Source of the DNA: an uncultured Candidatus Saccharibacteria bacterium
GTDB lineage: Bacteria; Patescibacteriota; Minisyncoccia; Phycocordibacterales; JAKAEA01
DNA length: 64,000 nucleotides
Direction of reading: 5' to 3'
Assembly (NCBI GenBank): GCA_964532205.1
Contig: CAZHGQ010000004.1
Span: 3,118-67,117 of the forward strand
Part shown: positions 1 through 64,000 of the stretch, piece by piece
Layout of the letters: every line of letters starts with the position of its first letter
Numbering within the stretch: the stretch's first letter is position 1
Notes under the pieces: model-generated
The model's database searches: none
What the model was told of the DNA's origin: nothing
What the model saw: the letters and a program-made list of their open reading frames with translations, nothing else
Program-made: the position numbers and the translations under genes

Positions 1-51
1 ACCAGATTCGGCTTATCAAACACTTTTTGTCCTTTTTCTAGTTTTATCATG

Positions 52-2880
52 TTATTGAGTGAGTACTGCTCGTACTTTTATATTATCACCTAACGTAGCA
101 GGTGTGTAGCGAATAAATGTTGTGTCATTGCCCTTATCGGTTGTATTGTAGCTCCCCCACGATGAGCCGTCGGTGGTTTTTTCCCAGGTACCGGTCGCCG
201 ATGTAGTGTAATCATTCACGAGCAAGTCACCAGTCACAGCGTTATACAACCTGACACGCAGTGTCGGCACAGTACCACCAAAAGCAGTGGCGAATCGCCA
301 CGCAAACCGCTTGTTTACAGCACTCGATTTAGCAACCGAAGGCTGATAATGCGAATCGGTGGCATTGGCAGTGTCATCATAAATCACTGTGACACTGAGA
401 ATTTGAGGGGGTATACAAAAAACACCAATCGTAGAGAATTCAAACATAAACTGGATGCGGCGCGAGCCAGATAGACTCGTTAAATCTCCATCTTTTTCTA
501 CCAAGGTCCATTCACCCGTATTATCATCAATACCTTTCAATCGATAGTAGAGTCGATATGGTTCAGGAGCAATACAAAAACCGTTTGGTCCCATTTGACA
601 ATTTCTATTTACAATTACTCGCTGAAACTTGGCACAGTCTGGAGTGTACATCGCCGGCGTAATCGCGCGTTGATTTGTAGCTGCAGCACGTGACCAATCT
701 GCTGACAATGGCAGAGCATACATTTGATGTAGTGCGGCAGTGGCACCATGCTTAACAATGTGCGCGACTCCATTTTCACTCCATACTGTCTGCATCTGTG
801 AGGCGGTATTGTAGTGTAGAACTGTTTGTGGATTAAGATCAATGACATAGTCAGAACCGGAGCCAATCGTTCCAGCTGACGTACTGAGTGTAATAGATGT
901 ACCAGAAGTATAGGCCGATATGGTATACCATGTTGAAATGAGCGTTGGATCAGTTGAACCAAAACCTATTCTAAAACCAATCATACCCGTTGTAAAAAAG
1001 GTATTCGTACCCGTTACCCCCGTACCAGACACTGCCACAGTACCAGAAGAAACGTATGCCTCACCATTCATTGAAACCTGATCCTGTTGTTTATCATCGA
1101 TACCAAAAATTTGATCAAATGGATTGCCGGCTTCCTGTGGGTAGCGCGTTACATAATTTCGATACGCGCTAGCTCCGGTCGACATCACAATAAGTCTGTC
1201 CATGGCGTCAGCAATTTCAACCTGGTTCAAGTTTGTTGTTGCAGGAAATGTACCTGTTCCACCTGGTGGGATTTCTGGACGATTATCAGATGTCCAGTGC
1301 AAACTTCCAAAAACAATTCTTGATAAAGCCGCTCGATATATACGTGTAGCAGTCACAAAATAAAGAGATTCCTCACCTGCCCCCGGACCATGATTCAAAG
1401 TACCGATTCGCCCATTGTTTACAGGTTGAATAGTACCAGTTAGAAGTTCGTTACCTGTTGCAATAACATCAGCTGAGTCAATAACAAAACTCGTACCAGC
1501 GTTAATCGTACCAGCTGATGAAGTTAAAGTGATAGACGTGGCTGAAGAGTATGACGCAATTGTGTACCAAGTAGCAATAGCCGCCGGACCGGTCGAACCG
1601 AAACCAATTTTCATACCTACCATACCCGCTGTAAATGTGGTGCCGGAGCCAGTGACTGCCGTACCAGAGACAGCAACTGTGCCGGTTGAATAGCTACTTA
1701 CCGAGATTGTCATTTTACCCGAAGCCACAGTACCCGTAGCACGCAAATTATAACGATATATTTTAGCGTAGGAAGATGTGTACCCATCGAGTACATAAGC
1801 ATAGTGAAGAGTCTTACTTACCTCTGATTGAACCGCCAAACCACACGCAGACACATTTGTTACTACGTTAGCAGTCGTTCCAGCATCCGACATCCAATAC
1901 ACAGCTTTGATGTTATCGGTATTTGTAGCCGCAGAAATAGTTGTGCCACCCACGACGAAATCAGAATAATTTACACCTTTAACAAGATATAATCCACCAT
2001 TTGTGGCTGTACCGTTTATTGTTGTTAAACCAAAACGTAGCTCTTCAATAACATATGTTGAGCCAGCAGCGATTGTACCGGCAGACGAGGCTAATGTAAT
2101 ACTTGTATTATTGGTAATCGCAGAAATCACATACCAGCTTGAAATCTGAGTTGGATCAGTTGAACCAAAACCAATACGAGCACCGACTGCCAAACGCTCG
2201 TCTTGCCACAATGTATTTGTCCCTGTTACAGCGGTTGTCGAAACCTCGACTGTGCCAGCAGTATGCAAATAACGGAACGCTCTAAATCCACGAATCGTGT
2301 GGGCTGTTGCAGTTGGTAATGTTGCAATAATAAAACCCTTCCAAGTATAAGCTGAGGTTGTTTTGTTAAATTCATAAAGCGTAATTTGTCGCGTAGCCAC
2401 AGCAGTTGCCAGGTTTTGCACCATAAACACCCAATCGACTGTCGAGCTGAATGTGATGGCGTGAGGAAACATGTACGGAATATTGGCCACAATGACAAAG
2501 GGACGACCCGAGTTCACCGTACCCGCTGATGAACCGAGAGTCAAAGATGTGCCCGATCCACGAGTTGAAATGTTGTACCACGTTGTAATTTGTGCTGGAT
2601 TGGTTGAACCAAAACCAATGGCCATACCACCAGCATTTGCAGGAAAATTCGTACTAGAACCTGTAACCGCTGTACCCGAGACCGCCACTGTTCCTGTTGT
2701 ATCTACCACCTCCTGCATCGGTCGGGCAATTCCAATTGGCAGTGGTCCAACAAATTTATCCGTCGCCGCTGAGCCAGTGTTTTGAATTATCAAAGATCCC
2801 AAACTGGTTTTATTTGGATCATAGGAAGTAATCGGTGTCGTTGTTCCAGTAAAAAGATGTTTTACAGCTCGTGATGACAT
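52..2880 (-). CDS. Giant repeat protein, paralog 1 of 3 (942 aa), about 90-aa modules with IGFGST-P-QI-WY motif; no signal peptide
   Basis: Long ORF starting 1-2 nt after paralog 2. Internal repeats (GTVAVSGTAVTG ... IGFGSTxPxxI..WY.I ... TSITL.SSAGTI). Conserved N-term (M..RA..H.F.G.TTPI.SYD) and C-term (YIRYTP..L.D..KVRA.LTQ) shared with the two upstream paralogs. Confidence 0.75.
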   Translation of the reverse strand: MSSRAVKHLFTGTTTPITSYDPNKTSLGSLIIQNTGSAATDKFVGPLPIGIARPMQEVVDTTGTVAVSGTAVTGSSTNFPANAGGMAIGFGSTNPAQITTWYNISTRGSGTSLTLGSSAGTVNSGRPFVIVANIPYMFPHAITFSSTVDWVFMVQNLATAVATRQITLYEFNKTTSAYTWKGFIIATLPTATAHTIRGFRAFRYLHTAGTVEVSTTAVTGTNTLWQDERLAVGARIGFGSTDPTQISSWYVISAITNNTSITLASSAGTIAAGSTYVIEELRFGLTTINGTATNGGLYLVKGVNYSDFVVGGTTISAATNTDNIKAVYWMSDAGTTANVVTNVSACGLAVQSEVSKTLHYAYVLDGYTSSYAKIYRYNLRATGTVASGKMTISVSSYSTGTVAVSGTAVTGSGTTFTAGMVGMKIGFGSTGPAAIATWYTIASYSSATSITLTSSAGTINAGTSFVIDSADVIATGNELLTGTIQPVNNGRIGTLNHGPGAGEESLYFVTATRIYRAALSRIVFGSLHWTSDNRPEIPPGGTGTFPATTNLNQVEIADAMDRLIVMSTGASAYRNYVTRYPQEAGNPFDQIFGIDDKQQDQVSMNGEAYVSSGTVAVSGTGVTGTNTFFTTGMIGFRIGFGSTDPTLISTWYTISAYTSGTSITLSTSAGTIGSGSDYVIDLNPQTVLHYNTASQMQTVWSENGVAHIVKHGATAALHQMYALPLSADWSRAAATNQRAITPAMYTPDCAKFQRVIVNRNCQMGPNGFCIAPEPYRLYYRLKGIDDNTGEWTLVEKDGDLTSLSGSRRIQFMFEFSTIGVFCIPPQILSVTVIYDDTANATDSHYQPSVAKSSAVNKRFAWRFATAFGGTVPTLRVRLYNAVTGDLLVNDYTTSATGTWEKTTDGSSWGSYNTTDKGNDTTFIRYTPATLGDNIKVRAVLTQ

Positions 2881-2881
2881 A

Positions 2882-5335
2882 TTAGTTTTGTGTTAACACT
2901 GCTCGAACATCGATACCGTCAGTGAGAGATGTTGGGGTATATCTGATATACGTAGTTTCATTCGTTTTATCGGTCGAGTTATAACTCCCCCAAGCTACCC
3001 CATCATTGGTGGATTTTTCCCACACACCGTTAGCAGCCGCCACAGTTGTATCCGTCAACAAAGAGGCTCCGGTCACGGCATTGAACAACTCAATCTTTAA
3101 GGTTGGAACTGTTTTACCAAACGAGCAACACATTCGCCAAGCAAATCGCTCATTAGTCACATCAGATTGTGTGGTAGAAATTTGAAAATGTGAATCAGTA
3201 TTACCATCCTCAAACAATACAGCCACGTCTAGCAACCGGCTCGGTATCATTAGTCCGCCCATAATACAAAATTCAAACATAAATTGGATGGCGTTGGCTG
3301 CTGTTACACCCGATAAATCACCATCATCAGTAAGCAATACCCACGAACTTGTGGCATCGGAAGAAATATCTGACGTTCGATAATATACTCGAAACGGATT
3401 TGGTGGCAATTGGAAATTGCCACTACCCAAATATTCATCACACAAAACTGTGACCCGATCAAACTTCACACAACCTGTTGTACTTAAAGATGGCGTAATG
3501 ATGCGCTGGTGATTGGCTGGACTTGTAGTATACGCAAAGTCCCAATGCGCACCGATCGGTAATACGTACATTTGGTTTAAGGTGGCGCCGGTACTTGAAC
3601 GAATAATGTGCAAAACACCGCCCGTACTTATATCACACGTCAAAAGTTGGTTGGCATGCTGAAAGTGTACCGGCGCCAACGAACTCAACGCAGATTGATC
3701 CTGTTGTTTGTCATCAACACCGAATGCATATTCAAATGGCATACCATCACTTTCAGGATATTTAGTCAGGTACTGTCGATACGCCGCGTTAGTAGCAAAT
3801 GCCGTCACCACAAAACGATCAATTGAATTGGAGTATTGTATATTGAGCATTAAACCGCTGGCTGGAATGTTTGCTATACCACCTGGCGGCACTTCCTGTC
3901 TGGCATTTGCTCCTGTTATATACGTAGTACTACCAGCGGTAATTCCTGTGAGGGCGGCACAATAAAGTCTCGTAGTCGTTACAAAATAAAGATACGCCGC
4001 ACCAGACCCCGGCCCATGCGCTGCAGTTGCAATCGTACCATTGTTACAAGCGGCGTTTGGAATTGTACCTGTCACAGAAAAGTTACCAGTAATAACAACG
4101 TTAGTACCAGATGACAACGTCATTTTTCCGGTTGCCACAGCATTGTTTGAGCGCAAATTATATTTAAACACCTTTGCCGTTGATGTGTTTGTGCCATCCA
4201 ACACATATGCCCAGTGTGTGGTTTTGTCTGTTTCGACATCAACAGCACAGCCGTTTGGTGCAGTGTTAGTCACTGTGGCTGCGTCTGCCAGCCAGTATAC
4301 CCCTCGTTGATTATCGACGTTTGTAGCTATAGCCGGAAACGTGTTGCCTGCGGTTGTAAAATCAAGATAACTAGCGCCTTTGAGTAAGAATAGACCACCG
4401 TTTGTTGGTGCGGTGGCTTGAGACACAGCTAAAGCGAATCGTAATTCCTCAATCACATACGATGTACCCGCTGCAATGACACCTGGCGACGTGGTGATGT
4501 TAAGTGATGTATTGCTAGCGATAGAGCCAATTTGATACCAATTTACAATCTGTGTCGGATCAGTTGAACCAAAACCAATGCGCGGACCCAGACCGCCGGC
4601 GACAGCTGTTGCACCGGTACCTGCAGCAATTAGTTCACTGGTAAACTGTGTACTTGAACCAGTTACCGTACACGAAGCAATGACGAATGTAGTACTTGCC
4701 GGGATCGCGCTTGAAGCACCTGAAACCGTGATCGAGGTCGTGTTAGTAAATGTAATGATTGGATACCAACAGTTAATTTGAGCAACGTTGGTGCTACCAA
4801 AACCAATCATCTTACCAACCATAGCTGAAGTGAATGTCGTACCAACACCAGTCACCACACCAGAGACGGCCATAGCCACAGTACCTGTAGCATAAACACT
4901 AGCTGGAGCCGCGACAGCTACCGTACCCGTTGTATGTAAATATCGCAACGCTCGAAAACCACGAGTGGTGTTGGCATTGGCAGCGCTTGGTAATGTGGCG
5001 GTAATAAAACCCTTCCAATTATACGTACTCGAAACTTTGTTATATTCGTACAAAAAGATACGACGGGCTGCGGTTGCCGACGCTAAGTTTTCAGTCAGAA
5101 ATACCCAATCAATCGTTGAACTGAACTGTATGATGTGTGGGTACATCATAGCCACAGCTGTTGACTCTTCTGCTGGTCGAGCCACTGTTACCGGCAAAGG
5201 ACCCGCATAATTATCCTCCGGGTTAATGCCGCTTTTTTGGATCATCAACGTACCTAGATTTGTCTTTGTCGAATCGTATGAACTTATGGGCGTTGTGGAT
5301 CCAGTAAACCGATGTTCTGTAGCGCGAAGTGCCAT
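2882..5335 (-). CDS. Giant repeat protein, paralog 2 of 3 (817 aa)
   Basis: Same architecture as 52..2880 and 5337..7976. Shares a near-identical 142-bp tract with paralog 3. Confidence 0.75.
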   Translation of the reverse strand: MALRATEHRFTGSTTPISSYDSTKTNLGTLMIQKSGINPEDNYAGPLPVTVARPAEESTAVAMMYPHIIQFSSTIDWVFLTENLASATAARRIFLYEYNKVSSTYNWKGFITATLPSAANANTTRGFRALRYLHTTGTVAVAAPASVYATGTVAMAVSGVVTGVGTTFTSAMVGKMIGFGSTNVAQINCWYPIITFTNTTSITVSGASSAIPASTTFVIASCTVTGSSTQFTSELIAAGTGATAVAGGLGPRIGFGSTDPTQIVNWYQIGSIASNTSLNITTSPGVIAAGTSYVIEELRFALAVSQATAPTNGGLFLLKGASYLDFTTAGNTFPAIATNVDNQRGVYWLADAATVTNTAPNGCAVDVETDKTTHWAYVLDGTNTSTAKVFKYNLRSNNAVATGKMTLSSGTNVVITGNFSVTGTIPNAACNNGTIATAAHGPGSGAAYLYFVTTTRLYCAALTGITAGSTTYITGANARQEVPPGGIANIPASGLMLNIQYSNSIDRFVVTAFATNAAYRQYLTKYPESDGMPFEYAFGVDDKQQDQSALSSLAPVHFQHANQLLTCDISTGGVLHIIRSSTGATLNQMYVLPIGAHWDFAYTTSPANHQRIITPSLSTTGCVKFDRVTVLCDEYLGSGNFQLPPNPFRVYYRTSDISSDATSSWVLLTDDGDLSGVTAANAIQFMFEFCIMGGLMIPSRLLDVAVLFEDGNTDSHFQISTTQSDVTNERFAWRMCCSFGKTVPTLKIELFNAVTGASLLTDTTVAAANGVWEKSTNDGVAWGSYNSTDKTNETTYIRYTPTSLTDGIDVRAVLTQN

Positions 5336-5336
5336 A

Positions 5337-7976
5337 TTAATATTGGGTCAGTAATGCCCGAACTTTCGTATTGTCTGGTAATGTTGCAGGTGTGTAACGA
5401 ATATATGTTGTTTCGTTAGCCTTATCAGTTGTGTTGTATGCTGTCCAATTACTACCGCCATCCGTTGTTTTTTCCCAGGTGCCAGCTGGTGTAGCACTGT
5501 TATCGTCGAGCAACAACCCGCCAGTCACAGCATCATAAATACGCACCCGGAGTGTTGGCACAGTTGTATTGAAAGCTGTAGCAAATCGCCAAGCAAATTG
5601 TTTGCTTGCCAAAACTGTTTTGCCTGTTGAGGGTTGATAGTGAACATCTGTTGAATAATCATCATAAAGCACTGCTAATGACATAATTCGTCCCGGCACA
5701 CACAAGAGACTTATAGTCACGAACTCAAACATAAACTGAATATTTTCTGCTGGGGCTAAACCAGTTAAATCACCGTCTTCAGGTAATGCAGTCCAGGCAC
5801 CGGAATTGTCAGTAATACCATTTGTTCGGTAGTACGAAAGAATTGATCCAGTTGGAATTCGAAACTCTTCACTACCCAGGTGATCGACAACAGATGTTAA
5901 CATTCGTCGAAAAGCCGAACAGTTAGGCGTAGAAATCGAAGGCGTAATTACCCGCTGATTTGTAGAAGATGCATAGTACCAATGCGCTGATAAAGGTAGT
6001 GCGTACATCTGACACAGCGCTGCCGTTGTGCCGTGTTTAATAATGTGTGCAATACCATTTTCACTCCACACCGATGTAACTTGCGATGCGGTATTGAAGT
6101 GAATTGGCGCGTTTGGATCGGCAGTTGATTGATCCTGCTGTTTATCATCAACACCAAAGAATCGATCAAATTGATCGCCGGCTACGGCCGGATAACGAGT
6201 AACATATTGTTTAAAAGCAGTGGCACCAGTGGTAAGCACAATCAGGCGATCAATAGCACTGGCAATCTCTACTGCGTTTAAAGCACCTGTGGCAGCAAAA
6301 GTGTTGATGCTACCGGGAGGGATTTCGGGTCGGTTATCAGAGATCCAACCAAGGTTACCAGCAAATATTTTTGAAACCGCTGCCCGATATATACGCGATG
6401 CTGTCACAAAATAGAGCGATTCCTCACCCGCTCCTGGACCATGGTTAAGTGTGCCAATACGACCATTATTCACCGCTACTACTGTACCAGTTACCAATTG
6501 ATTACCAGTACAAATCACATCGGCCGAATCAATAATATAGGCAGTACCACCACCAATCGTACCAGCAGACGAAGAAAGCGTGATTGAAGTACCCGAAGAA
6601 TATGCCGAAATTGTGTACCAAGTGGTAATGAGAGCTGGGCTCGTCGAACCAAAACCAATTTTCATGCCTACCATTGCGGCAGTAAATGATGTACCTGTTC
6701 CTGTTACTGCCGTACCTGAAACAGCCACACTACCGGCAGTTGTGTAAGCAATACTCATGAGCATTTTACCTGACGTAATAGTACCCGTGGCCCGTAAATT
6801 ATATCGATAGACCTTCATGTAGGTTGAGCCAACGCCGTCGAGTACATACGCATAATGCAAACCTTTATTAATTTCATCCTGAATCGCCAATCCGCAGGCG
6901 GCGGTGTTGGTAGATACGTTTGCTGTTGTGCCTGCATCACAAAGCCAGTACACACCACGTTGATTGTCGACACTACCAGAAATAGAGGGGAATGTGTTAC
7001 CGGCACTTGTGAAATCCAAATAGCCCACACCCTTACACAAATAGAGTCCGCCGTTTGTGGCCGTCGTGTTTGTCAACGCCATAGCAAAACGTAATTCCTC
7101 AATAACATATGCTGTACCGGCTGGAATCACACCCGGTGAAGTCACCAGGTTCAATGATGTTTCACTGGCAATTGCGCCAATTTGATACCACTGTGTAATT
7201 TGTGTTGGATCAGTTGAACCAAAGCCAATGCGCGGACCTAGACCGCCGGCGACAGCCGTGACTGTCGTACCGGCAGCAATATCTTCAGTCACAAATTTAG
7301 TATTAGTACCCGTTACCGTACAAGACGCAATGACATAGTTAGCTGAAGCCGCAATTGCACTTGAAGCGCCTGAAACTGTAATCGAGGTCGTGTTGGTAAA
7401 TGTAATGATTGGATACCAACAGTTAATTTGAGCAACGTTGGTGCTACCAAAACCAATCATCTTACCAACCATAGCTGAAGTGAATGTCGTACCAACACCA
7501 GTCACCACACCAGAGACGGCCAAAGCCACTGAAGTACCCGCCGAGTAGTAGCTCACAGGTGCAGCAACTTCAACCGTACCTGTAGTATGCAAATATCGTA
7601 AGGCTCGAAAGCCACGAGTTACGTTTGTGGCCGTCGGTGTTGTAGCAGTAATAAAACCTTTCCAGTTGTATGTGCCTAAGACTTTATTATATTCGTACAA
7701 AAAAATACGCTTAGCAGCAGCTGCGGCGTTTTCAATTAAAAATACCCAATCAATCGTTGAACTATAAGTAATAGCGTGCGGGTACATCATAGCCACGCTA
7801 GTTGATTCTTCTACTGGTCTGGCAACCGCCACAGGTAGAGGCCCAACAAAATTATCCTCTGGGTTGGTACCACTCTTTTGAATCATGAGTGTTCCCAGAT
7901 TTGTCTTGGTCGGATCATATGAGGCGATCGGCGTCGTAGCCCCATTAAAAATGTGTTCAACAGCTCGTAAAGCCAT
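5337..7976 (-). CDS. Giant repeat protein, paralog 3 of 3 (879 aa)
   Basis: Same architecture. Stop lies 2 nt from the upstream gene (7979). Confidence 0.75.
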   Translation of the reverse strand: MALRAVEHIFNGATTPIASYDPTKTNLGTLMIQKSGTNPEDNFVGPLPVAVARPVEESTSVAMMYPHAITYSSTIDWVFLIENAAAAAKRIFLYEYNKVLGTYNWKGFITATTPTATNVTRGFRALRYLHTTGTVEVAAPVSYYSAGTSVALAVSGVVTGVGTTFTSAMVGKMIGFGSTNVAQINCWYPIITFTNTTSITVSGASSAIAASANYVIASCTVTGTNTKFVTEDIAAGTTVTAVAGGLGPRIGFGSTDPTQITQWYQIGAIASETSLNLVTSPGVIPAGTAYVIEELRFAMALTNTTATNGGLYLCKGVGYLDFTSAGNTFPSISGSVDNQRGVYWLCDAGTTANVSTNTAACGLAIQDEINKGLHYAYVLDGVGSTYMKVYRYNLRATGTITSGKMLMSIAYTTAGSVAVSGTAVTGTGTSFTAAMVGMKIGFGSTSPALITTWYTISAYSSGTSITLSSSAGTIGGGTAYIIDSADVICTGNQLVTGTVVAVNNGRIGTLNHGPGAGEESLYFVTASRIYRAAVSKIFAGNLGWISDNRPEIPPGSINTFAATGALNAVEIASAIDRLIVLTTGATAFKQYVTRYPAVAGDQFDRFFGVDDKQQDQSTADPNAPIHFNTASQVTSVWSENGIAHIIKHGTTAALCQMYALPLSAHWYYASSTNQRVITPSISTPNCSAFRRMLTSVVDHLGSEEFRIPTGSILSYYRTNGITDNSGAWTALPEDGDLTGLAPAENIQFMFEFVTISLLCVPGRIMSLAVLYDDYSTDVHYQPSTGKTVLASKQFAWRFATAFNTTVPTLRVRIYDAVTGGLLLDDNSATPAGTWEKTTDGGSNWTAYNTTDKANETTYIRYTPATLPDNTKVRALLTQY

Positions 7977-7978
7977 AT

Positions 7979-8602
7979 TTATACTTCTTTGTAATCAATA
8001 TTAATTTGTACCGTGGTCGTACCTGAAATCACACAATACAAGGCTTCATCTACCCCACCCTCAATGTAGTTGGGGTGATTATTAGCACCATATAAACCCC
8101 CAGCTTTTGGTGAGACATATTTCTCATGATCCGTACCACCGGAGGTAAACCTAAATGAAACTGATGTCGCGTCAGCAGTCAGTGAAAAACGACTAGCGTA
8201 AACCCGAATTTTTTTTCCTGAACCAGGCACTCGCACATTACCCGACGAAGATAAACTTGTTGTAAGTTTAGTAACTCCCTGTCCAGAAATTAAAGAGCTG
8301 AGAGTGTCTTCAGTAGCTGGATTGATTCTGGTGTTGGTAGCATTTTTTAAACCAACCACGCTTGATGACGGTGTACTACCCATGACATAAGCCGAGGCTT
8401 TGCTGGGCATCATTTGCGAGACGGCAATACCCACTCCTGCTACACCGAGCGCTTTAAGAAAATGTCGTTTGCTATCATCACTTATTACTTCCCTGGTTTT
8501 TACGTCAGTCACCAAAACAGACGCTGGTGTTTCTACCTGCGTTTGCGGTTCGGTTATTTTTCTATTTCGTACAAAACGAAAAGAGTGTTTGTTACTGTAC
8601 AT
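7979..8602 (-). CDS. Exported protein with Tat-like signal (KRHFLKALGVAGVGIAVS ... ASA), 207 aa; true start may be downstream of the annotated Met
   Basis: S-K-R-H-F-L-K motif followed by a hydrophobic h-region and AxA. First gene of the tight four-gene minus-strand cluster, next to tatA. Confidence 0.5.
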   Translation of the reverse strand: MYSNKHSFRFVRNRKITEPQTQVETPASVLVTDVKTREVISDDSKRHFLKALGVAGVGIAVSQMMPSKASAYVMGSTPSSSVVGLKNATNTRINPATEDTLSSLISGQGVTKLTTSLSSSGNVRVPGSGKKIRVYASRFSLTADATSVSFRFTSGGTDHEKYVSPKAGGLYGANNHPNYIEGGVDEALYCVISGTTTVQINIDYKEV

Positions 8603-8645
8603 AAAAACTACAAACTCACAACATCATTACATGTTGCGTAAAGAA

Positions 8646-8819
8646 CTAGCGCTTTTTCTGCTCCGGTCCGGGTGTTTCTGACTCATCCTTGAAGCCCCCA
8701 CGGATATGTCGAATTGCTTCGCCAATGCCCTTAGCCAATTCTGGCACTTTCTTGGCACCAAACAACAAAACAATAACCGCTGCTACAATGATGATCTCTT
8801 TTGTTCCGAGTCCAAACAT
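8646..8819 (-). CDS. tatA: Twin-arginine translocase subunit TatA/E (57 aa; not in ORF track)
   Basis: My translation: MFGLGTKEIIIVAAVIVLLFGAKKVPELAKGIGEAIRHIRGGFKDESETPGPEQKKR. N-terminal TM helix plus amphipathic helix, the canonical TatA layout (LLFG.KK.PEL.K..G). Confidence 0.75.
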   Translation of the reverse strand: MFGLGTKEIIIVAAVIVLLFGAKKVPELAKGIGEAIRHIRGGFKDESETPGPEQKKR

Positions 8820-8930
8820 GTATTTGTGCTTAATTTATAATCCCTCACAATGAAAAGTATATCATTGTGCTGCACTATTACATATCCACACTTGTTAATA
8901 TCTTTCGAAATTACTCAAATTCTACCCAAC

Positions 8931-8955
8931 AAAAAAGCCCTTGCGGGCTTTTTTG
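8931..8955. terminator. Bidirectional rho-independent terminator (gcccttgcgggc hairpin flanked by A/T runs)
   Basis: aaaaaagcccttgcgggcttttttg, immediately downstream of minus gene 8956..9519. Confidence 0.7.
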
Positions 8956-9519
8956 TTATTTATAGATGAGTTGGAAACTAAACGTATCAATAGGCGGTTC
9001 ACCTGAGGCATTATCTTCTGTCAAAATAACTTTAATTGGTACTCCGGCTTCCAAACTTACACCTAATTTCTCAAAATTGAGAGTGGTTGTAAATGTTGTT
9101 GTTGGTGTCATCCAGTTTGCTACCTTAATAACTGCTGGTTCACCAAGTTTCTGCCAGCTATTTTTTGTGTAGTAGTACAACTGAGCCATACCTGCCTGCC
9201 CCTCAAACATTGTCCAGGCACAACCTAGTTTTGTGGCATTACTGTTATCAATTTTACCCGAGAGAGTTAGAGGAAAATCTACACGATCATTTGGTTTATG
9301 TGAGGTAATAGTCAGACCACAACTTGAATTTGTGGCCACCGGCTTTGGTGTTGGTGGTGTGGTTGTTGGCTTAGGAGTTTGTGTGGTTGAAGTTGAGGTT
9401 GTCGGAGTTGGTGTTGGTATTGGGGCTTCAACTGAACGACTCCAATAAAAGTACGCGAGTAACGCTACAAAAATTACTAATAAAATAATAAGGGTCGATG
9501 AACCTTTGTTATGCTTCAT
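8956..9519 (-). CDS. Membrane-anchored protein with Pro/Thr-rich linker
   Basis: N-terminal TM helix, PTPTPTTSTSTTQTPKPTTTPPTPKP linker, then a globular domain. Confidence 0.55.
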   Translation of the reverse strand: MKHNKGSSTLIILLVIFVALLAYFYWSRSVEAPIPTPTPTTSTSTTQTPKPTTTPPTPKPVATNSSCGLTITSHKPNDRVDFPLTLSGKIDNSNATKLGCAWTMFEGQAGMAQLYYYTKNSWQKLGEPAVIKVANWMTPTTTFTTTLNFEKLGVSLEAGVPIKVILTEDNASGEPPIDTFSFQLIYK

Positions 9520-9558
9520 ATTATTAATTATACAAATATTTTTTTAATAACCAAGGAA

Positions 9559-10533
9559 CTACAAGATTGAACCGTTAACAAAGAAAGAAACGGTGTACCA
9601 CAGACCGACCATGATCAATACGAGAATCAGTCCATAACTAACATGACGAACATTATGAGATTTAAAACCGGATCGCAAAATGCTACCAAATACAATTAAG
9701 AGCAGTATGCCGATGAGGTCATAGACGAGCGCCAGAATCATGCGCGGACTTGTCGCTGGGACTGCTAATGGATTTTGAGATATGTTTTCGGCAGCACCAA
9801 GTACTGCTGTTGTAGCCTCCACGACCGGCCACTCTTCATTCTTGACTGCAATTGGTGTAGTCGCTGGGGTGGTCGAAGCGCCAGTTACAGCCACAACATT
9901 CGGTTCAGCTTTTTTGGGCTTAGCCACTGTCGCGACAACCGGTGTCACTTCACCTTCTGGGGATGAACCAAACATCTGAACGACAAATGTGGTTTGGCGA
10001 CCTTCGTATATCCCATCCACAACAGCAATACCGACATGAGTGTATCGGCCATTCATAATATTAGCGCGATGAAGTGGTGAGTTAAGCCAAGCTTGATTGA
10101 CTGCTGAAGAATCAGAAAAATCAATAGCCAGATTTTCTCCGGCATACACAAAAGAATATCCGGCCTGAGAAATCCAGTACCACGGCGATGTACCATCCGG
10201 CGCATAATGCGCAAAGTAACTACGATTGATCATGTCCTGAGCCTTGGCTAAGGCGGCTTTTTCCAGACGTGGGTCAGTCACCAATGCCGGTAACCCTGCC
10301 CCAGCTCGATCCTGATTGGCTAACAATGTCAGAGCGGAAGCATAAACTGCAGCCGAATTTTGCTGGCCAATAAACAGATTTTTCTGGAAACCAATAACCA
10401 CGAATAAACAGATGATAATAATAAAAAGAACGGCCGCGCCAACTTCTGAAAGAAGTCTAGGCGCGAAGCCGTTCTTTTTATGTGAGAGAAATAAGTGTGA
10501 CAGGAAGCGTTTCATCCTGTTATTATTCCACAC
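9559..10533 (-). CDS. CAP/SCP (PR-1/YkwD-like) domain protein with N- and C-terminal TM segments
   Basis: NQAWLNSPLHRANIMNGRYTHVGIAV matches the CAP-domain signature (SPGHRANIL...G). Confidence 0.65.
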   Translation of the reverse strand: MWNNNRMKRFLSHLFLSHKKNGFAPRLLSEVGAAVLFIIIICLFVVIGFQKNLFIGQQNSAAVYASALTLLANQDRAGAGLPALVTDPRLEKAALAKAQDMINRSYFAHYAPDGTSPWYWISQAGYSFVYAGENLAIDFSDSSAVNQAWLNSPLHRANIMNGRYTHVGIAVVDGIYEGRQTTFVVQMFGSSPEGEVTPVVATVAKPKKAEPNVVAVTGASTTPATTPIAVKNEEWPVVEATTAVLGAAENISQNPLAVPATSPRMILALVYDLIGILLLIVFGSILRSGFKSHNVRHVSYGLILVLIMVGLWYTVSFFVNGSIL

Positions 10534-10550
10534 TTTTATCCCCGATCAAA

Positions 10551-11780
10551 CTAGTTGAGGACAGGCATTGGACCTTGAGCACCTGGGCACACAATAGAGT
10601 TAATCTTCCAACGTGTTGTCTTGTAGACATAGCCAGTTGAAACATTTGCCTTACCGAGACCGACATCGGCCCATGGTTTCAAGACATCAACATTATTCTT
10701 GAGCTGGAAGGCATGAACTGCGGCCAATGTAGCTGCATCATACACACCATTAATCACAAGCTTAGTCTGTTCATGATCATTGAGGAATTTTTGTAAGAAA
10801 ACTACATCGTCAATGTTGTTTCTGCCGCCAAATTTAATGTAGCTATTGAGCATTGGACAGCTTGGACCAGTACTTGCACCGAGAACCGTGCCGCCAGTAC
10901 CACCAACATATCCTACATAGTTACCACCACCCGTTGCTGGAGGAGGTGTGTTATCAGATGCTGGAGCGTGGTAAGTATTTGTAATGGTACATGTAACCGG
11001 AGCCATACCTGCAGTGCCGCTACATGTGTCACTGAGTTCAAATGTGTAATGGGCTGATGCAGTAGTCGTTGCTTCAGTTACGGCAAAAGATTTGTTTCGA
11101 AGAACCATAAACGTACGGGTGCTTGAGGCTGCACCTGAGTAAACTTCTGAGCCATTTGATGTTACGTTGACAATAAAATCAGATGTAGAAGCAGTACCAC
11201 CAGACACAACAACCTGAACTGTAAGCTGGGTTTTTACTGGTGGACAACCTTTTGTGTCACCAAAGAATTTGCAGCATTCATTGTTATGATCATTACCAAA
11301 ATCCCATGGATCACAACAACGATCGTTACCATTACCGAAGTCACGTGAATCACAGCAGCGATCACCGCCATTACCAAAATCATGCGAATCGCAACATCGG
11401 TCATTGTTGCCAAAATCGTGACTGTCGCAACATCGGTCATCATTGCGACCAAAATTATCACGGTCACAACATTTATCATTACCACCACCGAAATCATTGT
11501 CATTGCAGCAGTTGTCATGATTACCAAATGAAGGACCGCAATTGTTACCACCGCCACCGCCACCGCCAAAAGATGCAACTGGCGAAGAGCCGCCCTCTGA
11601 GTCGACTGCCGGCCGTACATCATCTGCAATGGTTGTTTGAGTACCAATATCTGCAGAAATTTCTGTGCCGATTTGATCAACCACAGTTGCAGTCTGAGCC
11701 ATTGTTGCACCAGCGGGCAAAAAAGCTACCGCGAGTGTCATGTACACAGCTAAAGCCTGTACTGTTATGTGTTTTTTCAT
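10551..11780 (-). CDS. Secreted cysteine-rich tandem-repeat protein with C-terminal peptidoglycan-binding-like domain
   Basis: Signal peptide. About 6 tandem 11-aa repeats (DRCCDSHDFGNN). C-terminal FLQKFLNDHEQTKLVINGVYDAATLAAVHAFQ resembles PG_binding_1. Confidence 0.6.
   Translation of the reverse strand: MKKHITVQALAVYMTLAVAFLPAGATMAQTATVVDQIGTEISADIGTQTTIADDVRPAVDSEGGSSPVASFGGGGGGGNNCGPSFGNHDNCCNDNDFGGGNDKCCDRDNFGRNDDRCCDSHDFGNNDRCCDSHDFGNGGDRCCDSRDFGNGNDRCCDPWDFGNDHNNECCKFFGDTKGCPPVKTQLTVQVVVSGGTASTSDFIVNVTSNGSEVYSGAASSTRTFMVLRNKSFAVTEATTTASAHYTFELSDTCSGTAGMAPVTCTITNTYHAPASDNTPPPATGGGNYVGYVGGTGGTVLGASTGPSCPMLNSYIKFGGRNNIDDVVFLQKFLNDHEQTKLVINGVYDAATLAAVHAFQLKNNVDVLKPWADVGLGKANVSTGYVYKTTRWKINSIVCPGAQGPMPVLN
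11270..11520. repeat. Tandem approx 33-nt coding repeats (Cys-rich CCDxxDFGN modules)
   Basis: Repeated ...gtcacgatcaccgccattaccaaaatcatgcgaatcgcaacatcg... units visible in the sequence. Confidence 0.6.
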
Positions 11781-11914
11781 ATTAATTTATAAGTTAATAA
11801 AATACTTAACCGAGATGGGGTAAATATATAGCAAAGACGGCTGAAGTCAAGGATACATACAATAGCTAAAATCTGTATGAAAACTGCGGCCTTCGGCCGC
11901 AGTTTTTTGACATA

Positions 11915-12403
11915 TTACATCTGAACAGGTGGTACTGGTGGAGGTGGTGGAGTCTGACTTGGAGGAACTATAATAATTGGTCCACCGAAGTAATATTCCT
12001 TAACCTGGAACAATATATAGAAACCAATGACTAGACCGATAATCATACCAACGATATTCATCATAACCAAACTACTCAAAGCACTCACCAACATACTATA
12101 GAAAGAGAAATTCCAGCCCTTTGGTGACGGCTTGAACAAACCCGGCAACGCAACAGCTTCGAGTACGAGCGCTACCACACTCAACAGGAGCGAGATATAC
12201 CAGCCACCTGAAAGACCACCATAAACGGCGTAAGGCATGACAGCACCCAAACCAAACAAAGCCAAGAGTGCAGGCAGACCGAACAAAATACTGATAATCA
12301 CAAGGTACGGAGCAACTTTGACGATGAACTCTTTACCACCCTTTGGCAACTGTGGAGCCTTTTTGCCAAAATACACATTCAATGTCTCAATTAATTGATT
12401 CAT
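11915..12403 (-). CDS. Polytopic membrane protein with Pro-rich C-terminus
   Basis: Four hydrophobic helices. C-terminal PPSQTPPPPPVPPVQM. Confidence 0.5.
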   Translation of the reverse strand: MNQLIETLNVYFGKKAPQLPKGGKEFIVKVAPYLVIISILFGLPALLALFGLGAVMPYAVYGGLSGGWYISLLLSVVALVLEAVALPGLFKPSPKGWNFSFYSMLVSALSSLVMMNIVGMIIGLVIGFYILFQVKEYYFGGPIIIVPPSQTPPPPPVPPVQM

Positions 12404-12525
12404 AACATCTATTAGGTTTATAAACTAACCCCCTTATGATACACCATTGGTAGCTAAGCTCAACTGTCAGATTTTCCCTACCCTAGCGTCTCTATGCTTG
12501 CAGGTTTATACATTAAATAAATAAC

Positions 12526-12672
12526 ATGGATCAAGATAAACAACACAAAAACGATGATCAAAAAGATGAAGATATGATGAATGATGAGGATAAAGAAGAT
12601 AAGGATAAAAAAGATGATGAAGACGAAGATGAGGATGACACCGATTCTTCAGATGATTCGTCTGGAATGTAA
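12526..12672 (+). CDS. Small hyper-acidic protein (48 aa, D/E/K-rich; not in ORF track)
   Basis: Translation MDQDKQHKNDDQKDEDMMNDEDKEDKDKKDDEDEDEDDTDSSDDSSGM. Followed directly by a terminator hairpin. Confidence 0.35.
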   Translation: MDQDKQHKNDDQKDEDMMNDEDKEDKDKKDDEDEDEDDTDSSDDSSGM

Positions 12673-12675
12673 ACA

Positions 12676-12699
12676 AAAACCGCACATTGTGCGGTTTTT
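12676..12699. terminator. Bidirectional rho-independent terminator (accgcacattgtgcggt)
   Basis: Perfect hairpin flanked by A-run and T-run, between convergent genes. Confidence 0.7.
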
Positions 12700-12704
12700 G
12701 TTTC

Positions 12705-13199
12705 CTACATACTCATTGGCATATGCGGTGAACGATACCCCATCAACTCGGGATTAAGCATACCGAAGATCATGGCAACATGCGCCACCACCAAGAAGAT
12801 GGCGACAAAGATTGCATGGAGTCGCAATTTTTCTTCCGAAGTTTTACCACGCGCTATTAGATTAAACTCAAGCAGCGAAATTCCGACTAATGGAATAACA
12901 CCCAATAAATAAAATCCAACCGCAATCACATCAGCCGGACCACGCCAGCCGCCAGACACAGTAAGTGGTACTACAGCATTGAAGAACAGATAGAAGAACA
13001 CTCCCAGAAAATAGATACCGACCAAAGCCCCAGCCCAACGATTTAAACTTTTTACCCAACCATCAACTGGCCGTTTAAAGAGAATATATAGTTCACTGAC
13101 AGCAATTGTTTCCGCCAAAATAACTGGTAACGCCATGAATATAATAAGATTCCATGGCTGATTTGAAGCTAAAAGCTCCATATAGTGAGTCATTGTCAT
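12705..13199 (-). CDS. Integral membrane protein (hypothetical)
   Basis: Four to five hydrophobic helices; no recognisable motif. Confidence 0.5.
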   Translation of the reverse strand: MTMTHYMELLASNQPWNLIIFMALPVILAETIAVSELYILFKRPVDGWVKSLNRWAGALVGIYFLGVFFYLFFNAVVPLTVSGGWRGPADVIAVGFYLLGVIPLVGISLLEFNLIARGKTSEEKLRLHAIFVAIFLVVAHVAMIFGMLNPELMGYRSPHMPMSM

Positions 13200-13228
13200 A
13201 GATACGTTAATTAATTAATAATAATTAA

Positions 13229-13609
13229 TTAACGGCAAGGACTATGTTCAAAAAGAGAGAGCCATCGGGAGATCAGCAAACGCTGTCCCACGTCCTTCGG
13301 CACGTCACCTGATTCAAAACAGAAAAGTGGTTGGAGTTTGAGGTAGCGTAACGAGTATTCATAAATAAACAGTGCCACCACAACAGTTAGCAGCAAAACC
13401 AAGAACAGGCTTGGTTGAACATTTGAAAATGACTGGTAGGCCGAAACGTGTTCAACACTCATTAGCACGCCCTGAGCAAAACAATCTACAGCAGAAGCCA
13501 TTACCCCACTCGACATTACATCATGATTGGGTTTTTCACACAGTGCAGTAAAACCAACCACAGAAATCGAGATGAAGATAAGAGTAAATAATATGACAAA
13601 CCACTTCAT
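13229..13609 (-). CDS. Small membrane protein, paralog of 21103..21720 (shared GxxASAVD, MSVxH, RWLSLFE[HN]SP motifs)
   Basis: Clear similarity to the copper-operon membrane protein at both N- and C-termini. Confidence 0.55.
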   Translation of the reverse strand: MKWFVILFTLIFISISVVGFTALCEKPNHDVMSSGVMASAVDCFAQGVLMSVEHVSAYQSFSNVQPSLFLVLLLTVVVALFIYEYSLRYLKLQPLFCFESGDVPKDVGQRLLISRWLSLFEHSPCR

Positions 13610-13650
13610 ACTTTCATCCTACTCTTTTTTTATGTTTTTTCAATGAAATG

Positions 13651-13677
13651 AAAAACCCCAAACACAAGTTCGGGGTT
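13651..13677. terminator. Probable terminator hairpin (aaccccaaac...gttcggggtt)
   Basis: Imperfect stem with one G-U pair and flanking A/T runs, downstream of 13704..14159. Confidence 0.4.
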
Positions 13678-13703
13678 AAAGTATGGTCTTCATGGAAACC
13701 TCT

Positions 13704-14159
13704 CTAGGCAACCTTGGTACCACAACGCGGACAGAATGCGGCGTTGGTAGGAAACACAAGATCACACTTTGAACATGACAATTTTCTGAACATCTCAATG
13801 GAAGGAATCTTCTTTTGCTTTGCCCGGCATTCAGCAACACGCAGAAGATACTCTCTTACCTGTTGATGGTGTCCGAAAATTTTCGTATCGTTGCACCATT
13901 CTAAAATGTGACGCACCGACCAAAAATCGTACATCGACACGAGTTCTTTTGCCAAATATAACGCCCGCACATCGTGTGATGGCAATGATCTAATTTTCTG
14001 CAAGATGTCTATGGTCTTTTGGTGCCTTTTACCTAATTCAAACACGCACAAAAAAAGTGAAAGACCAAAATACCCACCCACACAGCACACGGTAACAACG
14101 AACCAATTCGGGAGCAAATCCATGAGAACTCCTTTGTAAAATCTTCCGGTATAATACAA
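13704..14159 (-). CDS. Membrane-anchored protein with C-terminal zinc ribbon (CSKCD...CPRCG)
   Basis: N-terminal TM helix and CxxC-x13-CxxC motif. Confidence 0.5.
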   Translation of the reverse strand: MYYTGRFYKGVLMDLLPNWFVVTVCCVGGYFGLSLFLCVFELGKRHQKTIDILQKIRSLPSHDVRALYLAKELVSMYDFWSVRHILEWCNDTKIFGHHQQVREYLLRVAECRAKQKKIPSIEMFRKLSCSKCDLVFPTNAAFCPRCGTKVA

Positions 14160-14180
14160 CTTATTTACAAAAAGTCAATA

Positions 14181-14606
14181 TCACTCCGCATCCCAAAATG
14201 TGCGGCCAGTTTTATAGGCTTCGATAGAATCATGAATTGTGGCAAAGAGCGGTTCGGGTAAATCAGTAAGATCGTACCAACCCCAATGCTCTAGTTTGTC
14301 CGGTTCAAGTACCTGTGGTTCACCCGACTGCCAATCCGCAATCAAACCAATGTGAACATAATGTTTTGGCGCATAACGTTTAATATTTGAAACATATAAA
14401 AAGCGCAGATTTTTTATCTCTATACCACACTCCTCCCCGATTTCTCGTAAGGCACATTCTTTATATGACTCCATGTATTCCAGGTGACCGCCGGGAAATG
14501 CATATTCACCCGAGCCATGTGAACCCTTGCGTTTGCCGAGCAAGACTTTACCGTCTTTTAGAATCATAATGCCTATACCGACGCGAGGTTTTGTTTCTTG
14601 ATTCAT
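14181..14606 (-). CDS. NUDIX hydrolase
   Basis: Nudix box GGHLEYMESYKECALREIGEECGIEI (Gx5Ex7REUxEExGU). Confidence 0.8.
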   Translation of the reverse strand: MNQETKPRVGIGIMILKDGKVLLGKRKGSHGSGEYAFPGGHLEYMESYKECALREIGEECGIEIKNLRFLYVSNIKRYAPKHYVHIGLIADWQSGEPQVLEPDKLEHWGWYDLTDLPEPLFATIHDSIEAYKTGRTFWDAE

Positions 14607-14617
14607 GAAATCGGTGT

Positions 14618-14746
14618 TTAGGAAACTGTGATATTTTCAGCTTGTAATATGTAATTAACTAATGCTGGCACCCACTGCTTTTGAGTAATTAAAAGACCAA
14701 TGCCGATTATGATTAAAATGAGCAAGAAAATTCTTAAGGCTTTCAT
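14618..14746 (-). CDS. Possible 42-aa single-TM peptide
   Basis: My translation: MKALRIFLLILIIIGIGLLITQKQWVPALVNYILQAENITVS. Unannotated short ORF. Confidence 0.2.
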   Translation of the reverse strand: MKALRIFLLILIIIGIGLLITQKQWVPALVNYILQAENITVS

Positions 14747-14894
14747 GGCATTAGTATATCAAAAGATAAATGGTTGGACACCGAAAGGTCCGGTATTCTG
14801 GAGATACTGTGTCACCAAACTTATATGAAATCTCTACAGGAAAGGCTTATGTACATTGGGAACCTTCAACAAAAAAACGCCGCAACGGAACCCG

Positions 14895-15401
14895 TCACAG
14901 CGTTTTGTGTTGAACCTTTCTGGTAACGATTAACCAATCAAGCGGGCCGCCATTGCCAACCTCCAACACCACCGAAAAACCTAACCCGCCTTTCTTTGTA
15001 TGCACTGCCATTGATCTTGTGTTGCTGCGTCTAATGCCCGCAACAAAATTTCGATATCCCATTTCCCAAACGACATTCTCAAATCTGCGAAAAAGGGTCG
15101 AGTACGTTCCACCCTTTCTCGAACCCCCGAGAACATATGCTTGGGCAATGAGGCAAGTCTCACAGAACTGATCGACATGAAGCAATTGTCTTGCCGCTTC
15201 TACGATCGGACGGAATATTTCTTCGGTTTCTGCCTCCTGAAGCGTGAGGCCAAGAATGTATCCGACCACAACTCCTGAATGGTTAAAGGTGCTTACTGGC
15301 TGGATAGCAAGCTTGGAAAGCAGATCTTCCCCGATTTGCCAATGAAAGATCCCTTCTTGAACAGCCTTTTGCTGCAACTCTAGAAGTGACAAAACAATCA
15401 C
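14895..15401 (-). CDS. Possible GNAT-family acetyltransferase (hypothetical)
   Basis: GGSRKGGTYSTLF resembles the acetyl-CoA-binding R/QxxGxG/A motif; weak. Confidence 0.3.
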   Translation of the reverse strand: MIVLSLLELQQKAVQEGIFHWQIGEDLLSKLAIQPVSTFNHSGVVVGYILGLTLQEAETEEIFRPIVEAARQLLHVDQFCETCLIAQAYVLGGSRKGGTYSTLFRRFENVVWEMGYRNFVAGIRRSNTRSMAVHTKKGGLGFSVVLEVGNGGPLDWLIVTRKVQHKTL

Positions 15402-15555
15402 CTCCTTTCGGATTTTGATATTACAATATATTTATAAAAAGTCAAACGGCTGGGTGCCGTCGTAGAGGATGTTAGAACTATTTTCGAGAGAAGGAATGAT
15501 GCGACGATCTACATTCCTGACATGCAAAGTATAGCAGTTTTAGCTTAATTCGGCT

Positions 15556-15626
15556 CTTTTTGGCTCTTTTTGGCCTAATCTGGCCTAGCGTTAGGGCAAT
15601 TTAGGGCAAAATAGGGCAAAAAAGAA
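15556..15626. repeat. Cluster of short direct repeats (ggctcttttt x2, tggcct x2, tagggcaa x3) at the left edge of the low-GC island
   Basis: Seen directly. A 19-mer aatttagggcaaaataggg recurs at 26281-26299. Confidence 0.5.
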
Positions 15627-15635
15627 CACTTTTTA

Positions 15636-17609
15636 CTAGCTTTCATCAATGGCTTTAATGATTTCGAACACCCTCCCCACCTCCTTTTCCTTGGCTAAGT
15701 AGTCAGCGTACATTTTGTGCGCATTTTGAATTAGCTCCTGATAAAGCACTACTCGGATGTTCTTTACTGCCAGAGATTTTGCTGACTCTTCTCTTTTTTG
15801 TGCATTTTTCCAATCGGAAAGATTCTTCCCCACAATACAAACCACTTCAACCGGTTCTTTGGTGTTGGCCTTATCAAGGATTTCTAAAAGCTTGTCCCTG
15901 TATTTTTCTACTTGTCCCAGTAATTCTGAAGTACTAACTGTTCGGTCTGGCCTCTTTAATTCAATTATAATGTGTTTACCGGCTGAATTCTTATATCGAA
16001 TATCAACACGGCCATCTTTCTCATCACCTTTTGCCTTGGCGTTTAATTTATTAAAAGCTGTCTTTACTTGCTGTTCAAGATACGGTGCTTCTGTAGCTCG
16101 GTCCCAAGAAGGATCAAGTAACCAGAGATTATCGTAGAGATGTTGCTGCACTACTTTCTCAAGAGCATTATCCTCAACTTTCTCCTGAAGGGCCTTAATA
16201 ACAACCACCCTGGCTTTCGTGATTTGGTGATACAAAGTTGCTTCTATGTCATTATGCTCACTAAAAATCTGTGTGAACAAAGCCACATTTGAAGGGTCCA
16301 TATTTTCGAGTGCATCAAGATTTTCTCTGTAATTCAGAGTCTCGAATGCAAGAATAGCATGCTTGAACAATGTCTTTCGCTGGTCATCTGACTCAAGTGT
16401 GAGCTGATTGATTTTTCCGAATAGTGACTCAGCTTTTTTCTTTTTATCTCCCTTCAGACCGGAGAACCATTGTCTTATGACCTTGTTTTCTGTCGCCTTT
16501 TTGACACCCTCTCTGTTTCTTAGGTCAGTCCACTTTGATTGTACGTACTTCAACTCCCCATTGATGAAAGCTAGCAATTCCTTATATCTTGGATCGTCGT
16601 TTATTATGCTTTGTCTACTTGTAGTTGCGATATCTTCTTCATCGTCAGTATCCAAAAAATCAGCGTGGATTTCTCCAATTATATATTTGGTATACATTCC
16701 ACCTTCGGCGAAACTTTCCATGATATCTTCCTGAGCAAGCTTTCCACGAACCATCACTACAATCTTGTTGAGATTGTCTTCGCCATCTTTCAAATCGCCC
16801 GAGGAATTGACGGTACCAATCCAACCAGTTACCTTCACTTTTTTACCTTTGATTGTCAGCTCACCATCTCTTTTTTCCTTGTGTTCTGCTTTTTCAGAAC
16901 AGTGATCGGCATATTGTTTGCTGGCCGAACCGAAATACCAAATATATTGAAGTTTATGAAAATAATCCCGATCAGTGATTTTTACTTCGGAAGAATTAAT
17001 GAGGACGGAAAACTTATTTTCACTTCCAAGAATACTGAAGCGTCTTGCCACTCTCTTTTTTAGAGCTTCGTCTGTACCCTCAGTCACATTCCTCTTGAGT
17101 TCAGAGATCGTTATTCTTGTACCATTCTTTGTAAGAGATATATTTTTAGGGTCTATAGGCACAGGATGATACGTGCCCATACCTCCAGAAGCTTCCAACT
17201 GCTTCTCGATTTCACTTGCTATCAAAACAAGACCGTTCTTCTCACCATCCTTGTAAGTTTCAATTTCAATTTTATTAGCTATAGAAAACAGAGACAGTTT
17301 TCCGATGCCCTTTCGACCCATAACAGGTCGCTTATATTTTTTGGTAACTGACATACCAGCTTTCCTTCGGTCATATCCAACTGTAAGGTATTTATCATTG
17401 ATGTCATCGAGAGACATGCCATGTCCGTCGTCCTGAATCAATATTTTTTCTTTTTCTGTGGAAATCTCAACCTTAGTCGCATCGGCATCCCAAGCATTCG
17501 CAACTACCTCGGACAAAACCGCAGGGACGTTACTGTACAATTTTATACCTAAGTGATTGAGTACATTTAGGCTAATTTTAATTTGATATTTTTTGTCGTT
17601 CTTTTCCAT
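15636..17609 (-). CDS. MORC/MutL-like GHKL ATPase fused to C-terminal PD-(D/E)xK nuclease domain; predicted restriction component
   Basis: Bergerat ATP-binding motifs EVVANAWDADA, DDGHGM, GRKGIGKLS. C-terminal VDIRY...HIIIELKRP (D...ExK). Overlaps the downstream C5-MTase gene by 32 nt. Confidence 0.65.
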   Translation of the reverse strand: MEKNDKKYQIKISLNVLNHLGIKLYSNVPAVLSEVVANAWDADATKVEISTEKEKILIQDDGHGMSLDDINDKYLTVGYDRRKAGMSVTKKYKRPVMGRKGIGKLSLFSIANKIEIETYKDGEKNGLVLIASEIEKQLEASGGMGTYHPVPIDPKNISLTKNGTRITISELKRNVTEGTDEALKKRVARRFSILGSENKFSVLINSSEVKITDRDYFHKLQYIWYFGSASKQYADHCSEKAEHKEKRDGELTIKGKKVKVTGWIGTVNSSGDLKDGEDNLNKIVVMVRGKLAQEDIMESFAEGGMYTKYIIGEIHADFLDTDDEEDIATTSRQSIINDDPRYKELLAFINGELKYVQSKWTDLRNREGVKKATENKVIRQWFSGLKGDKKKKAESLFGKINQLTLESDDQRKTLFKHAILAFETLNYRENLDALENMDPSNVALFTQIFSEHNDIEATLYHQITKARVVVIKALQEKVEDNALEKVVQQHLYDNLWLLDPSWDRATEAPYLEQQVKTAFNKLNAKAKGDEKDGRVDIRYKNSAGKHIIIELKRPDRTVSTSELLGQVEKYRDKLLEILDKANTKEPVEVVCIVGKNLSDWKNAQKREESAKSLAVKNIRVVLYQELIQNAHKMYADYLAKEKEVGRVFEIIKAIDES

Positions 17610-18666
17610 TTTTCTGTAGATGCTGTTTTATACTTTGACCTATCACTTCTCCCAATCTGACAGGGACCGCATTACCAATAAATTTTGCCACTTGAGCAAC
17701 AATAATTGGTTTGTTTGTAGGGACAAACTGGTAATCTTTGGGGAATGTTTGGAATATCGCTGCCTCACGAAGACTTATGGCTCTATTCTGCTTTGGATGA
17801 CCGAATCTACCATTTCCAAGGCCTACACACTGAGTTGTCATGGTAGGTGCAGGCTCATCCCACCTCATTCGCCCATATACAGTACTACTGTAGGTCTTTC
17901 CTGATTCTTTCTTGTGGCACTCTAACATCAAATCGTCAGACCAGCTATCTGAATTGCCTCCATCATGAGGAGTAGCTTTAATACGTCTCAAATTAACTGG
18001 GGCAAGCTTTCGTGATCGATGTAAGGGGTCTTTTTTGCTTGTCTCTCCATCTTTGATTGGTTCAAGGTCTTTAATAACATCTCGAACAGTGACTCGATTA
18101 TCCTTATGAGTTCTTTTAATCAAGGAAATCTCACCAAGCTTGGAAGCAAGTAGAACTAATCTTCGGCGTCTTTGTGGTACTCCAAATTCTGATACATCCA
18201 CAACTTCATATTTATATTTATATCCATTATCTTCCAAAGTCTTAAGGAAATTTGCGAAAACAGGATATTTATTAGTGTCTGCTAGGCCGCTTACATTTTC
18301 CATAGAAACAACATCCGGTTGAGTCTGCGCAATAAGTTGGGCAAACTTTCCCAATGGCTCAAGTTGCTTTTGTGTGACCTCTTTTAAATTTAATTTCGAG
18401 AAGGGCTGACAAGGTGCGCAACCTGCAAGTACTCGAATTGAATCTTTTTTTGAACCAAACAATTCATTCACTTGATCGGCTGTAACCTTGAGAATATCCT
18501 TGTCGATAAATTTTGTTTTGTTGTTGTATTCGTATCCGAATTTACACGACGAATCGTTATCAATACCGGCCACAACGTCTAAACCTTCCTTTATGAGACC
18601 ATGGGTCAAACCGCCAATACCGCAGAATAAATCAATGACTTTAATTTTTTTACGATTTGAGCTCAT
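17578..18666 (-). CDS. DNA (cytosine-5)-methyltransferase; start moved to internal Met at 18666
   Basis: Motif I DLFCGIGGL, motif IV PCQPFS, motif VI ENV, QRRR. The ORF-track start at 18813 adds a non-homologous 49-aa leader. Confidence 0.85.
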   Translation of the reverse strand: MSSNRKKIKVIDLFCGIGGLTHGLIKEGLDVVAGIDNDSSCKFGYEYNNKTKFIDKDILKVTADQVNELFGSKKDSIRVLAGCAPCQPFSKLNLKEVTQKQLEPLGKFAQLIAQTQPDVVSMENVSGLADTNKYPVFANFLKTLEDNGYKYKYEVVDVSEFGVPQRRRRLVLLASKLGEISLIKRTHKDNRVTVRDVIKDLEPIKDGETSKKDPLHRSRKLAPVNLRRIKATPHDGGNSDSWSDDLMLECHKKESGKTYSSTVYGRMRWDEPAPTMTTQCVGLGNGRFGHPKQNRAISLREAAIFQTFPKDYQFVPTNKPIIVAQVAKFIGNAVPVRLGEVIGQSIKQHLQKNGKERQKISN

Positions 18667-18724
18667 TAGTAACACTATTATAATCCGAAAACGCTTAATT
18701 GACGATCCGAAGTGTAACAAAAGG

Positions 18725-19159
18725 CTAACCCTGAAACTCCACCTCAAACGGATACATTCCCATTCCGCAGGTTCCTTGGAGTGTGCCGAGTTTACCTTCA
18801 CCAATGTCAACATCAGTTGATCCTGTTTGCGGGAGTGATTTGCTTATGCCAAGACTTGGAATACGGACTGAGGATGAGCAGTCGAAAGTTCCTTTTGTGT
18901 TGAATCGAATAATAGTTGGAATACCTGCCTTAGCAATACTCTTTCGTGGTTGGTAGCCACCCCTCGCAGTTATTTCAATAATCTGCTTTCCATCAACAAT
19001 GCTGACATTGTTGGCATTTGCTACTTGTCCAGTGTCACCACTGCTTTTTGTGAGCATAAAAGCTCCCCCGATGAGGAGTATCGCTACCATAATTGAGATG
19101 ATAGTTGCTTTCATAATTGGAATTATACTAGAAGTTAAAGACTGGCGGAATAACCCCAA
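18725..19159 (-). CDS. Small exported metal-binding-like protein (CSSS...TCGMGMY), cupredoxin-like?
   Basis: N-terminal TM/signal. Cys/Met-rich C-terminal motif. Lies in the copper operon. Confidence 0.35.
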   Translation of the reverse strand: MGLFRQSLTSSIIPIMKATIISIMVAILLIGGAFMLTKSSGDTGQVANANNVSIVDGKQIIEITARGGYQPRKSIAKAGIPTIIRFNTKGTFDCSSSVRIPSLGISKSLPQTGSTDVDIGEGKLGTLQGTCGMGMYPFEVEFQG

Positions 19160-20147
19160 TCACGACCAGGCTATTAATAAGGTTAAAGAGCGCGAACATG
19201 ATGACAATCAGTCCAGCTGTTTTGAAGAAGACACCTGCCTTTGAACTCTTTTGAATACTGAATGAGCTGAAACTGATAAGTGCCAGGACCGGTAATGTAC
19301 CGAGCGCGAATGCAAGCATGGTGAGTCCTCCGGTGAGAAAGCTTCCTGTAGTAAGGGTATAAAGTTGCATTGACTGTGTAAATCCACATGGCAAGAAGAA
19401 CGTTGCGATACCAACGAGAAGCGGCGTAAGCGTATGATTGAACTTTGATACTCCATGCGCGTGCTTAGCGATGAACTTCGGCATTGATGGCTGAAGTTTC
19501 TTAGCCCAATGGAAAGTATCGAGGAGATTGATACCAAGAATGAGCATCACGATACCAATAACCAGACTTAGGATAAATGTTGCAGAAGTGTTAAGTGTGA
19601 ATGCAGACCCTATGGCACCAATCACACCACCGAGAACAAAGAACGCTACAATACGACCACCATGGAACATGAGTTGGGGCCGTACCTTATCACCCTCTTT
19701 AGCGAAAGTTGCAGACATAGAGAGGACCAGACCTCCCACAACTGCCATACAAGTTGAAAGTGATGCTATTATGCCGATCACAAATGCGGTCCCGTAAGTT
19801 ACGTTACCGGCACTTACAAGATTTACGATTCCCATTTTCTGCAGTACCACAAAGAGTACTGCAAAGCCGAGAGCGATCGGGACCGCGATCTTGAAGTCTC
19901 CCCATTTGGCATCATGTTGCAACTTTTCAACCGAGATAGTATAGCCATGAGGTTTGAGCGGTATAGTGAGTTCCTCTGCAACCTGCTCCGGTGTCTTATC
20001 ACCGAAGTCTCCGGTAACTTCAACTGAATGATTTTTCAGGCTTGATTTGACATGAGTAATGTTTGGGAGATCTCCAAGTTCGCTTTCAGTCATGAGTACA
20101 CAGGCATTACAATGCATGCCGTGTACGTGGAAAGTAAGTGTTTTCAT
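19128..20147 (-). CDS. HMA-domain (GMHCNAC) membrane protein, DsbD/CcdA- or MerT-like metal-handling permease
   Basis: N-terminal heavy-metal-associated motif MHCNACV, then about 6 TM helices with conserved Cys. Confidence 0.5.
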   Translation of the reverse strand: MKTLTFHVHGMHCNACVLMTESELGDLPNITHVKSSLKNHSVEVTGDFGDKTPEQVAEELTIPLKPHGYTISVEKLQHDAKWGDFKIAVPIALGFAVLFVVLQKMGIVNLVSAGNVTYGTAFVIGIIASLSTCMAVVGGLVLSMSATFAKEGDKVRPQLMFHGGRIVAFFVLGGVIGAIGSAFTLNTSATFILSLVIGIVMLILGINLLDTFHWAKKLQPSMPKFIAKHAHGVSKFNHTLTPLLVGIATFFLPCGFTQSMQLYTLTTGSFLTGGLTMLAFALGTLPVLALISFSSFSIQKSSKAGVFFKTAGLIVIMFALFNLINSLVVIGVIPPVFNF

Positions 20148-20168
20148 AATTGATAATATTTCTCTGGA

Positions 20169-20390
20169 TTAGATGATCTCTCCTTTTTTCTCAAGCATCA
20201 TATGATGGATTGTAGCAACCTGAAGCCACGTTGCGATAAGTATAAGTATTCCTGCGCAAAGCAAAGCGTCTACTTTAGTAACACCTAACACTGAATTATC
20301 AGCTCCTCCGAAAACTGCGGCTAGAAATGAAATTACTCCGATGAGACCAACTGCAACACTAGTGACATGCATTACTTTTGATATCTTCAT
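20169..20390 (-). CDS. Small membrane protein (2 TM)
   Basis: Hydrophobic 73-aa ORF inside the operon. Confidence 0.35.
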   Translation of the reverse strand: MKISKVMHVTSVAVGLIGVISFLAAVFGGADNSVLGVTKVDALLCAGILILIATWLQVATIHHMMLEKKGEII

Positions 20391-20418
20391 ATATTTATGT
20401 TAATTATTTTTTATAAGT

Positions 20419-21063
20419 TTACTTGTACCACTGAACATACCAAGACTGCATCTGTTGAATCTCCTTTGATTGTGAGGAGATAATGTTCTTTGCGAGCTGC
20501 TGCATTTCAGGACGATTTGTACCTGACTGAAGCATGTTCGCCATCATGATCGCCAACTGGTGATGAGGGATCATTTCTTCGATAAATGCTTTGTCGAAAT
20601 CAGAGGCATTTTCCAAAGCAGTCATATCTTCCTGACCACCCATATGCATTCCGCTTTGAGACATCATGCCGCCACCCATCATTCCTGTACTTACCTTTGG
20701 AACAGCACTACCAAACCAATCCTGATACCAGCCATTCATGCTTTGAATCTCTGCTGTCTGAGCTGCAATGATGGCCGTTGCTAGAGTTTTAATTTCAGGA
20801 CGCTTTGCTTTTTGGAGCGCAAGGTTTGCCATGGCGATAGCTCCCTCGTGGTGAGGAATCATCTGCTCAATGAAGTGCTTATCGATCGTGCTAGCGATTT
20901 GGTTGTTTCCAGTCACTCTTTGGTCATACGATGAGTTATTTCGCCAATTCATCATTCCGTAACTTCCGTATCGCATCATGGGATAAAACACTCCGGCAAG
21001 GAGAAGCCCTATCACGATCCCTCCGATACCGTATAAGATTTTGTTGTTTTGATTGTTGTTCAT
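20419..21063 (-). CDS. DUF305 family protein (duplicated FIxxMIPHHxxAIxMA motif)
   Basis: Two copies of the F(I/E)xMIPHH(E/Q)(G/L)AI.MAN motif; the family is copper-resistance linked. Confidence 0.7.
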   Translation of the reverse strand: MNNNQNNKILYGIGGIVIGLLLAGVFYPMMRYGSYGMMNWRNNSSYDQRVTGNNQIASTIDKHFIEQMIPHHEGAIAMANLALQKAKRPEIKTLATAIIAAQTAEIQSMNGWYQDWFGSAVPKVSTGMMGGGMMSQSGMHMGGQEDMTALENASDFDKAFIEEMIPHHQLAIMMANMLQSGTNRPEMQQLAKNIISSQSKEIQQMQSWYVQWYK

Positions 21064-21085
21064 ATTTTTGTAGTTAGATTAATAA

Positions 21086-21286
21086 TTATTCTCCGGCATA
21101 CTTCACAGGATCGGCTGTAAAGTGATTCTTACAGTGGATAGCGCAAAAGTAATAGGTTTTGCCTTTGTAATCTGCGCTTGCCTTAATGCTGTCCGCATCA
21201 AGCTCCATTCCGCAGACAAGATCGAATGCCACTGCCGGATCAAGATTTTTATACTTTTTGTTGCCTTTAAGCTTTTTTGTTTGCAT
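21086..21286 (-). CDS. YHS/TRASH-domain metal-binding protein
   Basis: DLVCGMELD...YYFCAIHCKNHF. Confidence 0.7.
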   Translation of the reverse strand: MQTKKLKGNKKYKNLDPAVAFDLVCGMELDADSIKASADYKGKTYYFCAIHCKNHFTADPVKYAGE

Positions 21287-21720
21287 AGATTTTTTAGATT
21301 AGAAATGGTAATAGAAACTCTATGCAAAGAGGGACTGTTTTCAAATAACGAAAGCCAACGAGTAATTTTCCGAGAACGACTAAGTTGCCGTTCCGGATCA
21401 AATCTAACTCGCCACAATAACCGACTGGCTAAGATAGAATCTCGATGTTTTATGTAAAAGAATCCTGCGCTGAGAAATACAGCAAACAGAAGTGCGAGCA
21501 ATAAGATAAGTGGAACTGATGGGACAACGCCGAAGAATGAGATGAACGCTTGGATATGATGTACCGACATTGCAGCAATGTTTTCCGGACATGGCGTGTT
21601 GTCTACGGCTGATGCAATACAACCGGTGACATGATTAGCCCCATGATTCATTGAGGTAAAACCGAACACCCCTATTACCAGGACACTTATGATTATTAGT
21701 AATGATAGGAGTTTTTTCAT
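21103..21720 (-). CDS. Membrane protein, paralog of 13229..13609; 3' portion overlaps the YHS gene in another frame, so true C-terminus is uncertain
   Basis: Shared motifs with 13229..13609. ORF continues about 60 aa beyond where the paralog stops. Confidence 0.45.
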   Translation of the reverse strand: MKKLLSLLIIISVLVIGVFGFTSMNHGANHVTGCIASAVDNTPCPENIAAMSVHHIQAFISFFGVVPSVPLILLLALLFAVFLSAGFFYIKHRDSILASRLLWRVRFDPERQLSRSRKITRWLSLFENSPSLHRVSITISNLKNLCKQKSLKATKSIKILIRQWHSILSAEWSLMRTALRQAQITKAKPITFALSTVRITLQPIL

Positions 21721-24050
21721 TATAGTTTTTTAGCCTTAATGCGAAGTGAGTTCGACACCACAGACACCGACGACATCGCCATGGCAAAGCCCGCGAATAC
21801 TGGATTTAAGAGCCAACCGAAGACCGGATACAAAGCCCCTGCCGCAAGCGGAATACCGACAATGTTGTAGATGAAAGCCCAAAATAGATTTTGTTTGATT
21901 CCTCGCATGGTGATCTTGGAGAGCTTGATAGCTTTTACAAGCTTTGAAATATCTCCGCCAAGAAGCGTAATGCCGGCCGATTCAATAGCTACATCAGTTC
22001 CGGTCCCCATGGCAATACCTACATCCGCTTGGGCAAGCGCAGGGGCATCGTTTACTCCGTCACCGGCCATTGCAACCACTCGACCCTGTGATTGTAATTC
22101 CTGAATCTTTTTCAGTTTATCTTCAGGAAGCACGTGAGCAACTACATCATCAATACCGACAAGAGATGCAATGTACTTAGCGGCCTTTTCATCATCACCG
22201 GTAAGCATAACCACTTTGATACCAAGAGCATGAAGATTCTTCACCGCTTCAACTGATTCAGTTTTTATTTCATCGGCAACCATAACAAAGCCAAGGACTT
22301 TCTCTTCGGTAGCTAGAATGACCGGAGTTTTTCCCTGAGAAGTAAATTCTTTAAGTTTTGCTGTATCGAATGGAATTTTAAGATCACTTACGAGCTTTGC
22401 ATTACCGACAAAGTATTCAATGCCGTTGATTGATCCTTTCAATCCTTTGCCCTGAATACCTTCAAAGTTTGAAACATCCGATACAGAGATATTCTTTTCT
22501 TGCACATAATTCACTATCGCATGAGCAATCGGATGTTCTGATTTTTTCTCAAGCGATGCAAGAATCGATACGAACTCTTCATCTTTTAAACCCGAATGAT
22601 TTTGTATATCTACGAGAGTTGGTTTCCCCTTAGTGATGGTCCCTGTCTTATCAACCACCACAGTATTTACCTTATGGAGTTTCTCAAGAGTTGCCGCATC
22701 TTTGATGAGGATACCTTCCTTAGCTCCTTTACCAACACCAACAATGATTGCTGTGGGTGTAGCTAAACCAAGAGCACATGGGCATGCAATAACGAGAATA
22801 CCAACAAATGAGACAAGTCCGAATGAGAGAGCTTGAGAGAATCCAAGATATTGCGAACCGAAGATAAGCCACGCGCCGAGAGTAAGAAAAGCGATTACTA
22901 GAACGATAGGCACAAAGACTGACGAGATTTTATCTGCGAGTGCCTGGATTGGCGCTTTACTACCTTGAGCGTCTTCAACCATTTTTATGATTTGGGCGAG
23001 AAGGGTTTCAGACCCAACTTTTGTAGCTTTGAATGTAAATGAGCCGCTTGTGTTGATGGTCCCAGAAACAACACTATCGCCAATTTTCTTCTGTGCCGGC
23101 ATTGGCTCGCCGGTAACCATGGATTCATCGATAAAAGAGCTACCCTCGGTAATGACACCGTCAACAGGAATCTTTGCGCCTGGCTTAACGATAATGAGAT
23201 CGCCATGTTTTACGTCGTTTACGGAAATCTCCACCTCTTTTCCATCTCGAATGATCAACGCCGTCTTTGCCTGAAGATTAAGTAATTTTTCTATAGCATC
23301 ACCTGTCTTTATTTTCGATCGAGCCTCAAGATATTTGCCGAGAGCGATAAAGGTAATAACTACGATCGTCACATCGTAGTATTGGTAGTCCACGTTTATG
23401 AATGGTCGCAGAGCTTCCTCGAAAGCGGTTACCGCAAAGCTATATAAAAAGGCGGCCGAAGTTCCAATACCGATGAGCGTATCCATATTTGCCTTGCCGT
23501 ATCGAAGAAATCTATAAAATCCCATGAGATAGGGTTTGCCGACGACAAAGAGAATGTATGTAGCGAGGATCGGGAGAAGATGGTGAATAAACTCTTTGAT
23601 TGTATAGCTCATTTCAGGGACTGCTTTATACTGAGCGAGAATGTCCCAAGCCATCACGAGTGCCGCAAAAATTGCCAAGGGAATGGCCGAGAAGACCTTT
23701 GTTCGCATATCAGCAACTTCAGCAAGCTTTTCTTTCTTTGATTGGTTTAGCCCGAGGTGTGCAGCATGCTCATCGGCCGACATGCCCATTTCTTCGGCTG
23801 ATTGACCGCCATGGTCGTGCGACATCTCTTGGTCTAGAGCCAGGGAGTATCCAAGCGGTTCTATTTTCTTTGAAAGCTCTTGTGCGCTTGTTTTTGATTC
23901 ATCAAAAGCCACCTTTGCCTTTTCGGTCCCATAATTCACTTCAGCAGAGTGGACCCCTTCTGTTTTCTTAAAGGTTTTCTCGATAATACCAGCGCATGAA
24001 GCGCAATGCATTCCTTTTACTCTGTAAGTTTTAGCTTGTGGATGATTCAT
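21720..24050 (-). CDS. copA: Copper-translocating P1B-type ATPase; start moved to Met at 24050 (MNHPQAKTY...)
   Basis: HMA GMHCASCAG, CPCALGLATP, DKTGTIT, GDGVNDAPAL. Confidence 0.9.
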   Translation of the reverse strand: MNHPQAKTYRVKGMHCASCAGIIEKTFKKTEGVHSAEVNYGTEKAKVAFDESKTSAQELSKKIEPLGYSLALDQEMSHDHGGQSAEEMGMSADEHAAHLGLNQSKKEKLAEVADMRTKVFSAIPLAIFAALVMAWDILAQYKAVPEMSYTIKEFIHHLLPILATYILFVVGKPYLMGFYRFLRYGKANMDTLIGIGTSAAFLYSFAVTAFEEALRPFINVDYQYYDVTIVVITFIALGKYLEARSKIKTGDAIEKLLNLQAKTALIIRDGKEVEISVNDVKHGDLIIVKPGAKIPVDGVITEGSSFIDESMVTGEPMPAQKKIGDSVVSGTINTSGSFTFKATKVGSETLLAQIIKMVEDAQGSKAPIQALADKISSVFVPIVLVIAFLTLGAWLIFGSQYLGFSQALSFGLVSFVGILVIACPCALGLATPTAIIVGVGKGAKEGILIKDAATLEKLHKVNTVVVDKTGTITKGKPTLVDIQNHSGLKDEEFVSILASLEKKSEHPIAHAIVNYVQEKNISVSDVSNFEGIQGKGLKGSINGIEYFVGNAKLVSDLKIPFDTAKLKEFTSQGKTPVILATEEKVLGFVMVADEIKTESVEAVKNLHALGIKVVMLTGDDEKAAKYIASLVGIDDVVAHVLPEDKLKKIQELQSQGRVVAMAGDGVNDAPALAQADVGIAMGTGTDVAIESAGITLLGGDISKLVKAIKLSKITMRGIKQNLFWAFIYNIVGIPLAAGALYPVFGWLLNPVFAGFAMAMSSVSVVSNSLRIKAKKL

Positions 24051-24054
24051 ATTT

Positions 24055-24327
24055 TTATTTGCGCTTAAGTTTATAAACCTTAAGAATCTCATCAACTGCT
24101 TTCTTCTCACTGCCATGTTTCATCTGATGGACCACATGTGTAGAGAGATGGTTTTCAAGAACTAGATTCTCAATTCCAGTAAGCGCCTCTTTGATGGCCG
24201 AAACTTGGGTAATAATGTCGATACAATATTTCTCATCCTCAACCATCTTCTGCAAACCCCTGATTTGTCCCTCAGTAATTTTTAATCGGCGAATAGCTTT
24301 TGTTTTGATGTCTTGTCTCATACCCAC
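24055..24327 (-). CDS. csoR: CsoR/RcnR-family metal-sensing transcriptional repressor
   Basis: RLKITEGQIRGLQKMVEDEKYCIDIITQVSAIKEAL ... H..H pattern of DUF156/CsoR. Confidence 0.8.
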   Translation of the reverse strand: MGMRQDIKTKAIRRLKITEGQIRGLQKMVEDEKYCIDIITQVSAIKEALTGIENLVLENHLSTHVVHQMKHGSEKKAVDEILKVYKLKRK

Positions 24328-24365
24328 ATGATACCCCTAGGGGGTATATACTGTCAAATCAAGCA

Positions 24366-24992
24366 ATGGCGTATTGGAAAAAAGACGAATCCATTGTAGA
24401 TTTGTATCAAATTACTATTACTATGACGCCGGTCCAGAAGATACAATTCATCAAAGTTTTAATCCATGAAAGAGCTCTGATAAGTCCTGCTGGTATTTTG
24501 AAGTTACAGCTCAAGGATCAGCCATCGTTGTCGGTAAAAGAGCAGATTCTTATTTTGAAAAAACTTGAGCAAGAAGGTCTTATTGGCGATCTGAATGTTA
24601 TCGGCAAAGCAGTTAGTTTCTGGGTGATAAGCACCTTTGCCAATTATTTAAATGAAAATAAAGTTGATACCGACGTCATTACAATCGAAATTGGGACCAA
24701 TGCCCTCTCTATTGATAAGGTCACTGCTGCGGTCCGCTTGAATACTGTTGAGGCTATCTTTAATCCAAAGAGTCAGGAGTTCGAGACCTTGCTCAAACTC
24801 GCCACTACCAAGAATCATCAGGTCACCTATACTGATATCCTCGGAGAATCTGTTTCTAAAACTACTAAACGCAACCTTACTTTTGTAATCAGAAATATTA
24901 AAGAGGTACTCGGTATCCTTCCAGCCAAGAAAGCTAAAAATAAGGACATCATCAAGAATATTAAAGGCTTAGGCTACAAGCTGATTACCTGA
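24366..24992 (+). CDS. Hypothetical protein, possible C-terminal winged-helix (NIKGLGYKL)
   Basis: Clean ORF. Weak OmpR-C-like ending. Confidence 0.35.
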   Translation: MAYWKKDESIVDLYQITITMTPVQKIQFIKVLIHERALISPAGILKLQLKDQPSLSVKEQILILKKLEQEGLIGDLNVIGKAVSFWVISTFANYLNENKVDTDVITIEIGTNALSIDKVTAAVRLNTVEAIFNPKSQEFETLLKLATTKNHQVTYTDILGESVSKTTKRNLTFVIRNIKEVLGILPAKKAKNKDIIKNIKGLGYKLIT

Positions 24993-25118
24993 TCACATTG
25001 AACCCACACTAAACCCATAATCATTCCGTCCACCTTTCTCCTTCGGACGAATAAAGTCAGAGCGTAATGCTTTGGCTTTTTTGTTTAGAGCATTAATTAC
25101 TAACTAACAACATTACTC

Positions 25119-25391
25119 ATGATTAAAAAACGGAGTTGGTCCCAGCCCGAAGCTGATGGACCTGATGTGTTCACAACCTATGACCTTGGAGTATCAGCGG
25201 CACTCATGTGCCTAGGTTACAAGCTTATCCGCTTGGACCGAGACGATCCTCGCAAGGCTCTTTTCGTATTCAAGCGAGAGGCAGAAATTGATAATTATGC
25301 CAATCAATATTTTTCAGACCAACTGAAAGTCAAAGCTCGGTCGTTCTTTGACAGCATCAAGGCTCTCAAGAACAAACTCTACTCGGAATAG
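25119..25391 (+). CDS. Small DUF5659-like mobile-element protein
   Basis: TTYDLGVSAALMCLGYKLIRLDR...ALFVFK pattern. Confidence 0.35.
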   Translation: MIKKRSWSQPEADGPDVFTTYDLGVSAALMCLGYKLIRLDRDDPRKALFVFKREAEIDNYANQYFSDQLKVKARSFFDSIKALKNKLYSE

Positions 25392-25393
25392 CC

Positions 25394-25678
25394 ATGGTCC
25401 TGACCGATGCAGACATTGCAAAGTTTCAGGCACTCTACCGAAGCGAATTCGGTAAGGAAATATGTGCTGAACAAGCCTACGAGCAAGGTATCAAACTTGT
25501 GCGGCTTATGTCTGCCATCTATCGGCCAATGACCGAAGAACAATTTGAAAAGATTCAGAAACACAGAGTAGCTACGCTCCCTTTATTAATCAATAAAATT
25601 ACCCAAGATGACCTGGAATCCAGACCCCAATTCGTGGAAGGATCGCAAGAGAATGAGAGCAACAAGCCTGTTGCGTGA
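25394..25678 (+). CDS. Hypothetical protein
   Basis: ORF only. Confidence 0.3.
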   Translation: MVLTDADIAKFQALYRSEFGKEICAEQAYEQGIKLVRLMSAIYRPMTEEQFEKIQKHRVATLPLLINKITQDDLESRPQFVEGSQENESNKPVA

Positions 25679-26555
25679 TATCCCTTTTGATCGACTCCGT
25701 CCAAAGGATAAACCAACTCGTTACTTTGTAGATAATGAGTATGTTGATGGTTGGTATGTAGCGAAGCTCCCCAGACTTTGTGGTGCCGTTTTGGATGTTC
25801 TCTTGCGGCATTGCAATACTGAAACTCAAGGAGCTTTTCCAAGTATCAAACGTATAAAGAAACTTACTGGTGAAAATAATCCAACGAGCATAAGCAAAGC
25901 AATTCAGATTCTTGAAGATCATGAAATTATTATTGTCCAAAGAAGCCAACAGGGTTTTGGCAGGTCCAACCTGTACGCATTTCAAAGTTCAATCTACTGG
26001 AAACCCTTGGATGAACACTCGAAGCGTATTAAGTTATCAACTTGGAAAGGAAGATATCAAAAAGGAAGGAACCATGATATCAAACCCAATGATAATTCAG
26101 GAAAAAGTAGTGAAATTGATACTCTAACTAACCTAAATAATAATTCTCCTAAAGATTTAACTAACCAAATACGGTCCTTGGCTGACCAGATGAGAATAAA
26201 CAAAAAGCCACAGAGAGTTGCTATTCCAGAGGGTTCTGGCAATACTTGGGTTCCACCTTGGCACAGGCCTGACAACAAGGGAAATTTAGGGCAAAATAGG
26301 GACAATAATGCACCTGTAAGTACAGGAGAAATGCAGGGTGAGGGTAGTATCAATATTGATATCATTGAATCCGTAATAACGGGAAATTTACGGGAAGTGA
26401 ATGATAACAATTCTGATATCATCCAGCCGTTAAAAAACGGTGAAAAAACGGATACGTTAGACGAAATAGAGCGGAATAAAGCGGAAGAGGATAAGAATTC
26501 AATCTACCTTCCAAACATCAGGGATGAGGACATAAGTGCAGGAACAGCAGGATAA
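25608..26555 (+). CDS. Winged-helix DNA-binding protein, possible element replication/regulatory protein; start likely internal
   Basis: FPSIKRIKKLTGENNPTSISKAIQILEDHEIIIV resembles a wHTH; low-complexity C-terminus. Confidence 0.4.
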   Translation: MTWNPDPNSWKDRKRMRATSLLRDIPFDRLRPKDKPTRYFVDNEYVDGWYVAKLPRLCGAVLDVLLRHCNTETQGAFPSIKRIKKLTGENNPTSISKAIQILEDHEIIIVQRSQQGFGRSNLYAFQSSIYWKPLDEHSKRIKLSTWKGRYQKGRNHDIKPNDNSGKSSEIDTLTNLNNNSPKDLTNQIRSLADQMRINKKPQRVAIPEGSGNTWVPPWHRPDNKGNLGQNRDNNAPVSTGEMQGEGSINIDIIESVITGNLREVNDNNSDIIQPLKNGEKTDTLDEIERNKAEEDKNSIYLPNIRDEDISAGTAG

Positions 26556-26561
26556 ATTACT

Positions 26562-28154
26562 ATGAACCAAACTACTCCACGAATACTCTACATATACGCC
26601 AGAAAATCCTCTGAAAGTGAGGACCGGCAAGTTCAATCTATCGACGATCAGGTGAACCGCCTAAAGGAGCTGGCAAACAGTCTGGGAATCACTATCAAAG
26701 AGGTTCTGACAGAAGCTAAGTCTGCCAAGAAGCCGTATTGCCGACCAGTCTTCGATGACATGCTCAAACGCATTCAGCGAGGTGAGGCTGATGGCATTCT
26801 TTGTTGGCAACTTAATCGACTTTCTCGAAACCCCGTTGATAGCGGAGCTCTTAGCTGGATGTTGCAGCAAGGAGTTTTAAAATGTATTCAAACAATTGAT
26901 CGTCAATATTTACCTGATGATAACGTCCTTCTTTTTAGTGTTGAAAGTGGGATGGCAAATCAATTTATTATTGATCTTAAGAAAAACAGCATGCGAGGAA
27001 TGGTTGGAAAAGCTGATCGAGGTTGGCTACCCTCTCGTGCTCCGATGGGATATTTAAATGACAAACTCGAACATACAATCATCGAAGATAAGGACCGTTT
27101 TGATTTGGTCCGAAAGATGTGGGACGTGATGCTTACCGGCAATTACACTCCTTCTCAAATTTTAAAGACTGCAAATGATAAGTGGGGCTTTAGAACTCCC
27201 AAAACAAAACGAAGTGGTGGCGGTGAACTTGCCAACAGCATGATTTATAAGATATTCACCAACATCTTCTATACCGGCATGTTTGAATGGGCTGGAAAGC
27301 TGTATAAGGGCAACCATAAGCCCATGATTAGCCTTGAGGAGTTCGATCGGGTCCAAGCTATCCTGGGCCGAAACGGTAAGCCACGCGGCCAGACTCATGA
27401 GTTTGCATACACTGGCCTTATTTACTGTGAAGAATGTGGCTCGATGTATACCGCAAGTGAAAAAACCAAGTGGGTTGAAAGTGAAAAGAAGTTTAAAACA
27501 TATATTTACTATAACTGCACACGACGTAAGAAAGGAATCACCTGTACGCAAAGAAAACCGATTACGCTCGAAAAACTTGAGGAACAAGTAGACATTCAAC
27601 TTGAGCGATACAGCATTCTTCCTAAATTTAAAGATTGGGCTCTTGAGATTTTGAACAGAGAAAATAATAAAGAGATTGAGGACCGAACCAAGGTCTACGA
27701 GACACAGCATAAAGCAGTCGCCGAAACTCAAAAAGAAATCGACGCTCTTACCAAGATGCGTTATCGAGAATTGATTGATGATGAGACCTTTGTGAAAGAA
27801 CGTGACGATTTGAAAGCAAAACTTACCAAGTTAAAGGCCAATCTGCACAATACCGAAAACCGAGCCGAGAAGTGGCTAGAACTTACTGATAAGACATTTA
27901 ACTTTGCCTGCTATGCACGAGAAAACTTTAATTCTGGGACCTTGGAGAAGAAGCGAGAAATCTTTGCAGCACTTGGTTGGAACTTTTCAATAAAAGACAA
28001 AATAGTGAGCATTAAAGCCAATGATTGGTTTGTTCCAATAGAAAAAGCTTACCCAGAGCTTGAAGCTGAATATCGTCGGTTGGAACTACAAAAATACCTT
28101 TCAGCTGAGGCACGAAATGCTGCTTTTGCCTCACTCATTCTACGTTGGGGTTAG
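26562..28154 (+). CDS. Large serine recombinase rec1 (resolvase N-domain, recombinase domain, zinc ribbon, coiled coil)
   Basis: YARKSSESEDRQVQSIDDQ catalytic-Ser region. CEECGSMY...YYNCTRRKKGITC zinc ribbon. About 60% identical over the N-domain to 60008..61657. Stop codon lies inside the 268-bp inverted repeat. Confidence 0.85.
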   Translation: MNQTTPRILYIYARKSSESEDRQVQSIDDQVNRLKELANSLGITIKEVLTEAKSAKKPYCRPVFDDMLKRIQRGEADGILCWQLNRLSRNPVDSGALSWMLQQGVLKCIQTIDRQYLPDDNVLLFSVESGMANQFIIDLKKNSMRGMVGKADRGWLPSRAPMGYLNDKLEHTIIEDKDRFDLVRKMWDVMLTGNYTPSQILKTANDKWGFRTPKTKRSGGGELANSMIYKIFTNIFYTGMFEWAGKLYKGNHKPMISLEEFDRVQAILGRNGKPRGQTHEFAYTGLIYCEECGSMYTASEKTKWVESEKKFKTYIYYNCTRRKKGITCTQRKPITLEKLEEQVDIQLERYSILPKFKDWALEILNRENNKEIEDRTKVYETQHKAVAETQKEIDALTKMRYRELIDDETFVKERDDLKAKLTKLKANLHNTENRAEKWLELTDKTFNFACYARENFNSGTLEKKREIFAALGWNFSIKDKIVSIKANDWFVPIEKAYPELEAEYRRLELQKYLSAEARNAAFASLILRWG

Positions 28155-28414
28155 TCACTGCGCGCGACTCGATGCTTACTCTGCCCTCGGTAGGAATCGA
28201 ACAATTGGTAAAGGACAACGCCGCTCCACGGGTTCCTCACACCCCTCCAAGGGGGTGGAGGCCCACTACCTTCAAACCAGCGCTCTGTTGAGCGCTCATT
28301 CGTTCGTTGTGTTGAATTTGCCACCCCCGACTACCCGCCTCACGGCCCCTCACGGGGCTCACGCGGGTCACCCGGCTCACGCACCCGCACGCCGCTCAAC
28401 CACACGGGGTGGAG
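28147..28414 (+). repeat. 268-bp perfect inverted repeat, left copy (partner at 59561..59828)
   Basis: Compared base by base with the reverse complement of 59561..59828; identical over 268 bp. Confidence 0.85.
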
Positions 28415-28443
28415 TGAATACGCGAATCACAGCAGCGACATTA

Positions 28444-28461
28444 AGGACATTCAGATGTCCT
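28444..28461. promoter_or_regulatory. Perfect palindrome AGGACAT-N4-ATGTCCT about 130 bp upstream of the Pycsar-like effector gene; candidate operator
   Basis: Seen directly (aggacattcagatgtcct). Confidence 0.3.
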
Positions 28462-28588
28462 TTACCTGTACCACTACACGAGGTCAGCCACGCTACCTTC
28501 CAATGAAGAAAAGACACAGTCACCAAATCGCATTTGTCAATCTGAACTTCGCAGCAGTTTGAACGAATAAACACTATACTTACATCCC

Positions 28589-29497
28589 ATGATTGAGCGA
28601 TTCACGGGACCAAACGGCGGGGCAACGCTTAGTGACGCCATGTTGCAACAACGTATCGTCCAGCATGATGATGCGATTGCAAGGAAATTTATCGGATTAG
28701 GAACGCTGAATGAATACCAAGCTGGCAATGTGTTGATGGAACAGGCAGCCGCCGACGAAGCCGTTTTCTTCATTCTGGCTGGCGAAGTCAACGTTGAAGT
28801 AAATGGCCGGACCGTTGGTATCCGCACGGCTACTGAAACCGTGGGCGAAATTGCCGCCGTTGATCCCACTGCCCCACGGTCTGCAACCGTTCGCGCCGCA
28901 GGCGAAGTCGTGACGCTTCGCGTTGGGTCCGCTGACTTCATCAAAATTGCCGATGAACATCCCAAGGTGTGGAGAGCCACAGCACGAGTCATTGCTGATC
29001 GGCTCCGGCAACGGCATCGATTTCATCGTCCGCCTAATGCAAAGCCCATTCTGTTTGTGGGGTCTAGCGTCGAAGGGCTGGAAATCGCTAAGCACATCCA
29101 ACTTGGCATGAAGCATGACCCGGTAGAAGTTCGCATCTGGTCGAACGGGGTGTTCGGTCCTTCAAGCGTAACAGTCGACAAGTTACTTGCGCAAGTTGAC
29201 CAGTGCGATTTCGCCGCGTTTGTGTTCGGACCAGACGATCGCGTTGCGAGCAGGGACGAAAAATACGAAGCGCCTCGCGACAACGTTATTTTTGAAATGG
29301 GCATGTTTTTGGCCCGGCTTGGCTTGGACCGGACGTACATGGTGAAGGAACAGCGAACCGATTTGAAAATCCCCTCCGATCTTTTGGGGATTGCACCGTT
29401 GACATATGTTGCCGACGCCAAAACCAAAATCGACGTTACTCTCGGCCCCGTCTGCACGGAACTAGCTAAAAAATTGCGTGAATTGGGCTCAATCTGA
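28589..29497 (+). CDS. cNMP-binding domain fused to TIR-like/N-deoxyribosyltransferase-like effector domain (Pycsar effector-like)
   Basis: N-terminal cyclic-nucleotide-binding signature (FFILAGEVNVEVNG...VGEIAAV...RSATVRA). C-terminal ILFVGSS...FVFGPDD...NVIFEMGMFLARLG resembles the catalytic-Glu region of TIR/SLOG NADase-type domains. Confidence 0.65.
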   Translation: MIERFTGPNGGATLSDAMLQQRIVQHDDAIARKFIGLGTLNEYQAGNVLMEQAAADEAVFFILAGEVNVEVNGRTVGIRTATETVGEIAAVDPTAPRSATVRAAGEVVTLRVGSADFIKIADEHPKVWRATARVIADRLRQRHRFHRPPNAKPILFVGSSVEGLEIAKHIQLGMKHDPVEVRIWSNGVFGPSSVTVDKLLAQVDQCDFAAFVFGPDDRVASRDEKYEAPRDNVIFEMGMFLARLGLDRTYMVKEQRTDLKIPSDLLGIAPLTYVADAKTKIDVTLGPVCTELAKKLRELGSI

Positions 29498-29512
29498 AGA
29501 AGGATTACTGGA

Positions 29513-30205
29513 ATGGGACTAGCCGACGATCTCGAAAGCGAAGTGGCAGCTATTCTTCGCACCAAATGGGATGAGCGTGAGGGGCGCGTCGTTCCCGACA
29601 CAAACGACGTAAAACTTGGGAACGATGCTGTCACGCTCGATGGCACAGTTCTTTATGCCGACCTCGCCGACTCAACTGATTTAGTTATTGGTTACAAGCC
29701 TTGGTTCGCGGCCGAGATTTATAAGTGCTACCTGCATTGTGCCTCCAAAATCATCCGTGACGAAGGTGGTGTTGTCACCGCGTTTGATGGCGATCGTGTG
29801 ATGGCTGTATTCCTTGGGGACTTTAAAAACACGTCGGCTGCTCGCTGCGCCCTAAAGATTAATTACGCGGCTGCAAACATCGTCACTCCAGCAATTGAAA
29901 AGGAATATCCGAAAAGTCCCTACAAGGTACATCAATCTGTAGGAGTAGACACGAGTAAACTATTCGTCGCCCGAACAGGAATCCGTGGCTCAAACGATCT
30001 CGTCTGGGTTGGTCGCGCTGCCAACTACGCTGCAAAGCTCTGTTCGCTCCGGGAAGGTTTATACGCATCTTGGATTACCGATGCTGTCTACAGCATTATG
30101 GATGACAACGCCAAGTACAGTGATGGTAAGTCGATGTGGGAACAACGGACGTGGACGGCGCGGAACACAACTGTGTATCGGTCAAATTGGTGGTGGAAAC
30201 CCTAG
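29513..30205 (+). CDS. Minimal class III nucleotidyl cyclase (PycC-like)
   Basis: TVLYADLADSTDL and GDRVMAVF metal-binding and signature motifs of the CHD cyclase fold. About 230 aa with no regulatory domain. Confidence 0.65.
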   Translation: MGLADDLESEVAAILRTKWDEREGRVVPDTNDVKLGNDAVTLDGTVLYADLADSTDLVIGYKPWFAAEIYKCYLHCASKIIRDEGGVVTAFDGDRVMAVFLGDFKNTSAARCALKINYAAANIVTPAIEKEYPKSPYKVHQSVGVDTSKLFVARTGIRGSNDLVWVGRAANYAAKLCSLREGLYASWITDAVYSIMDDNAKYSDGKSMWEQRTWTARNTTVYRSNWWWKP

Positions 30206-30310
30206 AACCTCGTGTCCAGACCCCATTCCTGTCGCCGCTTTGAACATTACGTTTTCTGGCATCCATGTCCTACTACCCCGAATCTTCGATCACGTACCCG
30301 CTCCCCACCC

Positions 30311-30646
30311 CTAGAGTGCAGGTCCCAAACGAACAAGCACCAGCACGTCAACGTCGGGATCGATAGTGACACTGATCGGTTCATGCGCTTCCAGACGAAT
30401 AGTACCATCGTCATGGATGTCGATTTGGGCGACGCACAAGTCTGTTGCTTTTGAAATGAAGATTGTGCATCGCCAGTATCCTGCACATTCACGCCAAACG
30501 ACATCTAACTCCCGGCCGTCACGATGTTGTTGTGCAATCTCACAATCATCTCGCAGATGACACGCCAAGCTACCAAGCACGCTTGGACAGGACATATGCT
30601 GGCCAATGATCTGCTTGAGAATTGACACTTTCATGGGTCCAGCCAA
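30311..30646 (-). CDS. Hypothetical protein
   Basis: ORF 22 nt downstream of 30669..31058, same strand. Confidence 0.3.
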   Translation of the reverse strand: MAGPMKVSILKQIIGQHMSCPSVLGSLACHLRDDCEIAQQHRDGRELDVVWRECAGYWRCTIFISKATDLCVAQIDIHDDGTIRLEAHEPISVTIDPDVDVLVLVRLGPAL

Positions 30647-30668
30647 AAGAGATTAACGAACGGCATGC

Positions 30669-31058
30669 TCAGTCATCAATGACTTCCGGCTTTTGTGTTG
30701 GCTCGGCATCAACCCAGACCTTCCACGTCGCCATGATGTCTTCGTCCGCATCCTCAATATCCTTCAATACTCTCTCAAGCGGGACACCGGACTTGCGAGC
30801 AGCATCCAGAATCACTTTTGGAATCATCGCAGGTGGCAACGTCTTCTTCGGATCGGGTGCGACCACCTTCGCCACCTTCCCGATATACTTGTACTTGCCA
30901 TCAACAATGATCTCCGCTACCTCGCCCGGAACCGTTCGCGGCTCATGCTCATACGAAAAAAGAACAAGTCTAGCGGGGACACCATACGCCTGCTCGCCAT
31001 GATTTGCGGCCAGAGTGATTGCCCTGAACTGACTTGCCGTCACACGCACGGTAAACAT
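30669..31058 (-). CDS. Hypothetical protein
   Basis: ORF convergent with the cyclase gene. Confidence 0.35.
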   Translation of the reverse strand: MFTVRVTASQFRAITLAANHGEQAYGVPARLVLFSYEHEPRTVPGEVAEIIVDGKYKYIGKVAKVVAPDPKKTLPPAMIPKVILDAARKSGVPLERVLKDIEDADEDIMATWKVWVDAEPTQKPEVIDD

Positions 31059-31245
31059 CTTTGTATTGTGAGCTTCTGCTCAGCATCAATCAACCGCCAG
31101 TTCCCGAAGTAGCGCGTTCGTCATTTCTTCATCCCTTCCGCGCATAATGCCCCCTAACCCATGAATTCTCGTCGCATCTTCATTTTTTCCTTGATCTTTT
31201 TGCCCAGAAATCTATAGACAGATTTATCACTTCGCAGGAGGGCAT

Positions 31246-33669
31246 ATGTTGGATCGAAAATTCCGGATGCACGCTTTTCTCTCGCTGGCGGCGTTCTTAA
31301 GTAGCGCCAGCCTCGCCGACACCATCACCAACGACGGCACACTCACCGATCCCGTAACCAACACCGGCAGCAATGCGTTTCTAAACAACGGAACGATTCT
31401 CGCGCCAGTTCTCAATCAAGATGAAGCGACTTTCGAGAATCGCGTCACCGGCGTGGTTGGCTACGTTGAAAACACTTCCGCTGCGTATTTCAACAATCAA
31501 GGGCTCGTTAACTCCGTATTCGTCAATCGCGATTTCGCCACGCTTTTTAACACCGGGACAATCAACCAGCTTGAAAACTACTCCCTTGGATTCGTCAACA
31601 GCCAGAGGCAGATTACGCGATCAGTTTTCAACTACGGGCTTGGATCTTTAGGAATCGGCTCCTTTGCTACGGTCGGCGAGCATGTTTTTAACTACAGCTT
31701 TGGCAGCGTCAAGAACACCGGCAGGATCTACGGTCATGCATTCAATGATGGTTTGGGACGATTCCACAATGCCGGGATCGTCATGCAGAATGCGTACAAT
31801 GGCGGTCAGGGCACATTCGAGAACGCAGCAACAATCTCCGGCAACACCTATAACAGTGGGGGCGGATTCTTTCGAAATGATTCGGTCATTCATGGCTCAG
31901 TCTACAACTACAACTCCAGCGCCTTCGACAATTCCAACTCCGTATCCGCGATCAACGGCGACGTACACAACTATGATCAAGCTACGTTCAGGCACGCCAC
32001 CAAAATCAAAGGCAGCGTCTACAACGACGCCAGCTTTGCTGTCGTCCAGCCTACACCTTCCCAACCAGCTTTAATCAATGGAAACTTCTTCCAGAGTTCC
32101 AGTGGAAATCTCGTCCTCTCAATCAACTCGCAAAATGCATCAAGCACCAAGTTAGCAATTGCTGGCACTGCTAATTTTGCCGGGACCCTTACCGTCACGC
32201 ACGGTGATCTTGATCCTGCCATTGGGAGTCGATACCCACTCCTCTCGTATAAGGCCATCAGGGGGCATTTCGACACCCTTAACGGCTCCATCATCGACGA
32301 AAGCAAGTTCTTTGGTCTGGATTACCAAGACGCCAAACTCGACTTAATTACGCTCGCAACGCCCAAAAGACTTAATCGCGACGGCACATTCGGACATTTG
32401 ACCGACTCCACAAATCTCGGCAGCGGCCTGATTCTGATCACTCACGGACGTGGTAGCAATGTCGATGTCTGGGCAACGGGAATGGCGACTGCGATTCAAC
32501 AACAGATTTCCTCTCCGGACAATTGGGAGACCGCAACCTTTGACTGGAGAGATCTTGCCGCCCCACTTGACGCTCCGGAAGTCGCCCGCCGCGCTAATCA
32601 GATCGGTGATAGTCTGGCAAACTGGATGCGCGAGGAAGGACTGCACTTTAGTAACATTCACGGGTTAGCACACAGCGCGGGCGTGTGGCTCATCAATCGT
32701 TTCGGGGAAGAAGCGCCGCAAGCCGTTGGAGCGACTTTTGTTCACGATACCTTCTTCGATGCCTTTGTACCCTCAGACGGAGTTAGTGATTCTGGCCGAG
32801 AAATTTCGAATTTGGGGCAATTCGCCTCAATCGCTGAACAGTTTGTGGACCACCGTAAGAGCCTAGCATACGACACAAACGCGACGCTCGAATACGCGTC
32901 GAATATTGATGTGACCGGCGCCGACCCTGACTTCATCCATGTTCTCCACCGCACAGCTATGGTTCATGGTTGGCCTTATCGCTGGTACCAAGAGTCGGTC
33001 CTGAATCCATCGAATCCAAAATACGAGGGCGTCGGCTTTTTCCGTTCCGCGGAATTCCTTGGCTACAACCCCTCCATAGATAAAGCCGACATCGGCCAGC
33101 GAAAGTACCTTCCTTCATCGGTCTTCATCCGATCAGATTCTACTACCCCCGTTTCGCTGGATCTTATTCATATAATCGTTAGCGACCCCAACAAGGTGAA
33201 CGTCACTTCTGGCGTGCTCGAACTTAAGGCCACCAGCAATGCGCCGAATACATTGCCGCAGTTCGGGGAACCTCCTGCCGATGACGACGTGCCAACTGGT
33301 GATCCGACGCTCGCGACCTTGATCGCAACTCTCGACCAACCCGTAAACTCGTTGGTGTGCGATTTCAGCTTCTCGGGTGCGGGAGGAGGCTTGTATTCAA
33401 TCTACTTCAACGGCCACTTCGTCGCTCAGTACGACCAGCGATATATTGGCAACGACGTTGCTTCCACTGGACTACTGTTTCTTGGTCAGGAATATGAGCC
33501 AGGAACCTACACAATTCTGTTTCGCCTTGATCCGTACGACGGACTCGATTCATCTGTCAGCATTTCCAACCTCCGACTTGCAGGCCCCATTCCAGAACCG
33601 CAGACATTTTTGTTCTTGGCATTGCCGATGATGATTCGCATCCGTCTCCGCCGTCCTCCCTGTGCATAA
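31246..33669 (+). CDS. Secreted repeat-containing lipase/esterase with PEP-CTERM sorting signal
   Basis: Signal peptide. N-terminal G/N-rich beta-repeats. GLAHSAGV (GxSxG) in an alpha/beta-hydrolase-like region. C-terminus GPIPEPQTFLFLALPMMIRIRLRRPP (PEP motif, TM, basic tail). Confidence 0.6.
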   Translation: MLDRKFRMHAFLSLAAFLSSASLADTITNDGTLTDPVTNTGSNAFLNNGTILAPVLNQDEATFENRVTGVVGYVENTSAAYFNNQGLVNSVFVNRDFATLFNTGTINQLENYSLGFVNSQRQITRSVFNYGLGSLGIGSFATVGEHVFNYSFGSVKNTGRIYGHAFNDGLGRFHNAGIVMQNAYNGGQGTFENAATISGNTYNSGGGFFRNDSVIHGSVYNYNSSAFDNSNSVSAINGDVHNYDQATFRHATKIKGSVYNDASFAVVQPTPSQPALINGNFFQSSSGNLVLSINSQNASSTKLAIAGTANFAGTLTVTHGDLDPAIGSRYPLLSYKAIRGHFDTLNGSIIDESKFFGLDYQDAKLDLITLATPKRLNRDGTFGHLTDSTNLGSGLILITHGRGSNVDVWATGMATAIQQQISSPDNWETATFDWRDLAAPLDAPEVARRANQIGDSLANWMREEGLHFSNIHGLAHSAGVWLINRFGEEAPQAVGATFVHDTFFDAFVPSDGVSDSGREISNLGQFASIAEQFVDHRKSLAYDTNATLEYASNIDVTGADPDFIHVLHRTAMVHGWPYRWYQESVLNPSNPKYEGVGFFRSAEFLGYNPSIDKADIGQRKYLPSSVFIRSDSTTPVSLDLIHIIVSDPNKVNVTSGVLELKATSNAPNTLPQFGEPPADDDVPTGDPTLATLIATLDQPVNSLVCDFSFSGAGGGLYSIYFNGHFVAQYDQRYIGNDVASTGLLFLGQEYEPGTYTILFRLDPYDGLDSSVSISNLRLAGPIPEPQTFLFLALPMMIRIRLRRPPCA

Positions 33670-33710
33670 ACCAATTGATAGGCTGCAATGTTTAATTATA
33701 TGATATACGC

Positions 33711-34049
33711 ATGTACGTTTTTACCGCCGTTGTTCTTACCGTAAGCTCCGCTTGTCTGCTTACGTTTATTCTTATCTGGCTCACTGGCGATTTGTTCAGC
33801 TTCATATATTACGCGGCAACTCAGCATCTTGGGGGTGTTTTCGTTGCCGCGACACTATTTGGCGTTCTTATGCATTACGCCACACGTCGTTTCGTACGTC
33901 GCCGATATTTACCAACAATTCTCAGTAGCGCTGTGGCACTCGCGATCCTCTCTTTCTTTGCAGGCTGGATGCTTCTAAGCAGCCACTTTGACGATGTTCC
34001 AAGTATTACGACTACCATCGCCTACCTTCTGAATACTCATCTGCCCTAG
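33711..34049 (+). CDS. Small integral membrane protein
   Basis: Three to four hydrophobic helices. Confidence 0.4.
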   Translation: MYVFTAVVLTVSSACLLTFILIWLTGDLFSFIYYAATQHLGGVFVAATLFGVLMHYATRRFVRRRYLPTILSSAVALAILSFFAGWMLLSSHFDDVPSITTTIAYLLNTHLP

Positions 34050-34206
34050 CGGTATTACGCACTGTCCAGATTGCTCCTAGGTGATAATTCTCGCTCTTCA
34101 ATCTCTCAACTGCGTCGTTGATTACCTGTCGCCAAGTTGCATCAGACTTTGCATGTCCAGCACAAACGCGCTAATTTACCGCTGGTCGGACTGAATTGGG
34201 GTCATC

Positions 34207-34929
34207 ATGTCACTTCGCGTCAAACGGGCTACGCCCGACGTGATCGTTTCGCACTGGTGCAAACTGATTGAGAACTTCTCGTTCTCATCTCGAACCTTTT
34301 ACGAGAAGCTGGACCAAGCCATCAGCAAACGCCAGATTCCCAACATAAACAGCGGTCAGATCCATTGGCCGGAAGGAAGCGTTCTTTCTGCCAAGCGAAT
34401 CTATCTTCGCCTGGTACGCGAACGCCTCGTCATCGACATTTGTGCGGCACCATTTGGCACGGGCTTCTTTGTGTCATGGAGATTGGGAGAGATTCGCCTT
34501 CGTGTCAGCTTCTTCCTGCTCTTCCTGCTGCTGTGTTCCTGCTATTGGCTGTATGGAAGCATCTATGATCGATATAGCTGGGACATTTATCGTTTTCGCC
34601 ACCGATATCCGGGTGAATTCCTGGGCATCATTGTCGCAGTGGTTGCAGTGTTCTTTCTGATCTTGTTCTTCCTACGCCAGGTTGTTGCCTCCGGGCTATC
34701 CGATCTTGATGCAGTGTTATTGCGCATCCCTATCCTCGGCCCATTCTACGAACGTTTCCTGCGACCCATCACCTACTACCGCATCGACTTGATGCTCGCG
34801 TATCAGGAAGCGGTGCATCAGGCGGTGCTGGAGGTGGTCGATGAAATCACCACCACCGGTGGGATCAAACCTCTCAGTGAATTGGAGCGCCGTCCCATTC
34901 TCACCGAACTGTACAAACGCAGGCGATGA
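34207..34929 (+). CDS. Membrane protein; stop lies 6 nt before the large HerA/FtsK-like ATPase start
   Basis: Three or more TM helices. 6-nt spacing to the next gene. Confidence 0.45.
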   Translation: MSLRVKRATPDVIVSHWCKLIENFSFSSRTFYEKLDQAISKRQIPNINSGQIHWPEGSVLSAKRIYLRLVRERLVIDICAAPFGTGFFVSWRLGEIRLRVSFFLLFLLLCSCYWLYGSIYDRYSWDIYRFRHRYPGEFLGIIVAVVAVFFLILFFLRQVVASGLSDLDAVLLRIPILGPFYERFLRPITYYRIDLMLAYQEAVHQAVLEVVDEITTTGGIKPLSELERRPILTELYKRRR

Positions 34930-34935
34930 GCGGCT

Positions 34936-37900
34936 ATGTCAGCGTATCTTTCCATCGATGAGCAACTTGCCCAGGAGTTTTACGATTGGGAACTCATTGG
35001 TCGGGGCTGGCAGGTGTGGGACGACCCGGTATCGCCAGAACCGCCGTTCCGACCATTCATTCGGAAGATGCCGCAATGCAGTCGTTCTGATGATGGCAGA
35101 GATCACAGTCTTCTGAGTGGTGTTATTGCTCGGCTTGCCAGACTCTTCGCCGGTCGACCCAACCTGCCTGTGGAACCCGAACCCACTTGGACACCGCTTC
35201 GGATCATCCATGATCCGCCACCCGTGGTGGAACTTGCGCTCGTCCCGCCTGCGGATTTTGATGCTTCGCAGCAGATGATGGCTCAACTGCTTGCTTCGCT
35301 TGCGATGGCGAATCATCCAATCGCATTTGAGATTCTCGCGAGCCAGAACACGATAGTATCGCAGTTCGCCGTTGCACAGAGTGATGCATCAGCAGTACGC
35401 AGTCAGATTCAGGCCCACTTTCCCGAAGTCGCGTTGAGTCAACAGACGAACGTTTTGAAGGATCGATGGGACGCTTCAGGTGAAGCCTCGCTCATCTTTG
35501 AGATCGGTCTCTCGCAGGAGTTCATGCGCCCGCTGCCCGTCCCGCCCAAACTCACGCCTGATGTGCTGGTCAGTGTCATGGGAGCAATGGAGGAAGTGTC
35601 CACCGACGAACTAGCGCTCATGCAGATGATCTTTGAGCCCGCCCGTTATCCGTGGGCAGCGAGCATGCTGCGAGCGGTGACCTTCAATGACGGCAGCGAA
35701 TTCTTCGATGCATCGGAAAGTGTACTCGATGAGACAAAGGAAAAACTCTCCCGTCCTTTGTATGCCGCCGTCATTCGACTGGCGGTTAAGACCGCCGATG
35801 AAGCTCGCACGTTCGAAATCGCCCGTTCCTTAACCGCTTCGCTCACCGCAGGTTTTCAAGGCTATGGCAATGACCTGATAGCTTTAAGCAATGATGAGTA
35901 TGATCCAGACGATCACGAGTTTGATACCCTTCATCGCCAGTGCCGACGCAGCGGCATGATCCTCAACAGCGATGAACTGGTGAACTTTGTTCACATACCT
36001 TCTTCCGCTGTACGCACCTCGAAGTTTACCCGGCAACTCAAACGCACCAAACGCGCTCCCGCCATTGCTGCTGGCAGAGATTGTGTTTTGGGTGAGAACT
36101 TCCACGCCGAACATACCATTCCTGTGGGTGTGGCTGCGGAAGAGCGCTCCAGACACATGCACCTCATCGGTGCATCCGGCACGGGAAAGTCGCAGTTGCT
36201 TTTGAACCTCATCGTGCAGGACATGGAACATGGCAAAGGCTTGGGGCTTCTCGATCCGCACGGCGATCTCGTGGACGACGTGCTTTCTCGCGTGCCCGAA
36301 GATCGAATTGATGATGTTGTGCTGCTGGATCCATCCGATGAGACGCACACCGTTGGCATCAACATCCTTTCTGCTAGAACCGAAGTCGAGAAAACCGTCC
36401 TCGCGTCGGATCTAGTAGCTGTGTTCCAACGACTCGCGACTAGTTGGGGCGATCAGATGACTTCAGTGCTTGGGAACGCTATCCTCGCGTTTCTGGAGCG
36501 TCCGCAGGGAGGTACGCTTGCCGATCTTCGACGCTTTCTCATCGAACCCGCGTATCGCAACGAAGTGCTTTCTTCCGTCACCGACCCGGAAGTCATCTAT
36601 TACTGGAAGAAGCAATTCCCCCTCATTCGCGGCATGCCGCTTGGCTCTGTGCTCACCCGACTCGACACGTTCCTGCGTCGCAAACCGATTCGGCAGATGG
36701 TCTGCCTCAAAGAAAAAGCTTTGGATTTCGCGGATATCATGGATCGCGGCAAGATTTTCCTCGCTCGCATCCCTCAGGGTTTGGTTGGCGAAGAGAATGC
36801 TCACCTTTTGGGCAGCTTGCTGGTGTCCAAGTTCTATCAACTGGCAATGGTGCGACAGCAGAGCGCCGCATCTCACCGCCGCGATTTCTATCTTTACATC
36901 GATGAGTTCCACCATTTTGTCACGCCGTCGATGTCATCCATTCTCTCTGAAGCGCGAAAGTATCGCTTGGCATTGATTTTGGCTCATCAGGAATTGCGGC
37001 AACTGGAAAGTCGCGGTGTGGATCTTTCGAGCGCCGTTCTTTCTCATCCGTATACCCGCATCTGCTTTCGTGTCGGAGATCAGGATGCCAAGCGTTTGGC
37101 GGAAGGGTTTTCGTTCTTCACCGCGGCGGATTTGCAGAGTTTGAGCACCGGTGAAGCCATCTGCCGCATGGAACGGTCGAATTACGATTTCAATCTTCGC
37201 ACAAAGCTTCTGCCAGAATTGGAATGGCAACGGGTTGAGGAAAAAAGAAGGAGTGTCATCGAGCGGTCGCGAGACCAGTTTGCTGTTTTGCGGAGTTCGC
37301 TAGTGGATGCCACGTCACTTACGACGGAGAGCTTCACCGCGGAGGAGATTGCGGAGCCAGAGGTCGAACCAATCATTGTGGAGCCGAAACCGGAGACTCC
37401 CGCACCGGCACCACGTCCAATCGCAAAGCCGCCGAAAGTGAAGCCGCTGGCGGATGAGCCCGCGAACCTGGGACGCGGCGGACCCGAACATCAGTATCTG
37501 CAACAACTCATAAAGCAGTGGGCGCAGGGTATGGGGTATCGAGCTTCTATTGAGGCGCCGTTGCCGGAGGGCGGAAGTGTCGATATCGCCTTGGAAAAAG
37601 GCAATCACCGCATCGCCTGCGAAACCAGTGTCACCAATACGCCCGCATACGAGGTCAGCAATATCCGCAAGAGTCTGGTCGCGAAGTATCAATACGTCGC
37701 GGTTGTGACGACCGACCTCAAGCACCGCGAGAAGATCGAAGCGGCGGCGGAGCAGTCATTAACTGACGCGGAGCTGAAGCAGGTGCGATTCTTCTCCCCC
37801 GACGAACTCTTCGCGTTTGTTCAAGAGTTGGAGGTAAACGACGCGAAGCAGGAGCGGCTGGTGTGCGGATACAAAGTGAAGACCTCGGTGCGCTCCACCG

Positions 37901-37986
37901 ACGCACAAGATCAAGCGATGCGGCAGCAGGCGATTGCCCAGGTCGTCGCTCGTTCGGTGACGCGGATGCGGAAAAAGAAACAGTAG
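34936..37986 (+). CDS. Large HerA/FtsK-superfamily ATPase (DUF87-like) with Pro-rich linker and C-terminal PD-(D/E)xK-like or DNA-binding domain
   Basis: Walker A GASGTGKSQ, Walker B IDEFHHF, ARKYRLALILAHQ (HerA-type arginine-finger region). Paralogous ATPase core to 53398..54690. C-terminal GGSVDIALEKGNHRIACE. Confidence 0.6.
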   Translation: MSAYLSIDEQLAQEFYDWELIGRGWQVWDDPVSPEPPFRPFIRKMPQCSRSDDGRDHSLLSGVIARLARLFAGRPNLPVEPEPTWTPLRIIHDPPPVVELALVPPADFDASQQMMAQLLASLAMANHPIAFEILASQNTIVSQFAVAQSDASAVRSQIQAHFPEVALSQQTNVLKDRWDASGEASLIFEIGLSQEFMRPLPVPPKLTPDVLVSVMGAMEEVSTDELALMQMIFEPARYPWAASMLRAVTFNDGSEFFDASESVLDETKEKLSRPLYAAVIRLAVKTADEARTFEIARSLTASLTAGFQGYGNDLIALSNDEYDPDDHEFDTLHRQCRRSGMILNSDELVNFVHIPSSAVRTSKFTRQLKRTKRAPAIAAGRDCVLGENFHAEHTIPVGVAAEERSRHMHLIGASGTGKSQLLLNLIVQDMEHGKGLGLLDPHGDLVDDVLSRVPEDRIDDVVLLDPSDETHTVGINILSARTEVEKTVLASDLVAVFQRLATSWGDQMTSVLGNAILAFLERPQGGTLADLRRFLIEPAYRNEVLSSVTDPEVIYYWKKQFPLIRGMPLGSVLTRLDTFLRRKPIRQMVCLKEKALDFADIMDRGKIFLARIPQGLVGEENAHLLGSLLVSKFYQLAMVRQQSAASHRRDFYLYIDEFHHFVTPSMSSILSEARKYRLALILAHQELRQLESRGVDLSSAVLSHPYTRICFRVGDQDAKRLAEGFSFFTAADLQSLSTGEAICRMERSNYDFNLRTKLLPELEWQRVEEKRRSVIERSRDQFAVLRSSLVDATSLTTESFTAEEIAEPEVEPIIVEPKPETPAPAPRPIAKPPKVKPLADEPANLGRGGPEHQYLQQLIKQWAQGMGYRASIEAPLPEGGSVDIALEKGNHRIACETSVTNTPAYEVSNIRKSLVAKYQYVAVVTTDLKHREKIEAAAEQSLTDAELKQVRFFSPDELFAFVQELEVNDAKQERLVCGYKVKTSVRSTDAQDQAMRQQAIAQVVARSVTRMRKKKQ

Positions 37987-38032
37987 CGTCCAGCATAGTT
38001 GACTATTTTCTCATCGCCTTTGGTGGTCAATT

Positions 38033-38257
38033 ATGATAGACTATCCGGCGATGACTCACGAGCAATTGCTGAAAGTGGTTTGCCGCCGGATGAAGCGTCT
38101 GGACATGACACCGTACCGTTTGCATCAGGAACTCAACGGTAAGGTTTCAAAGCAGACGGTCTACAACTTCATCGAGCATGGCAGGCACGTCACCACGGAG
38201 ACACTCGTGGCGATTCTTTCGGTGCTCAAGCTTTCGATCAGCGAACCGGACGAATAG
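38033..38257 (+). CDS. XRE-family HTH DNA-binding protein
   Basis: SKQTVYNFIEHGRHVTTETLVAILSVL. Confidence 0.6.
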   Translation: MIDYPAMTHEQLLKVVCRRMKRLDMTPYRLHQELNGKVSKQTVYNFIEHGRHVTTETLVAILSVLKLSISEPDE

Positions 38258-38266
38258 GAGGCGATC

Positions 38267-39850
38267 ATGATTGCACGCACGTCGTACGAGATTCACAAAC
38301 CGGTGGGCATCTGGATTCGCGTCTCGACTGAAGACCAGGCCCAGGGTGATAGTCCTGAGCATCATGAGAAGCGTGCCCGCTATTACGCCGAATCCAAAGA
38401 GTGGGACGTCAAAGAGGTGTATCACCTGGAAGGTGTGAGTGGAAAGACGCTCATGGGGCATCCCGAGACACGCCGAATGCTCGAAGACATCCGCACCGGG
38501 AAGATTCGCGGGTTGATCTTCTCCAAGCTCGCCCGTCTCGCCCGCAATACCAAGGAACTCTTGGAGTTCGCCGATATCTTCCGCGAACACAACGCGGATT
38601 TGATTTCTCTTCAAGAATCGATTGATACCTCCACACCCGCAGGCCGTCTCTTCTACACCATGATTGCAGCGATGGCGCAGTGGGAACGGGAGGAGATCGC
38701 GGATCGCGTGAAGGCATCGATTGCCATCCGAGCTAAGCTGGGCAAGCCGTTAAGCGGCAGACCGGCATTTGGATATACACTTAAGGATAAGAAGGTCGTT
38801 CCCCATCCCACCGAAGCCCCGGTTCGCAAGCTCATCTATGAATTATTTGCCGAGCATCGCCGGTACAAGACGGTGGCGAGGCTGCTCAACGAGTCCGGGT
38901 ATCGCACCCGAAGCGGTGGACTCTTCTCCCATTCCACCGTTGAACGACTCATTGACGATCCAACCGCTAAAGGCGTGTATCGCACAGCGTTCACTGAGAA
39001 GATCAAAGGCAGAAGCTGGGTAAGCCAGAAGCCGGAGAGCGAATGGACGACGATTGCGGTTGAGCCCATCGTTTCTGAGGAGTTGTGGGAACAGTGCCAC
39101 AAGTTGCAGGCAGAGCGGTACCAACCTCGCAAGCGTCCAGGCAAACGTCCGGTGCATCTGTTTGCAGGATTGGCGTACTGTGAATGCGGCAAGAAGATGT
39201 ATGTCCCGTCCAACACGCCCAAGTACGTCTGTCAGGCCTGCCGCATCAAGATTCCCATCGTGGACTTAGAGAATGTCTTTATTGAACAACTCAAAGGTTT
39301 CTTCCTATCCCCCGATCAACTTGCAACGCATGTCGAATTGGCAGATGACAACATCCGAGAAAAGCACAAGCTTCTTGAGGTGCTTCAATCGGAAGCGGAC
39401 AAGCTTCAAGCCGAGATTGACAAGACCTACCAACTCTATCTGGAAGGACAGTTATCCACCGAAGGCTTCGGCAAGTTCTACAAACCCCTGGAAGACCGGC
39501 AGAAGCAACTTGGGGAGGAGCTACCCAAGCTCCAAGCTGAGCTTGACCTGCTGCGGATTAATGGCATTTCCGCTGATCTCGTCATGACTGAAGCCAAGGA
39601 CCTCTATGCCCGCTGGAAGGATTTAGACAAAGACGAGAAGCGCCGAGTCATTGAATCTCTTACCGATCGGATCACGATCGGAAAGGAGGCGATAGACATA
39701 AGTCTTTGCTTTCGCCCCTCCTATGAAGAAATGACAAATAGGCAACGCGAGCTTGTCATGGCGTTACCTATTTGCCACCTCAAGCTAACTCATCGAATCG
39801 TCGAGAGTTGTGTAAAACCGAAGATCCCGAGCATGATACAATCGAGGTAA
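38267..39850 (+). CDS. Large serine recombinase rec3 (distinct subfamily from rec1/rec2)
   Basis: IWIRVSTEDQ catalytic Ser. Recombinase domain. CECGKKMYVPSNTPKYVCQAC zinc ribbon. Coiled coil. Confidence 0.85.
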   Translation: MIARTSYEIHKPVGIWIRVSTEDQAQGDSPEHHEKRARYYAESKEWDVKEVYHLEGVSGKTLMGHPETRRMLEDIRTGKIRGLIFSKLARLARNTKELLEFADIFREHNADLISLQESIDTSTPAGRLFYTMIAAMAQWEREEIADRVKASIAIRAKLGKPLSGRPAFGYTLKDKKVVPHPTEAPVRKLIYELFAEHRRYKTVARLLNESGYRTRSGGLFSHSTVERLIDDPTAKGVYRTAFTEKIKGRSWVSQKPESEWTTIAVEPIVSEELWEQCHKLQAERYQPRKRPGKRPVHLFAGLAYCECGKKMYVPSNTPKYVCQACRIKIPIVDLENVFIEQLKGFFLSPDQLATHVELADDNIREKHKLLEVLQSEADKLQAEIDKTYQLYLEGQLSTEGFGKFYKPLEDRQKQLGEELPKLQAELDLLRINGISADLVMTEAKDLYARWKDLDKDEKRRVIESLTDRITIGKEAIDISLCFRPSYEEMTNRQRELVMALPICHLKLTHRIVESCVKPKIPSMIQSR

Positions 39851-40738
39851 ATGACGTCTACAAGAGGTGGGGTGAATATTGAACTTCAAGTACGCGATAT
39901 CGCGCTACTTCGTGACCTTTTTGAATCTCGATTCATGGCACTCCGGCACATCGCGGGCCTACATTTTGACTCTCGGCACGAGCCAGCCCGAAAACGAGTA
40001 TCTCTACTTTGCAGTGCAGGATACATCCGGGTGAGGGCACGCCACTTTAACGAACCTGCGCTGTACTTCTTGACCGCGCGCGGCATGCGACTTCTTTCGC
40101 AATACGGCCACTTAGGATCGTATCCTCATCTGTCTCGCGCGGTCTTGCAGAAGCGACTTGAGATAAGTTCACTAACTCTCCGGCATGAGCTCGATGTGCT
40201 GGATGTCAAAACGGCATTTGTGAACGCGACAAGATCAAACGCCAAACTCCGCATCGCAACCTTCTCAACGTGGCCGAAACTGCATTCCTTTCAAATGCTT
40301 TCAAGCGACGGGTCTGAAGTCATCGTAAAGCCTGATGGGTATATCGTCGTCCAAGAACCGCGTGCCGATTGCCCGCTTGTCATCCATCGATTCTTCCTTG
40401 AAGTCGACCGAAGCACCGAATCGCTTCGGGTCATTGACACGCGATGCAACGCATACGTCGACTATTACCGCAGCGGGGGCTTCGCTGTCGCAAACGGATT
40501 GTCATTCGACGATTATAAGCGTTTCCCATTCCGCGTTCTGATCATCACCAAGAGCGAAGAACGCCTGCAAAACATCGCCGACCGGATAAGCAAGACCGCT
40601 GGATCTCAGATTTGGCTTACGACACAGCGCGATTTCATAATCGGTTCGCTTGGGCAGATTTGGCGCTTGGTGAAACACGGCCACACTAACCAGCCGAACG
40701 ATCACAAGTCGCTCTTCATCACCCGCACCAATTTTTAA
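39851..40738 (+). CDS. Replication-relaxation (Replic_Relax) family protein
   Basis: N-terminal wHTH (DIALLRDLFESRFMALRHIAGL) and FFLEVDRSTE core motif. Confidence 0.6.
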   Translation: MTSTRGGVNIELQVRDIALLRDLFESRFMALRHIAGLHFDSRHEPARKRVSLLCSAGYIRVRARHFNEPALYFLTARGMRLLSQYGHLGSYPHLSRAVLQKRLEISSLTLRHELDVLDVKTAFVNATRSNAKLRIATFSTWPKLHSFQMLSSDGSEVIVKPDGYIVVQEPRADCPLVIHRFFLEVDRSTESLRVIDTRCNAYVDYYRSGGFAVANGLSFDDYKRFPFRVLIITKSEERLQNIADRISKTAGSQIWLTTQRDFIIGSLGQIWRLVKHGHTNQPNDHKSLFITRTNF

Positions 40739-40762
40739 CCAACAGTGGATAGCAACTACTAC

Positions 40763-41092
40763 TCATCTACTGGAGTGCAGTTCCTTCAGACCTGCTCGCG
40801 CATCATCGGCCTCCTTATCCAATCCTTCTGTCTCTGCCAGGGGGATTACCCTCTGAAACATTTCGATCGCTTCGACTAAGCGTCCGAGATCTTTCATCAA
40901 GCATGCGAGGCAATAGAGAATCTGCACCCGATCGTAGGTATCTTCTTCTTGTTCAGCCTTAAGCAAAGCTTCGCGAAGTTGATTTTCTCCATCAGTGGTA
41001 CGGCCACGATCGAGTAGCAGTAGTGCTTTATTGAACATGTCACGTGCATTCATTTTATCTCCCATACATTCTAATGAAGTTGCGAGAAGCAC
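40763..41092 (-). CDS. TPR-like small protein; candidate immunity protein for the upstream Rhs toxin
   Basis: Helical TPR-like repeats. Immediately downstream of the toxin gene, overlapping it by 38 nt. Confidence 0.4.
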   Translation of the reverse strand: MLLATSLECMGDKMNARDMFNKALLLLDRGRTTDGENQLREALLKAEQEEDTYDRVQILYCLACLMKDLGRLVEAIEMFQRVIPLAETEGLDKEADDARAGLKELHSSR

Positions 41093-44000
41093 GTGGTACT
41101 AAATACATCTCAGAGAGGAGTTTGACTTGCCTCTCGATGTCCGCAACTCCAAAATTCGGATTTGCGTTGGCGAAAAGTTCCCACTGCTTGTTCCACTCAG
41201 GGTGCAGTGTCTTGTGGAGTGCGTAAGGTATTTCTGTAATCCGTTGATCTACGAACTTGCGCGGGTCATAGCCGAGAGCTCGGAGCCGATTGCTGAAAGT
41301 GGAATTCTTGAGCAGTTGCTGCGGCACAAGATGATGTTGCCTCATTGCCGCTGGTCCGTAGCGTGCACGGTAGCCTGATGTATTTCGTACCATGCCGCTC
41401 GGCGTCGATCCGGACAATGAATAAACTGCAGTTGAGCCAACTCCGACCACACCGCCCCAGTTGACCGCAGCCCCACTAAAGACGCTTGCAGCAGTTGAAC
41501 CACCGCCCATCACTGAAGCAACAGTTTGACCACCGATAATGGACAGCGCTGGTGGAGGTGTCCGGCTAAAGAGCATCAACGCGCCCTGGGCGCCTTCATC
41601 GGCGTATCGCAACGCCGTGGTCGAGAACCGGCTAATCGCGCCGGGGAACGAACCGGCCAGAGCGCCGATGTTCGTGCCGACCTCCACGCTCTTCCAGTAG
41701 TCCGCTCCTGTCGATGCGGAATAGATCGCGCCACCAGCGCCGCCGACCGCTGTTCCTGCAGCGAGATACCAAAGCGCAGAAGTGCCACCTGACGCTACGG
41801 TCAACGCGACTGTGCCGGCCCATCCGGAAATCTTCGCTAGATGATATGGATCGGCATTCCACTCCGCAGATGGCCGGAACGCGTCATATTTACCCGAGAA
41901 ATCCGTCCACGCATCGAGTGTGCTTGGATTGCTCCATTGTCCTTGTGTTCCGGCGAAACCATCCTTCTCCTGCACGCCCGTCCATTCGACGTTTTTGCCA
42001 TCAAAGAATCCACCGGCGGTATAGCTTTGGTAGGCGTAGCCATCTTCTGTCTGCGGCGTGCCGCGGTAGCTGTCGTGCTCGGTTTGGTTGGGCATCCAAA
42101 GCATGCCGTCACCATCATCACGACCGCCACGCCAAAGGTAACGGAAGCGGTAACCGTCGCTAGACGTGGACCTGCCGTATTGATCGACTTTATAATCAAA
42201 GGTGCTGGTTCCTGTGGATTGACCGACTGCAACCTGTCCTTCTGTTGTGTATGTGTACATCTCACGGTTGATCGCCAAACTTGTAAAATCTTCGCGGATG
42301 CGCCAGACGCTGCCATCGGGTCCGCTGTACACCCAGACACGACTACCATCATCATTGTCTCGAAGCACCATCCGTCCGGGTTCACCGGCGCTCCAGACAT
42401 ACTGATTCTGGGGCTGAGTGCGATACGTGCCGTCAATCTGCTCTTGTTTCTCTTCAATCACATTGCCAGCGGCGTCATAGAACAGGTGCAGCGTGCCCTG
42501 ATATCCCGTGACCTCTTGCGTGCTGTTGGTCTCGGAGATGCGTCGTCCAAGCGCATCGTAGTCGAATGTCAGCGTGTGCGCATTGGGAATATCGTAAGCG
42601 TATTGGTATTGAGAATTCCCCGGATCGGCGAAGATCTCGTCGAGCTTGACTGTCGTCTTGCTTGCGAGCCGACCCAACCCGTCATACTGAACAAAGACAT
42701 CAATGCGCTGATCGATATTATCGACAGGTGTTGATTGAATCGGGCTATTGCCGGTTGGCACTGGGCGCTGGAACACTAAACGTGCAGGTGGATCAAAGGT
42801 GTTTGTCCCGCTTCGGTCGCGTGTCAGGACACTGGCATCGATGATGTTATCCCAATTCTGCGATGAGATTGGCAGCGGATCACCATCGGAATCGGTCGTG
42901 ACGGAAGGCGCGTTGAGGCTGGTCAATCTTCCGCGTTTGTCGCTGCCTGTATTCAGCCAGTAAGTGAAATTCCCTGGATAGTCTCCATCACCGCGGACGA
43001 ACGACTGAACTCTGCCCAACTGGTCATATACCTGATTCGCCGGCGCGCTGCCCGAGCCATACAACTCGCTTCTCCACCGTCCGTTGAAGTTGTCTTGGCT
43101 ATCAAGCCAAGAGTAAAGAACATTCCCATCAGCGTCGTAGCCATAAGCACGTTGTTCGAGGCCGACGTCATGAATGACTACGCGCCCAAACCGATCGAGC
43201 CCGCCATATTGATCGTTGACGCGACCTGCATCGTCGGCGACCTGGTTCCAATCCATTGTCACTGCTGATGCAGGATCGAGATCATAAATGTATGTCGTAC
43301 CTTGAAATGATACGGCCACGCCGCCAGCACTAAGCACACGCGGCATATTACGTTCGACAATGCGATTCAAGCCAAGATACTCGTAACGTTCCAGCCGGTC
43401 GTTGTTTACGGCGGTGGATGGATCACCATCGACCATGAATCCAACTCTGCTGATCCGATCGTTGAGCACTCGGCTGAAGTTCACGAGCGTACTGCTGGTC
43501 GTGTAGTCTTGATATCCATACACCACGCCCACTTCGCGGCCATCGGGATAGACTGTCTTTGCAAGACGGGTGAGATTGTTTCCAAAATCGGTGGTGTAGA
43601 CGTATTGAACCTTTTGCGATGGAGTCCCTCCTGTACGAGCGACCGATGTCTTGTGTTCCTGCCATTCTGTTACGAGATTGCCAAGCCCGTCGAAGTCCCG
43701 GATCACTTGATTCTTGACCGTTGTTCCAGAATCGAGCGTTGTAAATTCAATTCCCCGGCTGAGTGCATCGAATCGTGTGCGAATCTTCTGACCACGATCC
43801 AACATGTTGGCCGGTTTCGATGCGGCATCGATCCACTCCGTCAGCGTCAGTCTGCCAAGTGTGTCGTAGTTGAATCGCTGCTCGCGAATCTGTTTCTGCG
43901 TAGCCGACGTGCTGAGGTTGTAGATTTCCTCTTTCTGTTGCCTGTTTTCGCCCAATGCGGTATAGCCGGTCATCACCTCGCGATGCCCTGATCCAGAGTA

Positions 44001-47000
44001 AGCACCAGCAGGACGACCGTATACAACACTGCTCAAGAGCCCGCTGTGATTGACAAGAATCGTGCTGTTTTTCGTGACGCCATAGTTGTACGTCGTGATG
44101 TAGGAATAGGCGGTGTTTGATTTGTAGGTGGTGGTTTCAATCTGGGTTTGCTGATCAAAGCCGTTGTAGGTGTAAAGCGTTTTTCGCGTGTCGTCTGCGG
44201 TTGGAGCAGATGAGCGATATCCTTCTTGAACAATGGTGGCACGATCCAGCGCGTCATAGGTTGTGCGAGTGACTACACCTCGCGGACTCACCACATCCTG
44301 CAACCGGCCCGCAGTGTCAAAAACATAATCTGTCTGCAACCAACGATCCCAACCATCAGCTGCAGTATCGCGTCCAGGAGCGGTGCTTGGTCGCGAAAAG
44401 TCCCGCACGCCGTTTGCATTGGCATCGCCATCATCGCCATTGTTGCCCCAGTTGACCTGATTGGTCAGTCGGTCCGCAGAATCGTAATAGTTGCCGACAA
44501 GACTGATGCGGGCATTCAAAGAAGTTAAGTCACCCAAATCCGTCTTGTCATGATCCCGCTGCCCGGTTGCAATCAGAGTTGGATTTCCGTTGCCGTCATA
44601 ACTTGTTTCAACTTGTTCCAAAACAACATCATCGCTTACGCTGCCAGCGGCGGTATAGTTGCCGGAAGCACCAGGTGCCGGATCATCTTTTCCATCAGTC
44701 GTGTATCGCTTGGTTTCCCGGCTAGCCCCGTCGTACACCATCTTCTGATTTAAGCCGCCGGGGTTGCGCTGTTTGATCAGGTTGCCGCGATTGTCGTACC
44801 ACATGCTGGTGGTAAGGTAATTGCCTTTTGTGCCCGCAGTACCGGACCATTCCTGCTCGACGCTATACTGCCGTACTTCGTACACGTTTCCGCGATCATC
44901 AAACAGGGTGTCTTGATATGCGCGACGTTGCGCGGAGAGCGTGCTATCCACCGTTCCCAGATTCAAACTGTTGATGTTCTGCCCGTCGCCGTCGTAAATA
45001 CCCTTGCCAACACATCTATCCAAGTTGTCAAAAACACAGAGTGTAATAGGTGAGTTTACCGTCGTGTCGCTGGTGACTCCTTCATGCGTCAACACCAGAC
45101 GATCGCGCCAATCATAGCGCATGGCGGTCACGCGATCCGCGTTAGAGCCTCCTGGAATTTGCGTGACCTTCGTGAGCGTATCGTCACCCACGTTTCCACC
45201 GTCAACGCTGCCACCATCATATTCATTGGCAGTGACCTTCGTCATATTCGTGCCGGGAGAACCTGGAGACCAACTACTGTCATCCGTACCCACCCACGTT
45301 GAGATTGCACGATCCAGTCCGTCATACACGGTGCGCGTGATGGTTGGGTTAAAGCCGGAGAGACTTCCGCCCGTGTACAAATCTCGACCGGCAGCTTGGC
45401 GCGTCTGCCGTCCCCGCTCATCGTAACCAAACTCGGTGCGATATCGGGTTGTCGTGCCTGTTAGAGCGCCAGTGCTGGCGGTATAGGCGTTGCCCGAGGT
45501 GTCCGCGAAACGCTCGACCGCTGTGGCTTGCTGCTGGATATTATGCTCAGTGCGCGTGCGTTTTGTGACTGTTGAAAGCAAGTCACCCGAGCTATCGCGC
45601 ACCACGTCGATTTCATCAAGCACACCTGTCGCGCGATTATCTATAATGACATGGGCTGGTGGAGTATTCCCTGAGCTCGGCAACGGCGGCGTGATTGTCA
45701 CTCGCTTCAGAGCGGCACTGTCGTCATATTCACTCCTAGTAATCCCCGTGCTCAAGCCCATGTAGGTGTTTGCATCCGTAATCTTTCTGTTTCGACCAAG
45801 TAGATCCGCTTCGAAGCCCGTTGTTAATGGAGCTCCGCCACTATCAACAACACTCTGCTTAAGGGCACCCGTGGCGTCAAAATACTGGTTGGTTGCGACC
45901 TTGCCATCGCCGTCCGTAAACGACGTTTCTCTGCCGAAAGAGTCGTACGCCATAATCTCGGTCTTTGATGTGGTTTGTGTGCCGCCGTTCTGAGCCTGAA
46001 GAATGTCGGGAAGCGTTGTAGTTCTTTGTGTGATCCGGTCACTACTATATGAATACGAATAGCTTGTCGTAACGGCACTCGCGCTGGCGTCGCTTCGATA
46101 GACCGTATCAGAAGCGACAACAAATGCGCTCGACGTTGGTGTGCCACCTGTTGCACTTGGACGAGCGCTGTACGTGAGTTCGACTTGCAGATTTTGCGAT
46201 CCTCCTGTCCCCTGTTTTCGACCTGTACGCCACAAGTACCCCGTAGCACTTGCTGGGTCATACTCAAATGTATGGACCAACCCGGTGGCACTCTGCAAGG
46301 TTGCCGGGTGATTGTTGCTGTCGCTGATTGACGCGACAGCTGTCGGCGTCGCTGTAAGGGTCAAGCGTCCTTTTGCATCGAATTGATTGGCGGTGTTCCA
46401 AGTCGCCGCCGTTGTCGCTGTGGGCGAGCTATAACTTGTGAGCAGGACTTCGCCACGGCTGTTTGTGTAAACGACATTCTTGTCGTTATTGCTCAGATCT
46501 GCATTGTCGGAATCCGGTAGGGATTCAATTGTCTTTGAATCCCACGTGTTTACACCACTGCGCCCACCGGTGGTACTCGACGATGGACCAGCATAGTCAT
46601 AGCTGAACGTTCCACTGCCTTGAATCGTCTGCGTTTTCACTCGATTACGCCGAAGTACGGTGGAATCATCGGCGGCGTAGTAATCGAGCACAAGATTCGC
46701 GTACGGTTGGAGTGTCGCTTGGTTCACTGACGCTGGATCCATTCCTTCGCGGCCAAGCGCACGCTCATAAGAAGCGCCCTCAAGCACGAGAATCAGTCGG
46801 CCATAGTTGTCATAGCGATAGAGCTTGCGTTCGACTGCATTGCCACTTTGCTTGACGGTAACGCGCTTCAAGTTTCCAGGATTGCCATATGTGGTGTCGC
46901 TTCCACCGTAATATTCGTATTCGACGTTGCGCACCGCTTCGACTGCACCCGCATTGAGGTCGTTGCGTCGCTCCATCAGCATGCCAGTGAGTTGATTGAT

Positions 47001-48764
47001 ACCGTTATAGCTGTATGTGAGGCGTTCAAGAATAGCAGAGTCAGAAAGCCGTTTTCGCTCCACGGTGTTTGGCAATCCGGCAGCCGTGTAGTTGATCTTC
47101 GTTTCGTTCCCTGCCGAATCCACGTAGCGATCCAGTTGGCCACGCTGCAGCGACGCGATGCTGCTGCCGAAACCATGGAAATAAAACTTGTTACCCAACG
47201 TGTCTGTTACGCGGTATCCCGTGCCATCGACCACAAGCCGATCTAGGCTGAAATCACGTGCCACATAAGCAGAGCCGGTGTAATCAAACCACTGTGAGGA
47301 TCGACCACCGGCTACGAGAATCATGCTACTCGTCGCTTGAATCAGAGACGGCCACTGTGCCATGCTCCATCCAGCGCCATTGAGTGCATCGATTCCCTGC
47401 CCGCGAGAATTGTTCCACGTTCGTGTGTGACCCGAGACAATTCCGCCTTCCGCCGGGTCGAGGTCGGATGAGGTAAAGAACACCGAACCATCTGCATACC
47501 GAACAACACCGGAAAAGCCGTCGGTCATCGGATCACTGCTATCAGCACCTGTCGCGGTGCCACCTGGACGATCGGCAAGTGGGTCATTGAAGTATGATGG
47601 GGTTGCTCGGACGGCGGTCAGCCGAACTGTATCCATGTATTTACCGGGTGTTCCCGCGTTTCCATCCGGATCAACTTCCACAATAATGCTTTGTTCTGCG
47701 AGCGTAGGCGACGGTCTGACTGCCTCCACATAGAGCGTTGTGCCAAGCGCTTGGAATTGCGCCAGTGTATACGTAGTTCCGGATGTGCCTCCGGCAACAA
47801 AATCCGACACCGTGCGGGTTGCGTCCGAACCGTCTTTTTTCCAAAGGCGCAACCATCCAGCGGCGGGTGTGTCCGACGTCGTCGCACCGGAGCTCGGATC
47901 GGAACTGTCGTATGTAAGCTTGATTATCGCGGAAGACGTCAAACCGCTCGGAAGCGTGAGTTGAAGCGGTACAAATTTCAATCCCGTTGCCGTGTCATCA
48001 TTTGATGCTGACCCGTCACGGTTGTAGCCATCGGCAAAGTCGGGAATTCCATCGAGGTCAATGTCGCCATTATTAACGGTAATGATTTTGCCCGGTCGAC
48101 CAATGGACTCCTCGATATCCGTCTCTGAGCCGTTTCGCTCCGGCGACCCCGCACTGGTGTTGTCCGAGTCAATGGACACATCCATGCGCTTCACCGAATC
48201 TGCATAGTACGAAAAGAACAGCGTGTAGTCGTCATTATTCACTAATCCGTCGCCGGTCATATCACCTTGGGTATACTTGGCCCCAGTTGCACCAAAATTT
48301 CCCGCGAGAATGTTGAAATCAATGCTGTTTGCTTTCAGATCCCGATCAAAATCTCCTGGTTGAAATTCGAAGCGGTAGACATTACTCAGCGAAGGCGAGG
48401 CCGACGAAAGTGTAAGTTGGAAACTTCCTTTGGAGAGAATCGCGCCCATACCCGGAAATGTTACTTTCGCAGTGGCGGCATCCGGAAACGTCACGGTGGG
48501 CGTCGAGTTCGCAGGTGCCGAACCGGTCTCGATATCGATTAGCGAGAAGTTGGAGGCGCTCAAACCGCTGCTCACGGCATCACTAAAACGGTACACCACG
48601 CCTTGTGAGCCCGCTTGTGTGTAATCGAACGATGCTTCCATTAGCCGGACGGGGGCGCTGAGCAGTTGCCGACGTTCCAGTGCATCCATTGCACAGTGCG
48701 CAAGAAGACTATGAACGCTGGCACGATTCCGGCGAGAGCGACGATCCATGATGGCTCCTTCCAA
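41055..48764 (-). CDS. Rhs/YD-repeat polymorphic toxin (2569 aa) with dockerin-like N-region and C-terminal QHH (AHH-like HNH nuclease) domain
   Basis: GDMTGDGLVNNDD. Dozens of YD repeats (YxYDxxGR). Distinct about 120-aa C-terminal tail with RQHHLVPQ. Confidence 0.75.
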   Translation of the reverse strand: MEGAIMDRRSRRNRASVHSLLAHCAMDALERRQLLSAPVRLMEASFDYTQAGSQGVVYRFSDAVSSGLSASNFSLIDIETGSAPANSTPTVTFPDAATAKVTFPGMGAILSKGSFQLTLSSASPSLSNVYRFEFQPGDFDRDLKANSIDFNILAGNFGATGAKYTQGDMTGDGLVNNDDYTLFFSYYADSVKRMDVSIDSDNTSAGSPERNGSETDIEESIGRPGKIITVNNGDIDLDGIPDFADGYNRDGSASNDDTATGLKFVPLQLTLPSGLTSSAIIKLTYDSSDPSSGATTSDTPAAGWLRLWKKDGSDATRTVSDFVAGGTSGTTYTLAQFQALGTTLYVEAVRPSPTLAEQSIIVEVDPDGNAGTPGKYMDTVRLTAVRATPSYFNDPLADRPGGTATGADSSDPMTDGFSGVVRYADGSVFFTSSDLDPAEGGIVSGHTRTWNNSRGQGIDALNGAGWSMAQWPSLIQATSSMILVAGGRSSQWFDYTGSAYVARDFSLDRLVVDGTGYRVTDTLGNKFYFHGFGSSIASLQRGQLDRYVDSAGNETKINYTAAGLPNTVERKRLSDSAILERLTYSYNGINQLTGMLMERRNDLNAGAVEAVRNVEYEYYGGSDTTYGNPGNLKRVTVKQSGNAVERKLYRYDNYGRLILVLEGASYERALGREGMDPASVNQATLQPYANLVLDYYAADDSTVLRRNRVKTQTIQGSGTFSYDYAGPSSSTTGGRSGVNTWDSKTIESLPDSDNADLSNNDKNVVYTNSRGEVLLTSYSSPTATTAATWNTANQFDAKGRLTLTATPTAVASISDSNNHPATLQSATGLVHTFEYDPASATGYLWRTGRKQGTGGSQNLQVELTYSARPSATGGTPTSSAFVVASDTVYRSDASASAVTTSYSYSYSSDRITQRTTTLPDILQAQNGGTQTTSKTEIMAYDSFGRETSFTDGDGKVATNQYFDATGALKQSVVDSGGAPLTTGFEADLLGRNRKITDANTYMGLSTGITRSEYDDSAALKRVTITPPLPSSGNTPPAHVIIDNRATGVLDEIDVVRDSSGDLLSTVTKRTRTEHNIQQQATAVERFADTSGNAYTASTGALTGTTTRYRTEFGYDERGRQTRQAAGRDLYTGGSLSGFNPTITRTVYDGLDRAISTWVGTDDSSWSPGSPGTNMTKVTANEYDGGSVDGGNVGDDTLTKVTQIPGGSNADRVTAMRYDWRDRLVLTHEGVTSDTTVNSPITLCVFDNLDRCVGKGIYDGDGQNINSLNLGTVDSTLSAQRRAYQDTLFDDRGNVYEVRQYSVEQEWSGTAGTKGNYLTTSMWYDNRGNLIKQRNPGGLNQKMVYDGASRETKRYTTDGKDDPAPGASGNYTAAGSVSDDVVLEQVETSYDGNGNPTLIATGQRDHDKTDLGDLTSLNARISLVGNYYDSADRLTNQVNWGNNGDDGDANANGVRDFSRPSTAPGRDTAADGWDRWLQTDYVFDTAGRLQDVVSPRGVVTRTTYDALDRATIVQEGYRSSAPTADDTRKTLYTYNGFDQQTQIETTTYKSNTAYSYITTYNYGVTKNSTILVNHSGLLSSVVYGRPAGAYSGSGHREVMTGYTALGENRQQKEEIYNLSTSATQKQIREQRFNYDTLGRLTLTEWIDAASKPANMLDRGQKIRTRFDALSRGIEFTTLDSGTTVKNQVIRDFDGLGNLVTEWQEHKTSVARTGGTPSQKVQYVYTTDFGNNLTRLAKTVYPDGREVGVVYGYQDYTTSSTLVNFSRVLNDRISRVGFMVDGDPSTAVNNDRLERYEYLGLNRIVERNMPRVLSAGGVAVSFQGTTYIYDLDPASAVTMDWNQVADDAGRVNDQYGGLDRFGRVVIHDVGLEQRAYGYDADGNVLYSWLDSQDNFNGRWRSELYGSGSAPANQVYDQLGRVQSFVRGDGDYPGNFTYWLNTGSDKRGRLTSLNAPSVTTDSDGDPLPISSQNWDNIIDASVLTRDRSGTNTFDPPARLVFQRPVPTGNSPIQSTPVDNIDQRIDVFVQYDGLGRLASKTTVKLDEIFADPGNSQYQYAYDIPNAHTLTFDYDALGRRISETNSTQEVTGYQGTLHLFYDAAGNVIEEKQEQIDGTYRTQPQNQYVWSAGEPGRMVLRDNDDGSRVWVYSGPDGSVWRIREDFTSLAINREMYTYTTEGQVAVGQSTGTSTFDYKVDQYGRSTSSDGYRFRYLWRGGRDDGDGMLWMPNQTEHDSYRGTPQTEDGYAYQSYTAGGFFDGKNVEWTGVQEKDGFAGTQGQWSNPSTLDAWTDFSGKYDAFRPSAEWNADPYHLAKISGWAGTVALTVASGGTSALWYLAAGTAVGGAGGAIYSASTGADYWKSVEVGTNIGALAGSFPGAISRFSTTALRYADEGAQGALMLFSRTPPPALSIIGGQTVASVMGGGSTAASVFSGAAVNWGGVVGVGSTAVYSLSGSTPSGMVRNTSGYRARYGPAAMRQHHLVPQQLLKNSTFSNRLRALGYDPRKFVDQRITEIPYALHKTLHPEWNKQWELFANANPNFGVADIERQVKLLSEMYLVPRASRNFIRMYGR

Positions 48765-49056
48765 AGACCCCGACCGAATTGTCTTTGCTTTGATTAACCC
48801 TTTTGTGCCCCGGCGTGTCGCGACTCCCGTTGCGAACAGCGCGCCGGGTTACTTCTCGAATTCAATAGACCAATATGATCAAGCTACGTCAAGATAATTT
48901 TCAGTTAAGACAACTTCATTGAATTTGCTTCGACAGTGTTTCAGGATCGTATCCCCGCCTTGCGCCACAGAACACATCGTGCGAAAATCAAATCAGAATA
49001 TCGCAGCGTCAATTGTCGCGTGTTTGATTCTCAATCTCACATTGAAAGGAGACTTC

Positions 49057-49374
49057 ATGGCCCGCACTCGAAAGCCAACCAGTTCGTCCGAGCCACTCAT
49101 TTCGCAGACGCCACCAGCGGAAGCTACAAACAAGCCAGTGCATACCATTCGCTATGGCGCGGTCAAAGCTACTGTGTGGCAGAACGACAGCGAGAATGGA
49201 ATTTTTCATACCGTGACTGTAAGTCGAAGCTGGCGAGACGATAAAGACCAATGGCACGACTCGCAGTCGTTCCATTTCAAAGAGCTGCCACAGTTGTCAA
49301 AAGCTGTCAACGACGCCCACTCTTGGATCGCGTGGCAAGAGCGGAGAATGGCAGACGCGGCGAAAACGAAGTAA
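49057..49374 (+). CDS. Hypothetical protein (start moved to Met with AAGGAG RBS)
   Basis: aaaggagacttcATG. Followed by a terminator. Confidence 0.4.
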   Translation: MARTRKPTSSSEPLISQTPPAEATNKPVHTIRYGAVKATVWQNDSENGIFHTVTVSRSWRDDKDQWHDSQSFHFKELPQLSKAVNDAHSWIAWQERRMADAAKTK

Positions 49375-49398
49375 GGCTGCTTGCAGCACACCTCCATT

Positions 49399-49424
49399 AG
49401 CCAGGCATCACCCTGGCTTTTGTT
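49399..49424 (+). terminator. Rho-independent terminator (agccagg...cctggct then T-run)
   Basis: Hairpin plus tttgttt. Confidence 0.65.
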
Positions 49425-49524
49425 TAAATGAAAAACCGCTGGCTGATTGAGAGGGGGAAACTCAACCGGGGACGCCAGCGGCAACAGCAATCTATCCATT
49501 CACCTGCGTTGACACAACAAAAAG

Positions 49525-49917
49525 CTAGAAATCTTCGGGCAAGAGAACGGTGGTCACCGAGCGGTCCGCTTCGGTGATGATCCAGAGCTTCACCCCGCAG
49601 CGATCCGTGTAGACCGACAGCAATCGCATCCCTTCCTTCAGCGCGAGATCATTCTCCCTTCGGTCTGATTCGCAGACCTCTCCCCAATCTCCTCTCACAT
49701 GACGAGCTAGGCAACTTGGGATGTCTTCTGGATGCAACTTGTCCTTCGCACTGGCAGTGATAACGCACTGCCCCACTGGAAACAATGATAGCGGCATGAT
49801 GGACTCCTGAGTTTGGATGGATGTAGAAACGATCTTCCTTGAGCGTATGACAGGAATTGATCGCGCGCAACCGTTGGCTGTGGGTAAGAAGACCGCCTTG
49901 ACCGGGCTCAAACACAA
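49525..49917 (-). CDS. Conserved hypothetical plasmid/element protein (HVRGDWGEV...DRREN...WIITEADRS motifs)
   Basis: ORF with distinctive motifs; function unknown. Confidence 0.4.
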   Translation of the reverse strand: MCLSPVKAVFLPTANGCARSIPVIRSRKIVSTSIQTQESIMPLSLFPVGQCVITASAKDKLHPEDIPSCLARHVRGDWGEVCESDRRENDLALKEGMRLLSVYTDRCGVKLWIITEADRSVTTVLLPEDF

Positions 49918-50258
49918 TCAAAATCAAAAAAACTTTGAATTGCTAAGTTGCCGTCACCACAATCCGCGCGGAATTGAAAGGCGAAATCTGGGCTCATTTC
50001 GCCGTTGTCTCCGCTCCATATCGTGCTATGTTGCTTCCGGCTTTTTCCGTTGCCGGTTCCTGCACAATCGACTCTCCTGAGATCGACAATACGTAGCTCT
50101 TCTTGTCCTAGTTACGATGGAACTGGCGAGGTCATTTGTTCGCGATGCGACAGTAGTGCAAAGACCCAAACCTCAACTGGTGAAGCGGTTTCCTGCAAGT
50201 GCTGTCGTGGATATGGCAGGATCGTGTGCCCGATGCATTCACTGCCAAAACAGGCTCT

Positions 50259-50501
50259 TCAAAGTGACCGCTCGAATGATGCAAGCATGACAGAGGGTTC
50301 CTTGCCGCAGGCTTTGCACCAGGAAATAAACTCAACCGGATCGATGCGACGATCCCCAACCTCGACCTTGTGAACATAGGAGGGAGGCTTGCGGAGCTTT
50401 TCCGCAAGCGCACGCTGGGATTGGCCGCTTTGATTCCGCAGCGCCCGCAGCGTGCGACAAAGTTTTCGGTACGCAGGAGTGTGTTGTGCCCTTGCACCCA
50501 T
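50259..50501 (-). CDS. XRE-family HTH transcriptional regulator
   Basis: LRALRNQSGQSQRALAEKL...SYVHKVEVGDRRIDPVEF. Confidence 0.65.
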   Translation of the reverse strand: MGARAQHTPAYRKLCRTLRALRNQSGQSQRALAEKLRKPPSYVHKVEVGDRRIDPVEFISWCKACGKEPSVMLASFERSL

Positions 50502-50563
50502 TACAGGAGCAAGGTAACGTGAACGTCTGATGCTCCCATTTTGGGAGTAACTGGAGGTGTGGT

Positions 50564-50755
50564 ATGTCCAGCCGTAGTTGTCCCCGCTGTCATGAAAAAG
50601 GAACTGTCACCTGCAGCCGCTGCAAGGGATCTGGGCAAGTGTACAAGGGCTTCTTCCGGGATGGCGAAAGTCGCCAGGAATGCCCGAAGTGCGATGGCAA
50701 GGGAGAAGTCCAGTGCCCTCGCTGTGAGGGTTCGGGCACGGTGGAGAAGGGCTGA
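50564..50755 (+). CDS. Small DnaJ-type zinc-finger protein (four CxxCxGxG repeats)
   Basis: CPRCHEKGTVTCSRCKGSGQV...CPKCDGKGEVQCPRCEGSGTV. Confidence 0.5.
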   Translation: MSSRSCPRCHEKGTVTCSRCKGSGQVYKGFFRDGESRQECPKCDGKGEVQCPRCEGSGTVEKG

Positions 50756-50878
50756 TAGACCGACTCTGTGCTGATGATGCCGCTTAACACAGGGATAGTC
50801 GTCCGGTCGAGAATAGTCCAAGCCGACGAGCAAATACTGGGTCGGCTTGGACTTCATCCTTCCAAGAACAAGAACGGT

Positions 50879-51568
50879 CTAGTCTGCAAATGCTACGGGT
50901 TCTAAGCCTTTGCCAGATTCGGAATTGTCCACATCATAACCCACACGCAAACAACCCTTCTTCCATTTGCAACTGCGGATGGTCACCTCTCCCAAATCTG
51001 CTAAGGTCCCGATATGCGTGCCGCCGCACGGGAGCGGCGGGAAGTTTTGAATTGTGACGATGCGAGGCGGCGGTACTCCGTCTGTCATCGAGACTTGGCC
51101 TCCCGCCTCGATAGCGTCGCGAAGCTCAGCAGCCAATGTCGACTCAAAGCCTGAGGGTGGCGCTATTTCACACTGAAATTCGACACGAGCTTCACCGGGC
51201 CAGTGATGTCCACCCTTCGCTCGCAAGGAAGGCAACAATCGTTCGGCGACTCCGGCAATCAAGTGGCCAGCGGTGTGATAGCGTGAGTTCACTGCGCGAC
51301 GATCTGCATCAATCCGAACCTCTACCTCTTCTCCGACTCGTAGACCGTCGACGCTGTCAACAGTATGCGCAATATTGTCGTCATCAGCATAGTCCGCACG
51401 CAAAATCTTCGCTGGCCCAATCCAGCCAAGATCACTAGGTTGCCCGCCACCTTGTGGAGCGACAATCGTCTGATCAAGAAAGACCACCGGCGATGGCTCA
51501 GCGATAATCCGGACCACGCGGGCGCGGCAAATAGCTGCTGAACTTGTGAAATAGGTTTTATTAGTCAT
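50879..51568 (-). CDS. AlaX-like alanyl-tRNA-synthetase editing-domain protein (tRNA_SAD)
   Basis: HTAGHLI and CGGTH zinc-binding motifs. Confidence 0.65.
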   Translation of the reverse strand: MTNKTYFTSSAAICRARVVRIIAEPSPVVFLDQTIVAPQGGGQPSDLGWIGPAKILRADYADDDNIAHTVDSVDGLRVGEEVEVRIDADRRAVNSRYHTAGHLIAGVAERLLPSLRAKGGHHWPGEARVEFQCEIAPPSGFESTLAAELRDAIEAGGQVSMTDGVPPPRIVTIQNFPPLPCGGTHIGTLADLGEVTIRSCKWKKGCLRVGYDVDNSESGKGLEPVAFAD

Positions 51569-51634
51569 TGTGGGTTCCTTATCTTGATAATCAATTCCTG
51601 TATATACGAGCTGACGAATTTTGAGAGATCATTC

Positions 51635-52498
51635 TTATGAGTGATGAAATAGCGGCAGATCTTGGGAAACAAAATCAACGAAACCGCTAATTGATAATCG
51701 CTCCCCTGCTCCAGCACAGGCGGTCACAGCATGGATACGCCTTGCTGATGCGATCACAAGTGCGCCTATTGGAGGATCAAACTCGACATCCGGCGGACCG
51801 ATTCTCGAACGATCAAGCCCGTAGGTCTTGTTCCCCTTATCATCGTAGAACCGAAGAGTGTCGTACTCCGAGCGATTCGTGATGACACGATTCCAGAATT
51901 GGAGTCTTCCACCACTCTCTGTTTTCTTCACATAAACATTGACGAAGAGCTGTTCCTGAATGGAACGGGTTTCGTCACATGGGAAGTCAAGGTCGGCACG
52001 GTCATCGTGGGGATATGCTTCTCCACCGTCCCGAAACACTCGGCACACGCCGGTAAAACATGGCTTTCCGGAGATTCGAAGTTCACGCACACCATGCGGC
52101 CAGGCGTAGCCGACCTCGCGCAGCACCCTATGAATTGGAAATTCATAGGGTGCAAAATGCCGACACAACGCTTTGGACATCTGGTGAACTGAGTCAAAAT
52201 ACTTCGGGCATAATTCTTGCCCAAGACATCCGAAAAGCGAGTTGCCAATCGTGCCGATGCGCTCGGCACCCGTACCCGGCTCATAGGTGGTCCAATGTGC
52301 AAAGGTGAGCAAGCGATCAGCGACGACTTGGCAAGCCGCTTCTGAGAAGAAGCCGGGAATGACCACAGCAAAGTCATCCCGTCGAATCAGCCGACGAAGG
52401 TCTTCCTCTCGGATTTCATCAATCACGCGAACGCCTGGCGGCAGCGTGTCTGCGAAATCGTCGAGAGAATCTTGCCTCGCAGACAATAAATGAGACAT
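51635..52498 (-). CDS. 2OG-Fe(II)-oxygenase-like protein (start moved to Met with strong AGGAGG RBS)
   Basis: YPHDDRAD (HxD) ... RIHAV pattern. RBS aaggaggct 5 nt upstream of ATG at 52498. Confidence 0.35.
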   Translation of the reverse strand: MSHLLSARQDSLDDFADTLPPGVRVIDEIREEDLRRLIRRDDFAVVIPGFFSEAACQVVADRLLTFAHWTTYEPGTGAERIGTIGNSLFGCLGQELCPKYFDSVHQMSKALCRHFAPYEFPIHRVLREVGYAWPHGVRELRISGKPCFTGVCRVFRDGGEAYPHDDRADLDFPCDETRSIQEQLFVNVYVKKTESGGRLQFWNRVITNRSEYDTLRFYDDKGNKTYGLDRSRIGPPDVEFDPPIGALVIASARRIHAVTACAGAGERLSISGFVDFVSQDLPLFHHS

Positions 52499-52825
52499 GT
52501 AAGCCTCCTTTCGAAAGGAGGCCCAGCGGGCAGCGGTAGGCATTCGGCCAATTGCAAAACACTTGCAATTACAATGAATATGGCTCATAATGCACACATT
52601 GGACAGAGGTTAGGACTGACTCGCGAAAGTTTAGGTCCCGATCCCTGAATTGCCCGTCTGGGCCCAATGCCACTAGAGTAATCTGGTGGCTTTTTTTATC
52701 TTAACGCGCATCACAAATCTCGTCCAGAAAAATATCGTTATAGAGAATACTTCATACTTGACGACTAATTGCAGTCGATGGACCTTTCGTTGATTTTAGA
52801 TGCGGCTTTGGCCGATGATTAAAGT

Positions 52826-53320
52826 ATGACCGAAGATCTTGGAAAGAGCCTCTATCGACTGACGGTCAATCTCCGATTGGTTCGTCCACCGAAACCGGAC
52901 AAAGAGAAGCTCTCGGAGCGGGAGATCATGGCGCTTTTCCTCATTAGGTTCTTGGGCACCTGTCCTGTCGAACAACTACGCAGAAGACTCGATGTCCCGA
53001 TGAACACTGCAAGCACCTACATCCGACGATTAGCGGACAAGGAGTTTATTGGGCGATCTTTCGATTCCAAAGACGCCCGAATTCATCTGCTGCAGTTAAC
53101 GAAGCGAGGCGAATCGTTCCTAGAAAAACTTGAGGAAATGCGCGGGCACCGCATGGATACCTACATCGGAGAGCTCGCATTGACGGGCGCTGAAGAGACT
53201 TCCCTTCGTCGAGTGTTGAAGAAGGCAAATGATCTGATTGAGAATCAACTGCGAACCCGCATCAGACGCACGGCTTCTGAAGAGTCGAACGTCCCTCCAG
53301 CCACACTTGACGAAGAGTAG
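52826..53320 (+). CDS. MarR-family transcriptional regulator
   Basis: Winged-helix region TASTYIRRLADKEFIGRSFDSKDARIHLLQLTKRGE. Confidence 0.65.
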   Translation: MTEDLGKSLYRLTVNLRLVRPPKPDKEKLSEREIMALFLIRFLGTCPVEQLRRRLDVPMNTASTYIRRLADKEFIGRSFDSKDARIHLLQLTKRGESFLEKLEEMRGHRMDTYIGELALTGAEETSLRRVLKKANDLIENQLRTRIRRTASEESNVPPATLDEE

Positions 53321-53397
53321 CCCGCCGGAGGAGAGCGATCGACATGCTGACGATTGAAGGTTGCTTGGAACGATTTGAATTGCGCCGGCAGCATTCA

Positions 53398-54690
53398 CTA
53401 TTGAATCCAGCGTCGCAGCTTTTCCTCGACGCAGTTCCTTCGGCTGCCGTACCGCTGGTGGGAACGCTGAACAAGCAGTCTGCTGCGTCCGCACGGCAGT
53501 TTGAGCGCGGCAAGCGTTCTCCCGCGAAATGGCTCTTGCTGCTCGCCATCGCGCATCAGTTTCGCGAGCACTCGAAAGTTCCCCAAGGACGAGAACTCTA
53601 CCGGGGCAAATGATCCGCCAAACTCACGGGAAATAGTTTGCGCATCACTCTCTCCCACTCGGAAACTCAGCATCGAGCCGACGTTACCAAACACGGCTTT
53701 GCGGATAAACTCCGGCACCTGATCCAGGTACTGATGACTCAAGGTCAAGCTGAGTCGGTACTTTCGAGCTTCGGAAAGAATCGATGAAAAACTCGTCGTT
53801 GAAAAGTTCTGAAATTCATCTATCGCCAGAAAAAAGTCCTGCCGCTTTTCTTCTGACACATTCACCCGACTCATCGCTGCGATCTCAAAGCTGGTCACGA
53901 GGATTGAACCAAGGAGATTCGCTTTATCTTCACCCAGCGCGCCTTTGCTGAGGTTCGCGATAAAGATGCGCTTGTGATCCATCATAAAACGAGGATCAAT
54001 CTTTCGTTTCACCTGTCCCAGGACGTGTCGCAGGGGTGGGGCCATGAGTAATTGACCAACCTTGTTTTGAATTGGCGCGATCGCTTCCTTCTGAAACCGC
54101 TTGTCATACCCCTCAAATTCCCGCGTCCAAAATGATCGGACGATGGGATCATTCACCTGCTTCACGACCCAACGGCGATAGTGTGGATCAACCAGCATTC
54201 GCTGGATGCCCAGGATTGATACATTCTCGCATTCGAGTAAAGCGGAGATCGCGGCAGACAAAATGTACTCAGTTCGTGGTCCCCAGGAATCCGACCAGAT
54301 CGCCTTCATGCTGCCAATCAATCCAGAAACGACACGGTGCCGCTGATTGACAGGCACAGACTGAAGCAAATTGAATCCAATTGGATATGAAAGATCGGCA
54401 GGATTGAAATAGACGACATCTTCGGTGCGGTTACGTGGAATATGATCCAGTACATCGCGAGCGAGATCGCCGTGAGGATCAACTAACCCGACGCCGCGGC
54501 CATAATAGATGTCCTGCAGAATCAGGTTTCGCAGCAGTGTGCTCTTGCCCGTGCCCGTTTTTCCCACAATGTACGTATGTTGGCGGCGATCTTCGGGAAG
54601 CACACCAAAAGGCAGCGTCCCATTCCAGACATCTCGATTGCCGATCCAGTTGATCGATTCATCATGAATGTCATTGTGCTCCTCGCTCAT
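53398..54690 (-). CDS. HerA/FtsK-superfamily ATPase (DUF87-like, 430 aa), paralog of the ATPase core of 34936..37986
   Basis: GKTGTGKSTLL, IDEFQNF, SEARKYRLSLTLSHQ. Confidence 0.65.
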   Translation of the reverse strand: MSEEHNDIHDESINWIGNRDVWNGTLPFGVLPEDRRQHTYIVGKTGTGKSTLLRNLILQDIYYGRGVGLVDPHGDLARDVLDHIPRNRTEDVVYFNPADLSYPIGFNLLQSVPVNQRHRVVSGLIGSMKAIWSDSWGPRTEYILSAAISALLECENVSILGIQRMLVDPHYRRWVVKQVNDPIVRSFWTREFEGYDKRFQKEAIAPIQNKVGQLLMAPPLRHVLGQVKRKIDPRFMMDHKRIFIANLSKGALGEDKANLLGSILVTSFEIAAMSRVNVSEEKRQDFFLAIDEFQNFSTTSFSSILSEARKYRLSLTLSHQYLDQVPEFIRKAVFGNVGSMLSFRVGESDAQTISREFGGSFAPVEFSSLGNFRVLAKLMRDGEQQEPFRGRTLAALKLPCGRSRLLVQRSHQRYGSRRNCVEEKLRRWIQ

Positions 54691-54909
54691 ATGCCCGAAT
54701 CAGCCGCCGTTCCTTCGGAAAGACCCTTGGAGTAATCCGGCGCCATTGGGAAACCCACACGCAACGACATCCGTTGTGGTTGACGAGCCGCTAAGGTAGC
54801 GGAGGCTGAAACGGAAACACCAACAGCCTGCCCGCTTGTGTAGTCGTCTGTTGAGCTCCTTCTCAAAAGTATATCTCAACGAACGAAACATTAACTGTGG
54901 AGAAGCTCT

Positions 54910-57378
54910 TCACTTTGACGCAGCTTTGCCACCCCCATCTGCAACAATTAGGGGATTGAGAGGGTTGTTCTTCATCGCATCCACTCGCATCTTCCATTTT
55001 TCCCACTCAACCCCCGACATTCGCACCTGACCAGCCGTTCGGAGACTTTCCAACTCGGCGAGATATGAGTTAACCGCCTTTACAAAGATTTCTCCGTCAG
55101 CACCGACGGGCGCAACCTCGCGCTCCAGCCTTCTCAGGAGCTTTTGGATTGCTGAGATTGAGACGTTGTCCTTATTCAGCCGATTGAAGTCGTTTATAAC
55201 ACGCTTAACTGTCTGAGTAGATGAGTACTTAAGCGTCACGGCGCGACTTCTCTCCAAAGCTTCGCGAATAAAATCACAAATTGCGATGACGTTCGCCCTA
55301 AGGGCTTCGTAAGCCTCTATCTCCTGATCGTCAAATCGCCCAGCTGAGAGATGAGATACAACCTCTTGAAGAACCCCCATCTTGTCGTACTCCCCGCCAA
55401 ATTCCGGCTTCACACCGCGGAACAGTGCTTTCGTCGATTCTACAAGGCCACCAGTTCCATATTCTGGAGACGCGACATGGTTTCGGCAGGTAGCCGCGTT
55501 TTTCTCCCAAGTCTCAGGCAACCATTTTTCAATGTAGTGCAACACCGCTTGCGCATACACGCACTTCGGGATGATGTCCTCTGTGGTGACGATCTGAACG
55601 TTGTCAGAAAAAGAAGTGACCAGAGTTCCAATTTGTCCGACAAACTGCACATCGATCAACTTCCGTTTCTTCTTCGGGTTATTGCCAGTGATGGTAGATG
55701 CAACATCGTTCGCAGGCGGATCAGAGTCTATAACAACAGCTGTCGGCGGTATCGGCTCGTCGGCCCATCGTGATTGCTCCAAGACATTCTCTACGTTTCC
55801 AACGCCATCGGCAGAAACGAACACCACGCTGTTAAGATCCAAAAACTGCCCGACGTTCTCCGGCGTGGCAAACACTCGGATCAGTTCAGTCAAAATGTAC
55901 TGGTCTGTGGCTCCCTCTAGTAAGATGTTGTCAGCACCAAGAAATAAACTGGGAGCACTATCGATACCCAGCGCGGTTCTTACAGGTTCATACCGTCTAG
56001 CCCGTGCCTGCTCGATGTATTGTGTACCTTCTTCCGATTCCTCTTTCTTGACAACCCGGATTCGCCGTGGAAAGTTTCTGTTGATTAGGTATGGCGAATG
56101 GGTCGTATAGATGAGTTGGCAGGTTTGATGCGACGATTCTGGGCTTACAAGTGATTCAAATACTGCCAGAAGGTTTCGTTGCCCCAGAATCGAAAGTGCT
56201 GAATCCGGTTCGTCCATTAAGATAATTGAGTTCCGGTTTTTGTGCGAGAGCTCCATTGCTTTTGCTTGAATGTAATAGCTAAGAAAGTAGCGGAGCCCGG
56301 AACTTCGTTCGCGAAAGGTGTAGATAGAGTCAGTCTTATCTCTGATTTCGAAATAGACCACCCCATCCTTGCAATTCATGGACAGTGAAAACTGCTCATC
56401 CTGCTTCCAAAAATGCGAAAGATTGAGCTTGTCATTCAACTCATCGTTCCACTTCGCAATCTGTCCTTCCACATACCCGCGATCGTTTTGATCGCGTTCA
56501 TAGATGTAGCGTAGTGTCTCTGGAGTTATTTCAAGAATCTCTCGGAACAATTGCATCTCAAGCCCATCCGGAGAGACGTGCTGTCCGGGGATGGCATCAA
56601 TCGACTTCTTGGCGTTTGAAAGTGAGGTGAGAAACTCTTGACCAACTGCGTTTTGTGGCGGAGGTGGCGTGAGCCGCCGAATAACGCCAGCAGCTTCCTC
56701 CATCTTTTTCCTATCCAGCAATCCGACACTTTCAAAGGCTTTGTCGCCGCTAGCAACAAGAAGAGACGCCAGCGGAATTTCGCTGGCAAGCTGGGCCTGC
56801 GAGTGGATATATCTGACTGTAGGAAGGAGCGCTCGCACCCTACTAAGTTGCGATTCATCCAAGAGGACTGCTTGCTCGGATGGTTCGATGTAAATCCTCG
56901 CGGGCTTCTTCGGCTCTTCGTCGGGTGCCAATATCAAAACGAAATGTTTAGACTCTGGACTTCCACTCGGAGAAACAGCCCCGCCGATCGCACTACTTAG
57001 CGCCGTTGACTCTTCCGCATTCTCAATCTCAAAACGCAAGCCGATGTTCGGCCAAGCTTCAACATTTCGGGTCCGGATTCCCGCAAAATGGCAGAGATCG
57101 GTCCGCTTGAACACGTCTCCAGATTCGATTCCCTTCCCTGTTGCGACCTTACTTATCGCATTGAGTAGGTGCGACTTGCCGCTCTCGTTGGCTCCTACGA
57201 TTGTTGTGATGTCGCTTTCTACCGGAATTTCGATGAATGGGAAGATATCTTGTGCAGCAAAAGATGGCGACATTTTGTTCCACGGTCGGTACTCACGCGT
57301 CTCACCCTTTTCGAATGTCCCGCGGTAATTGAGATGAAATGACTTGTACCAACGCAACAGCACTGCTCGAAGTTTCAT
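54910..57378 (-). CDS. OLD-family ABC-ATPase fused to TOPRIM nuclease plus about 250-aa C-terminal extension (Gabija GajA/PARIS/OLD-like)
   Basis: N-terminal ABC ATPase (GANESGKSHLL; signature SSGLRY; Walker B IILMDEPDSALS; TTHSP H-loop). TOPRIM LLEGATDQYIL...VSADGVGNV. Confidence 0.6.
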   Translation of the reverse strand: MKLRAVLLRWYKSFHLNYRGTFEKGETREYRPWNKMSPSFAAQDIFPFIEIPVESDITTIVGANESGKSHLLNAISKVATGKGIESGDVFKRTDLCHFAGIRTRNVEAWPNIGLRFEIENAEESTALSSAIGGAVSPSGSPESKHFVLILAPDEEPKKPARIYIEPSEQAVLLDESQLSRVRALLPTVRYIHSQAQLASEIPLASLLVASGDKAFESVGLLDRKKMEEAAGVIRRLTPPPPQNAVGQEFLTSLSNAKKSIDAIPGQHVSPDGLEMQLFREILEITPETLRYIYERDQNDRGYVEGQIAKWNDELNDKLNLSHFWKQDEQFSLSMNCKDGVVYFEIRDKTDSIYTFRERSSGLRYFLSYYIQAKAMELSHKNRNSIILMDEPDSALSILGQRNLLAVFESLVSPESSHQTCQLIYTTHSPYLINRNFPRRIRVVKKEESEEGTQYIEQARARRYEPVRTALGIDSAPSLFLGADNILLEGATDQYILTELIRVFATPENVGQFLDLNSVVFVSADGVGNVENVLEQSRWADEPIPPTAVVIDSDPPANDVASTITGNNPKKKRKLIDVQFVGQIGTLVTSFSDNVQIVTTEDIIPKCVYAQAVLHYIEKWLPETWEKNAATCRNHVASPEYGTGGLVESTKALFRGVKPEFGGEYDKMGVLQEVVSHLSAGRFDDQEIEAYEALRANVIAICDFIREALERSRAVTLKYSSTQTVKRVINDFNRLNKDNVSISAIQKLLRRLEREVAPVGADGEIFVKAVNSYLAELESLRTAGQVRMSGVEWEKWKMRVDAMKNNPLNPLIVADGGGKAASK

Positions 57379-57612
57379 AACTGTCCTTCAATGAAAAATA
57401 TCGTCGATCGAATTCAATTGCGAGGAGGCGTAGCCCAACGAATATGTTAGCATTGCGTGCAGACGTACACAATTCATCTGCGATCATAGGTTCGTCATGA
57501 GTAATCCCCACCTCCCAATTGACAACCGCAGCCACGTCATGCTTCGCTAGAAACAGTCTCGTTCTTTCCCATTTAGCGCACGCTTCAACCTGCGTCCCAT
57601 GTCGGGTCGCTC

Positions 57613-58029
57613 TTGCTGCGCGCAGAAAGGGTGGCCATGCCACGCAAACAAAAGGTACGACGCTTTGATCCAGGGTTTCATTGTGTTTCGCAGCTAAGTT
57701 TGGAAGAAGAAGCGCGGTTTCTACACCGCGAGGTCGAGAATAGTTTAATCGCCTCTCCCGCCGAACTCGACAAGCTGCGGATTGAGCGACACACCCATTG
57801 CGAACAATCCTGGCAACACCTTTGTTGTCTTCTCGCTCACGTAGCGGAGAAGGATCGCCGAGTATTGCAGGCACTTCTCTTCCGCGACCTATGGTTTGTG
57901 GTCGAATTGTATCGCACCTACCTCAAAGCCAACGCAGAGGACGCGCCACCCATCCGTCAGCACGCGAAGCCTTCAACGGCCCTTGAATTCAGCGATTTTC
58001 TCTTTGACCTTCAACCCCGAAAGGAGTGA
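57613..58029 (+). CDS. Hypothetical protein, translationally coupled to the primase
   Basis: Stop codon at 58027-58029 with primase ATG at 58032. Preferred over the Arg-rich antisense ORF 57302..57874. Confidence 0.35.
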   Translation: MLRAERVAMPRKQKVRRFDPGFHCVSQLSLEEEARFLHREVENSLIASPAELDKLRIERHTHCEQSWQHLCCLLAHVAEKDRRVLQALLFRDLWFVVELYRTYLKANAEDAPPIRQHAKPSTALEFSDFLFDLQPRKE

Positions 58030-58031
58030 CC

Positions 58032-59138
58032 ATGAGTTGGATAGACTTTCGTAAATTGCGTGAGTCCGTGTCATTTAAGCAAGTGCTCGCCCACTACAAG
58101 ATCGAGCTACGAATCACAGGTGACAAAGCCACCGGGTATTGTCCTTTGCCCACACACAAGGGCGAGCGGCGGTCGCCGTCATTTTCTGTAGAGCTTTCGA
58201 AGCGAATATTTCAATGCTTTGGCTGCGGAGCTAAAGGCAACCTGATCGACTTCGTCTGCTACATGGAGGGTAAGAACCCTCGGAACGGTGCTGACGTGCA
58301 TCAGATCGCGATGCTTATCCACCAGACGTTTTTGGAAACCCCAGCTACTCCCCCAGTGAAAGCACCACCGCCTACCAAACCGTCTGTGCCCAAGCCGGTG
58401 TCAACTGCAACAAAGGCGTTGCCCGATCCCACCATCCCTGTTGTGATCAACGCTCCGCTCGATTTCGAGCTAAAGGAGCTTGATCCCGATCATCCGTATC
58501 TGCTTGGCCGCGGCTTCACCGCAGAGACTATCAACCATTTCGGCTTAGGTTTCTGCAACCGTGGCACCTTCAAGGGGCGCGTCGTGATCCCGCTCCATGA
58601 TCTGAAAGGACGTTTCCTTGGGTATTGCGGGAGAATCACCAGCGACAAGCTGATCTCTCCCACGTGTCCAAAGTACAAGTTCCCGCCGCCGCGAGAGCAT
58701 GAAAGAGCGATTCATGAACTTCGCAAATCGCACTTCTTGTATAATGGACATCGCATCAAATCACCGGTGCAGGACTTGATTGTCGTCGAGGGATTTCCAT
58801 CCGTGTGGTGGTTGTGGCAACATGGGCACACCAACACAGTATCGGTGATGGGTGCAGCCTGCTCTAGCGAGCAAGCGCAACTCATCATCAAACACGTCGC
58901 AGCTGATGGGCATGTCTGGGTATTTACCGACGATGACGAAGCGGGCTTACGCTGCGGCGAAAGCCTGCTGAGTCTCATCGCGCCTGAACGGTTCGTCAGA
59001 TGGTTACAACCCATCCATGGCACGCAGCCAACAGATTGCAACGCAGAACACCTCGCCGAACTTCTGCCGCTTGGAACATCGACAGATGCACCCAAAGCGA
59101 GTTCTCGCACGAGAAAACCACTTCCACGCACTGCGTGA
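58032..59138 (+). CDS. DnaG-like DNA primase (CHC2 zinc finger plus TOPRIM), plasmid/phage type
   Basis: CPLPTHKGERRSPSFSV...FQCFGCGAKGNLIDFV and LIVVEGFPSV TOPRIM. AAGGAG RBS before ATG at 58032. Confidence 0.7.
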   Translation: MSWIDFRKLRESVSFKQVLAHYKIELRITGDKATGYCPLPTHKGERRSPSFSVELSKRIFQCFGCGAKGNLIDFVCYMEGKNPRNGADVHQIAMLIHQTFLETPATPPVKAPPPTKPSVPKPVSTATKALPDPTIPVVINAPLDFELKELDPDHPYLLGRGFTAETINHFGLGFCNRGTFKGRVVIPLHDLKGRFLGYCGRITSDKLISPTCPKYKFPPPREHERAIHELRKSHFLYNGHRIKSPVQDLIVVEGFPSVWWLWQHGHTNTVSVMGAACSSEQAQLIIKHVAADGHVWVFTDDDEAGLRCGESLLSLIAPERFVRWLQPIHGTQPTDCNAEHLAELLPLGTSTDAPKASSRTRKPLPRTA

Positions 59139-59185
59139 GTCATCAATACAGAACGACCAGCACTGGTCGTTCTTTTCATCTGAGG

Positions 59186-59449
59186 TCATTCCTTCATTCG
59201 CCTAATCGTCTTTGACAACACCGCAACGAGTTTGTTTGGGTTTGCTCCGCGGGCTAGCACCAACGCAATCATCATGATCTTCGAGAAAAACATAGCGGCA
59301 GCAATTCCTCCGATCGCCGCATACGCCGCCGCCAGCACACAAAAAACGACGACCACTCCAACCGTAACCCATCGTTCCGCCTGACTTACAACTGTCATCT
59401 TTCCCCCTTGTGAGAAACAGCAACTGGCTGTCGCACCGTGCGACATCAC
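59186..59449 (-). CDS. Small membrane protein (hypothetical)
   Basis: Two hydrophobic helices. Confidence 0.3.
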   Translation of the reverse strand: MMSHGATASCCFSQGGKMTVVSQAERWVTVGVVVVFCVLAAAYAAIGGIAAAMFFSKIMMIALVLARGANPNKLVAVLSKTIRRMKE

Positions 59450-59560
59450 ACCCCACTATCCCTATATAGCCAGATAGACGCGCATTAAGTTCCCCGAGCA
59501 ACTTTCCTAGGAAAAATGAGATTTCCAATCCATGCAGAGCAGTAATCAACTAAACGGGTT

Positions 59561-59828
59561 CTCCACCCCGTGTGGTTGAGCGGCGTGCGGGTGCGTGAGC
59601 CGGGTGACCCGCGTGAGCCCCGTGAGGGGCCGTGAGGCGGGTAGTCGGGGGTGGCAAATTCAACACAACGAACGAATGAGCGCTCAACAGAGCGCTGGTT
59701 TGAAGGTAGTGGGCCTCCACCCCCTTGGAGGGGTGTGAGGAACCCGTGGAGCGGCGTTGTCCTTTACCAATTGTTCGATTCCTACCGAGGGCAGAGTAAG
59801 CATCGAGTCGCGCGCAGTGACTAACCCC
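59561..59828 (-). repeat. 268-bp perfect inverted repeat, right copy
   Basis: Reverse complement identical to 28147..28414. Confidence 0.85.
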
Positions 59829-59920
59829 TTCTGGGAAATGCGCGAAGTTTCGCGCGTTTCCAGTGCCGCTTCAGGCGGCAACCCGCAACGCGAACGCCAT
59901 TTCCGGGCCTCCGTTGCAAC
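59826..59920 (-). repeat. Inverted about 95-bp duplicate of the rec2 3' end/att arm (matches 61434..61528 with 1 mismatch), abutting the inverted repeat
   Basis: Reverse complement of 59826..59920 aligns to 61434..61528. ORF 59684..59938 is the resulting remnant (ATEARKWRSRCGLPPEAALETRETSRISQKG). Confidence 0.75.
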
Positions 59921-60007
59921 AACAACGACACGAGTCACTGCCTTGGCGCATTTTTCTTAACGTGCTACTATGCGCGCGCAAATCATTAGCAGTTAATTCG
60001 CATTCAC

Positions 60008-61657
60008 ATGGAAACAATTCACAGCAGCGGCAGGTATTTCCTGTACGCGCGCAAATCCACCGATACGGAGGAAAAGCAGGTTCGAAGCATCGACGATCAA
60101 CTCGCCGAACTTCACGACTTCGCAAAGTCGCACAACCTCAACATCTTGGAGACGTTTATTGAACGGCGCACCGCGAAGATTCCGGGTCGCCCGGTATTCA
60201 ACGAAATGCTCGATCGCATCCAGCGCGGCGAAGCAGATGGCATCCTTGCTTGGCATCCTGATCGCCTCTCCCGCAACAGCATTGATGGCGGCAGGCTTAT
60301 CTACCTTGTCGACCAAGGTGTCATCCGTGATCTCAAGTTTCCCATCTACACATTTGACTCAACCTCGCAAGGCAAGTTCACACTTGCCATCGCTTTCGGA
60401 CAAAGCAAATACTACGTGGACAACCTTTCGGAAAACGTCAAACGCGCGATGCGGCAGAAGGCAAAAAGCGGTCAGTTTCCTGGCCGAGCACCAGTCGGCT
60501 ACCTAAACGATCCGCGTACACGAACGGTGGTGCTTGATCCTGCACGAAGCCACCTGGTGCGGAAAGTCTTCGAGCTTTTTGCAACCGGTCAGTGGTCGAT
60601 CCGCGAGCTACGCGCCACCAGCACCAAGCTCGGATTACTCAGCAGTTCTGAAAGGCCACTCTCACTCTCTGAAATGCACCGCTTCCTGCGCAACCCCTTC
60701 TACTACGGTCTGTTTCGCTATGCCGGTGAACTCTATGAAGGACGCCATGAACCACTCATTGCGAAATCCGTCTTTGATCGTGCCCAACTGGCACTGTCCC
60801 AGCGAACCAAACCCCGCTGGAAGCCTTCATCCGAGAAACTGTTTCAAGGCGTATTTCGGTGTGCCGCGTGTGGCGCGTTCATCACGACTGAAACACAGAA
60901 GGGACGTAACTACCTTCGGTGCACTCGCAAAAAAGGTGCCTGCTCACAGCCGTACCTGCGGGAGGATGATGCGGTCCGACAGATGCAGGTCATTCTTTCT
61001 GAGATCGCCGTGCCCCAGGAAACGGTCGATACACTTCGCGCTGAATTTACCGAGCGTAAAAAACAAGAAGCAACTCATCGCGCCGACAATCTCTTCGATC
61101 TTCATCAGCAATCTGCGGAGATAGACAGCAAACTTGAACGCCTCACAATCAGCTATCTCGACAACATCGTCACCCTCGACGAATACCGTTCAACCAAAGC
61201 GGCCATTCTGCTTGAGAAGACCAAAATCAAAGATGAAACCCGCCTGGTGGAACAACACTCGAACGGTTGGCTCGAACCGATGGAGGCCTTCATTGCAGAG
61301 CTTAACCAAGCCATTTCTGTGGTTTCTGGCTCAGATCTGCGAGAAAAACGCGATTTTCTCACAAGGGTCGGCTCGAACTTAATAATCCAGGATCGCACGA
61401 TCCACTACGATTTCCAGCCACTCTGGAAATACGTTGCAACGGAAGCCCGGAAATGGCGTTCGCGTTGCGGGTTGCCGCCTGAAGCGGCACTGGAAACGCG
61501 CGAAACTTCGCGCATTTCCCAGAAGGGGTGCCCAATGGGAATCGAACCCATATCGCCGGGACCACAATCCAGCGTTCTAACCGTTGAACTATGGGCACCA
61601 TATTTGCCCAGGTTTTTAGTAAACCCACCTAAGCATTGTGCGCAGGAGAGGATTTGA
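60008..61657 (+). CDS. Large serine recombinase rec2 (ortholog-type of rec1); functional C-terminus probably ends near 61528 at the tRNA-His junction, and the ORF reads through the tRNA antisense to the first stop
   Basis: FLYARKSTDTEEKQVRSIDDQ. Recombinase domain. CAACGAFITTETQKGRNYLRCTRKKGAC zinc ribbon. Confidence 0.8.
   Translation: METIHSSGRYFLYARKSTDTEEKQVRSIDDQLAELHDFAKSHNLNILETFIERRTAKIPGRPVFNEMLDRIQRGEADGILAWHPDRLSRNSIDGGRLIYLVDQGVIRDLKFPIYTFDSTSQGKFTLAIAFGQSKYYVDNLSENVKRAMRQKAKSGQFPGRAPVGYLNDPRTRTVVLDPARSHLVRKVFELFATGQWSIRELRATSTKLGLLSSSERPLSLSEMHRFLRNPFYYGLFRYAGELYEGRHEPLIAKSVFDRAQLALSQRTKPRWKPSSEKLFQGVFRCAACGAFITTETQKGRNYLRCTRKKGACSQPYLREDDAVRQMQVILSEIAVPQETVDTLRAEFTERKKQEATHRADNLFDLHQQSAEIDSKLERLTISYLDNIVTLDEYRSTKAAILLEKTKIKDETRLVEQHSNGWLEPMEAFIAELNQAISVVSGSDLREKRDFLTRVGSNLIIQDRTIHYDFQPLWKYVATEARKWRSRCGLPPEAALETRETSRISQKGCPMGIEPISPGPQSSVLTVELWAPYLPRFLVNPPKHCAQERI
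61526..61599 (-). tRNA. tRNA-His (GTG) with genomically encoded G-1
   Basis: Hand fold: 8-bp acceptor including G-1:C73, D stem GTTC/GAAC, anticodon loop TTGTGGT, T arm ATGGG-TTCGATT-CCCAT. Confidence 0.7.
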
Positions 61658-61722
61658 ACCTCCAAGCCCTTGCGGGCGCTACCACCTCAAGGTAGTGCGT
61701 CTGCCAATTTCGCCACCTGCGC
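61639..61722 (-). tRNA. tRNA-Leu (GAG), long variable arm
   Basis: Hand fold: acceptor GCGCAGG/CCTGCGC, anticodon loop TTGAGGT, variable arm CGCCCGCAAGGGCTTGG, T arm AGGTTCAAATCCT. Confidence 0.7.
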
Positions 61723-61814
61723 ATTCAAGGTCTTTCGACGTTGTGCATGAACTATAGCAAAATGATGCCTTTTTTCAAGCTCGATCAGCTTTCTATCAGA
61801 AAATGGTCGAAAAC

Positions 61815-61843
61815 AAAAAATGACAACTTTGTTGTCATTTTTT
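61815..61843. terminator. Bidirectional terminator hairpin (aaaaaatgacaac ttt gttgtcatttttt)
   Basis: Perfect stem with A/T runs, downstream of rplS. Confidence 0.65.
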
Positions 61844-61894
61844 GGTAGGCTGCACTTTCTATATATTCTACCCTGCCCTTTTAAATAATTTTGA

Positions 61895-62320
61895 TTATTC
61901 AGCAGCTGGAGTTTCAACCGGAGTTTCCTTTGTTTCAGCAGCTGGAGTTTCTTCGGTTCGCATACTCTGAGTTCGGCGCATTTCACGACTGATTTCCTTG
62001 GCTGCCTTCTTGCGGATATGATAGAGCTTTGCTCGACGAACTTTAGCGCGGCGGACAACTTCAATCTTATCAATTAATGGTGAGTATAGTGGGAAAATTT
62101 TCTCAACACCAACACCACTAGCTACTTTACGAACAGTAAATGTCGCACCGGCTTCGCTGCCATGCTTGCGGGCCAAAACCAAACCTTCAAAAACCTGAAG
62201 ACGTGTCTTGTCACCTTCCTTAATTTTCTGGTACACCTTTACAGTGTCGCCAGAGCGAAGGTTGAGAGTTGAGCGCTGCTCAACATTGACCGGAGAAATT
62301 GTGATGTTTTTCGTCTGCAT
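61895..62320 (-). CDS. rplS: 50S ribosomal protein L19 with Pro/Glu/Thr-rich C-terminal tail; start moved to internal Met
   Basis: [31 protein letters not shown]...[29 protein letters not shown]. Confidence 0.85.
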
Positions 62321-62373
62321 ATAAGTACGGAACACTTTAGCATACGGTTGTAGCTTTAGCAAGAGCCACGGTT

Positions 62374-63099
62374 TTAAGCCTTATGCTGGCGCATATCTTC
62401 CTGAGCCCGAACAAAATCCATAGGAAATGGCGCTTCAACCCGGGCCTCAGCACCATCAGGAGTTATAAACTCAAGGAGTCGAGCGTGCAGAGCCAACCGA
62501 ATAAAGCCCAAAGCCGCCTCGCGCTTGGGTGCATAGAGACCATCAGCCACAATCGGATGATTTATAGCCTTAAAATGCACGCGGATCTGGTGGGTGCGGC
62601 CAGTTTTTGGGTAGACCTCGACATATGTATGTGTGCCGTCATTCATTAATACCTTGTATTCAGTGATGGCTTCACGGGCTTCACCGCGACCACCTCGCTG
62701 AGCCGACCAGAGCCGAAAATCACTACGCGATCGGGCAATTGGTCGATTGATTACACCCTCTTCCCCCTTCATCACACCATACACAAAGGCATTGTAGGTT
62801 TTATGGACTTCACGGTCCTGAAATTGTTTTTTAAAAAACTCAAAGGCTTCAGCAGTTTTAGCAATGAGTAATACACCCGATGTTTCGCGGTCGAGCCGAT
62901 GCACAATACCCGAACGATGAATAACTGTGCCGTCAGTTTTGGTAATTGGTTCACCGACGTTTTTTGATTCTGGGTAATGCTCTTCAAACCATTCAGTCAC
63001 ATTTGGTTCAGCGGTCCGGCCATCAGCATGAACAACCAAGCCGGCCGGCTTGTTGATGACGACACAGTGTTTGTCTTCGTAAAGAATCTTGATATCCAT
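62374..63099 (-). CDS. RluA-family pseudouridine synthase
   Basis: [12 protein letters not shown]...[16 protein letters not shown] catalytic-Asp motif. Confidence 0.8.
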
Positions 63100-63418
63100 A
63101 ACGACATACTATCTGATTTTTGCAATATGTAAACGAAAGACAGATATGATACAGTATCGGCAGAAAGGATGTCTTATGAATAACACCGAACTTCTGGATT
63201 TGTCTGTCCAGGCTCATCTGTGCGCCACAAAAAAATATCGCCGTCGGGCAATTTTCGAAGCAGCCAAAAAACTGGTTGGTGACACAAGCGAAGAAGAACG
63301 GGCCGAGGTTATCGCATTAATTTTCCGGACAATTATTGCACCGGAACCGAGTGAGCTTGGAAAAATTGAGAAGCGAGATCCCACCGTACCACTCATCATC
63401 CAGATCAAGTGCGACTAA
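63089..63418 (+). CDS. Hypothetical protein
   Basis: ORF followed by a terminator. Confidence 0.35.
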   Translation: MISITTYYLIFAICKRKTDMIQYRQKGCLMNNTELLDLSVQAHLCATKKYRRRAIFEAAKKLVGDTSEEERAEVIALIFRTIIAPEPSELGKIEKRDPTVPLIIQIKCD

Positions 63419-63420
63419 CA

Positions 63421-63449
63421 AAAAGCCGAAGGTATTCCCTTCGGCTTTT
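63421..63449. terminator. Bidirectional terminator (aaaagccgaagg...ccttcggctttt)
   Basis: Hairpin with flanking A/T runs, between a plus CDS and minus tRNA-Val. Confidence 0.65.
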
Positions 63450-63452
63450 GCG

Positions 63453-63528
63453 TGGTGCGCGATGAGGGACTCGAACCCCCGACCTTCCCGGTGTAAACGG
63501 GTTGCTCTACCAACTGAGCTAATCGCGC
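63453..63528 (-). tRNA. tRNA-Val (TAC) with encoded CCA
   Basis: Hand fold: GCGCGAT acceptor, D arm GCTC-AGTTGGTA-GAGC, anticodon loop TTTACAC, T arm GGGGG-TTCGAGT-CCCTC, ACCA end. Confidence 0.75.
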
Positions 63529-63587
63529 ATGTAAACACCTAATGTGGTGTTCACTATACAGGATTTTCTAAAAAAATCCAGATCTAG

Positions 63588-64000
63588 TTAAAACCCCAGT
63601 CTATGTTTGAAGAAGTCGCCAATACCACGAAAGAAACCATACCCTCGTGCTGGTTTGCCATTGCCTTGTGGCATGGTTGTAGAGCCCATACCCCATCCCC
63701 GCATCTCACCGACCATGATTTTGGTAGCAATAACAGATGTGCCGGAAATAGCACCTTCCACACCAGCACGATCACCAACTACCAACGCTGAGATAGTTGT
63801 TGTAGCACGATTCTTCATAACAAAAGCATTTGTTGCGTCAACTGTATATGTGGTTGTACCCTGATTACTTTGTATACCAGGCTGAGCCAATGTAATGGTT
63901 GTACCACTAATTGCAATGATTTGACCATGAACACCGTTGGGTATTTGGGGAACACGACCATCTTCAGGACGACCCCGACCGCTTGCTGCTAAGGCAAAAG
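63588..64000 (-). CDS. Partial hypothetical protein (5' end beyond window)
   Basis: ORF continues in frame to the window edge. Confidence 0.3.
   Translation of the reverse strand, partial: FALAASGRGRPEDGRVPQIPNGVHGQIIAISGTTITLAQPGIQSNQGTTTYTVDATNAFVMKNRATTTISALVVGDRAGVEGAISGTSVIATKIMVGEMRGWGMGSTTMPQGNGKPARGYGFFRGIGDFFKHRLGF

Follow-up and report, generated by a model that had tools for sequence, protein, structure and literature searches.

An operon of phage-related proteins with adjoining Tat genes in Paceibacteria suggests a Tat route for a phage-derived structure to the cell surface

At the left edge of the window, the whole 64,000-nucleotide stretch of DNA that was analysed, a compact operon lies on the minus strand, as do all features given below. 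In its reading direction it consists of tatA (57 aa, positions 8646..8819), which heads the operon in this genome, an ORF of 207 aa, here called 'small' (7979..8602), the three paralogs P3 (879 aa, 5337..7976), P2 (817 aa, 2882..5335) and P1 (942 aa, 52..2880), and the start of gene X (MIKLEKGQKVFDKPNLV..., 1..50), which is truncated at the window edge and homologous to X of the loci L001 and L002. An earlier note on this DNA had described four minus-strand genes 1-2 nt apart, and the spacers between 'small' and P3, P3 and P2, and P2 and P1 indeed measure 2, 1 and 1 nt, with X beginning 1 nt past the P1 stop; this spacing would be consistent with translational coupling. Upstream, a GC hairpin with a T-run (GCCCGCAAGGGC, 8931..8948), read directly from the sequence behind a 187-aa gene, probably marks the limit of the operon; it was not listed by the terminator scan because its stem has 4 pairs only.

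The product of tatA, unannotated as the earlier note had pointed out, scores 55.2 bits against TIGR01411 (tatAE; cut-off 53.9) and shares 90% identity with the TatA that Pfam annotates in L002. A tatC gene is absent from the window; in orthologous loci it follows directly past gene Y, a site that here falls beyond the window's left edge. The general form of the operon is (tatA)-small-P3-P2-P1-X-Y-(tatC-tatA), and the order from 'small' to Y is constant in every sufficiently complete Paceibacteria locus. Each of the 11 genome loci whose flanks are long enough has Tat genes next to the operon, and so does L049. Among single-P loci from metagenomes, 16 of 80 carry 'small' and/or Tat genes, and wherever these have downstream flank (12/12) the arrangement is P-X-Y-tatC-tatA. 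When the search was started from TatC, with six members sampled from the operon's TatC clade, four lay directly behind small-P(n)-X-Y, one beside a different cargo with the same leader, and one (Wolfebacteria, L048) had neither. The Tat link claimed for the one stretch is thus far stronger than that stretch could reveal, tatC/tatA being found in or beside the operon at every sufficiently flanked locus.

Three P copies are present in the operon of Paceibacteria, ultra-small bacteria of the candidate phyla radiation (CPR), and a single P in other lineages. The operon is syntenic across genera amid housekeeping genes: its neighbours encode CAP-domain, PG-binding and metal-resistance functions in the window, and are cell-division and translation genes in other genomes (mraZ, mraW, ftsI, murE; prfA, ftsEX, pyrG). 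In a rough neighbour-joining tree that carries no support values, Tat-linked forms are scattered, in four or more clades, among those of phages and those without Tat, which points to a complex history. A description of the operon was not found in the literature, nor was a described Tat substrate in Paceibacteria; the presence of Tat genes in this group has been noted previously (PMC9166423).

The protein 'small', compared across 66 orthologues, starts with a conserved tail (M..NKHSFRF), followed by a linker that varies, then the Tat signal and lastly a conserved beta-sandwich domain of ~135 aa. The signal region (residues 42-71, DDSKRHFLKALGVAGVGIAVSQMMPSKASA; 8390..8479) runs from SKRHFLK through a hydrophobic stretch to ASA. 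The twin-arginine consensus, located near the N-terminus, is (S/T)-R-R-x-F-L-K, of which SKRHFLK is a K-R variant, in keeping with the KR-type signal that had been proposed for the first protein of the cluster. It is recognised by TIGR01409 (22.5 bits, cut-off 16.7) and remains below the cut-off of the Pfam profile TAT_signal (PF10518; 15.8 vs 22.7). R46, F48 and K50 do not vary among the 66 orthologues, and conservation of K45 reaches at least 90% (one orthologue shown has RR); the [KR]R.F[LIV]K motif, the hydrophobic region and an AxA site, conserved as ASA or AEA, are kept throughout. No second ORF in the 64 kb bears such a motif, leaving 'small' as its sole carrier.

The hydrophobic region of 'small' (FLKALGVAGVGIAVSQMMP) averages 1.35 on the Kyte-Doolittle scale, whereas the maximum over 19 residues stays below 0.9 in P1-P3, which have no hydrophobic N-terminus; the AF2 model places the P N-terminus in beta strands. 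The paralogs hence lack a Sec signal, as had been stated, and neither P nor X nor Y shows a signal of any kind. SLH, LPXTG or lipobox cell-wall anchors were seen in none of the operon proteins.

The AF2 model of 'small' is of moderate confidence (mean pLDDT 63.8), with a core predicted as a beta sandwich (residues 110-207, pLDDT 67-88). A fold search with it returned weak, generic jelly rolls only (Ena3A, PirA, a phage cement protein, CBM6). In the phages L004 and L053, the same domain forms the C-terminus of a ~350-aa protein devoid of a Tat signal, which makes the signal a feature of the cellular form only. These ~350-aa homologues were the only phage matches of an HMM of the domain; the fibre-like proteins encoded upstream of phage P gave no match in their C-terminal domains.

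The paralogs, which had been described as three proteins of 800-950 aa with conserved termini, are mutually 52-63% identical, best conserved at both ends, and have masses of 87-100 kDa each. They belong to a family of >1,300 proteins without annotation. Each paralog forms an orthologous group of its own across four genomes (P3, for instance, has orthologues of 877-883 aa), and the triplication is therefore older than their divergence. P2 and P3 share a tract of ~165 nt (residues 157-211 of P2, 4703..4867; residues 154-208 of P3, 7353..7517), which a codon-aligned sliding window found to be 100% identical in amino acids and 96% in nucleotides, with a third-position identity of 0.87-0.94 vs a background of 0.35-0.6; an ungapped repeat finder gave 73% identity between the two genes over 300 nt. 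These values show gene conversion between P2 and P3. Such near-identical tracts disrupt MAG assemblies at the operon locus, and many MAG contigs break inside the paralog array. Taken with the 96% identical tract, these breaks might raise the suspicion that a single gene was duplicated in assembly to give the three paralogs, a case that the earlier note had itself considered. The chance of this is negligible: the other DNA of the paralogs is 50-80% identical, their module content differs, and other, independent assemblies contain the same three groups of orthologues. Paralog switching, also suggested at the outset, is not supported either. The order, sizes and module content of the paralogs are constant across genomes, and what is observed instead is gene conversion that homogenises P2 and P3. 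No recombinase gene adjoins the operon, the only ones found in the window lying at 26.5-61.7 kb in a separate GC-rich island, and a cassette-switch system was rejected on these grounds.

The paralogs are decorated to different degrees with a repeat module of 71-77 aa, shorter than the ~90 aa first estimated, which is inserted in loops at five sites, A-E, of an all-beta scaffold. The number of modules varies and is highest in paralog 1, as had been noted. P1 carries four, namely A (residues 61-131, 2488..2700), C (207-279, 2044..2262), D (398-468, 1477..1689) and E (611-681, 838..1050); P3 carries three, B and C (145-293, 7098..7544) and D (413-483, 6528..6740); P2 carries two, B and C (149-296, 4448..4891). 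Module C is the sole module of widespread ~710-aa forms. Against PDB and Pfam, the module profile gave only spurious matches to light-harvesting proteins. Similarity was detected to tail-fibre families: P1 matches PHROG 1591 in four stretches (7.1e-18), P3 scores 6.2e-4 against this group of families, and phage relatives of P match PHROG 1591/1980 at 1e-6 to 7e-4. The matches stay within the inserted module and the sequence right next to it; the P of L004 alone reaches profile positions 3-242 of 484 of a tail-fibre PHROG (6.6e-5). The N-terminal ~80 residues of these families, annotated as 'tail fiber protein', are thus the same domain as the P module. They carry it once, at the N-terminus, whereas P carries up to four copies inserted in loops; only the module is clearly common, there being no PHROG for the P scaffold.

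P1-P3, X and Y had no significant match in Pfam, NCBIfam, PADLOC or PDB sequences, so that the family, which the earlier note had not recognised, is equally unfamiliar to profile searches, with PHROG matches in the module and its flank only. A defence system was rejected for lack of a PADLOC match. No operon protein matches a cofactor-binding or enzyme family, and the homology to an intracellular enzyme that had been weighed at the start was not found. Among 114 diverse P members, positions that are at least 90% conserved are occupied nearly exclusively by G, W, F, Y, P or I, and a catalytic set (Arg triad, Tyr/Glu/Asp) is missing from them; since the conserved residues are structural, P was rejected as an enzyme.

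According to AF2, P2 is an all-beta protein (pLDDT 90.9, pTM 0.86) with N-terminal strands, a blade-like strand pattern and a beta-rich C-terminal region of ~200 aa. The blade pattern, with blades and boundaries read from the secondary-structure string only, would represent a propeller-like core. In fold searches P2 comes closest to podovirus nozzle proteins and to sialidase-type propellers, both matches being weak (TM ~0.2). The nozzle matches have low Foldseek E-values (PDB 8i4m_A on top at 1.9e-8, also 7y1c_Y and 9jyz_P; BFVD 4.9e-11 to 1e-7), and nozzle proteins such as T7 gp12 ('tail tubular protein B') and P22 gp10 are likewise all-beta proteins of ~800 aa with a propeller core. The superposition, however, is poor (TM 0.14-0.31, rmsd >17 A), P matches no nozzle PHROG or Pfam family, and the phage P genes occur in head or baseplate contexts with no adaptor gene adjoining. 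With a probability of 0.3% for P against T7 gp12 in hhalign, P was set aside as a nozzle protein.

The second group of fold matches would support a different function, in which the P proteins are exported sialidase-propeller glycoside hydrolases or lectins that use their binding modules on host or environmental glycans. Foldseek finds sialidases (1.7e-6), an endo-arabinanase and phage endosialidases for P2, sialidase-type propellers ranging from 1e-6 to 4e-4. In its predicted layout, with small beta domains inserted in a propeller and a beta-rich region at the C-terminus, P is similar to the Micromonospora sialidase (1w8o) and the phage K1F endosialidase (1v0e), and one Asp-box-like motif, S.DGGSNW, is found near the C-terminus of the P consensus. 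Yet the TM-scores are only 0.2-0.29, BNR or sialidase Pfam matches are absent even at E 0.1, and P differs from these propellers in having no BNR repeats, no sequence similarity and, as judged from the conserved positions of the 114 members, neither the Arg triad nor the Tyr/Glu/Asp set. A glycan-directed function of this kind is considered highly unlikely, although these results would be compatible with a purely lectin-like role.

Relatives of P are found in uncultivated tailed phages, whose structural gene clusters, free of Tat genes, contain a single P of ~710 aa together with short X-like and Y-like genes. Genes near phage P encode terminase, portal, capsid, baseplate and collagen-like fibre; the contexts include the head module (L004, L063), myovirus baseplate genes (L013) and collagen-like fibre genes (L006). 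A tblastn search of P1 and one phage P against 50,697 GenBank phage records was empty. In view of these relatives, of the module's match to tail-fibre PHROGs 1591 and 1980 and of the nozzle proteins among the best fold matches, the operon might be a phage or prophage structural cassette (a tail fibre, a receptor-binding set, or part of a tailocin or GTA-like element) that still serves a virus-like particle. This is very unlikely. Phage genes do not flank the operon (over the 20 kb of window sequence closest to it and at 11 genome loci), where housekeeping genes are found instead, and capsid, portal, terminase, sheath, tube or baseplate genes do not lie beside the cellular operon in the window or in other genomes. 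Moreover, the arrangement is constant across genera, the triplication predates the divergence of the four genomes, only the cellular form of the cassette has the Tat signal and Tat genes, and the 50,697 GenBank phage records searched gave no match. Of the earlier idea of a phage-tail-fibre-like host-range cassette, the phage link therefore stands, through the PHROG matches and the phage clusters, whereas the cassette in this genome does not, given its neighbours and synteny.

Taken together, the operon suggests, without proving it, that the Tat machine places a phage-derived structure on the cell surface. The reading that we favour, to which we give somewhat less than an even chance, is that of a phage-related structural cassette exported in folded form by its own TatAC, the signal-less P proteins riding on 'small'. 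It could operate in the following manner: P1-P3 would fold in the cytoplasm, perhaps together with X and Y, and the folded P proteins would bind the jelly-roll domain of 'small'. The operon's own TatAC would then carry 'small' and P across the membrane in the folded state, i.e. by a hitchhiker route. Outside, P may form a surface structure, the module-decorated face of which would most plausibly bind the host cell or the cell envelope. Export of P, carriage by 'small', surface location and binding target are all steps that we infer. Phage particle proteins such as those encoded next to the P relatives normally fold in the cytoplasm, which fits the need for folded export. Three P proteins and the mature 'small' domain (~135 aa) add up to ~295 kDa, as estimated from protein lengths, which to our knowledge exceeds any established Tat cargo; the model therefore requires export one by one. 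In E. coli, PaoABC is a known case of a multi-subunit complex that hitchhikes on the Tat route (PMC4273604).

Alternatively, 'small' may be the sole Tat substrate, with P1-P3, X and Y remaining in the cytoplasm, for instance as an intracellular assembly or as helpers of 'small', and the operon reflecting co-regulation and not co-export. P, X and Y carry no signal, the P proteins are large for Tat, and their phage homologues act without an export signal, all of which is readily accommodated if they stay inside. What this leaves unexplained is why tightly coupled signal-less genes, 8 kb in all, invariably follow an exported 15-kDa domain, with tatC and tatA distal to them. Acidic, STTTP-rich tails are typical of extracellular linkers, and the long tail of this type on X would be odd for a cytoplasmic protein; furthermore, the phage counterparts reside among virion structural genes, which suggests parts of a particle surface and not cytoplasmic factors. 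On balance, retention of P in the cytoplasm appears unlikely.

Folded export of P on 'small' can be extended to a scenario of origin, which we regard as possible though rather doubtful: a phage particle-surface cassette was captured by Paceibacteria and wired to a dedicated TatAC, so that Tat would serve mainly for a pre-assembled attachment structure, and was triplicated in one lineage. The parts of the cassette would then be a jelly-roll adaptor, a module-decorated propeller and two small assembly factors; in these cofactor-poor symbionts, signal-less P proteins of 87-100 kDa would hitchhike on a 15-kDa carrier. In a bolder variant, which builds on the weak nozzle fold match, the three paralogs might form a nozzle-like hetero-hexameric conduit at the host contact. 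A surface-layer or adhesin role, as the earlier note had proposed, is plausible for the paralogs. The operon offers a specific and testable answer to what Tat does in CPR bacteria, and a candidate envelope or attachment structure for a group whose surface biology and host contact are essentially uncharted. Should the hitchhiker step prove correct, the range of Tat cargo would grow to include large structural proteins of viral type that lack cofactors, and phage parts would have a new route to domestication.

Two kinds of known systems may be compared with the operon. The closer one comprises the Tat hitchhikers of E. coli, which, besides PaoABC, include HybOC and DmsAB. There, as here, one subunit bears the signal while partners encoded by the same operon lack one; a second common trait would be that several proteins leave the cell together in pre-folded form. 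All classical hitchhikers are cofactor-containing redox enzymes, and their Tat genes lie elsewhere in the genome. The P cargo, in contrast, is phage-related and matches no cofactor-binding family, the translocase genes lie within the operon, and the signal is a K-R variant. The other comparison, in kind only, is with tailocins, eCIS and T6SS, cellular machines derived from phage parts, none of which is known to use Tat. These systems derive from contractile tails and have release or secretion routes of their own; what they have in common with the P operon is that virion-type proteins are encoded in the chromosome and maintained by purifying selection for a cellular purpose.

The earlier note had described a minus-strand cluster of four genes lying 1-2 nt apart, three of them large paralogs, headed by a protein with a KR-type twin-arginine (Tat) signal, and this description is borne out by the coordinates, the spacers and the shared strand. 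The genes for the small protein (7979-8602, 207 aa), P3 (5337-7976, 879 aa), P2 (2882-5335, 817 aa) and P1 (52-2880, 942 aa) are separated by 2, 1 and 1 nt, and 1 nt past the P1 stop gene X starts on the same strand (ATG at 50-48, MIKLEKGQKVFDKPNLV...) and runs off the window. X, Y and tatC are predicted to lie just past the left edge of the window, which covers all but ~3.3 kb of the 67,318-bp source contig. Upstream of the small gene, a 57-aa minus-strand ORF (8646-8819) reaches 55.2 bits with the TatA/E model TIGR01411 (curated cut-off 53.9); this tatA is probably the first gene of the transcription unit, and a short GC hairpin with a T-run follows the preceding 187-aa gene (8931-8948). P1-P3 are pairwise 52-63% identical, with well conserved ends.

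The small protein is the only ORF of the 64 kb with a Tat-like motif followed by a hydrophobic stretch (residues 42-71, DDSKRHFLKALGVAGVGIAVSQMMPSKASA). Across 66 aligned orthologues, R46, F48 and K50 never vary and at least 90% have K45; R-R replaces K-R in one orthologue shown, and an A-x-A site lies downstream of the motif. The score with TIGR01409 is above the cut-off (22.5 vs 16.7), and that with the Pfam Tat-signal model is below the model's own. Strong conservation extends to the extreme N-terminus (M..NK[HY]SF[RK]) and to a mature domain of ~135 aa, in which residues 110-207 are predicted by AF2 to form a beta sandwich (pLDDT 67-88; whole-chain mean 63.8); its fold matches are generic jelly rolls with E ~1e-3, a phage capsid cement protein, Ena pilus subunits, PirA and CBM6 among them.

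The gene order small-P3-P2-P1-X-Y holds wherever a genome locus is complete enough to reveal it, and each of the 11 genome loci with sufficient flank has Tat genes next to this string. Nine have tatC-tatA directly 3' of Y; one has tatA-tatC upstream and divergent, and one has tatA upstream as in the window, its contig ending past Y. When the Tat side was searched with TatC as query, six matches were looked up: L049 carries the P trio; L046, L050 and L051 read small-P-X-Y-tatC-tatA, their one P measuring 886, 715 and 887 aa, respectively; and L048 (Wolfebacteria) has neither the small-P cassette nor a leader-fused cargo. In the sixth, L047 (Gribaldobacteria), tatA is followed, ahead of tatC, by a 709-aa protein (1307-3436) in which the leader of the small protein and its ~35 first mature residues are fused to a different cargo (MIPLKYSFKLL ... 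NKKRVFLK ... ADA / LVFGSTPAANVVGVKNTSNAKINPATEETL); the leader with these first ~35 mature residues looks like a reusable cassette for export. A metagenome scan with single-P queries yielded 80 loci, 16 of which contain small and/or Tat genes, and all 12 of these with downstream sequence read P-X-Y-tatC-tatA. From these gene orders, small-P-X-Y-tatC-tatA is the basic unit, of which the P trio is a lineage-specific triplication; P1, P2 and P3 each form one orthologous group across four genomes in a rough NJ tree that carries no support values. A second recurrent gene trio, consisting of a large dockerin/MG2-like protein, a ~300-aa protein and a third of 400-660 aa (faint Big_13 match in L047 and L050), flanks the Tat operon in L047 (6862-11404, with a Sec-type signal), L049 (6191-12661), L050 (10892-15956) and L051 (1029-5682). 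A set of similar size (434-466, about 290 and about 580 aa) in L001 (1453-5384) and L046 (1670-5714) is possibly the same trio; it has no dockerin/MG2 match and, in L001, a faint Big_13 match.

X and Y show neither a signal peptide nor a family match. X has a conserved N-domain of ~100 aa, and its tail is long, acidic, rich in STTTP and variable in length (60-190 aa; L001 15284-15871, L002 15261-16067 and orthologues), and in several genomes its basic C-terminal motif EEVVAFAKKLVKKKISKKLGL is conserved. Y comprises 57-63 aa, with a glycine run of variable length and an almost invariant NIFIMSE at the end (L001 15879-16061 and orthologues).

At the DNA level P1-P3 are mostly 50-80% identical. 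In the module-B tract, P2 residues 157-211 (window 4703-4867) and P3 residues 154-208 (7353-7517) have the same amino acid sequence, and their DNA is 96% identical, with a third-position identity of 0.87-0.94 vs a background of 0.35-0.6. Over nine genomes, corresponding P2/P3 segments (module B in eight; in L002 the motif-anchored extraction took the module-C segment) are 0.70-1.00 identical within a genome, compared with a median of 0.65 for orthologous segments between genomes, and the tracts are 100% identical in two other genomes. This pattern is concerted evolution of P2 and P3 by gene conversion, which homogenises the paralogs rather than diversifying them. Conversion of the N-terminal module was noted in L001, L002, L021-L023, L027, L033 and L034. 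Contigs of metagenome-assembled genomes (MAGs) often end within the array, frequently ~360 residues into P3 (L020, L026, L028, L031, L032, L035-L045), probably because near-identical paralog tracts defeat short-read assembly. Such breaks and tracts are where a trio that is itself an assembly artefact would find its footing; given the overall divergence of the three genes, their differing module content and the recurrence of the three orthologous groups in independent assemblies, this is the least likely of the alternatives considered.

The repeat of the P proteins, put at about 90 aa in the earlier note, turned out to be a module of 71-77 aa with the consensus GTVAVSGTAVTG...IGFGST.P..I..WY.I......SITL..SAGTI..G..YVI. 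Its copies occupy five separate insertion sites (A-E) of a common scaffold and form no tandem array: P1 is filled at A, C, D and E, P3 at B, C and D, and P2 at B and C. Compared with P2, the widespread members of ~710 aa are short of module B only, which leaves them with module C alone. In the 'tail fiber protein' families PHROG 1591 and 1980, it is the first ~80 residues that the module matches (P1: 7.1e-18).

A confident, entirely beta model was obtained for P2 (AF2 with 115 homologues; pLDDT 90.9, pTM 0.86). As read from the strand pattern, from which blade number and domain limits are taken rather than from coordinates, P2 would begin with hairpins and end in a beta-rich region of ~200 aa, with a multi-bladed propeller between them that carries the modules in the loops joining its blades. 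The face bearing the modules, together with the different module sets of the three paralogs, suggests that P1-P3 present surfaces for binding. Podovirus nozzle proteins rank first in a Foldseek comparison with the PDB (cyanophage P-SCSP1u 1.9e-8, Kp9, T7 gp12), followed by bacterial sialidases, an endo-arabinanase and phage endosialidases, and the top matches in a viral structure library include P22 gp10-like 'stabilization' proteins and tail tubular protein B. With TM-scores of only ~0.2 for these fold matches, an hhalign probability of 0.3% for the P family profile against T7 gp12 and no nozzle family match in HMM searches, the nozzle was set aside as the family of P and kept as its nearest solved shape. 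The sialidase and arabinanase matches would fit a glycan-active enzyme or lectin, an alternative ranking third; across 114 diverse members, nearly every position with at least 90% conservation is G, W, F, Y, P or I, a pattern that speaks for a role in structure or binding and against an enzyme.

Single P genes encoding ~705-735 aa also occur on IMG/VR and metagenome contigs without small or Tat genes, usually followed by a Y-like gene of 55-65 aa and/or a short X-like gene; the phage Y-like proteins end differently from cellular Y. Their neighbours are phage structural genes. In L004 and L063 the order is terminase, portal, a 350-aa protein with the domain of the small protein at its end and no Tat signal, P, X, Y, protease and major capsid; L053 likewise has terminase, portal and a 350-aa protein of this type. 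P follows tape-measure/tube-cap, gp27/gp5-like hub and collagen-like genes in L013, lies beside collagen-like fibre genes in L006, and has terminase and portal nearby in L008, L014 and L110. In L057, a 239-kb contig that is probably a large phage, P adjoins a T4 gp17-type large terminase with an intein-like domain inside (11840-14626). The family was absent from 50,697 GenBank phage records at tblastn sensitivity. Independent multiplication of P without Tat genes was seen elsewhere (L016, L117-L120, L124, L126, L130; L018), including a trio of ~815, 814 and 804 aa preceded by an X-like gene of 64-67 aa and four copies (1255, 1494, 1107 and 801 aa) that share a 300-kb contig. These contexts would suit a cassette whose function is still viral, the second-ranking alternative; against it stand the Tat signal and Tat genes, which occur only in the cellular form. 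In the rough NJ tree the Tat-linked forms fall into at least four clades interleaved with others, which suggests repeated exchange.

Elsewhere in the window, a 409-aa minus-strand protein (10551-11780) has a signal-like N-terminus, a run of Cys-rich repeats of ~13 aa each (..DRCCDSHDFGN..) and a C-terminal peptidoglycan-binding domain, and adjoins a CAP-domain protein (9559-10533). A GC-rich block of ~34 kb (26562-61722; 0.51-0.55 vs 0.41-0.45 elsewhere) has a large serine recombinase at either end (26562-28154 and 60008-61657; a third at 38267-39850), with tRNA-His and tRNA-Leu at 61525-61722. It encodes two TraG/TrwB-like coupling proteins, a 2,569-aa RHS-repeat protein, a protein with cNMP-binding and TIR domains (Pycsar-like) and an AAA_15/21 ATPase, and has the appearance of a mobile or defence island that has integrated.

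The best-supported reading of the operon is a phage-related structural cassette that is exported folded by the co-encoded translocase. Virion-type proteins fold in the cytoplasm, often assembling there with helper proteins, and Tat is the pathway able to move them. The small protein would supply the sole signal and the P proteins would ride along, more realistically one at a time (~100-115 kDa with the carrier) than as a complex of ~295 kDa. We infer this co-export from the gene order alone. Export of only the small protein, the one that bears a signal, is the weightiest alternative. For co-export, PaoABC is an established case of multi-subunit hitchhiking through Tat (PMC4273604). A life attached to other cells is presumed for many CPR bacteria (PMC9166423), and host attachment or an envelope layer would accordingly be the most plausible role of the cassette.

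A search with P2 yields 1,346 proteins, all unnamed or 'hypothetical'; those with a named source come from Pacebacteria, Zambryskibacteria, Vogelbacteria or Parcubacteria. Among 1.84 billion cluster representatives, only 408 clusters match the profile, and no description of the P proteins or the operon was found among curated families, defence models, solved structures and the literature. Tat genes have already been noted in Paceibacteria, the relevant passages of that account naming no substrates (PMC9166423). The components of the proposed mechanism, namely a Tat signal, hitchhiking and domesticated phage parts, are of known kinds; what appears to be new is the placement of translocase genes within an operon of cofactor-free, phage-type structural cargo, conserved across a bacterial class.

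Follow-up and report, generated by a model that had tools for sequence, protein, structure and literature searches.

A probable BbrUII/HgiDII-family Type II restriction-modification cassette, with a GHKL ATPase fused to its nuclease, in an uncultured Candidatus Saccharibacteria bacterium

Gene organization and boundaries of the locus

The stretch of DNA under study (the window, 64,000 nucleotides of contig CAZHGQ010000004.1) carries on its minus strand a gene for a C5-cytosine DNA methyltransferase (M) followed by one for a restriction endonuclease (R), together with the flanking elements collected in Table 1. An earlier note on this DNA, made from the sequence, had predicted here an ATP-dependent restriction-modification (R-M) system in which a MORC-like GHKL ATPase, fused to a PD-(D/E)xK nuclease, is coupled to a methyltransferase. 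Both reading frames are found at precisely the positions which that note had given, and both are intact, the gene encoding the ATPase being undisrupted. A longer reading frame for M, extending up to 18813, can be drawn; nevertheless, we consider the ATG at 18666 as the real start, since this is where homologues and gene calls start, and since the promoter-like site would fall inside the longer frame.

Table 1. Coordinates of the genes, domains and flanking elements of the locus in the window.
Feature	Position	Strand	Size or extent	Remarks
Whole mobile R-M cassette	15452..18706	(-)	3.25 kb	promoter, M, R and 3' region
Promoter-like site	18677..18705	(-)		TCGTCA-17-TATAAT; ends 11 nt ahead of the M start codon
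C5-cytosine DNA methyltransferase (M)	17578..18666	(-)	362 aa	
M stop / R start overlap	17578..17609	(-)	32 nt	
Restriction endonuclease (R)	15636..17609	(-)	657 aa	BbrUII/HgiDII family, paraMORC3 architecture
GHKL (Bergerat-fold) ATPase domain	17019..17588	(-)	about residues 8-197	
S5/transducer-like middle domain	16605..17018	(-)	about residues 198-335	includes K290
Long-helix linker region	16095..16604	(-)	about residues 336-505	
C-terminal PD-(D/E)xK nuclease domain	15690..16094	(-)	about residues 506-640	
Conserved 3' non-coding region	15445..15635	(-)		short repeats that form an imperfect hairpin; a terminator-like hairpin follows where the cassette ends

The overlap between the two genes, from which operon coupling had been proposed, is indeed present, and the same 32-nt overlap is found in loci L001-L007, L009 and L025, the spacing in the other loci of the family varying from about -28 to +90 nt. 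More broadly, of 80 genome loci, which come from many bacterial phyla and one archaeon, about 73 have a related C5-methyltransferase gene directly upstream of R and on the same strand; one locus (L050) has no adjacent methylase, and three (L018, L059 and L085) have only distant or partial ones. The same arrangement is observed on a Haloplanus plasmid, and the P2-like E. coli phage PhiR44_1 carries a 38%-identical homologue of R, annotated 'ParaMORC3', adjoining a 'Dcm' gene. Apart from near-identical copies in metagenome-assembled genomes (MAGs), the nearest genome relatives are 50-63% identical, and megablast with the R-M region and a high-GC stretch as queries retrieved nothing from E. coli genomes.

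Comparison of closely related loci defines the ends of the mobile segment. The MAG bacterium GFS_12865 (L007) has only positions 15452-18706 in common with the window, at 92% DNA identity and with both flanks different, while L001-L006 have positions 15451-24768 in common with it (94-99%), and on the right they part from it at the same junction, immediately after ...CTACGACGGCACCC. At the level of sequence, these shared segments establish that M and R are transferred together as one 3.25-kb unit, the two genes being linked in nearly all relatives. Homology to L007 starts at the promoter-like site, whose -10 element and downstream letters are the same in that locus; this site agrees with the consensus at 10 of 12 positions and is a consensus match only, promoter-like sites across the region as a whole showing no excess over shuffled sequences. 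At the other end, the 3' region is kept in L007, L001 and L006 as far as the junction, and it contains three TTGCCCTA repeats opposite AGGCCA/AGAGCCA repeats (fold energy -22.7 kcal/mol, z = -1.9), followed by a terminator-like site at 15461->15445. Looking for inverted or direct repeats that would bound the cassette yielded short, chance-level matches only, and an integron-type cassette end was rejected, there being no GTTRRRY core at the junction. As for the low-GC island on which the pair had been placed, the GC content is low locally (0.40 at 16-19 kb, in comparison with 0.50-0.57 at 28-61 kb), although it is less clear which of the two sides is to be called the island.

Family assignment and domain architecture of R

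Profile comparison, which had been suggested as a check, places R, over its full length, in a curated family of restriction enzymes: with the NCBIfam equivalog NF050001 ('BbrUII/HgiDII family restriction enzyme'), whose cutoff is 550 bits, it scores 805.4 bits (E = 4e-242), residues 8-654 aligning to positions 1-659 of a profile of 659. Among the PADLOC models, R matches REase_II (PDLC03419, 6e-94); none of the Shedu models reaches E <= 0.1. A sequence search of the PDB retrieved the N-terminal domains of Hsp90, MutL and TRAP1 only, and no nuclease.

The N-terminus of R matches Pfam HATPase_c_3 (5e-20) and presents the GHKL motifs ExxxNAWDAD (34-43), DDGHG (59-63) and GRKGIGK (98-104). Across 130 representatives, which are diverse and share 36-52% identity, residues E34, N38, D41, D60, G62, G64, G98, G101, G103, K104 and T164 are conserved at 98-100%, and position 290, in the middle domain, is lysine in 94 and arginine in the other 36. 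The overall fold was analyzed on an AF2 model (mean pLDDT 80), for which the best Foldseek matches of this part, over 400-450 columns, are the ATPase plus middle modules of MORC2/3/4 and of TRAP1/Hsp90, with E values of about 1e-11 to 1e-12. The linker which follows is modelled as a succession of helices (340-372, 376-383, 388-402, 408-435, 442-478 and 481-493), with low confidence across residues 430-510 (pLDDT 53-67).

In the C-terminal domain we have found the nuclease motif D536...E550-L-K552, flanked by E512 and Q566xxxY570. In the same 130 representatives E512, R534, D536, E550, K552, Q566 and Y570 are conserved at 95-98%, those other than R534 reaching at least 96%; these, together with E34, N38, D41 and the two glycine-containing ATPase motifs, are invariant among 62 closer homologues. 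The modelled order of secondary structure elements is alpha-beta-beta-alpha-beta-alpha-beta, and the best structural match is the nuclease domain of the B. cereus Shedu protein (8ti9, E 1.2e-3, prob 0.99), with Nt.BspD6I coming next (prob 0.93-0.98). Weak Pfam matches within the PD-(D/E)xK clan were obtained among the 62 family members (SduA_C in 21, NucS_C in 9, PDDEXK_4 in 5 and YhcG_C in 5), the best to SduA_C being 1.7e-5; window R itself has no SduA_C match at E <= 1 and a sub-threshold match to NucS_C (E = 0.13). On the basis of motifs, model and profile matches, we assign this domain to the RecB/Shedu-like PD-(D/E)xK fold, and the proposed fusion of a GHKL ATPase to such a nuclease is thus borne out by motifs, by conservation in both homologue sets, by fold and by the weak nuclease-clan matches. 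In their 2008 study Orlowski and Bujnicki had pointed out the N-terminal GHKL domain of R.HgiDII and described its C-terminal domain as 'unassigned to any known fold'; it is here placed in the RecB/Shedu-like fold.

The resemblance to Shedu raises the question of whether R acts by itself, as a methylation-independent nuclease of the GHKL-Shedu type which happens to lie beside an unrelated or orphan methylase. Besides the best structural match of its nuclease domain, such a reading finds support in VcSduA, which has the same domain architecture and acts alone, in the report by Iyer et al. of some paraMORC3 genes without conserved neighbours, and in the four loci mentioned above in which an adjacent methylase is absent, distant or partial. 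Nevertheless, we regard it as very improbable, as against it stand the recurrent M-to-R order on one strand with short gaps, the co-transfer of the two genes as a single cassette, the fact that the NF050001 equivalog is a restriction-enzyme family, and the PADLOC assignment to REase_II rather than to Shedu.

The methyltransferase and its probable target

By profile and motif comparison, M belongs to the C5-cytosine methyltransferase family. It aligns to positions 1-323 of the 324 of PF00145 (1.2e-61), scores 141.6 bits with TIGR00675, the dcm superfamily (cutoff 100.65), matches PADLOC MTase_II (PDLC03378, 1.8e-87), and its translation contains the catalytic motifs FCGIGG (I), PCQPFS (IV), ENV (VI), QRRRR (VIII) and GNAVP (X). 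The designation Dcm-type is therefore appropriate in the sense of a PF00145 C5-methyltransferase but not in that of the E. coli Dcm subfamily (NF007772), with which M scores 24.1 bits, far under the cutoff of 710. A 100%-identical M is present in 12 metagenome contigs, with R following it in the 6 places shown.

The association of a C5-methylase with a MutL-like ATPase-endonuclease could also be thought of as a repair module, R fixing the T:G mismatches which arise from deaminated m5C made by M. In E. coli, Vsr and MutL work alongside Dcm, and the overlapping methylase and nuclease genes are reminiscent of dcm-vsr. Iyer et al. moreover stressed how closely the paraMORC-nuclease-methylase sets parallel MutL/Vsr/Dcm. 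However, the named members of the family are restriction enzymes, and in B. breve, DNA methylated beforehand with the B. breve methylases escapes restriction, transformation being raised more than 1000-fold (PMC5829577). In addition, the nuclease is RecB/Shedu-like, no Vsr appearing among the nuclease families matched in the 62 members, and the cassette is mobile and occurs patchily in different phyla, on plasmids and in a phage defence hotspot, a pattern that selfish R-M units would be expected to show. We thus give hardly any credence to a repair function, and M and R are most probably, and with little doubt on our part, an R-M pair of the BbrUII/HgiDII family.

In respect to the target of this pair, M.HgiDII is reported as a GTCGAC m5C methyltransferase, and M.BbrUII, described as m6A in one paper and as m5C in another, is here taken as m5C because the latter paper and the NCBIfam name agree. 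Among the partner methylases of 70 loci, the target recognition domain (TRD) is as conserved as the catalytic part (55% and 46%, respectively), which suggests one specificity shared across the family. By precedent of the named members, whose reported site is GTCGAC (the SalI site), this is the most likely target, and we see about an even chance that the pair acts at it or at a close variant which keeps the TCGA core. In the window GTCGAC is found 11 times for 14-18 expected and is not clearly avoided, while CTCGAG is absent for 13.8 expected. In a pool of 71 loci, all of them bearing the system, CTCGAG is the most depleted 6-bp palindrome (observed/expected 0.49) and GTCGAC is unremarkable, ranking 7 of 64 (0.65). 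We have nonetheless not moved the site to CTCGAG, since single 20-kb loci are underpowered, the pooled set comprised only system-bearing loci, and the depletion classes do not follow TRD similarity.

Proposed mechanism and role of ATP

Taken together, the family match, the conserved catalytic residues and the linkage to M support the interpretation of the locus as an R-M system of the type predicted by Iyer, Abhiman and Aravind (2008). The explanation which we find likely as a whole is that of a complete Type II R-M cassette of the BbrUII/HgiDII family operating by an ATP-gated mechanism. According to this proposal, M would act on a short palindrome of the host DNA, methylating its inner cytosine, and an R homodimer would act at unmethylated sites, with one strand being cut by each PD-(D/E)xK domain. 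Binding of ATP would dimerise the N-terminal GHKL domains, as in MutL, Hsp90 and MORC, and so close around the DNA a clamp formed by the middle and helical regions; clamp closure or ATP hydrolysis would then license the nuclease, ATP being a gate on cleavage and not a fuel for translocation.

That restriction by R requires the binding or hydrolysis of ATP appears to us somewhat better than an even proposition. Alternatively, R would be a plain Type IIP enzyme working independently of ATP, in which the GHKL module would be only a dimerisation or DNA-clamp scaffold and ATP would have no catalytic role in restriction. R.HgiDII was reportedly first assayed like an ordinary ATP-independent enzyme, which implies that ATP may not be strictly needed for cleavage in vitro. 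In agreement with this possibility, R.HgiDII is placed in subtype P of the Type II classification, as an orthodox Type IIP enzyme (table of Orlowski and Bujnicki), the copies on the Haloplanus and other plasmids are annotated merely as 'ATP-binding protein', and the papers searched contain no report of ATP dependence in the BbrUII/HgiDII family. However, every residue for ATP binding and hydrolysis is nearly invariant (98-100%) among the 130 representatives, including Glu34 (catalytic), Asn38 (Mg-binding), Asp60 (adenine-binding) and those of the glycine-rich lid, and position 290 is always basic (K or R). Conservation of the ATP site down to 36% identity indicates that it is not vestigial. 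Also, in VcSduA (GHKL-DUF4263) mutation of either the ATPase (E27A, equivalent to Glu34) or the nuclease (K557A) abolishes phage defence (PMC12137116). We thus consider a scaffold role unlikely and retain the ATP gate as the working explanation.

The window pair is a further member of an already named and curated family, one more intact mobile copy by which little changes. The family itself poses the puzzle of why a Type II enzyme with a 6-bp target retains a fully conserved MutL/MORC-type ATPase, and the compact 3.25-kb cassette with clear ends is a handy test object for the role of this ATPase. It further offers a means of connecting R-M systems with GHKL-Shedu defence and, at a greater distance, with the clamp mechanisms of MORC and MutL.

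Comparison with known systems

[quoted passage not shown] The term MORC-like used in the earlier note is better replaced by paraMORC3: the best sequence assignments of the protein go to a paraMORC3-type family, and we have for this reason not filed it as a MORC. According to Iyer et al., paraMORCs lack the motif which unifies the MORCs, and paraMORC3 proteins are described as having intact GHKL ATP motifs, an S5-like domain and a RecB-like restriction endonuclease fold with E-D-ExK, as accompanying cytosine methylases and undergoing lateral transfer, and as being encoded in a subset of cases by standalone genes (PMC2292703). Likened to this published description, window R shares all the domain features, in accordance with the note's attribution to the systems of Iyer et al. 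A difference lies in the helicase partners which these authors report for MORC/paraMORC R-M operons in general, the window subfamily being a minimal two-gene M-R unit.

The paraMORC-HEPN (Ymh) fusions of R-M neighbourhoods (PMC3710099) have a homologous GHKL and middle module, with 36% identity over residues 1-346. In two CPR loci (L087 and L088), a gene of this type lies downstream of a methylase about 90% identical to window M; the C-terminus of its product is unrelated to the window nuclease, possibly HEPN (an Rx4H motif, LRNAVMH, was seen by eye), and its score with NF050001 (296 bits) is under the cutoff. As nearly the same methylase is paired with a GHKL protein of unrelated C-terminus, the recognition of the site, or the sensing of its methylation, might reside in the shared GHKL-middle-helical module and not in the nuclease domain, the C-terminus being then an exchangeable warhead. 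We put this forward only tentatively and with considerable doubt, together with the wider proposal that the GHKL module of the family is genuinely driven by ATP as the gate of a sequence-specific Type II nuclease, which would make the BbrUII/HgiDII enzymes methylation-aware relatives of the GHKL-Shedu defence nucleases.

VcSduA, a type I-D Shedu protein from the Vibrio cholerae WASA lineage (PMC12137116; Shedu survey, 10.1101/2023.08.10.552793), is alike in combining a GHKL ATPase and a clamp-like middle domain with a PD-(D/E)xK nuclease at the C-terminus. Compared by description, its catalytic positions E27 and K557 have their counterparts in E34 and K552 of window R. Unlike VcSduA, which is encoded by a single gene, is methylase-free and has no known sequence specificity, window R has a methylase partner and falls within a family of restriction enzymes. 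The earlier note, which called these systems poorly characterised biochemically, did not mention that the family is already curated in NF050001 and contains Type II enzymes, nor that the related VcSduA has since been tested genetically. The closest likeness, as compared via the NF050001 profile, is to the BbrUII/HgiDII family itself (M.HgiDII, M.BbrUII), which has the same domain layout and a C5-cytosine methylase partner, and from whose members window R differs in its diverged sequence.

The gene pair and its family

The 657-aa GHKL/PD-(D/E)xK protein (R) was found to match the NCBIfam equivalog model NF050001, "BbrUII/HgiDII family restriction enzyme", scoring 805 bits (cutoff 550 bits) over profile positions 1-659 of 659, a result that we regard as decisive and which by profile match makes R a member of this curated restriction-enzyme family; R is also matched by PADLOC REase_II (6e-94). 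Judged from sequence matches the family is large, with 7265 hits at E <= 1e-5 in a 90%-clustered set and, at E <= 1e-30, 724 among 50%-cluster representatives. The partner (M) is a full-length C5-cytosine methyltransferase according to Pfam (PF00145, 1e-61, 1-323 of 324 positions), exceeds the TIGR00675 cutoff and matches PADLOC MTase_II (2e-87), which bears out the methyltransferase named in the earlier note. The two ORFs, with their 32-nt overlap, were likewise found as that note described them. A start of M at 18813 is formally possible; the ATG at 18666 is taken as the real start, because homologues start at this codon and independent gene calls agree, because the promoter-like site falls inside the longer version of the ORF, and because the DNA homology to a related cassette sets in about 40 nt before 18666.

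Features of the M-R cassette, of the high-GC block and of the related phage pair
Feature	Coordinates	Strand or orientation	Remarks
M ORF	17578..18666	-	362 aa, uninterrupted
R ORF	15636..17609	-	657 aa, uninterrupted
Promoter-like site TCGTCA-17-TATAAT	18705->18677	-	consensus match only
Terminator-like hairpin	15461->15445	-	consensus match only
Pycsar system, complete	28589-30205	+	right after GC step; high-GC block
T4 (type IV) coupling protein	34936..37986		high-GC block
Serine recombinases, two	38267..39850 and 60008..61657		high-GC block
Replic_Relax (relaxase-like) protein	39851..40738		high-GC block
RHS-repeat giant protein	41055..48764		2569 aa; high-GC block
OLD/AriA/GajA-like ABC ATPase (822 aa) beside HerA/mad8-like NTPase (430 aa)	53398-57378	-	
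Primase	58026..59138		high-GC block
ParaMORC3 + Dcm pair of phage PhiR44_1	L090, PV340563, 6021-9069	convergent	between portal and replication genes

Linkage and mobility

We have fetched 80 genome loci encoding relatives of R, from phyla that include Chloroflexota, Poribacteria, Latescibacterota, Acidobacteriota, Proteobacteria, Actinomycetota, Bacillota and Verrucomicrobiota, as well as from one Methanoregulaceae archaeon. A related C5-methylase (41-59% identity) lies directly upstream on the same strand in about 73 of them, the gaps ranging from about -28 to +90 nt, which upholds the coupling to a methylase claimed in the earlier note. A Haloplanus plasmid has the same overlap, and the only annotation of its R is "ATP-binding protein". 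The P2-like Escherichia coli phage PhiR44_1 encodes a full-length homologue of R (38% identical, annotated "ParaMORC3") adjoining a convergent "Dcm" gene (50% identical), in a position that is a known P2 defence hotspot.

The contig of MAG bacterium GFS_12865 (L007) has only 15452-18706 in common with the window, at 92% DNA identity and with both flanks different, while six metagenome contigs share 15451-24768 at 94-99% identity and diverge from the window at the same right-hand junction as L007 (...CTACGACGGCACCC). Together with the promoter-like and terminator-like ends, these shared edges mark the pair as a self-contained 3.25-kb mobile transcription unit, as expected for a Type II R-M system. 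The full-length NF050001 match and the conserved, co-mobile M-R linkage support the R-M system claimed in the earlier note, in the form of a mobile Type II cassette of an already named family, ordinary in kind.

The 9.3-kb module 15451-24768 combines copper/heavy-metal genes with the R-M cassette, the downstream sequence differing in the six metagenome contigs, and metal resistance and R-M travel together in some backgrounds. Behind the R gene, where the cassette is non-coding (15445-15635, minus strand, its 3' end), three TTGCCCTA repeats stand opposite AGGCCA/AGAGCCA repeats and form an imperfect long hairpin (z = -1.9), followed by a 45-nt stretch that is nearly invariant in L007 and in two of the metagenome contigs (L001 and L006).

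A different pairing is observed in two CPR loci, L087 (Candidatus Vogelbacteria, 5001-7731) and L088 (a related MAG, 5001-7719), where a methylase about 90% identical to M has as partner a shorter GHKL protein of 553-557 aa, common to R only over residues 1-346 (36% identity). The C-terminus of this protein is unrelated to R, carries an Rx4H motif (LRNAVMH / VRDALAH) and looks HEPN-like, by eye only. These pairs suggest that the C-terminal effector, or else the methylase gene, has been exchanged between GHKL partners. In L088 the same copper operon as in the window adjoins the pair.

Domains and conserved residues of R

The N-terminal part of R contains a HATPase_c_3 domain (5e-20), and the GHKL motifs noticed earlier (ExxxNAWDAD, DDGHG and GRKGIGK) are all present, as is the C-terminal nuclease motif D536...E550-L-K552. 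R was modelled with AlphaFold2 from 62 homologues (mean pLDDT 80). The N-terminal ~400-450 residues of the model can be superposed on the ATPase and middle modules of MORC2, MORC3, MORC4 and Hsp90/TRAP1 (Foldseek E about 1e-11 to 1e-12), from which an S5/transducer-type domain is predicted to come after the GHKL domain; residues 340-500 are modelled, with low confidence, as long helices. When residues 481-657 were modelled separately (pLDDT 80), the order was alpha-beta-beta-alpha-beta-alpha-beta. E512 lies on the first of these helices, two neighbouring strands carry D536 and E550xK552, and Q566xxxY570 belongs to the helix that follows, a layout which, as modelled, is that of a RecB-type PD-(D/E)xK fold. 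The best PDB match of this second model is the Shedu nuclease domain of B. cereus (8ti9, E 1.2e-3, Foldseek prob 0.99), and Nt.BspD6I ranks second.

Conservation was evaluated over 130 full-length representatives with 36-52% identity. In the ATPase domain, E34, N38, D41, D60, G62, G64, G98, G101, G103, K104 and T164 show 98-100% conservation, the middle domain has K or R at position 290 in all 130, and the nuclease residues E512, R534, D536, E550, K552, Q566 and Y570 are 95-98% conserved; the same ATPase and nuclease residues are invariant in the 62 closer homologues. Neither the loss of nuclease residues among homologues nor the disruption of the ATPase gene, both contemplated in the earlier note, is therefore seen, the R gene being intact.

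Recognition site

Among the partner methylases of 70 loci, the TRD region has a mean pairwise identity of 55% versus 46% for the catalytic N-terminal part; in C5-methylases, a TRD at least as conserved as the catalytic part argues for one target common to the partner methylases of the family. M.HgiDII is reported to make m5C at GTCGAC, and M.BbrUII to be an m5C enzyme too (PMC5867850); with a shared target GTCGAC becomes the default prediction for M. Bisulfite data from B. breve include RTm5CGAY, which would contain GTCGAC, a motif not tied to BbrUII. The prediction was not confirmed by palindrome avoidance in the window, where 11 GTCGAC sites are observed versus 14-18 expected.

The most extreme of the 2080 hexamer classes in the 64-kb window is CTCGAG, with 0 sites versus 13.8 expected (Poisson P about 1e-6), missing from the 42%-GC and the 52%-GC parts alike; GGATCC is also low (3 versus 14). 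Over 71 related loci pooled, CTCGAG is again the most depleted 6-bp palindrome (O/E 0.49, versus 0.65 for GTCGAC). CTCGAG counts are normal in contigs with near-identical copies of the M-R system, and palindrome depletion does not track TRD similarity. The simplest reading is that another, CTCGAG-specific system in the host would account for this absence; no gene of such a system was found among the part of the window's ORFs that was scanned.

Genomic surroundings

Immediately upstream of the cassette is a set of copper/heavy-metal genes for cupredoxin, HMA-DsbD_2, DUF305 and a P-type ATPase, and a large serine recombinase (26562..28154) marks the end of the 42%-GC region around the cassette. 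From 28 to 61.7 kb follows a block of 50-57% GC, ending at tRNA-His and tRNA-Leu (61525-61722), which from its gene content looks like a separate conjugative/integrative mobile element (28000-61700). The 2 kb past these tRNAs have 46-49% GC, and for this reason the low-GC side may be nearer the host's own composition and the high-GC block may be the island. The "low-GC island" of the earlier note thus stands as to the low GC of the cassette region and is doubtful as to the island.

The Pycsar system comprises a cNMP-binding and TIR effector (PADLOC PycTIR, 4e-100) and a PycC cyclase (3e-102); on the Haloplanus plasmid (L089) a Pycsar pair is located ~1.3 kb upstream of the same-family R-M copy. 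The OLD/AriA/GajA-like ATPase and the HerA/mad8-like NTPase may be a further defence pair in the high-GC element. At E <= 1e-4, Pfam matches none of four consecutive minus-strand ORFs of 942, 817, 879 and 207 aa (52-8602), which may encode large surface or conjugation-type proteins of an uncultured lineage.

Proposed mechanism and comparison with known systems

ATP-dependent dimerisation and clamp behaviour are established for MutL, Hsp90 and MORC. From this general behaviour, the proposal of Iyer, Abhiman and Aravind (2008) and the strictly conserved ATP site, we infer that M would methylate a short palindrome, the unmethylated copies of which would be cut by an R homodimer through paired PD-(D/E)xK domains; ATP binding would dimerise the GHKL domains, and the middle and helical regions would close as a clamp around DNA, licensing cleavage. 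The scheme draws also on the related protein VcSduA (GHKL-DUF4263), which loses phage defence with either E27A or K557A and whose predicted dimer forms a clamp of this kind (PMC12137116). The classing of R.HgiDII as an orthodox Type IIP enzyme counts against a strict ATP requirement for cleavage by R. A modest residual interest lies in the role of the conserved ATPase in BbrUII/HgiDII enzymes.

The architecture of R is that of paraMORC3, GHKL followed by S5 and a RecB-like RE fold with E-D-ExK (Iyer, Abhiman and Aravind 2008), as the earlier note had rightly attributed; its label "MORC-like" is wrong, since the MORC-specific motif is absent from paraMORCs (Iyer, Abhiman and Aravind 2008). A relationship of R to GHKL-Shedu (VcSduA; Shedu type I-D) is probable, and R would work like VcSduA. 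Filing R as Shedu was rejected, because R, being paired with M, is not "single-gene, methylase-free". As R falls in a curated restriction-enzyme family, the system is of a known kind rather than a new one.

Follow-up and report, generated by a model that had tools for sequence, protein, structure and literature searches.

A second, inverted attachment site beside the recombinase gene of a GC-rich island stacked at a tRNA-His gene in a Patescibacteria-type host

Serine integrases are leading tools for the insertion of large DNA, and how they set the direction of the reaction is an active structural question. They join short attP and attB sites through a staggered cut at a central dinucleotide, and work in one direction only unless a directionality factor is present. 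The described serine-integrase elements (phiC31, Bxb1, TP901-1 and SPbeta SprA; Tn5397 TndX, Tn4451 TnpX, SCCmec Ccr and Anabaena XisF) have recombinases of the same domain plan as those reported here, with a resolvase-type catalytic domain, a recombinase domain and a zinc ribbon with coiled coil, and they resemble the present locus in ending at short att cores without target duplication. A second point of reference is the SSV1-type partitioned integrases of archaeal viruses and plasmids (SSV1, pTN3), which Badel et al. are said to have described: attP reportedly lies within the reading frame of the integrase, which is interrupted on insertion into a tRNA gene, and copies in the integrated state build up. 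Here we describe a locus in which a serine recombinase gene contains its own attachment site and is preceded by a second, inverted copy of that site.

Two serine-recombinase islands stacked at tRNA-His

The initial annotation of the window (the whole 64,000-nt stretch of DNA analysed here) drew attention to a perfect 268-nt inverted repeat around a GC-rich segment. String comparison agrees that 28147-28414 and 59561-59828 are 100% complementary, with 31,146 nt between the arms, a match that cannot have arisen by chance. We also found a second inverted repeat that had gone unnoticed (59824-59920 and 61433-61529; 97 nt, one mismatch, 99%), which encloses the recombinase gene rec2, overlaps the 268-nt repeat by 5 bp and adjoins tRNA-His, a gene that had likewise been overlooked. 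The interior is indeed richer in GC than the left flank (0.49-0.57 over 28-61 kb versus 0.39-0.45 over 8-28 kb), but the GC-rich block extends past the right repeat and across rec2 as far as about 61.5 kb; from there on, values are 0.46-0.49. As reported earlier, rec1 ends 8 bp within the left repeat (stop codon TAG at 28152-28154) and a rec1-like gene, rec2, lies outside the right one, starting 180 bp past the arm; to call the two orthologous was an overstatement, as they are homologous yet share 31% identity (E = 2e-70). The features of the two repeats and their surroundings are as follows.

26562-28154, plus strand: rec1 of the low-GC resident island, a large serine recombinase of 530 aa (Pfam Resolvase/Recombinase/Zn_ribbon for its cluster)
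28147-28414, plus strand: arm A, alpha or P' arm of attP (repeat, ORF and hairpin analysis)
28147-28151, plus strand: site 1, core GGGGT, attL of the GC-rich element, rec1 end then alpha (junction comparison)
59561-59828, minus strand: arm A', inverted alpha copy belonging to the spare attP (repeat and junction comparison)
59824-59828, minus strand: site 2, core ACCCC; the minus strand reads beta/GGGGT/alpha, an intact attP in the orientation opposite to that of sites 1 and 3 (junction comparison)
59824-59920, minus strand: arm B, which repeats in inverted form the final 97 nt of the rec2 reading frame (beta) and belongs to the spare attP; one mismatch to B'
60008-61657, plus strand: rec2, large serine recombinase of the GC-rich element (Pfam Resolvase, Recombinase, Zn_ribbon_recom)
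61433-61529, plus strand: arm B', beta, the rec2 3' end and P arm of attP (repeat and junction comparison)
61525-61529, plus strand: site 3, core GGGGT, attR, beta then tRNA-His (junction comparison)
61525-61598, minus strand: tRNA-His (GTG), the gene targeted for integration; the core corresponds to its 3' terminal ACCCC, and T stands in place of the encoded A76
61638-61722, minus strand: tRNA-Leu (GAG), marker of the host, in synteny with the contigs that have the empty site (tRNA search)

The core GGGGT is common to all three junctions (5 bp in the window versus 3-13 bp in relatives), which read X/GGGGT/alpha, beta/GGGGT/alpha (on the minus strand) and beta/GGGGT/tRNA-His. The fourth combination, X/GGGGT/tRNA-His, occurs in relatives: a search of related genomes for the empty site, as the initial annotation had proposed, found the junction intact in seven related contigs (L001-L007), where tRNA-His is the immediate neighbour of rec1 orthologs of at least 98% identity, and tRNA-Leu and tRNA-Val follow in the same synteny as in the window. 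A 33.4-kb element of about 53% GC (28152-61529) thus lies between the resident rec1 island and tRNA-His, so that two serine-recombinase islands are stacked at the 3' end of this gene in a Patescibacteria-type host, the low-GC rec1 island being the older. One of the earlier suggestions, an element inserted into the att site of another, is borne out by the position of the GC-rich element exactly between the rec1 3' end and tRNA-His. Insertion was conservative, with short att cores at the element ends; tRNA-His overlaps the core, and rec2 adjoins tRNA-His, as in tRNA-targeting islands with a recombinase beside one junction. A promoter-like site upstream of the tRNA genes (61778-61751, minus strand) would read through both of them and on into rec2, antisense to it.

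Long repeats are unusual for serine-recombinase elements, as had been pointed out, and the real ends of this element remain short cores. What produces the 268-bp repeat is a complete second attP (beta/core/alpha, about 360 bp) that lies inverted immediately upstream of rec2: the alpha half of this copy pairs with the left element end (A/A') and the beta half with the rec2 3' end (B/B'). A transposon with terminal inverted repeats does not fit, since the right arm is internal and the element continues for 1.7 kb through rec2 to the tRNA; no direct repeat marking a target-site duplication was found at 28415/59560, and domain searches of the window proteins found no transposase domain in the element. 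A chimeric assembly, in which two unrelated genomes were joined via a collapsed repeat, would account for the sharp GC step at 28.1 kb, and the source is a single metagenome-derived contig from a family whose contigs are often broken at repeats. The flanks and element ends share just the 5-bp core, however, which is too short for joining by an assembler, the two outer junctions coincide exactly with the core that rec1 orthologs use at tRNA-His, and the three-site layout recurs in 35 other, independent assemblies from different projects and assemblers, including the long contig L024 described below; we therefore regard an artefact as highly improbable.

The recombinases of the element and the resident island are of the large serine type (530-550 aa), with no tyrosine-type domains, and members of the rec1 cluster likewise carry an N-terminal resolvase-type catalytic domain. 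In the resident island the att core lies within the last rec1 codons. All cluster members are alike up to ...LILRWG and diverge after it; in the window, the foreign alpha arm supplies the end of the rec1 ORF (LRWG*). The rec1 island and rec1-type elements have no spare attP copy or double repeat, so the spare copy is a clade-specific feature. The exact rec1 and rec2 sequences had no match in the contig index, and genomic context for both was taken from cluster members and collection scans.

The GC-rich element is integrative and probably mobilizable. Its cargo segment as a whole spans 28415-59560 and includes the following genes.

28589-30205: Pycsar PycTIR and PycC
34936-37986: coupling-protein-like gene
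38267-39850: third large serine recombinase (PF00239, E = 2.4e-34), missed in the initial annotation
39851-40738: Replic_Relax, relaxase-like (E = 8e-22)
41055-48764, minus strand: RHS protein, 2569 aa
52826-53320: MarR
53398-54690, minus strand: HerA/TrwB-like ATPase
54910-57378, minus strand: AriA/Old/GajA-like ATPase
58026-59138: DnaG-type primase

Among possible transfer functions the domain searches gave Replic_Relax, TrwB_AAD_bind/TraG-D_C and primase domains. No mating-pore genes were found in the element, and matches to curated conjugation models were far under cut-off. For the cargo recombinase the nearest relative is P0137 (locus L174), which lies in an unrelated context with no second island copy.

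A reading frame that crosses the core

The rec2 product has a resolvase-type catalytic domain (PF00239, E = 4.9e-20) together with PF07508 and PF13408, and no relative exceeds 52% identity to it; SprA, TP901-1 Int, CcrB and XisF gave weak matches, all far under the family cut-offs. In the integrated form, codon 507 marks the point where the ORF passes over the core, and its continuation through tRNA-His brings the product to 549 aa. In the attP frame it would instead run 46 codons into arm A and stop at 28289-28291, within a terminator-like hairpin in alpha (28279-28296) that is followed by a T-rich run. Relatives share a tail at attP junctions, a linker followed by a helix with the consensus ..LL(D/N)(E/K)(V/I)RT(F/Y)FxENP.., to which the attP-frame tail of rec2 itself, LVTARDSMLTLPSVGIEQLVKDNAAP..., is only a weak match. 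The conserved tail is found only at beta/alpha junctions, and tRNA-encoded residues take its place at the integrated junction. It could be reconstructed across the core in most of 23 triple-site loci and, under a strict pattern, in 74 of 101 loci. Entropy at codon positions 1, 2 and 3 was 1.10, 0.87 and 1.32, a pattern that points to coding selection. AlphaFold predicted the tail helix with confidence (pLDDT about 87) and the linker as disordered, and in the model of family member P0093 long helices (338-441) lie between the zinc-ribbon strands as an inserted coiled coil. We also considered whether a conserved TTCGAAC-like motif in alpha was a mere DNA mimic of the tRNA T-arm; this was rejected because the codon-position pattern indicates coding selection too, and the motif may have a dual role as DNA mimic and coding sequence.

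The double repeat in the rec2 family

The rec2 clade is large: among the candidates scored, 6150 database proteins matched at E <= 1e-20. It ranges over uncultured bacteria of the Patescibacteria, Omnitrophota, Planctomycetota and other phyla; the viral collection yielded only six weak loci, and plasmid and phage records contained nothing above 31% identity, so the family is neither phage-borne nor present in cultured replicons. The family layout is [A]-cargo-[A'][B]-rec-[B']-tRNA. We found the B/B' repeat in 136 of 162 family loci, and in 81 of the 85 where context suffices, with arms of median 106 bp and 99.2% identity. The full pattern of A/A' and B/B' was present in 35 loci, with A arms of median 199 bp and a median A'-B overlap of 6 bp. 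A minus-strand tRNA 3' end marks the outer end of B' in 84 loci, 25 of which were checked junction by junction. The 1.8-Mb contig L024 is among the loci with the three-site layout, and the complete genome at L046 has the B/B' pair only. The double-repeat layout is the rule in the rec2 family and its hallmark. Many family contigs break at the B/B' and A/A' repeats, and the repeats account for the frequent breaks of metagenome-assembled contigs at these genes.

The smallest family elements (3.0-4.0 kb) consist of rec, an optional HTH_3 gene (70 aa) and one variable cargo gene. They contain no replication genes and, besides the optional 70-aa HTH_3 protein, no candidate directionality factor. The spare attP is placed between rec and the divergent HTH gene.

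Both orientations of rec relative to the tRNA exist (L023, L044, L055, L064, L138 and L152), with a bias of about 12:1 and with the tRNA-upstream state at some 6-8 of 162 loci. At all of the tRNA-upstream loci the contig ends at the repeat, except at L152, whose subfamily is without the conserved tail; an intact tail is therefore never directly seen in that state. The state was likewise not found among contigs with full-length-tail genes (L175-L180). Such genes occur in the tandem arrays at L175 and L179, where the rec 3' end meets the alpha arm of a neighbouring element, and in L175, L176, L179 and L180, where the spare copy is readable, rec lies between two different alpha arms, indicative of episomal or tandem contexts.

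For this contig taken by itself an invertible 31-kb segment is possible; across the family the orientation of the cargo is fixed, with the HTH gene beside A' in 12 of 12 loci. Programmed inversion, or an isomerising episome in the manner of Hin/Gin or 2-micron FLP, would have as its chief purpose to flip the cargo, the recombinase gene or both, for example for phase variation or copy-number amplification. The inferred circle is indeed split into two unique segments by two long inverted repeats that bear cores, the present element carries a primase and a Replic_Relax gene, and at the end of contig L143 the whole rec unit is duplicated in inverted orientation over 2071 bp. The last of these may be an assembly-graph walk, however, and the lack of replication genes in minimal members led us to reject 2-micron-like amplification as a general role. 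Neither the fixed cargo nor the bias of rec would be expected of free flipping, and serine integrases do not normally recombine attP with attP. We consider this explanation improbable.

Another use of the spare attP would be to capture a second attB, either in a two-site cassette exchange between two inverted tRNA genes or by fusing the integrated element to another replicon or a chromosomal site. Genes for tRNAs of the same type lie on both sides of rec in L094 and L147, the product expected from recombination of the spare attP with a second tRNA gene, and divergent tRNA-Ser pairs stand at the target in several hosts (L043, L055 and L057). Such products are rare (2 of 162), though, most targets are single tRNA genes, and events within one chromosome, which would entail the inversion or loss of host DNA, are probably costly by-products, all of which makes this a distinctly improbable main role.

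Locking and rebuilding of the recombinase, and comparison with known systems

Taken together, the comparisons show stacked islands, a spare inverted attP and a rec2 ORF that crosses the core, and we consider the explanation of the locus as a whole probable. What the spare copy does can be proposed with less assurance. Integration through the 3' attP would truncate the recombinase itself and thereby lock it, like the 'suicidal' integrases of the SSV1 type, and the spare inverted attP would keep an intact rec 3' end. Recombination of B with B' would invert the rec segment, so that a full-length gene is rebuilt and runs in the direction of the tRNA promoter; an element that integrated by way of its spare copy would arrive at the same state. 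We infer this lock and its rebuilding from the spare copy as a specific function only tentatively, with chances somewhat below even. It is more doubtful that a widespread clade governs both the activity and the direction of its recombinase with no directionality factor besides, a swap of the conserved, regulatory tail helix for tRNA-encoded residues locking the element and the spare inverted attP unlocking it. The occurrence of both rec orientations and the recombination of the spare site with a second tRNA at L094 and L147 speak for the lock; the rarity of the tRNA-upstream state and the weak match of the rec2 tail to the family motif speak against it. The A arms, at a median of 199 bp, exceed what tail and terminator would take up, so that the lock leaves their length unexplained, and tandem arrays can also give full-length-tail genes. 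Recombination of attP with attR is not expected of known serine integrases, so inversion of rec would need homologous recombination, and against this stands the fixed orientation of the cargo, which lies between longer repeats. A single-strand fold-back in the manner of CTXphi or integron attC, with the repeats pairing into a duplex attP, was set aside on the reasoning that a serine recombinase, by cutting the two strands of the stem, would leave hairpin-capped chromosome ends.

The same tail could set direction with no inversion at all, the full-length protein made from the circle integrating and the tRNA-tailed protein excising. The spare attP would then be only an operator or terminator through which the recombinase autoregulates the divergent HTH/rec promoter region and which stops tRNA read-through. 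The core-crossing ORF with its conserved tail, the want of a directionality-factor candidate other than HTH_3 in the smallest elements, the position of the spare copy between the divergent HTH gene and rec, and the hairpin in the copy of the window would all suit such isoforms. An operator or terminator, however, needs no near-perfect identity over 100-600 bp, taking in 30-45 codons from the 3' end of rec, and an integrated form proficient in excision would, given its prevalence, need tight repression, for which there is no evidence. We judge this account unlikely.

Three features stand out: a recombination site inside the enzyme's own ORF, a reaction product that alters the C-terminus of the enzyme, and the keeping of a second, inverted site. 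Combined, they would amount to a self-contained 3-kb integrate-and-lock module that is amenable to testing in E. coli. The locus also indicates that 33-kb islands laden with defence and toxin genes can enter small-genome CPR bacteria. In the literature searched, which left many subscription journals outside it, we found no description of this architecture.

Unlike the described serine-integrase elements, those of the rec2 family target the extreme 3' end of tRNA genes, have an ORF that spans attP, carry a second inverted attP upstream of rec and, in their minimal form, have no universal directionality-factor gene. They share with SSV1-type integrases an attP within the recombinase ORF and disruption of the gene by tRNA integration; those are tyrosine recombinases split in mid-gene, whereas the serine recombinase here loses just a tail of about 20 aa and the family retains a spare inverted copy of the 3' end. 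Inversion switches (Mu G and P1 C with Gin/Cin, the R64 shufflon, hsdS invertons and Hin) likewise place crossover sites at the outer ends of inverted repeats, let orientation set the 3' end of a gene and, as for hin, have the recombinase gene inside the flanked segment. Their enzymes are either small serine invertases, which act with an enhancer and Fis, or tyrosine recombinases, and both orientations are readily seen, in contrast to the one dominant orientation of the rec2 family, whose sites also serve integration. The yeast 2-micron circle is similarly split by two target-bearing inverted repeats with the recombinase gene in one unique segment, but FLP is a tyrosine recombinase that serves replication amplification, and minimal rec2-family members have no genes for replication. 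Finally, as in tandem accretion of islands at tRNA genes, a second island has entered the tRNA-proximal junction of a resident one, both in the window and at L043; the difference is that the left half of the target is here supplied by the resident recombinase gene, whose 3' end the incoming element accepts, so that stacking rewrites the C-terminus of the resident enzyme, as in the new end of rec1 and the new alpha tails at L175 and L179.

Insertion of the GC-rich element beside tRNA-His

The 268-nt inverted repeat reported in the initial annotation (28147-28414 and 59561-59828; arms A and A', sequence alpha) was recovered by a repeat search and re-checked by string comparison, its two copies being 100% complementary. 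The two large serine recombinase genes also lie where they had been placed: rec1 (26562-28154), which belongs to a resident low-GC island, terminates 8 bp within the left arm, and rec2 (60008-61657), that of the GC-rich segment, lies outside the right arm and starts 180 bp past it. The two proteins share 31% identity. GC content rises from ~0.40-0.45 to 0.50-0.57 at 28.1 kb as described, but the block does not end with the repeat; it passes the right arm and continues through rec2 to ~61.5 kb. An additional inverted repeat of 97 nt with one mismatch, overlooked previously, was found on either side of rec2 (59824-59920 and 61433-61529; arms B and B', sequence beta, the final 97 nt of the rec2 reading frame). 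Its left arm shares 5 bp with the right 268-bp arm and its right arm ends within tRNA-His. Junction alignment gave GGGGT as the common core of the three junctions.

Junctions of the inserted element and adjoining tRNA
Site 1: [rec1 3' end]-core-alpha, the equivalent of a serine-integrase attL
Site 2: beta-core-alpha in minus-strand reading, an intact attP, inverted
Site 3: beta-core-[tRNA-His], the equivalent of a serine-integrase attR
61525-61598, minus strand: tRNA-His (tRNA detection)

The empty site was found in related genomes. Relatives of rec1 (98-99% identical) adjoin tRNA-His without intervening DNA in seven contigs, with the junction sequence ...ctacgtt|GGGGT|gcctagag...; tRNA-Leu(GAG) comes next in the three of these that reach so far, followed further on in two by tRNA-Val(TAC), the same tRNA order as in the window. 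Thus 28152-61529 is an insertion between the resident rec1 island and the tRNA, bearing out the suggestion that one element had entered another's att site. The concern that the contig might be chimeric was not upheld: flanks and insert share merely 5 bp, too little for an assembler to have made the joins. The junctions indicate that conservative recombination at the core integrated the element at the tRNA 3' end, stacked on the resident island. All 20 members of the rec1 90% cluster have ...LILRWG in common and diverge directly after it, and the insertion has rewritten the C-terminus of rec1 itself (28147-28154) to LRWG*, compared with LRWGA* or LRWGG* in relatives. After insertion the tRNA-His gene ends ...CACCCC-T (61525-61529) rather than ...CACCCCA as in relatives, and the terminal A76 must therefore come by post-transcriptional addition. 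The flanking pseudouridine synthase, whose named homologs are all of Parcubacteria/Paceibacteria type, places the host among the Patescibacteria.

Genes of the resident island include those for a copper-type P-ATPase, DsbD and a C5 methylase, together with the DUF5659-HTH_36-rec1 module. The tRNA half of this island's own junction has given way to inserted sequence, so the older island is probably trapped, its own excision appearing impossible unless the new element leaves first. The spare attP copy was absent from the rec1-type elements examined. Further left, on the minus strand (52-7976), are three tandem paralogous genes of 942, 817 and 879 aa, forming ~2.65-kb periodic direct repeats of 60-84% identity; the 879-aa paralog (5337-7976), the sole gene of the three tested, had no Pfam match.

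The predicted products of the inserted element suggest an integrative mobilizable element with a heavy load of defence and toxin genes. At its extreme left end is a complete anti-phage Pycsar system, here in a Patescibacteria host, and further cargo includes a TrwB/TraG-like coupling-type ATPase, a MarR regulator, a HerA/TrwB-like ATPase, an AriA/Old/GajA-like ATPase and a DnaG-type primase. The third large serine recombinase, whose sole 90% relative (L174) lies in an unrelated context, may, together with the Replic_Relax protein, constitute either a nested element or a module for resolution or mobilization. The RHS protein is polymorphic-toxin-like and very large for a CPR genome.

Selected genes of the resident island and the inserted element
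15636-18813, minus strand: C5 DNA methylase beside HATPase_c_3 protein (resident island)
19128-24116, minus strand: heavy-metal P-type ATPase with DsbD-like/HMA protein (resident island)
28589-30205: Pycsar system, PycTIR effector (cNMP-binding and TIR) then PycC cyclase (PADLOC E = 1e-110 and 3e-102)
38267-40738: third large serine recombinase (527 aa), Replic_Relax protein directly after
41055-48764, minus strand: 2569-aa ORF with RHS repeats

Double inverted repeats among relatives of rec2

Among 5.8 billion proteins no relative of rec2 above 52% identity was found, and cultured plasmids and phages yielded none above 31%; matches to serine integrases with a solved structure or a curated entry (SprA, TP901-1, CcrB, XisF) were weak, and rec2 is an outlier within its own family. 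We describe the family from 162 loci encoding relatives at 40-51% identity (80 GTDB genomes, 80 metagenome contigs and 2 viral contigs), analysed by self-comparison and tRNA detection. A near-perfect inverted repeat surrounds the recombinase gene in 136 of the 162, and in 81 of the 85 with sufficient flanking sequence, one arm lying upstream of the recombinase start and the other over the ORF 3' end (median arm 106 bp, 99.2% identity). In 84 loci the downstream arm meets, on its outer side, the 3' end of a minus-strand tRNA (Ser 45, Gln 20, Asn 7, Ala 4, Arg 3, Asp 3, Lys 1, Leu 1). The complete pattern [A]-cargo-[A'][B]-rec-[B']-tRNA was present in 35 loci, with A arms of 99-434 bp and a median A'/B overlap of 6 bp; the 25 of these inspected junction by junction followed the same three-site logic as the window. 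On this comparative evidence the double-repeat layout is a hallmark of the rec2 family. Arms are identical inside one locus and different among loci, and so evolve in concert. The smallest whole elements (3.0-4.0 kb) consist of the recombinase, often a 70-aa HTH_3 gene adjoining A' and divergent from it, and a single variable gene, for example a methyltransferase or multicopper oxidase. L043 has a tandem stack of three family units at one tRNA-Ser (251-11509), with AT-rich spacers of ~180 bp between them.

Assemblies built from short reads do not resolve these repeats unambiguously, and many family contigs start or stop precisely at an arm, which accounts for MAG fragmentation at these genes. 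The full-pattern loci come from many projects and assemblers, one on a contig of 1.8 Mb (L024), and a B/B' pair is present in a complete genome (L046); an assembly artefact as the source of the layout is scarcely credible.

A true inversion or isomerisation system, with flipping as its main function, is quite improbable. The recombinase converges on the tRNA in nearly all loci, and the HTH gene adjoins A' in 12 of 12, so the cargo is not freely flipping. Six loci have the tRNA upstream of the recombinase, its CCA end against the inverted beta arm (L023, L044, L055, L064, L138 and L152), five of these contigs ending at the downstream arm. The two ends of a metagenome contig (L143; 1-2071 and 9496-11566) are a perfect inverted duplication of 2071 bp that includes a whole recombinase unit; the contig may represent a circular element in both of its isomers, or else an assembly-graph walk. 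In L094 (33-1940) and L147 (9706-11531) the recombinase lies between inverted tRNA genes of one type, an arrangement which suggests recombination of the spare attP with another tRNA gene and inversion of host DNA; as an explanation for the layout in general, second-site capture is very improbable. Beta repeats also surround the recombinase in L175/L176 and L179/L180, episome-like or tandem contexts, where the two flanking alpha arms differ from each other and each encodes a motif-bearing tail, and a neighbouring element can thus complete another's recombinase ORF.

Recombinase reading frame across the att site

At the integrated junction the recombinase frame passes from beta into the tRNA, gaining residues such as ..RRGWDSNPR.., and at the beta|alpha junction it enters alpha, where a conserved peptide such as WRCVLDEVRMYFGQNPQDFDE*, WLRILNEIRTFFKENPEQE* or LLSFLNEVRTFFAENPQN* closes the ORF. 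This tail is encoded at most of the 23 triple-site loci and, by a strict pattern, at 74 of 101 loci. Variation at its codon positions 1, 2 and 3 (1.10, 0.87 and 1.32 bits) bears the signature of translated sequence. Among 120 database homologs at least 14 have the conserved tail (12 matched the pattern at its correct position, and visual inspection added a few) and 42 a tRNA-encoded one. In the AlphaFold model of one full-length family protein, residues 482-497 form a disordered linker and 500-513 a confident terminal helix (pLDDT ~87). As read from these junctions, integration switches the recombinase C-terminus while an inverted attP is retained. The attP-form rec2 ORF of the window would encode 553 aa, with a tail weakly resembling the family motif. 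The inner part of alpha (28330-28400; inverted copy 59575-59645) contains four to five copies of CTCACG at 9-11 bp spacing, cctcacggcccctcacggggctcacgcgggtcacccggctcacgc, to which an accessory protein might bind.

We infer that normal recombinase function needs the conserved tail. Integration via the 3' attP copy would then truncate the protein and self-lock the element, which would account for dominance of the integrated state, while the spare copy would preserve an intact recombinase 3' end. Inversion of the recombinase segment between the B arms would rebuild the full-length gene downstream of a promoter-like site at the tRNA (61778-61751); we know of no serine-integrase reaction between attP and attR, and homologous recombination is therefore the probable route. 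Integration via the spare copy would have the same outcome. Taken as a whole, this model, built on comparative patterns, is tentative, with somewhat less than an even chance of being correct. Alternatively, recombinase isoforms might encode a direction switch, the spare copy serving as operator or terminator; the attP-form rec2 stop (28289-28291) sits in a hairpin, AGCGCTC-tgtt-GAGCGCT, with a T-rich run after it. We consider this alternative rather unlikely.

A large serine recombinase and a tRNA-targeting island are both of known kinds. Three features appear to be new: an ORF that spans the att site and has a conserved tail, an inverted spare attP that is obligatory, and the pair of abutting inverted repeats that results; a full-text literature search of incomplete coverage found no description of the layout, and an earlier one is possible. 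Close analogies exist in the inversion systems by which 3' ends are exchanged and in the 2-micron plasmid, each differing in at least one defining feature. The partitioned integrases of SSV1 type are also closely analogous, but they are tyrosine enzymes and have no spare copy, in contrast to the serine recombinases and retained inverted attP of the present family.
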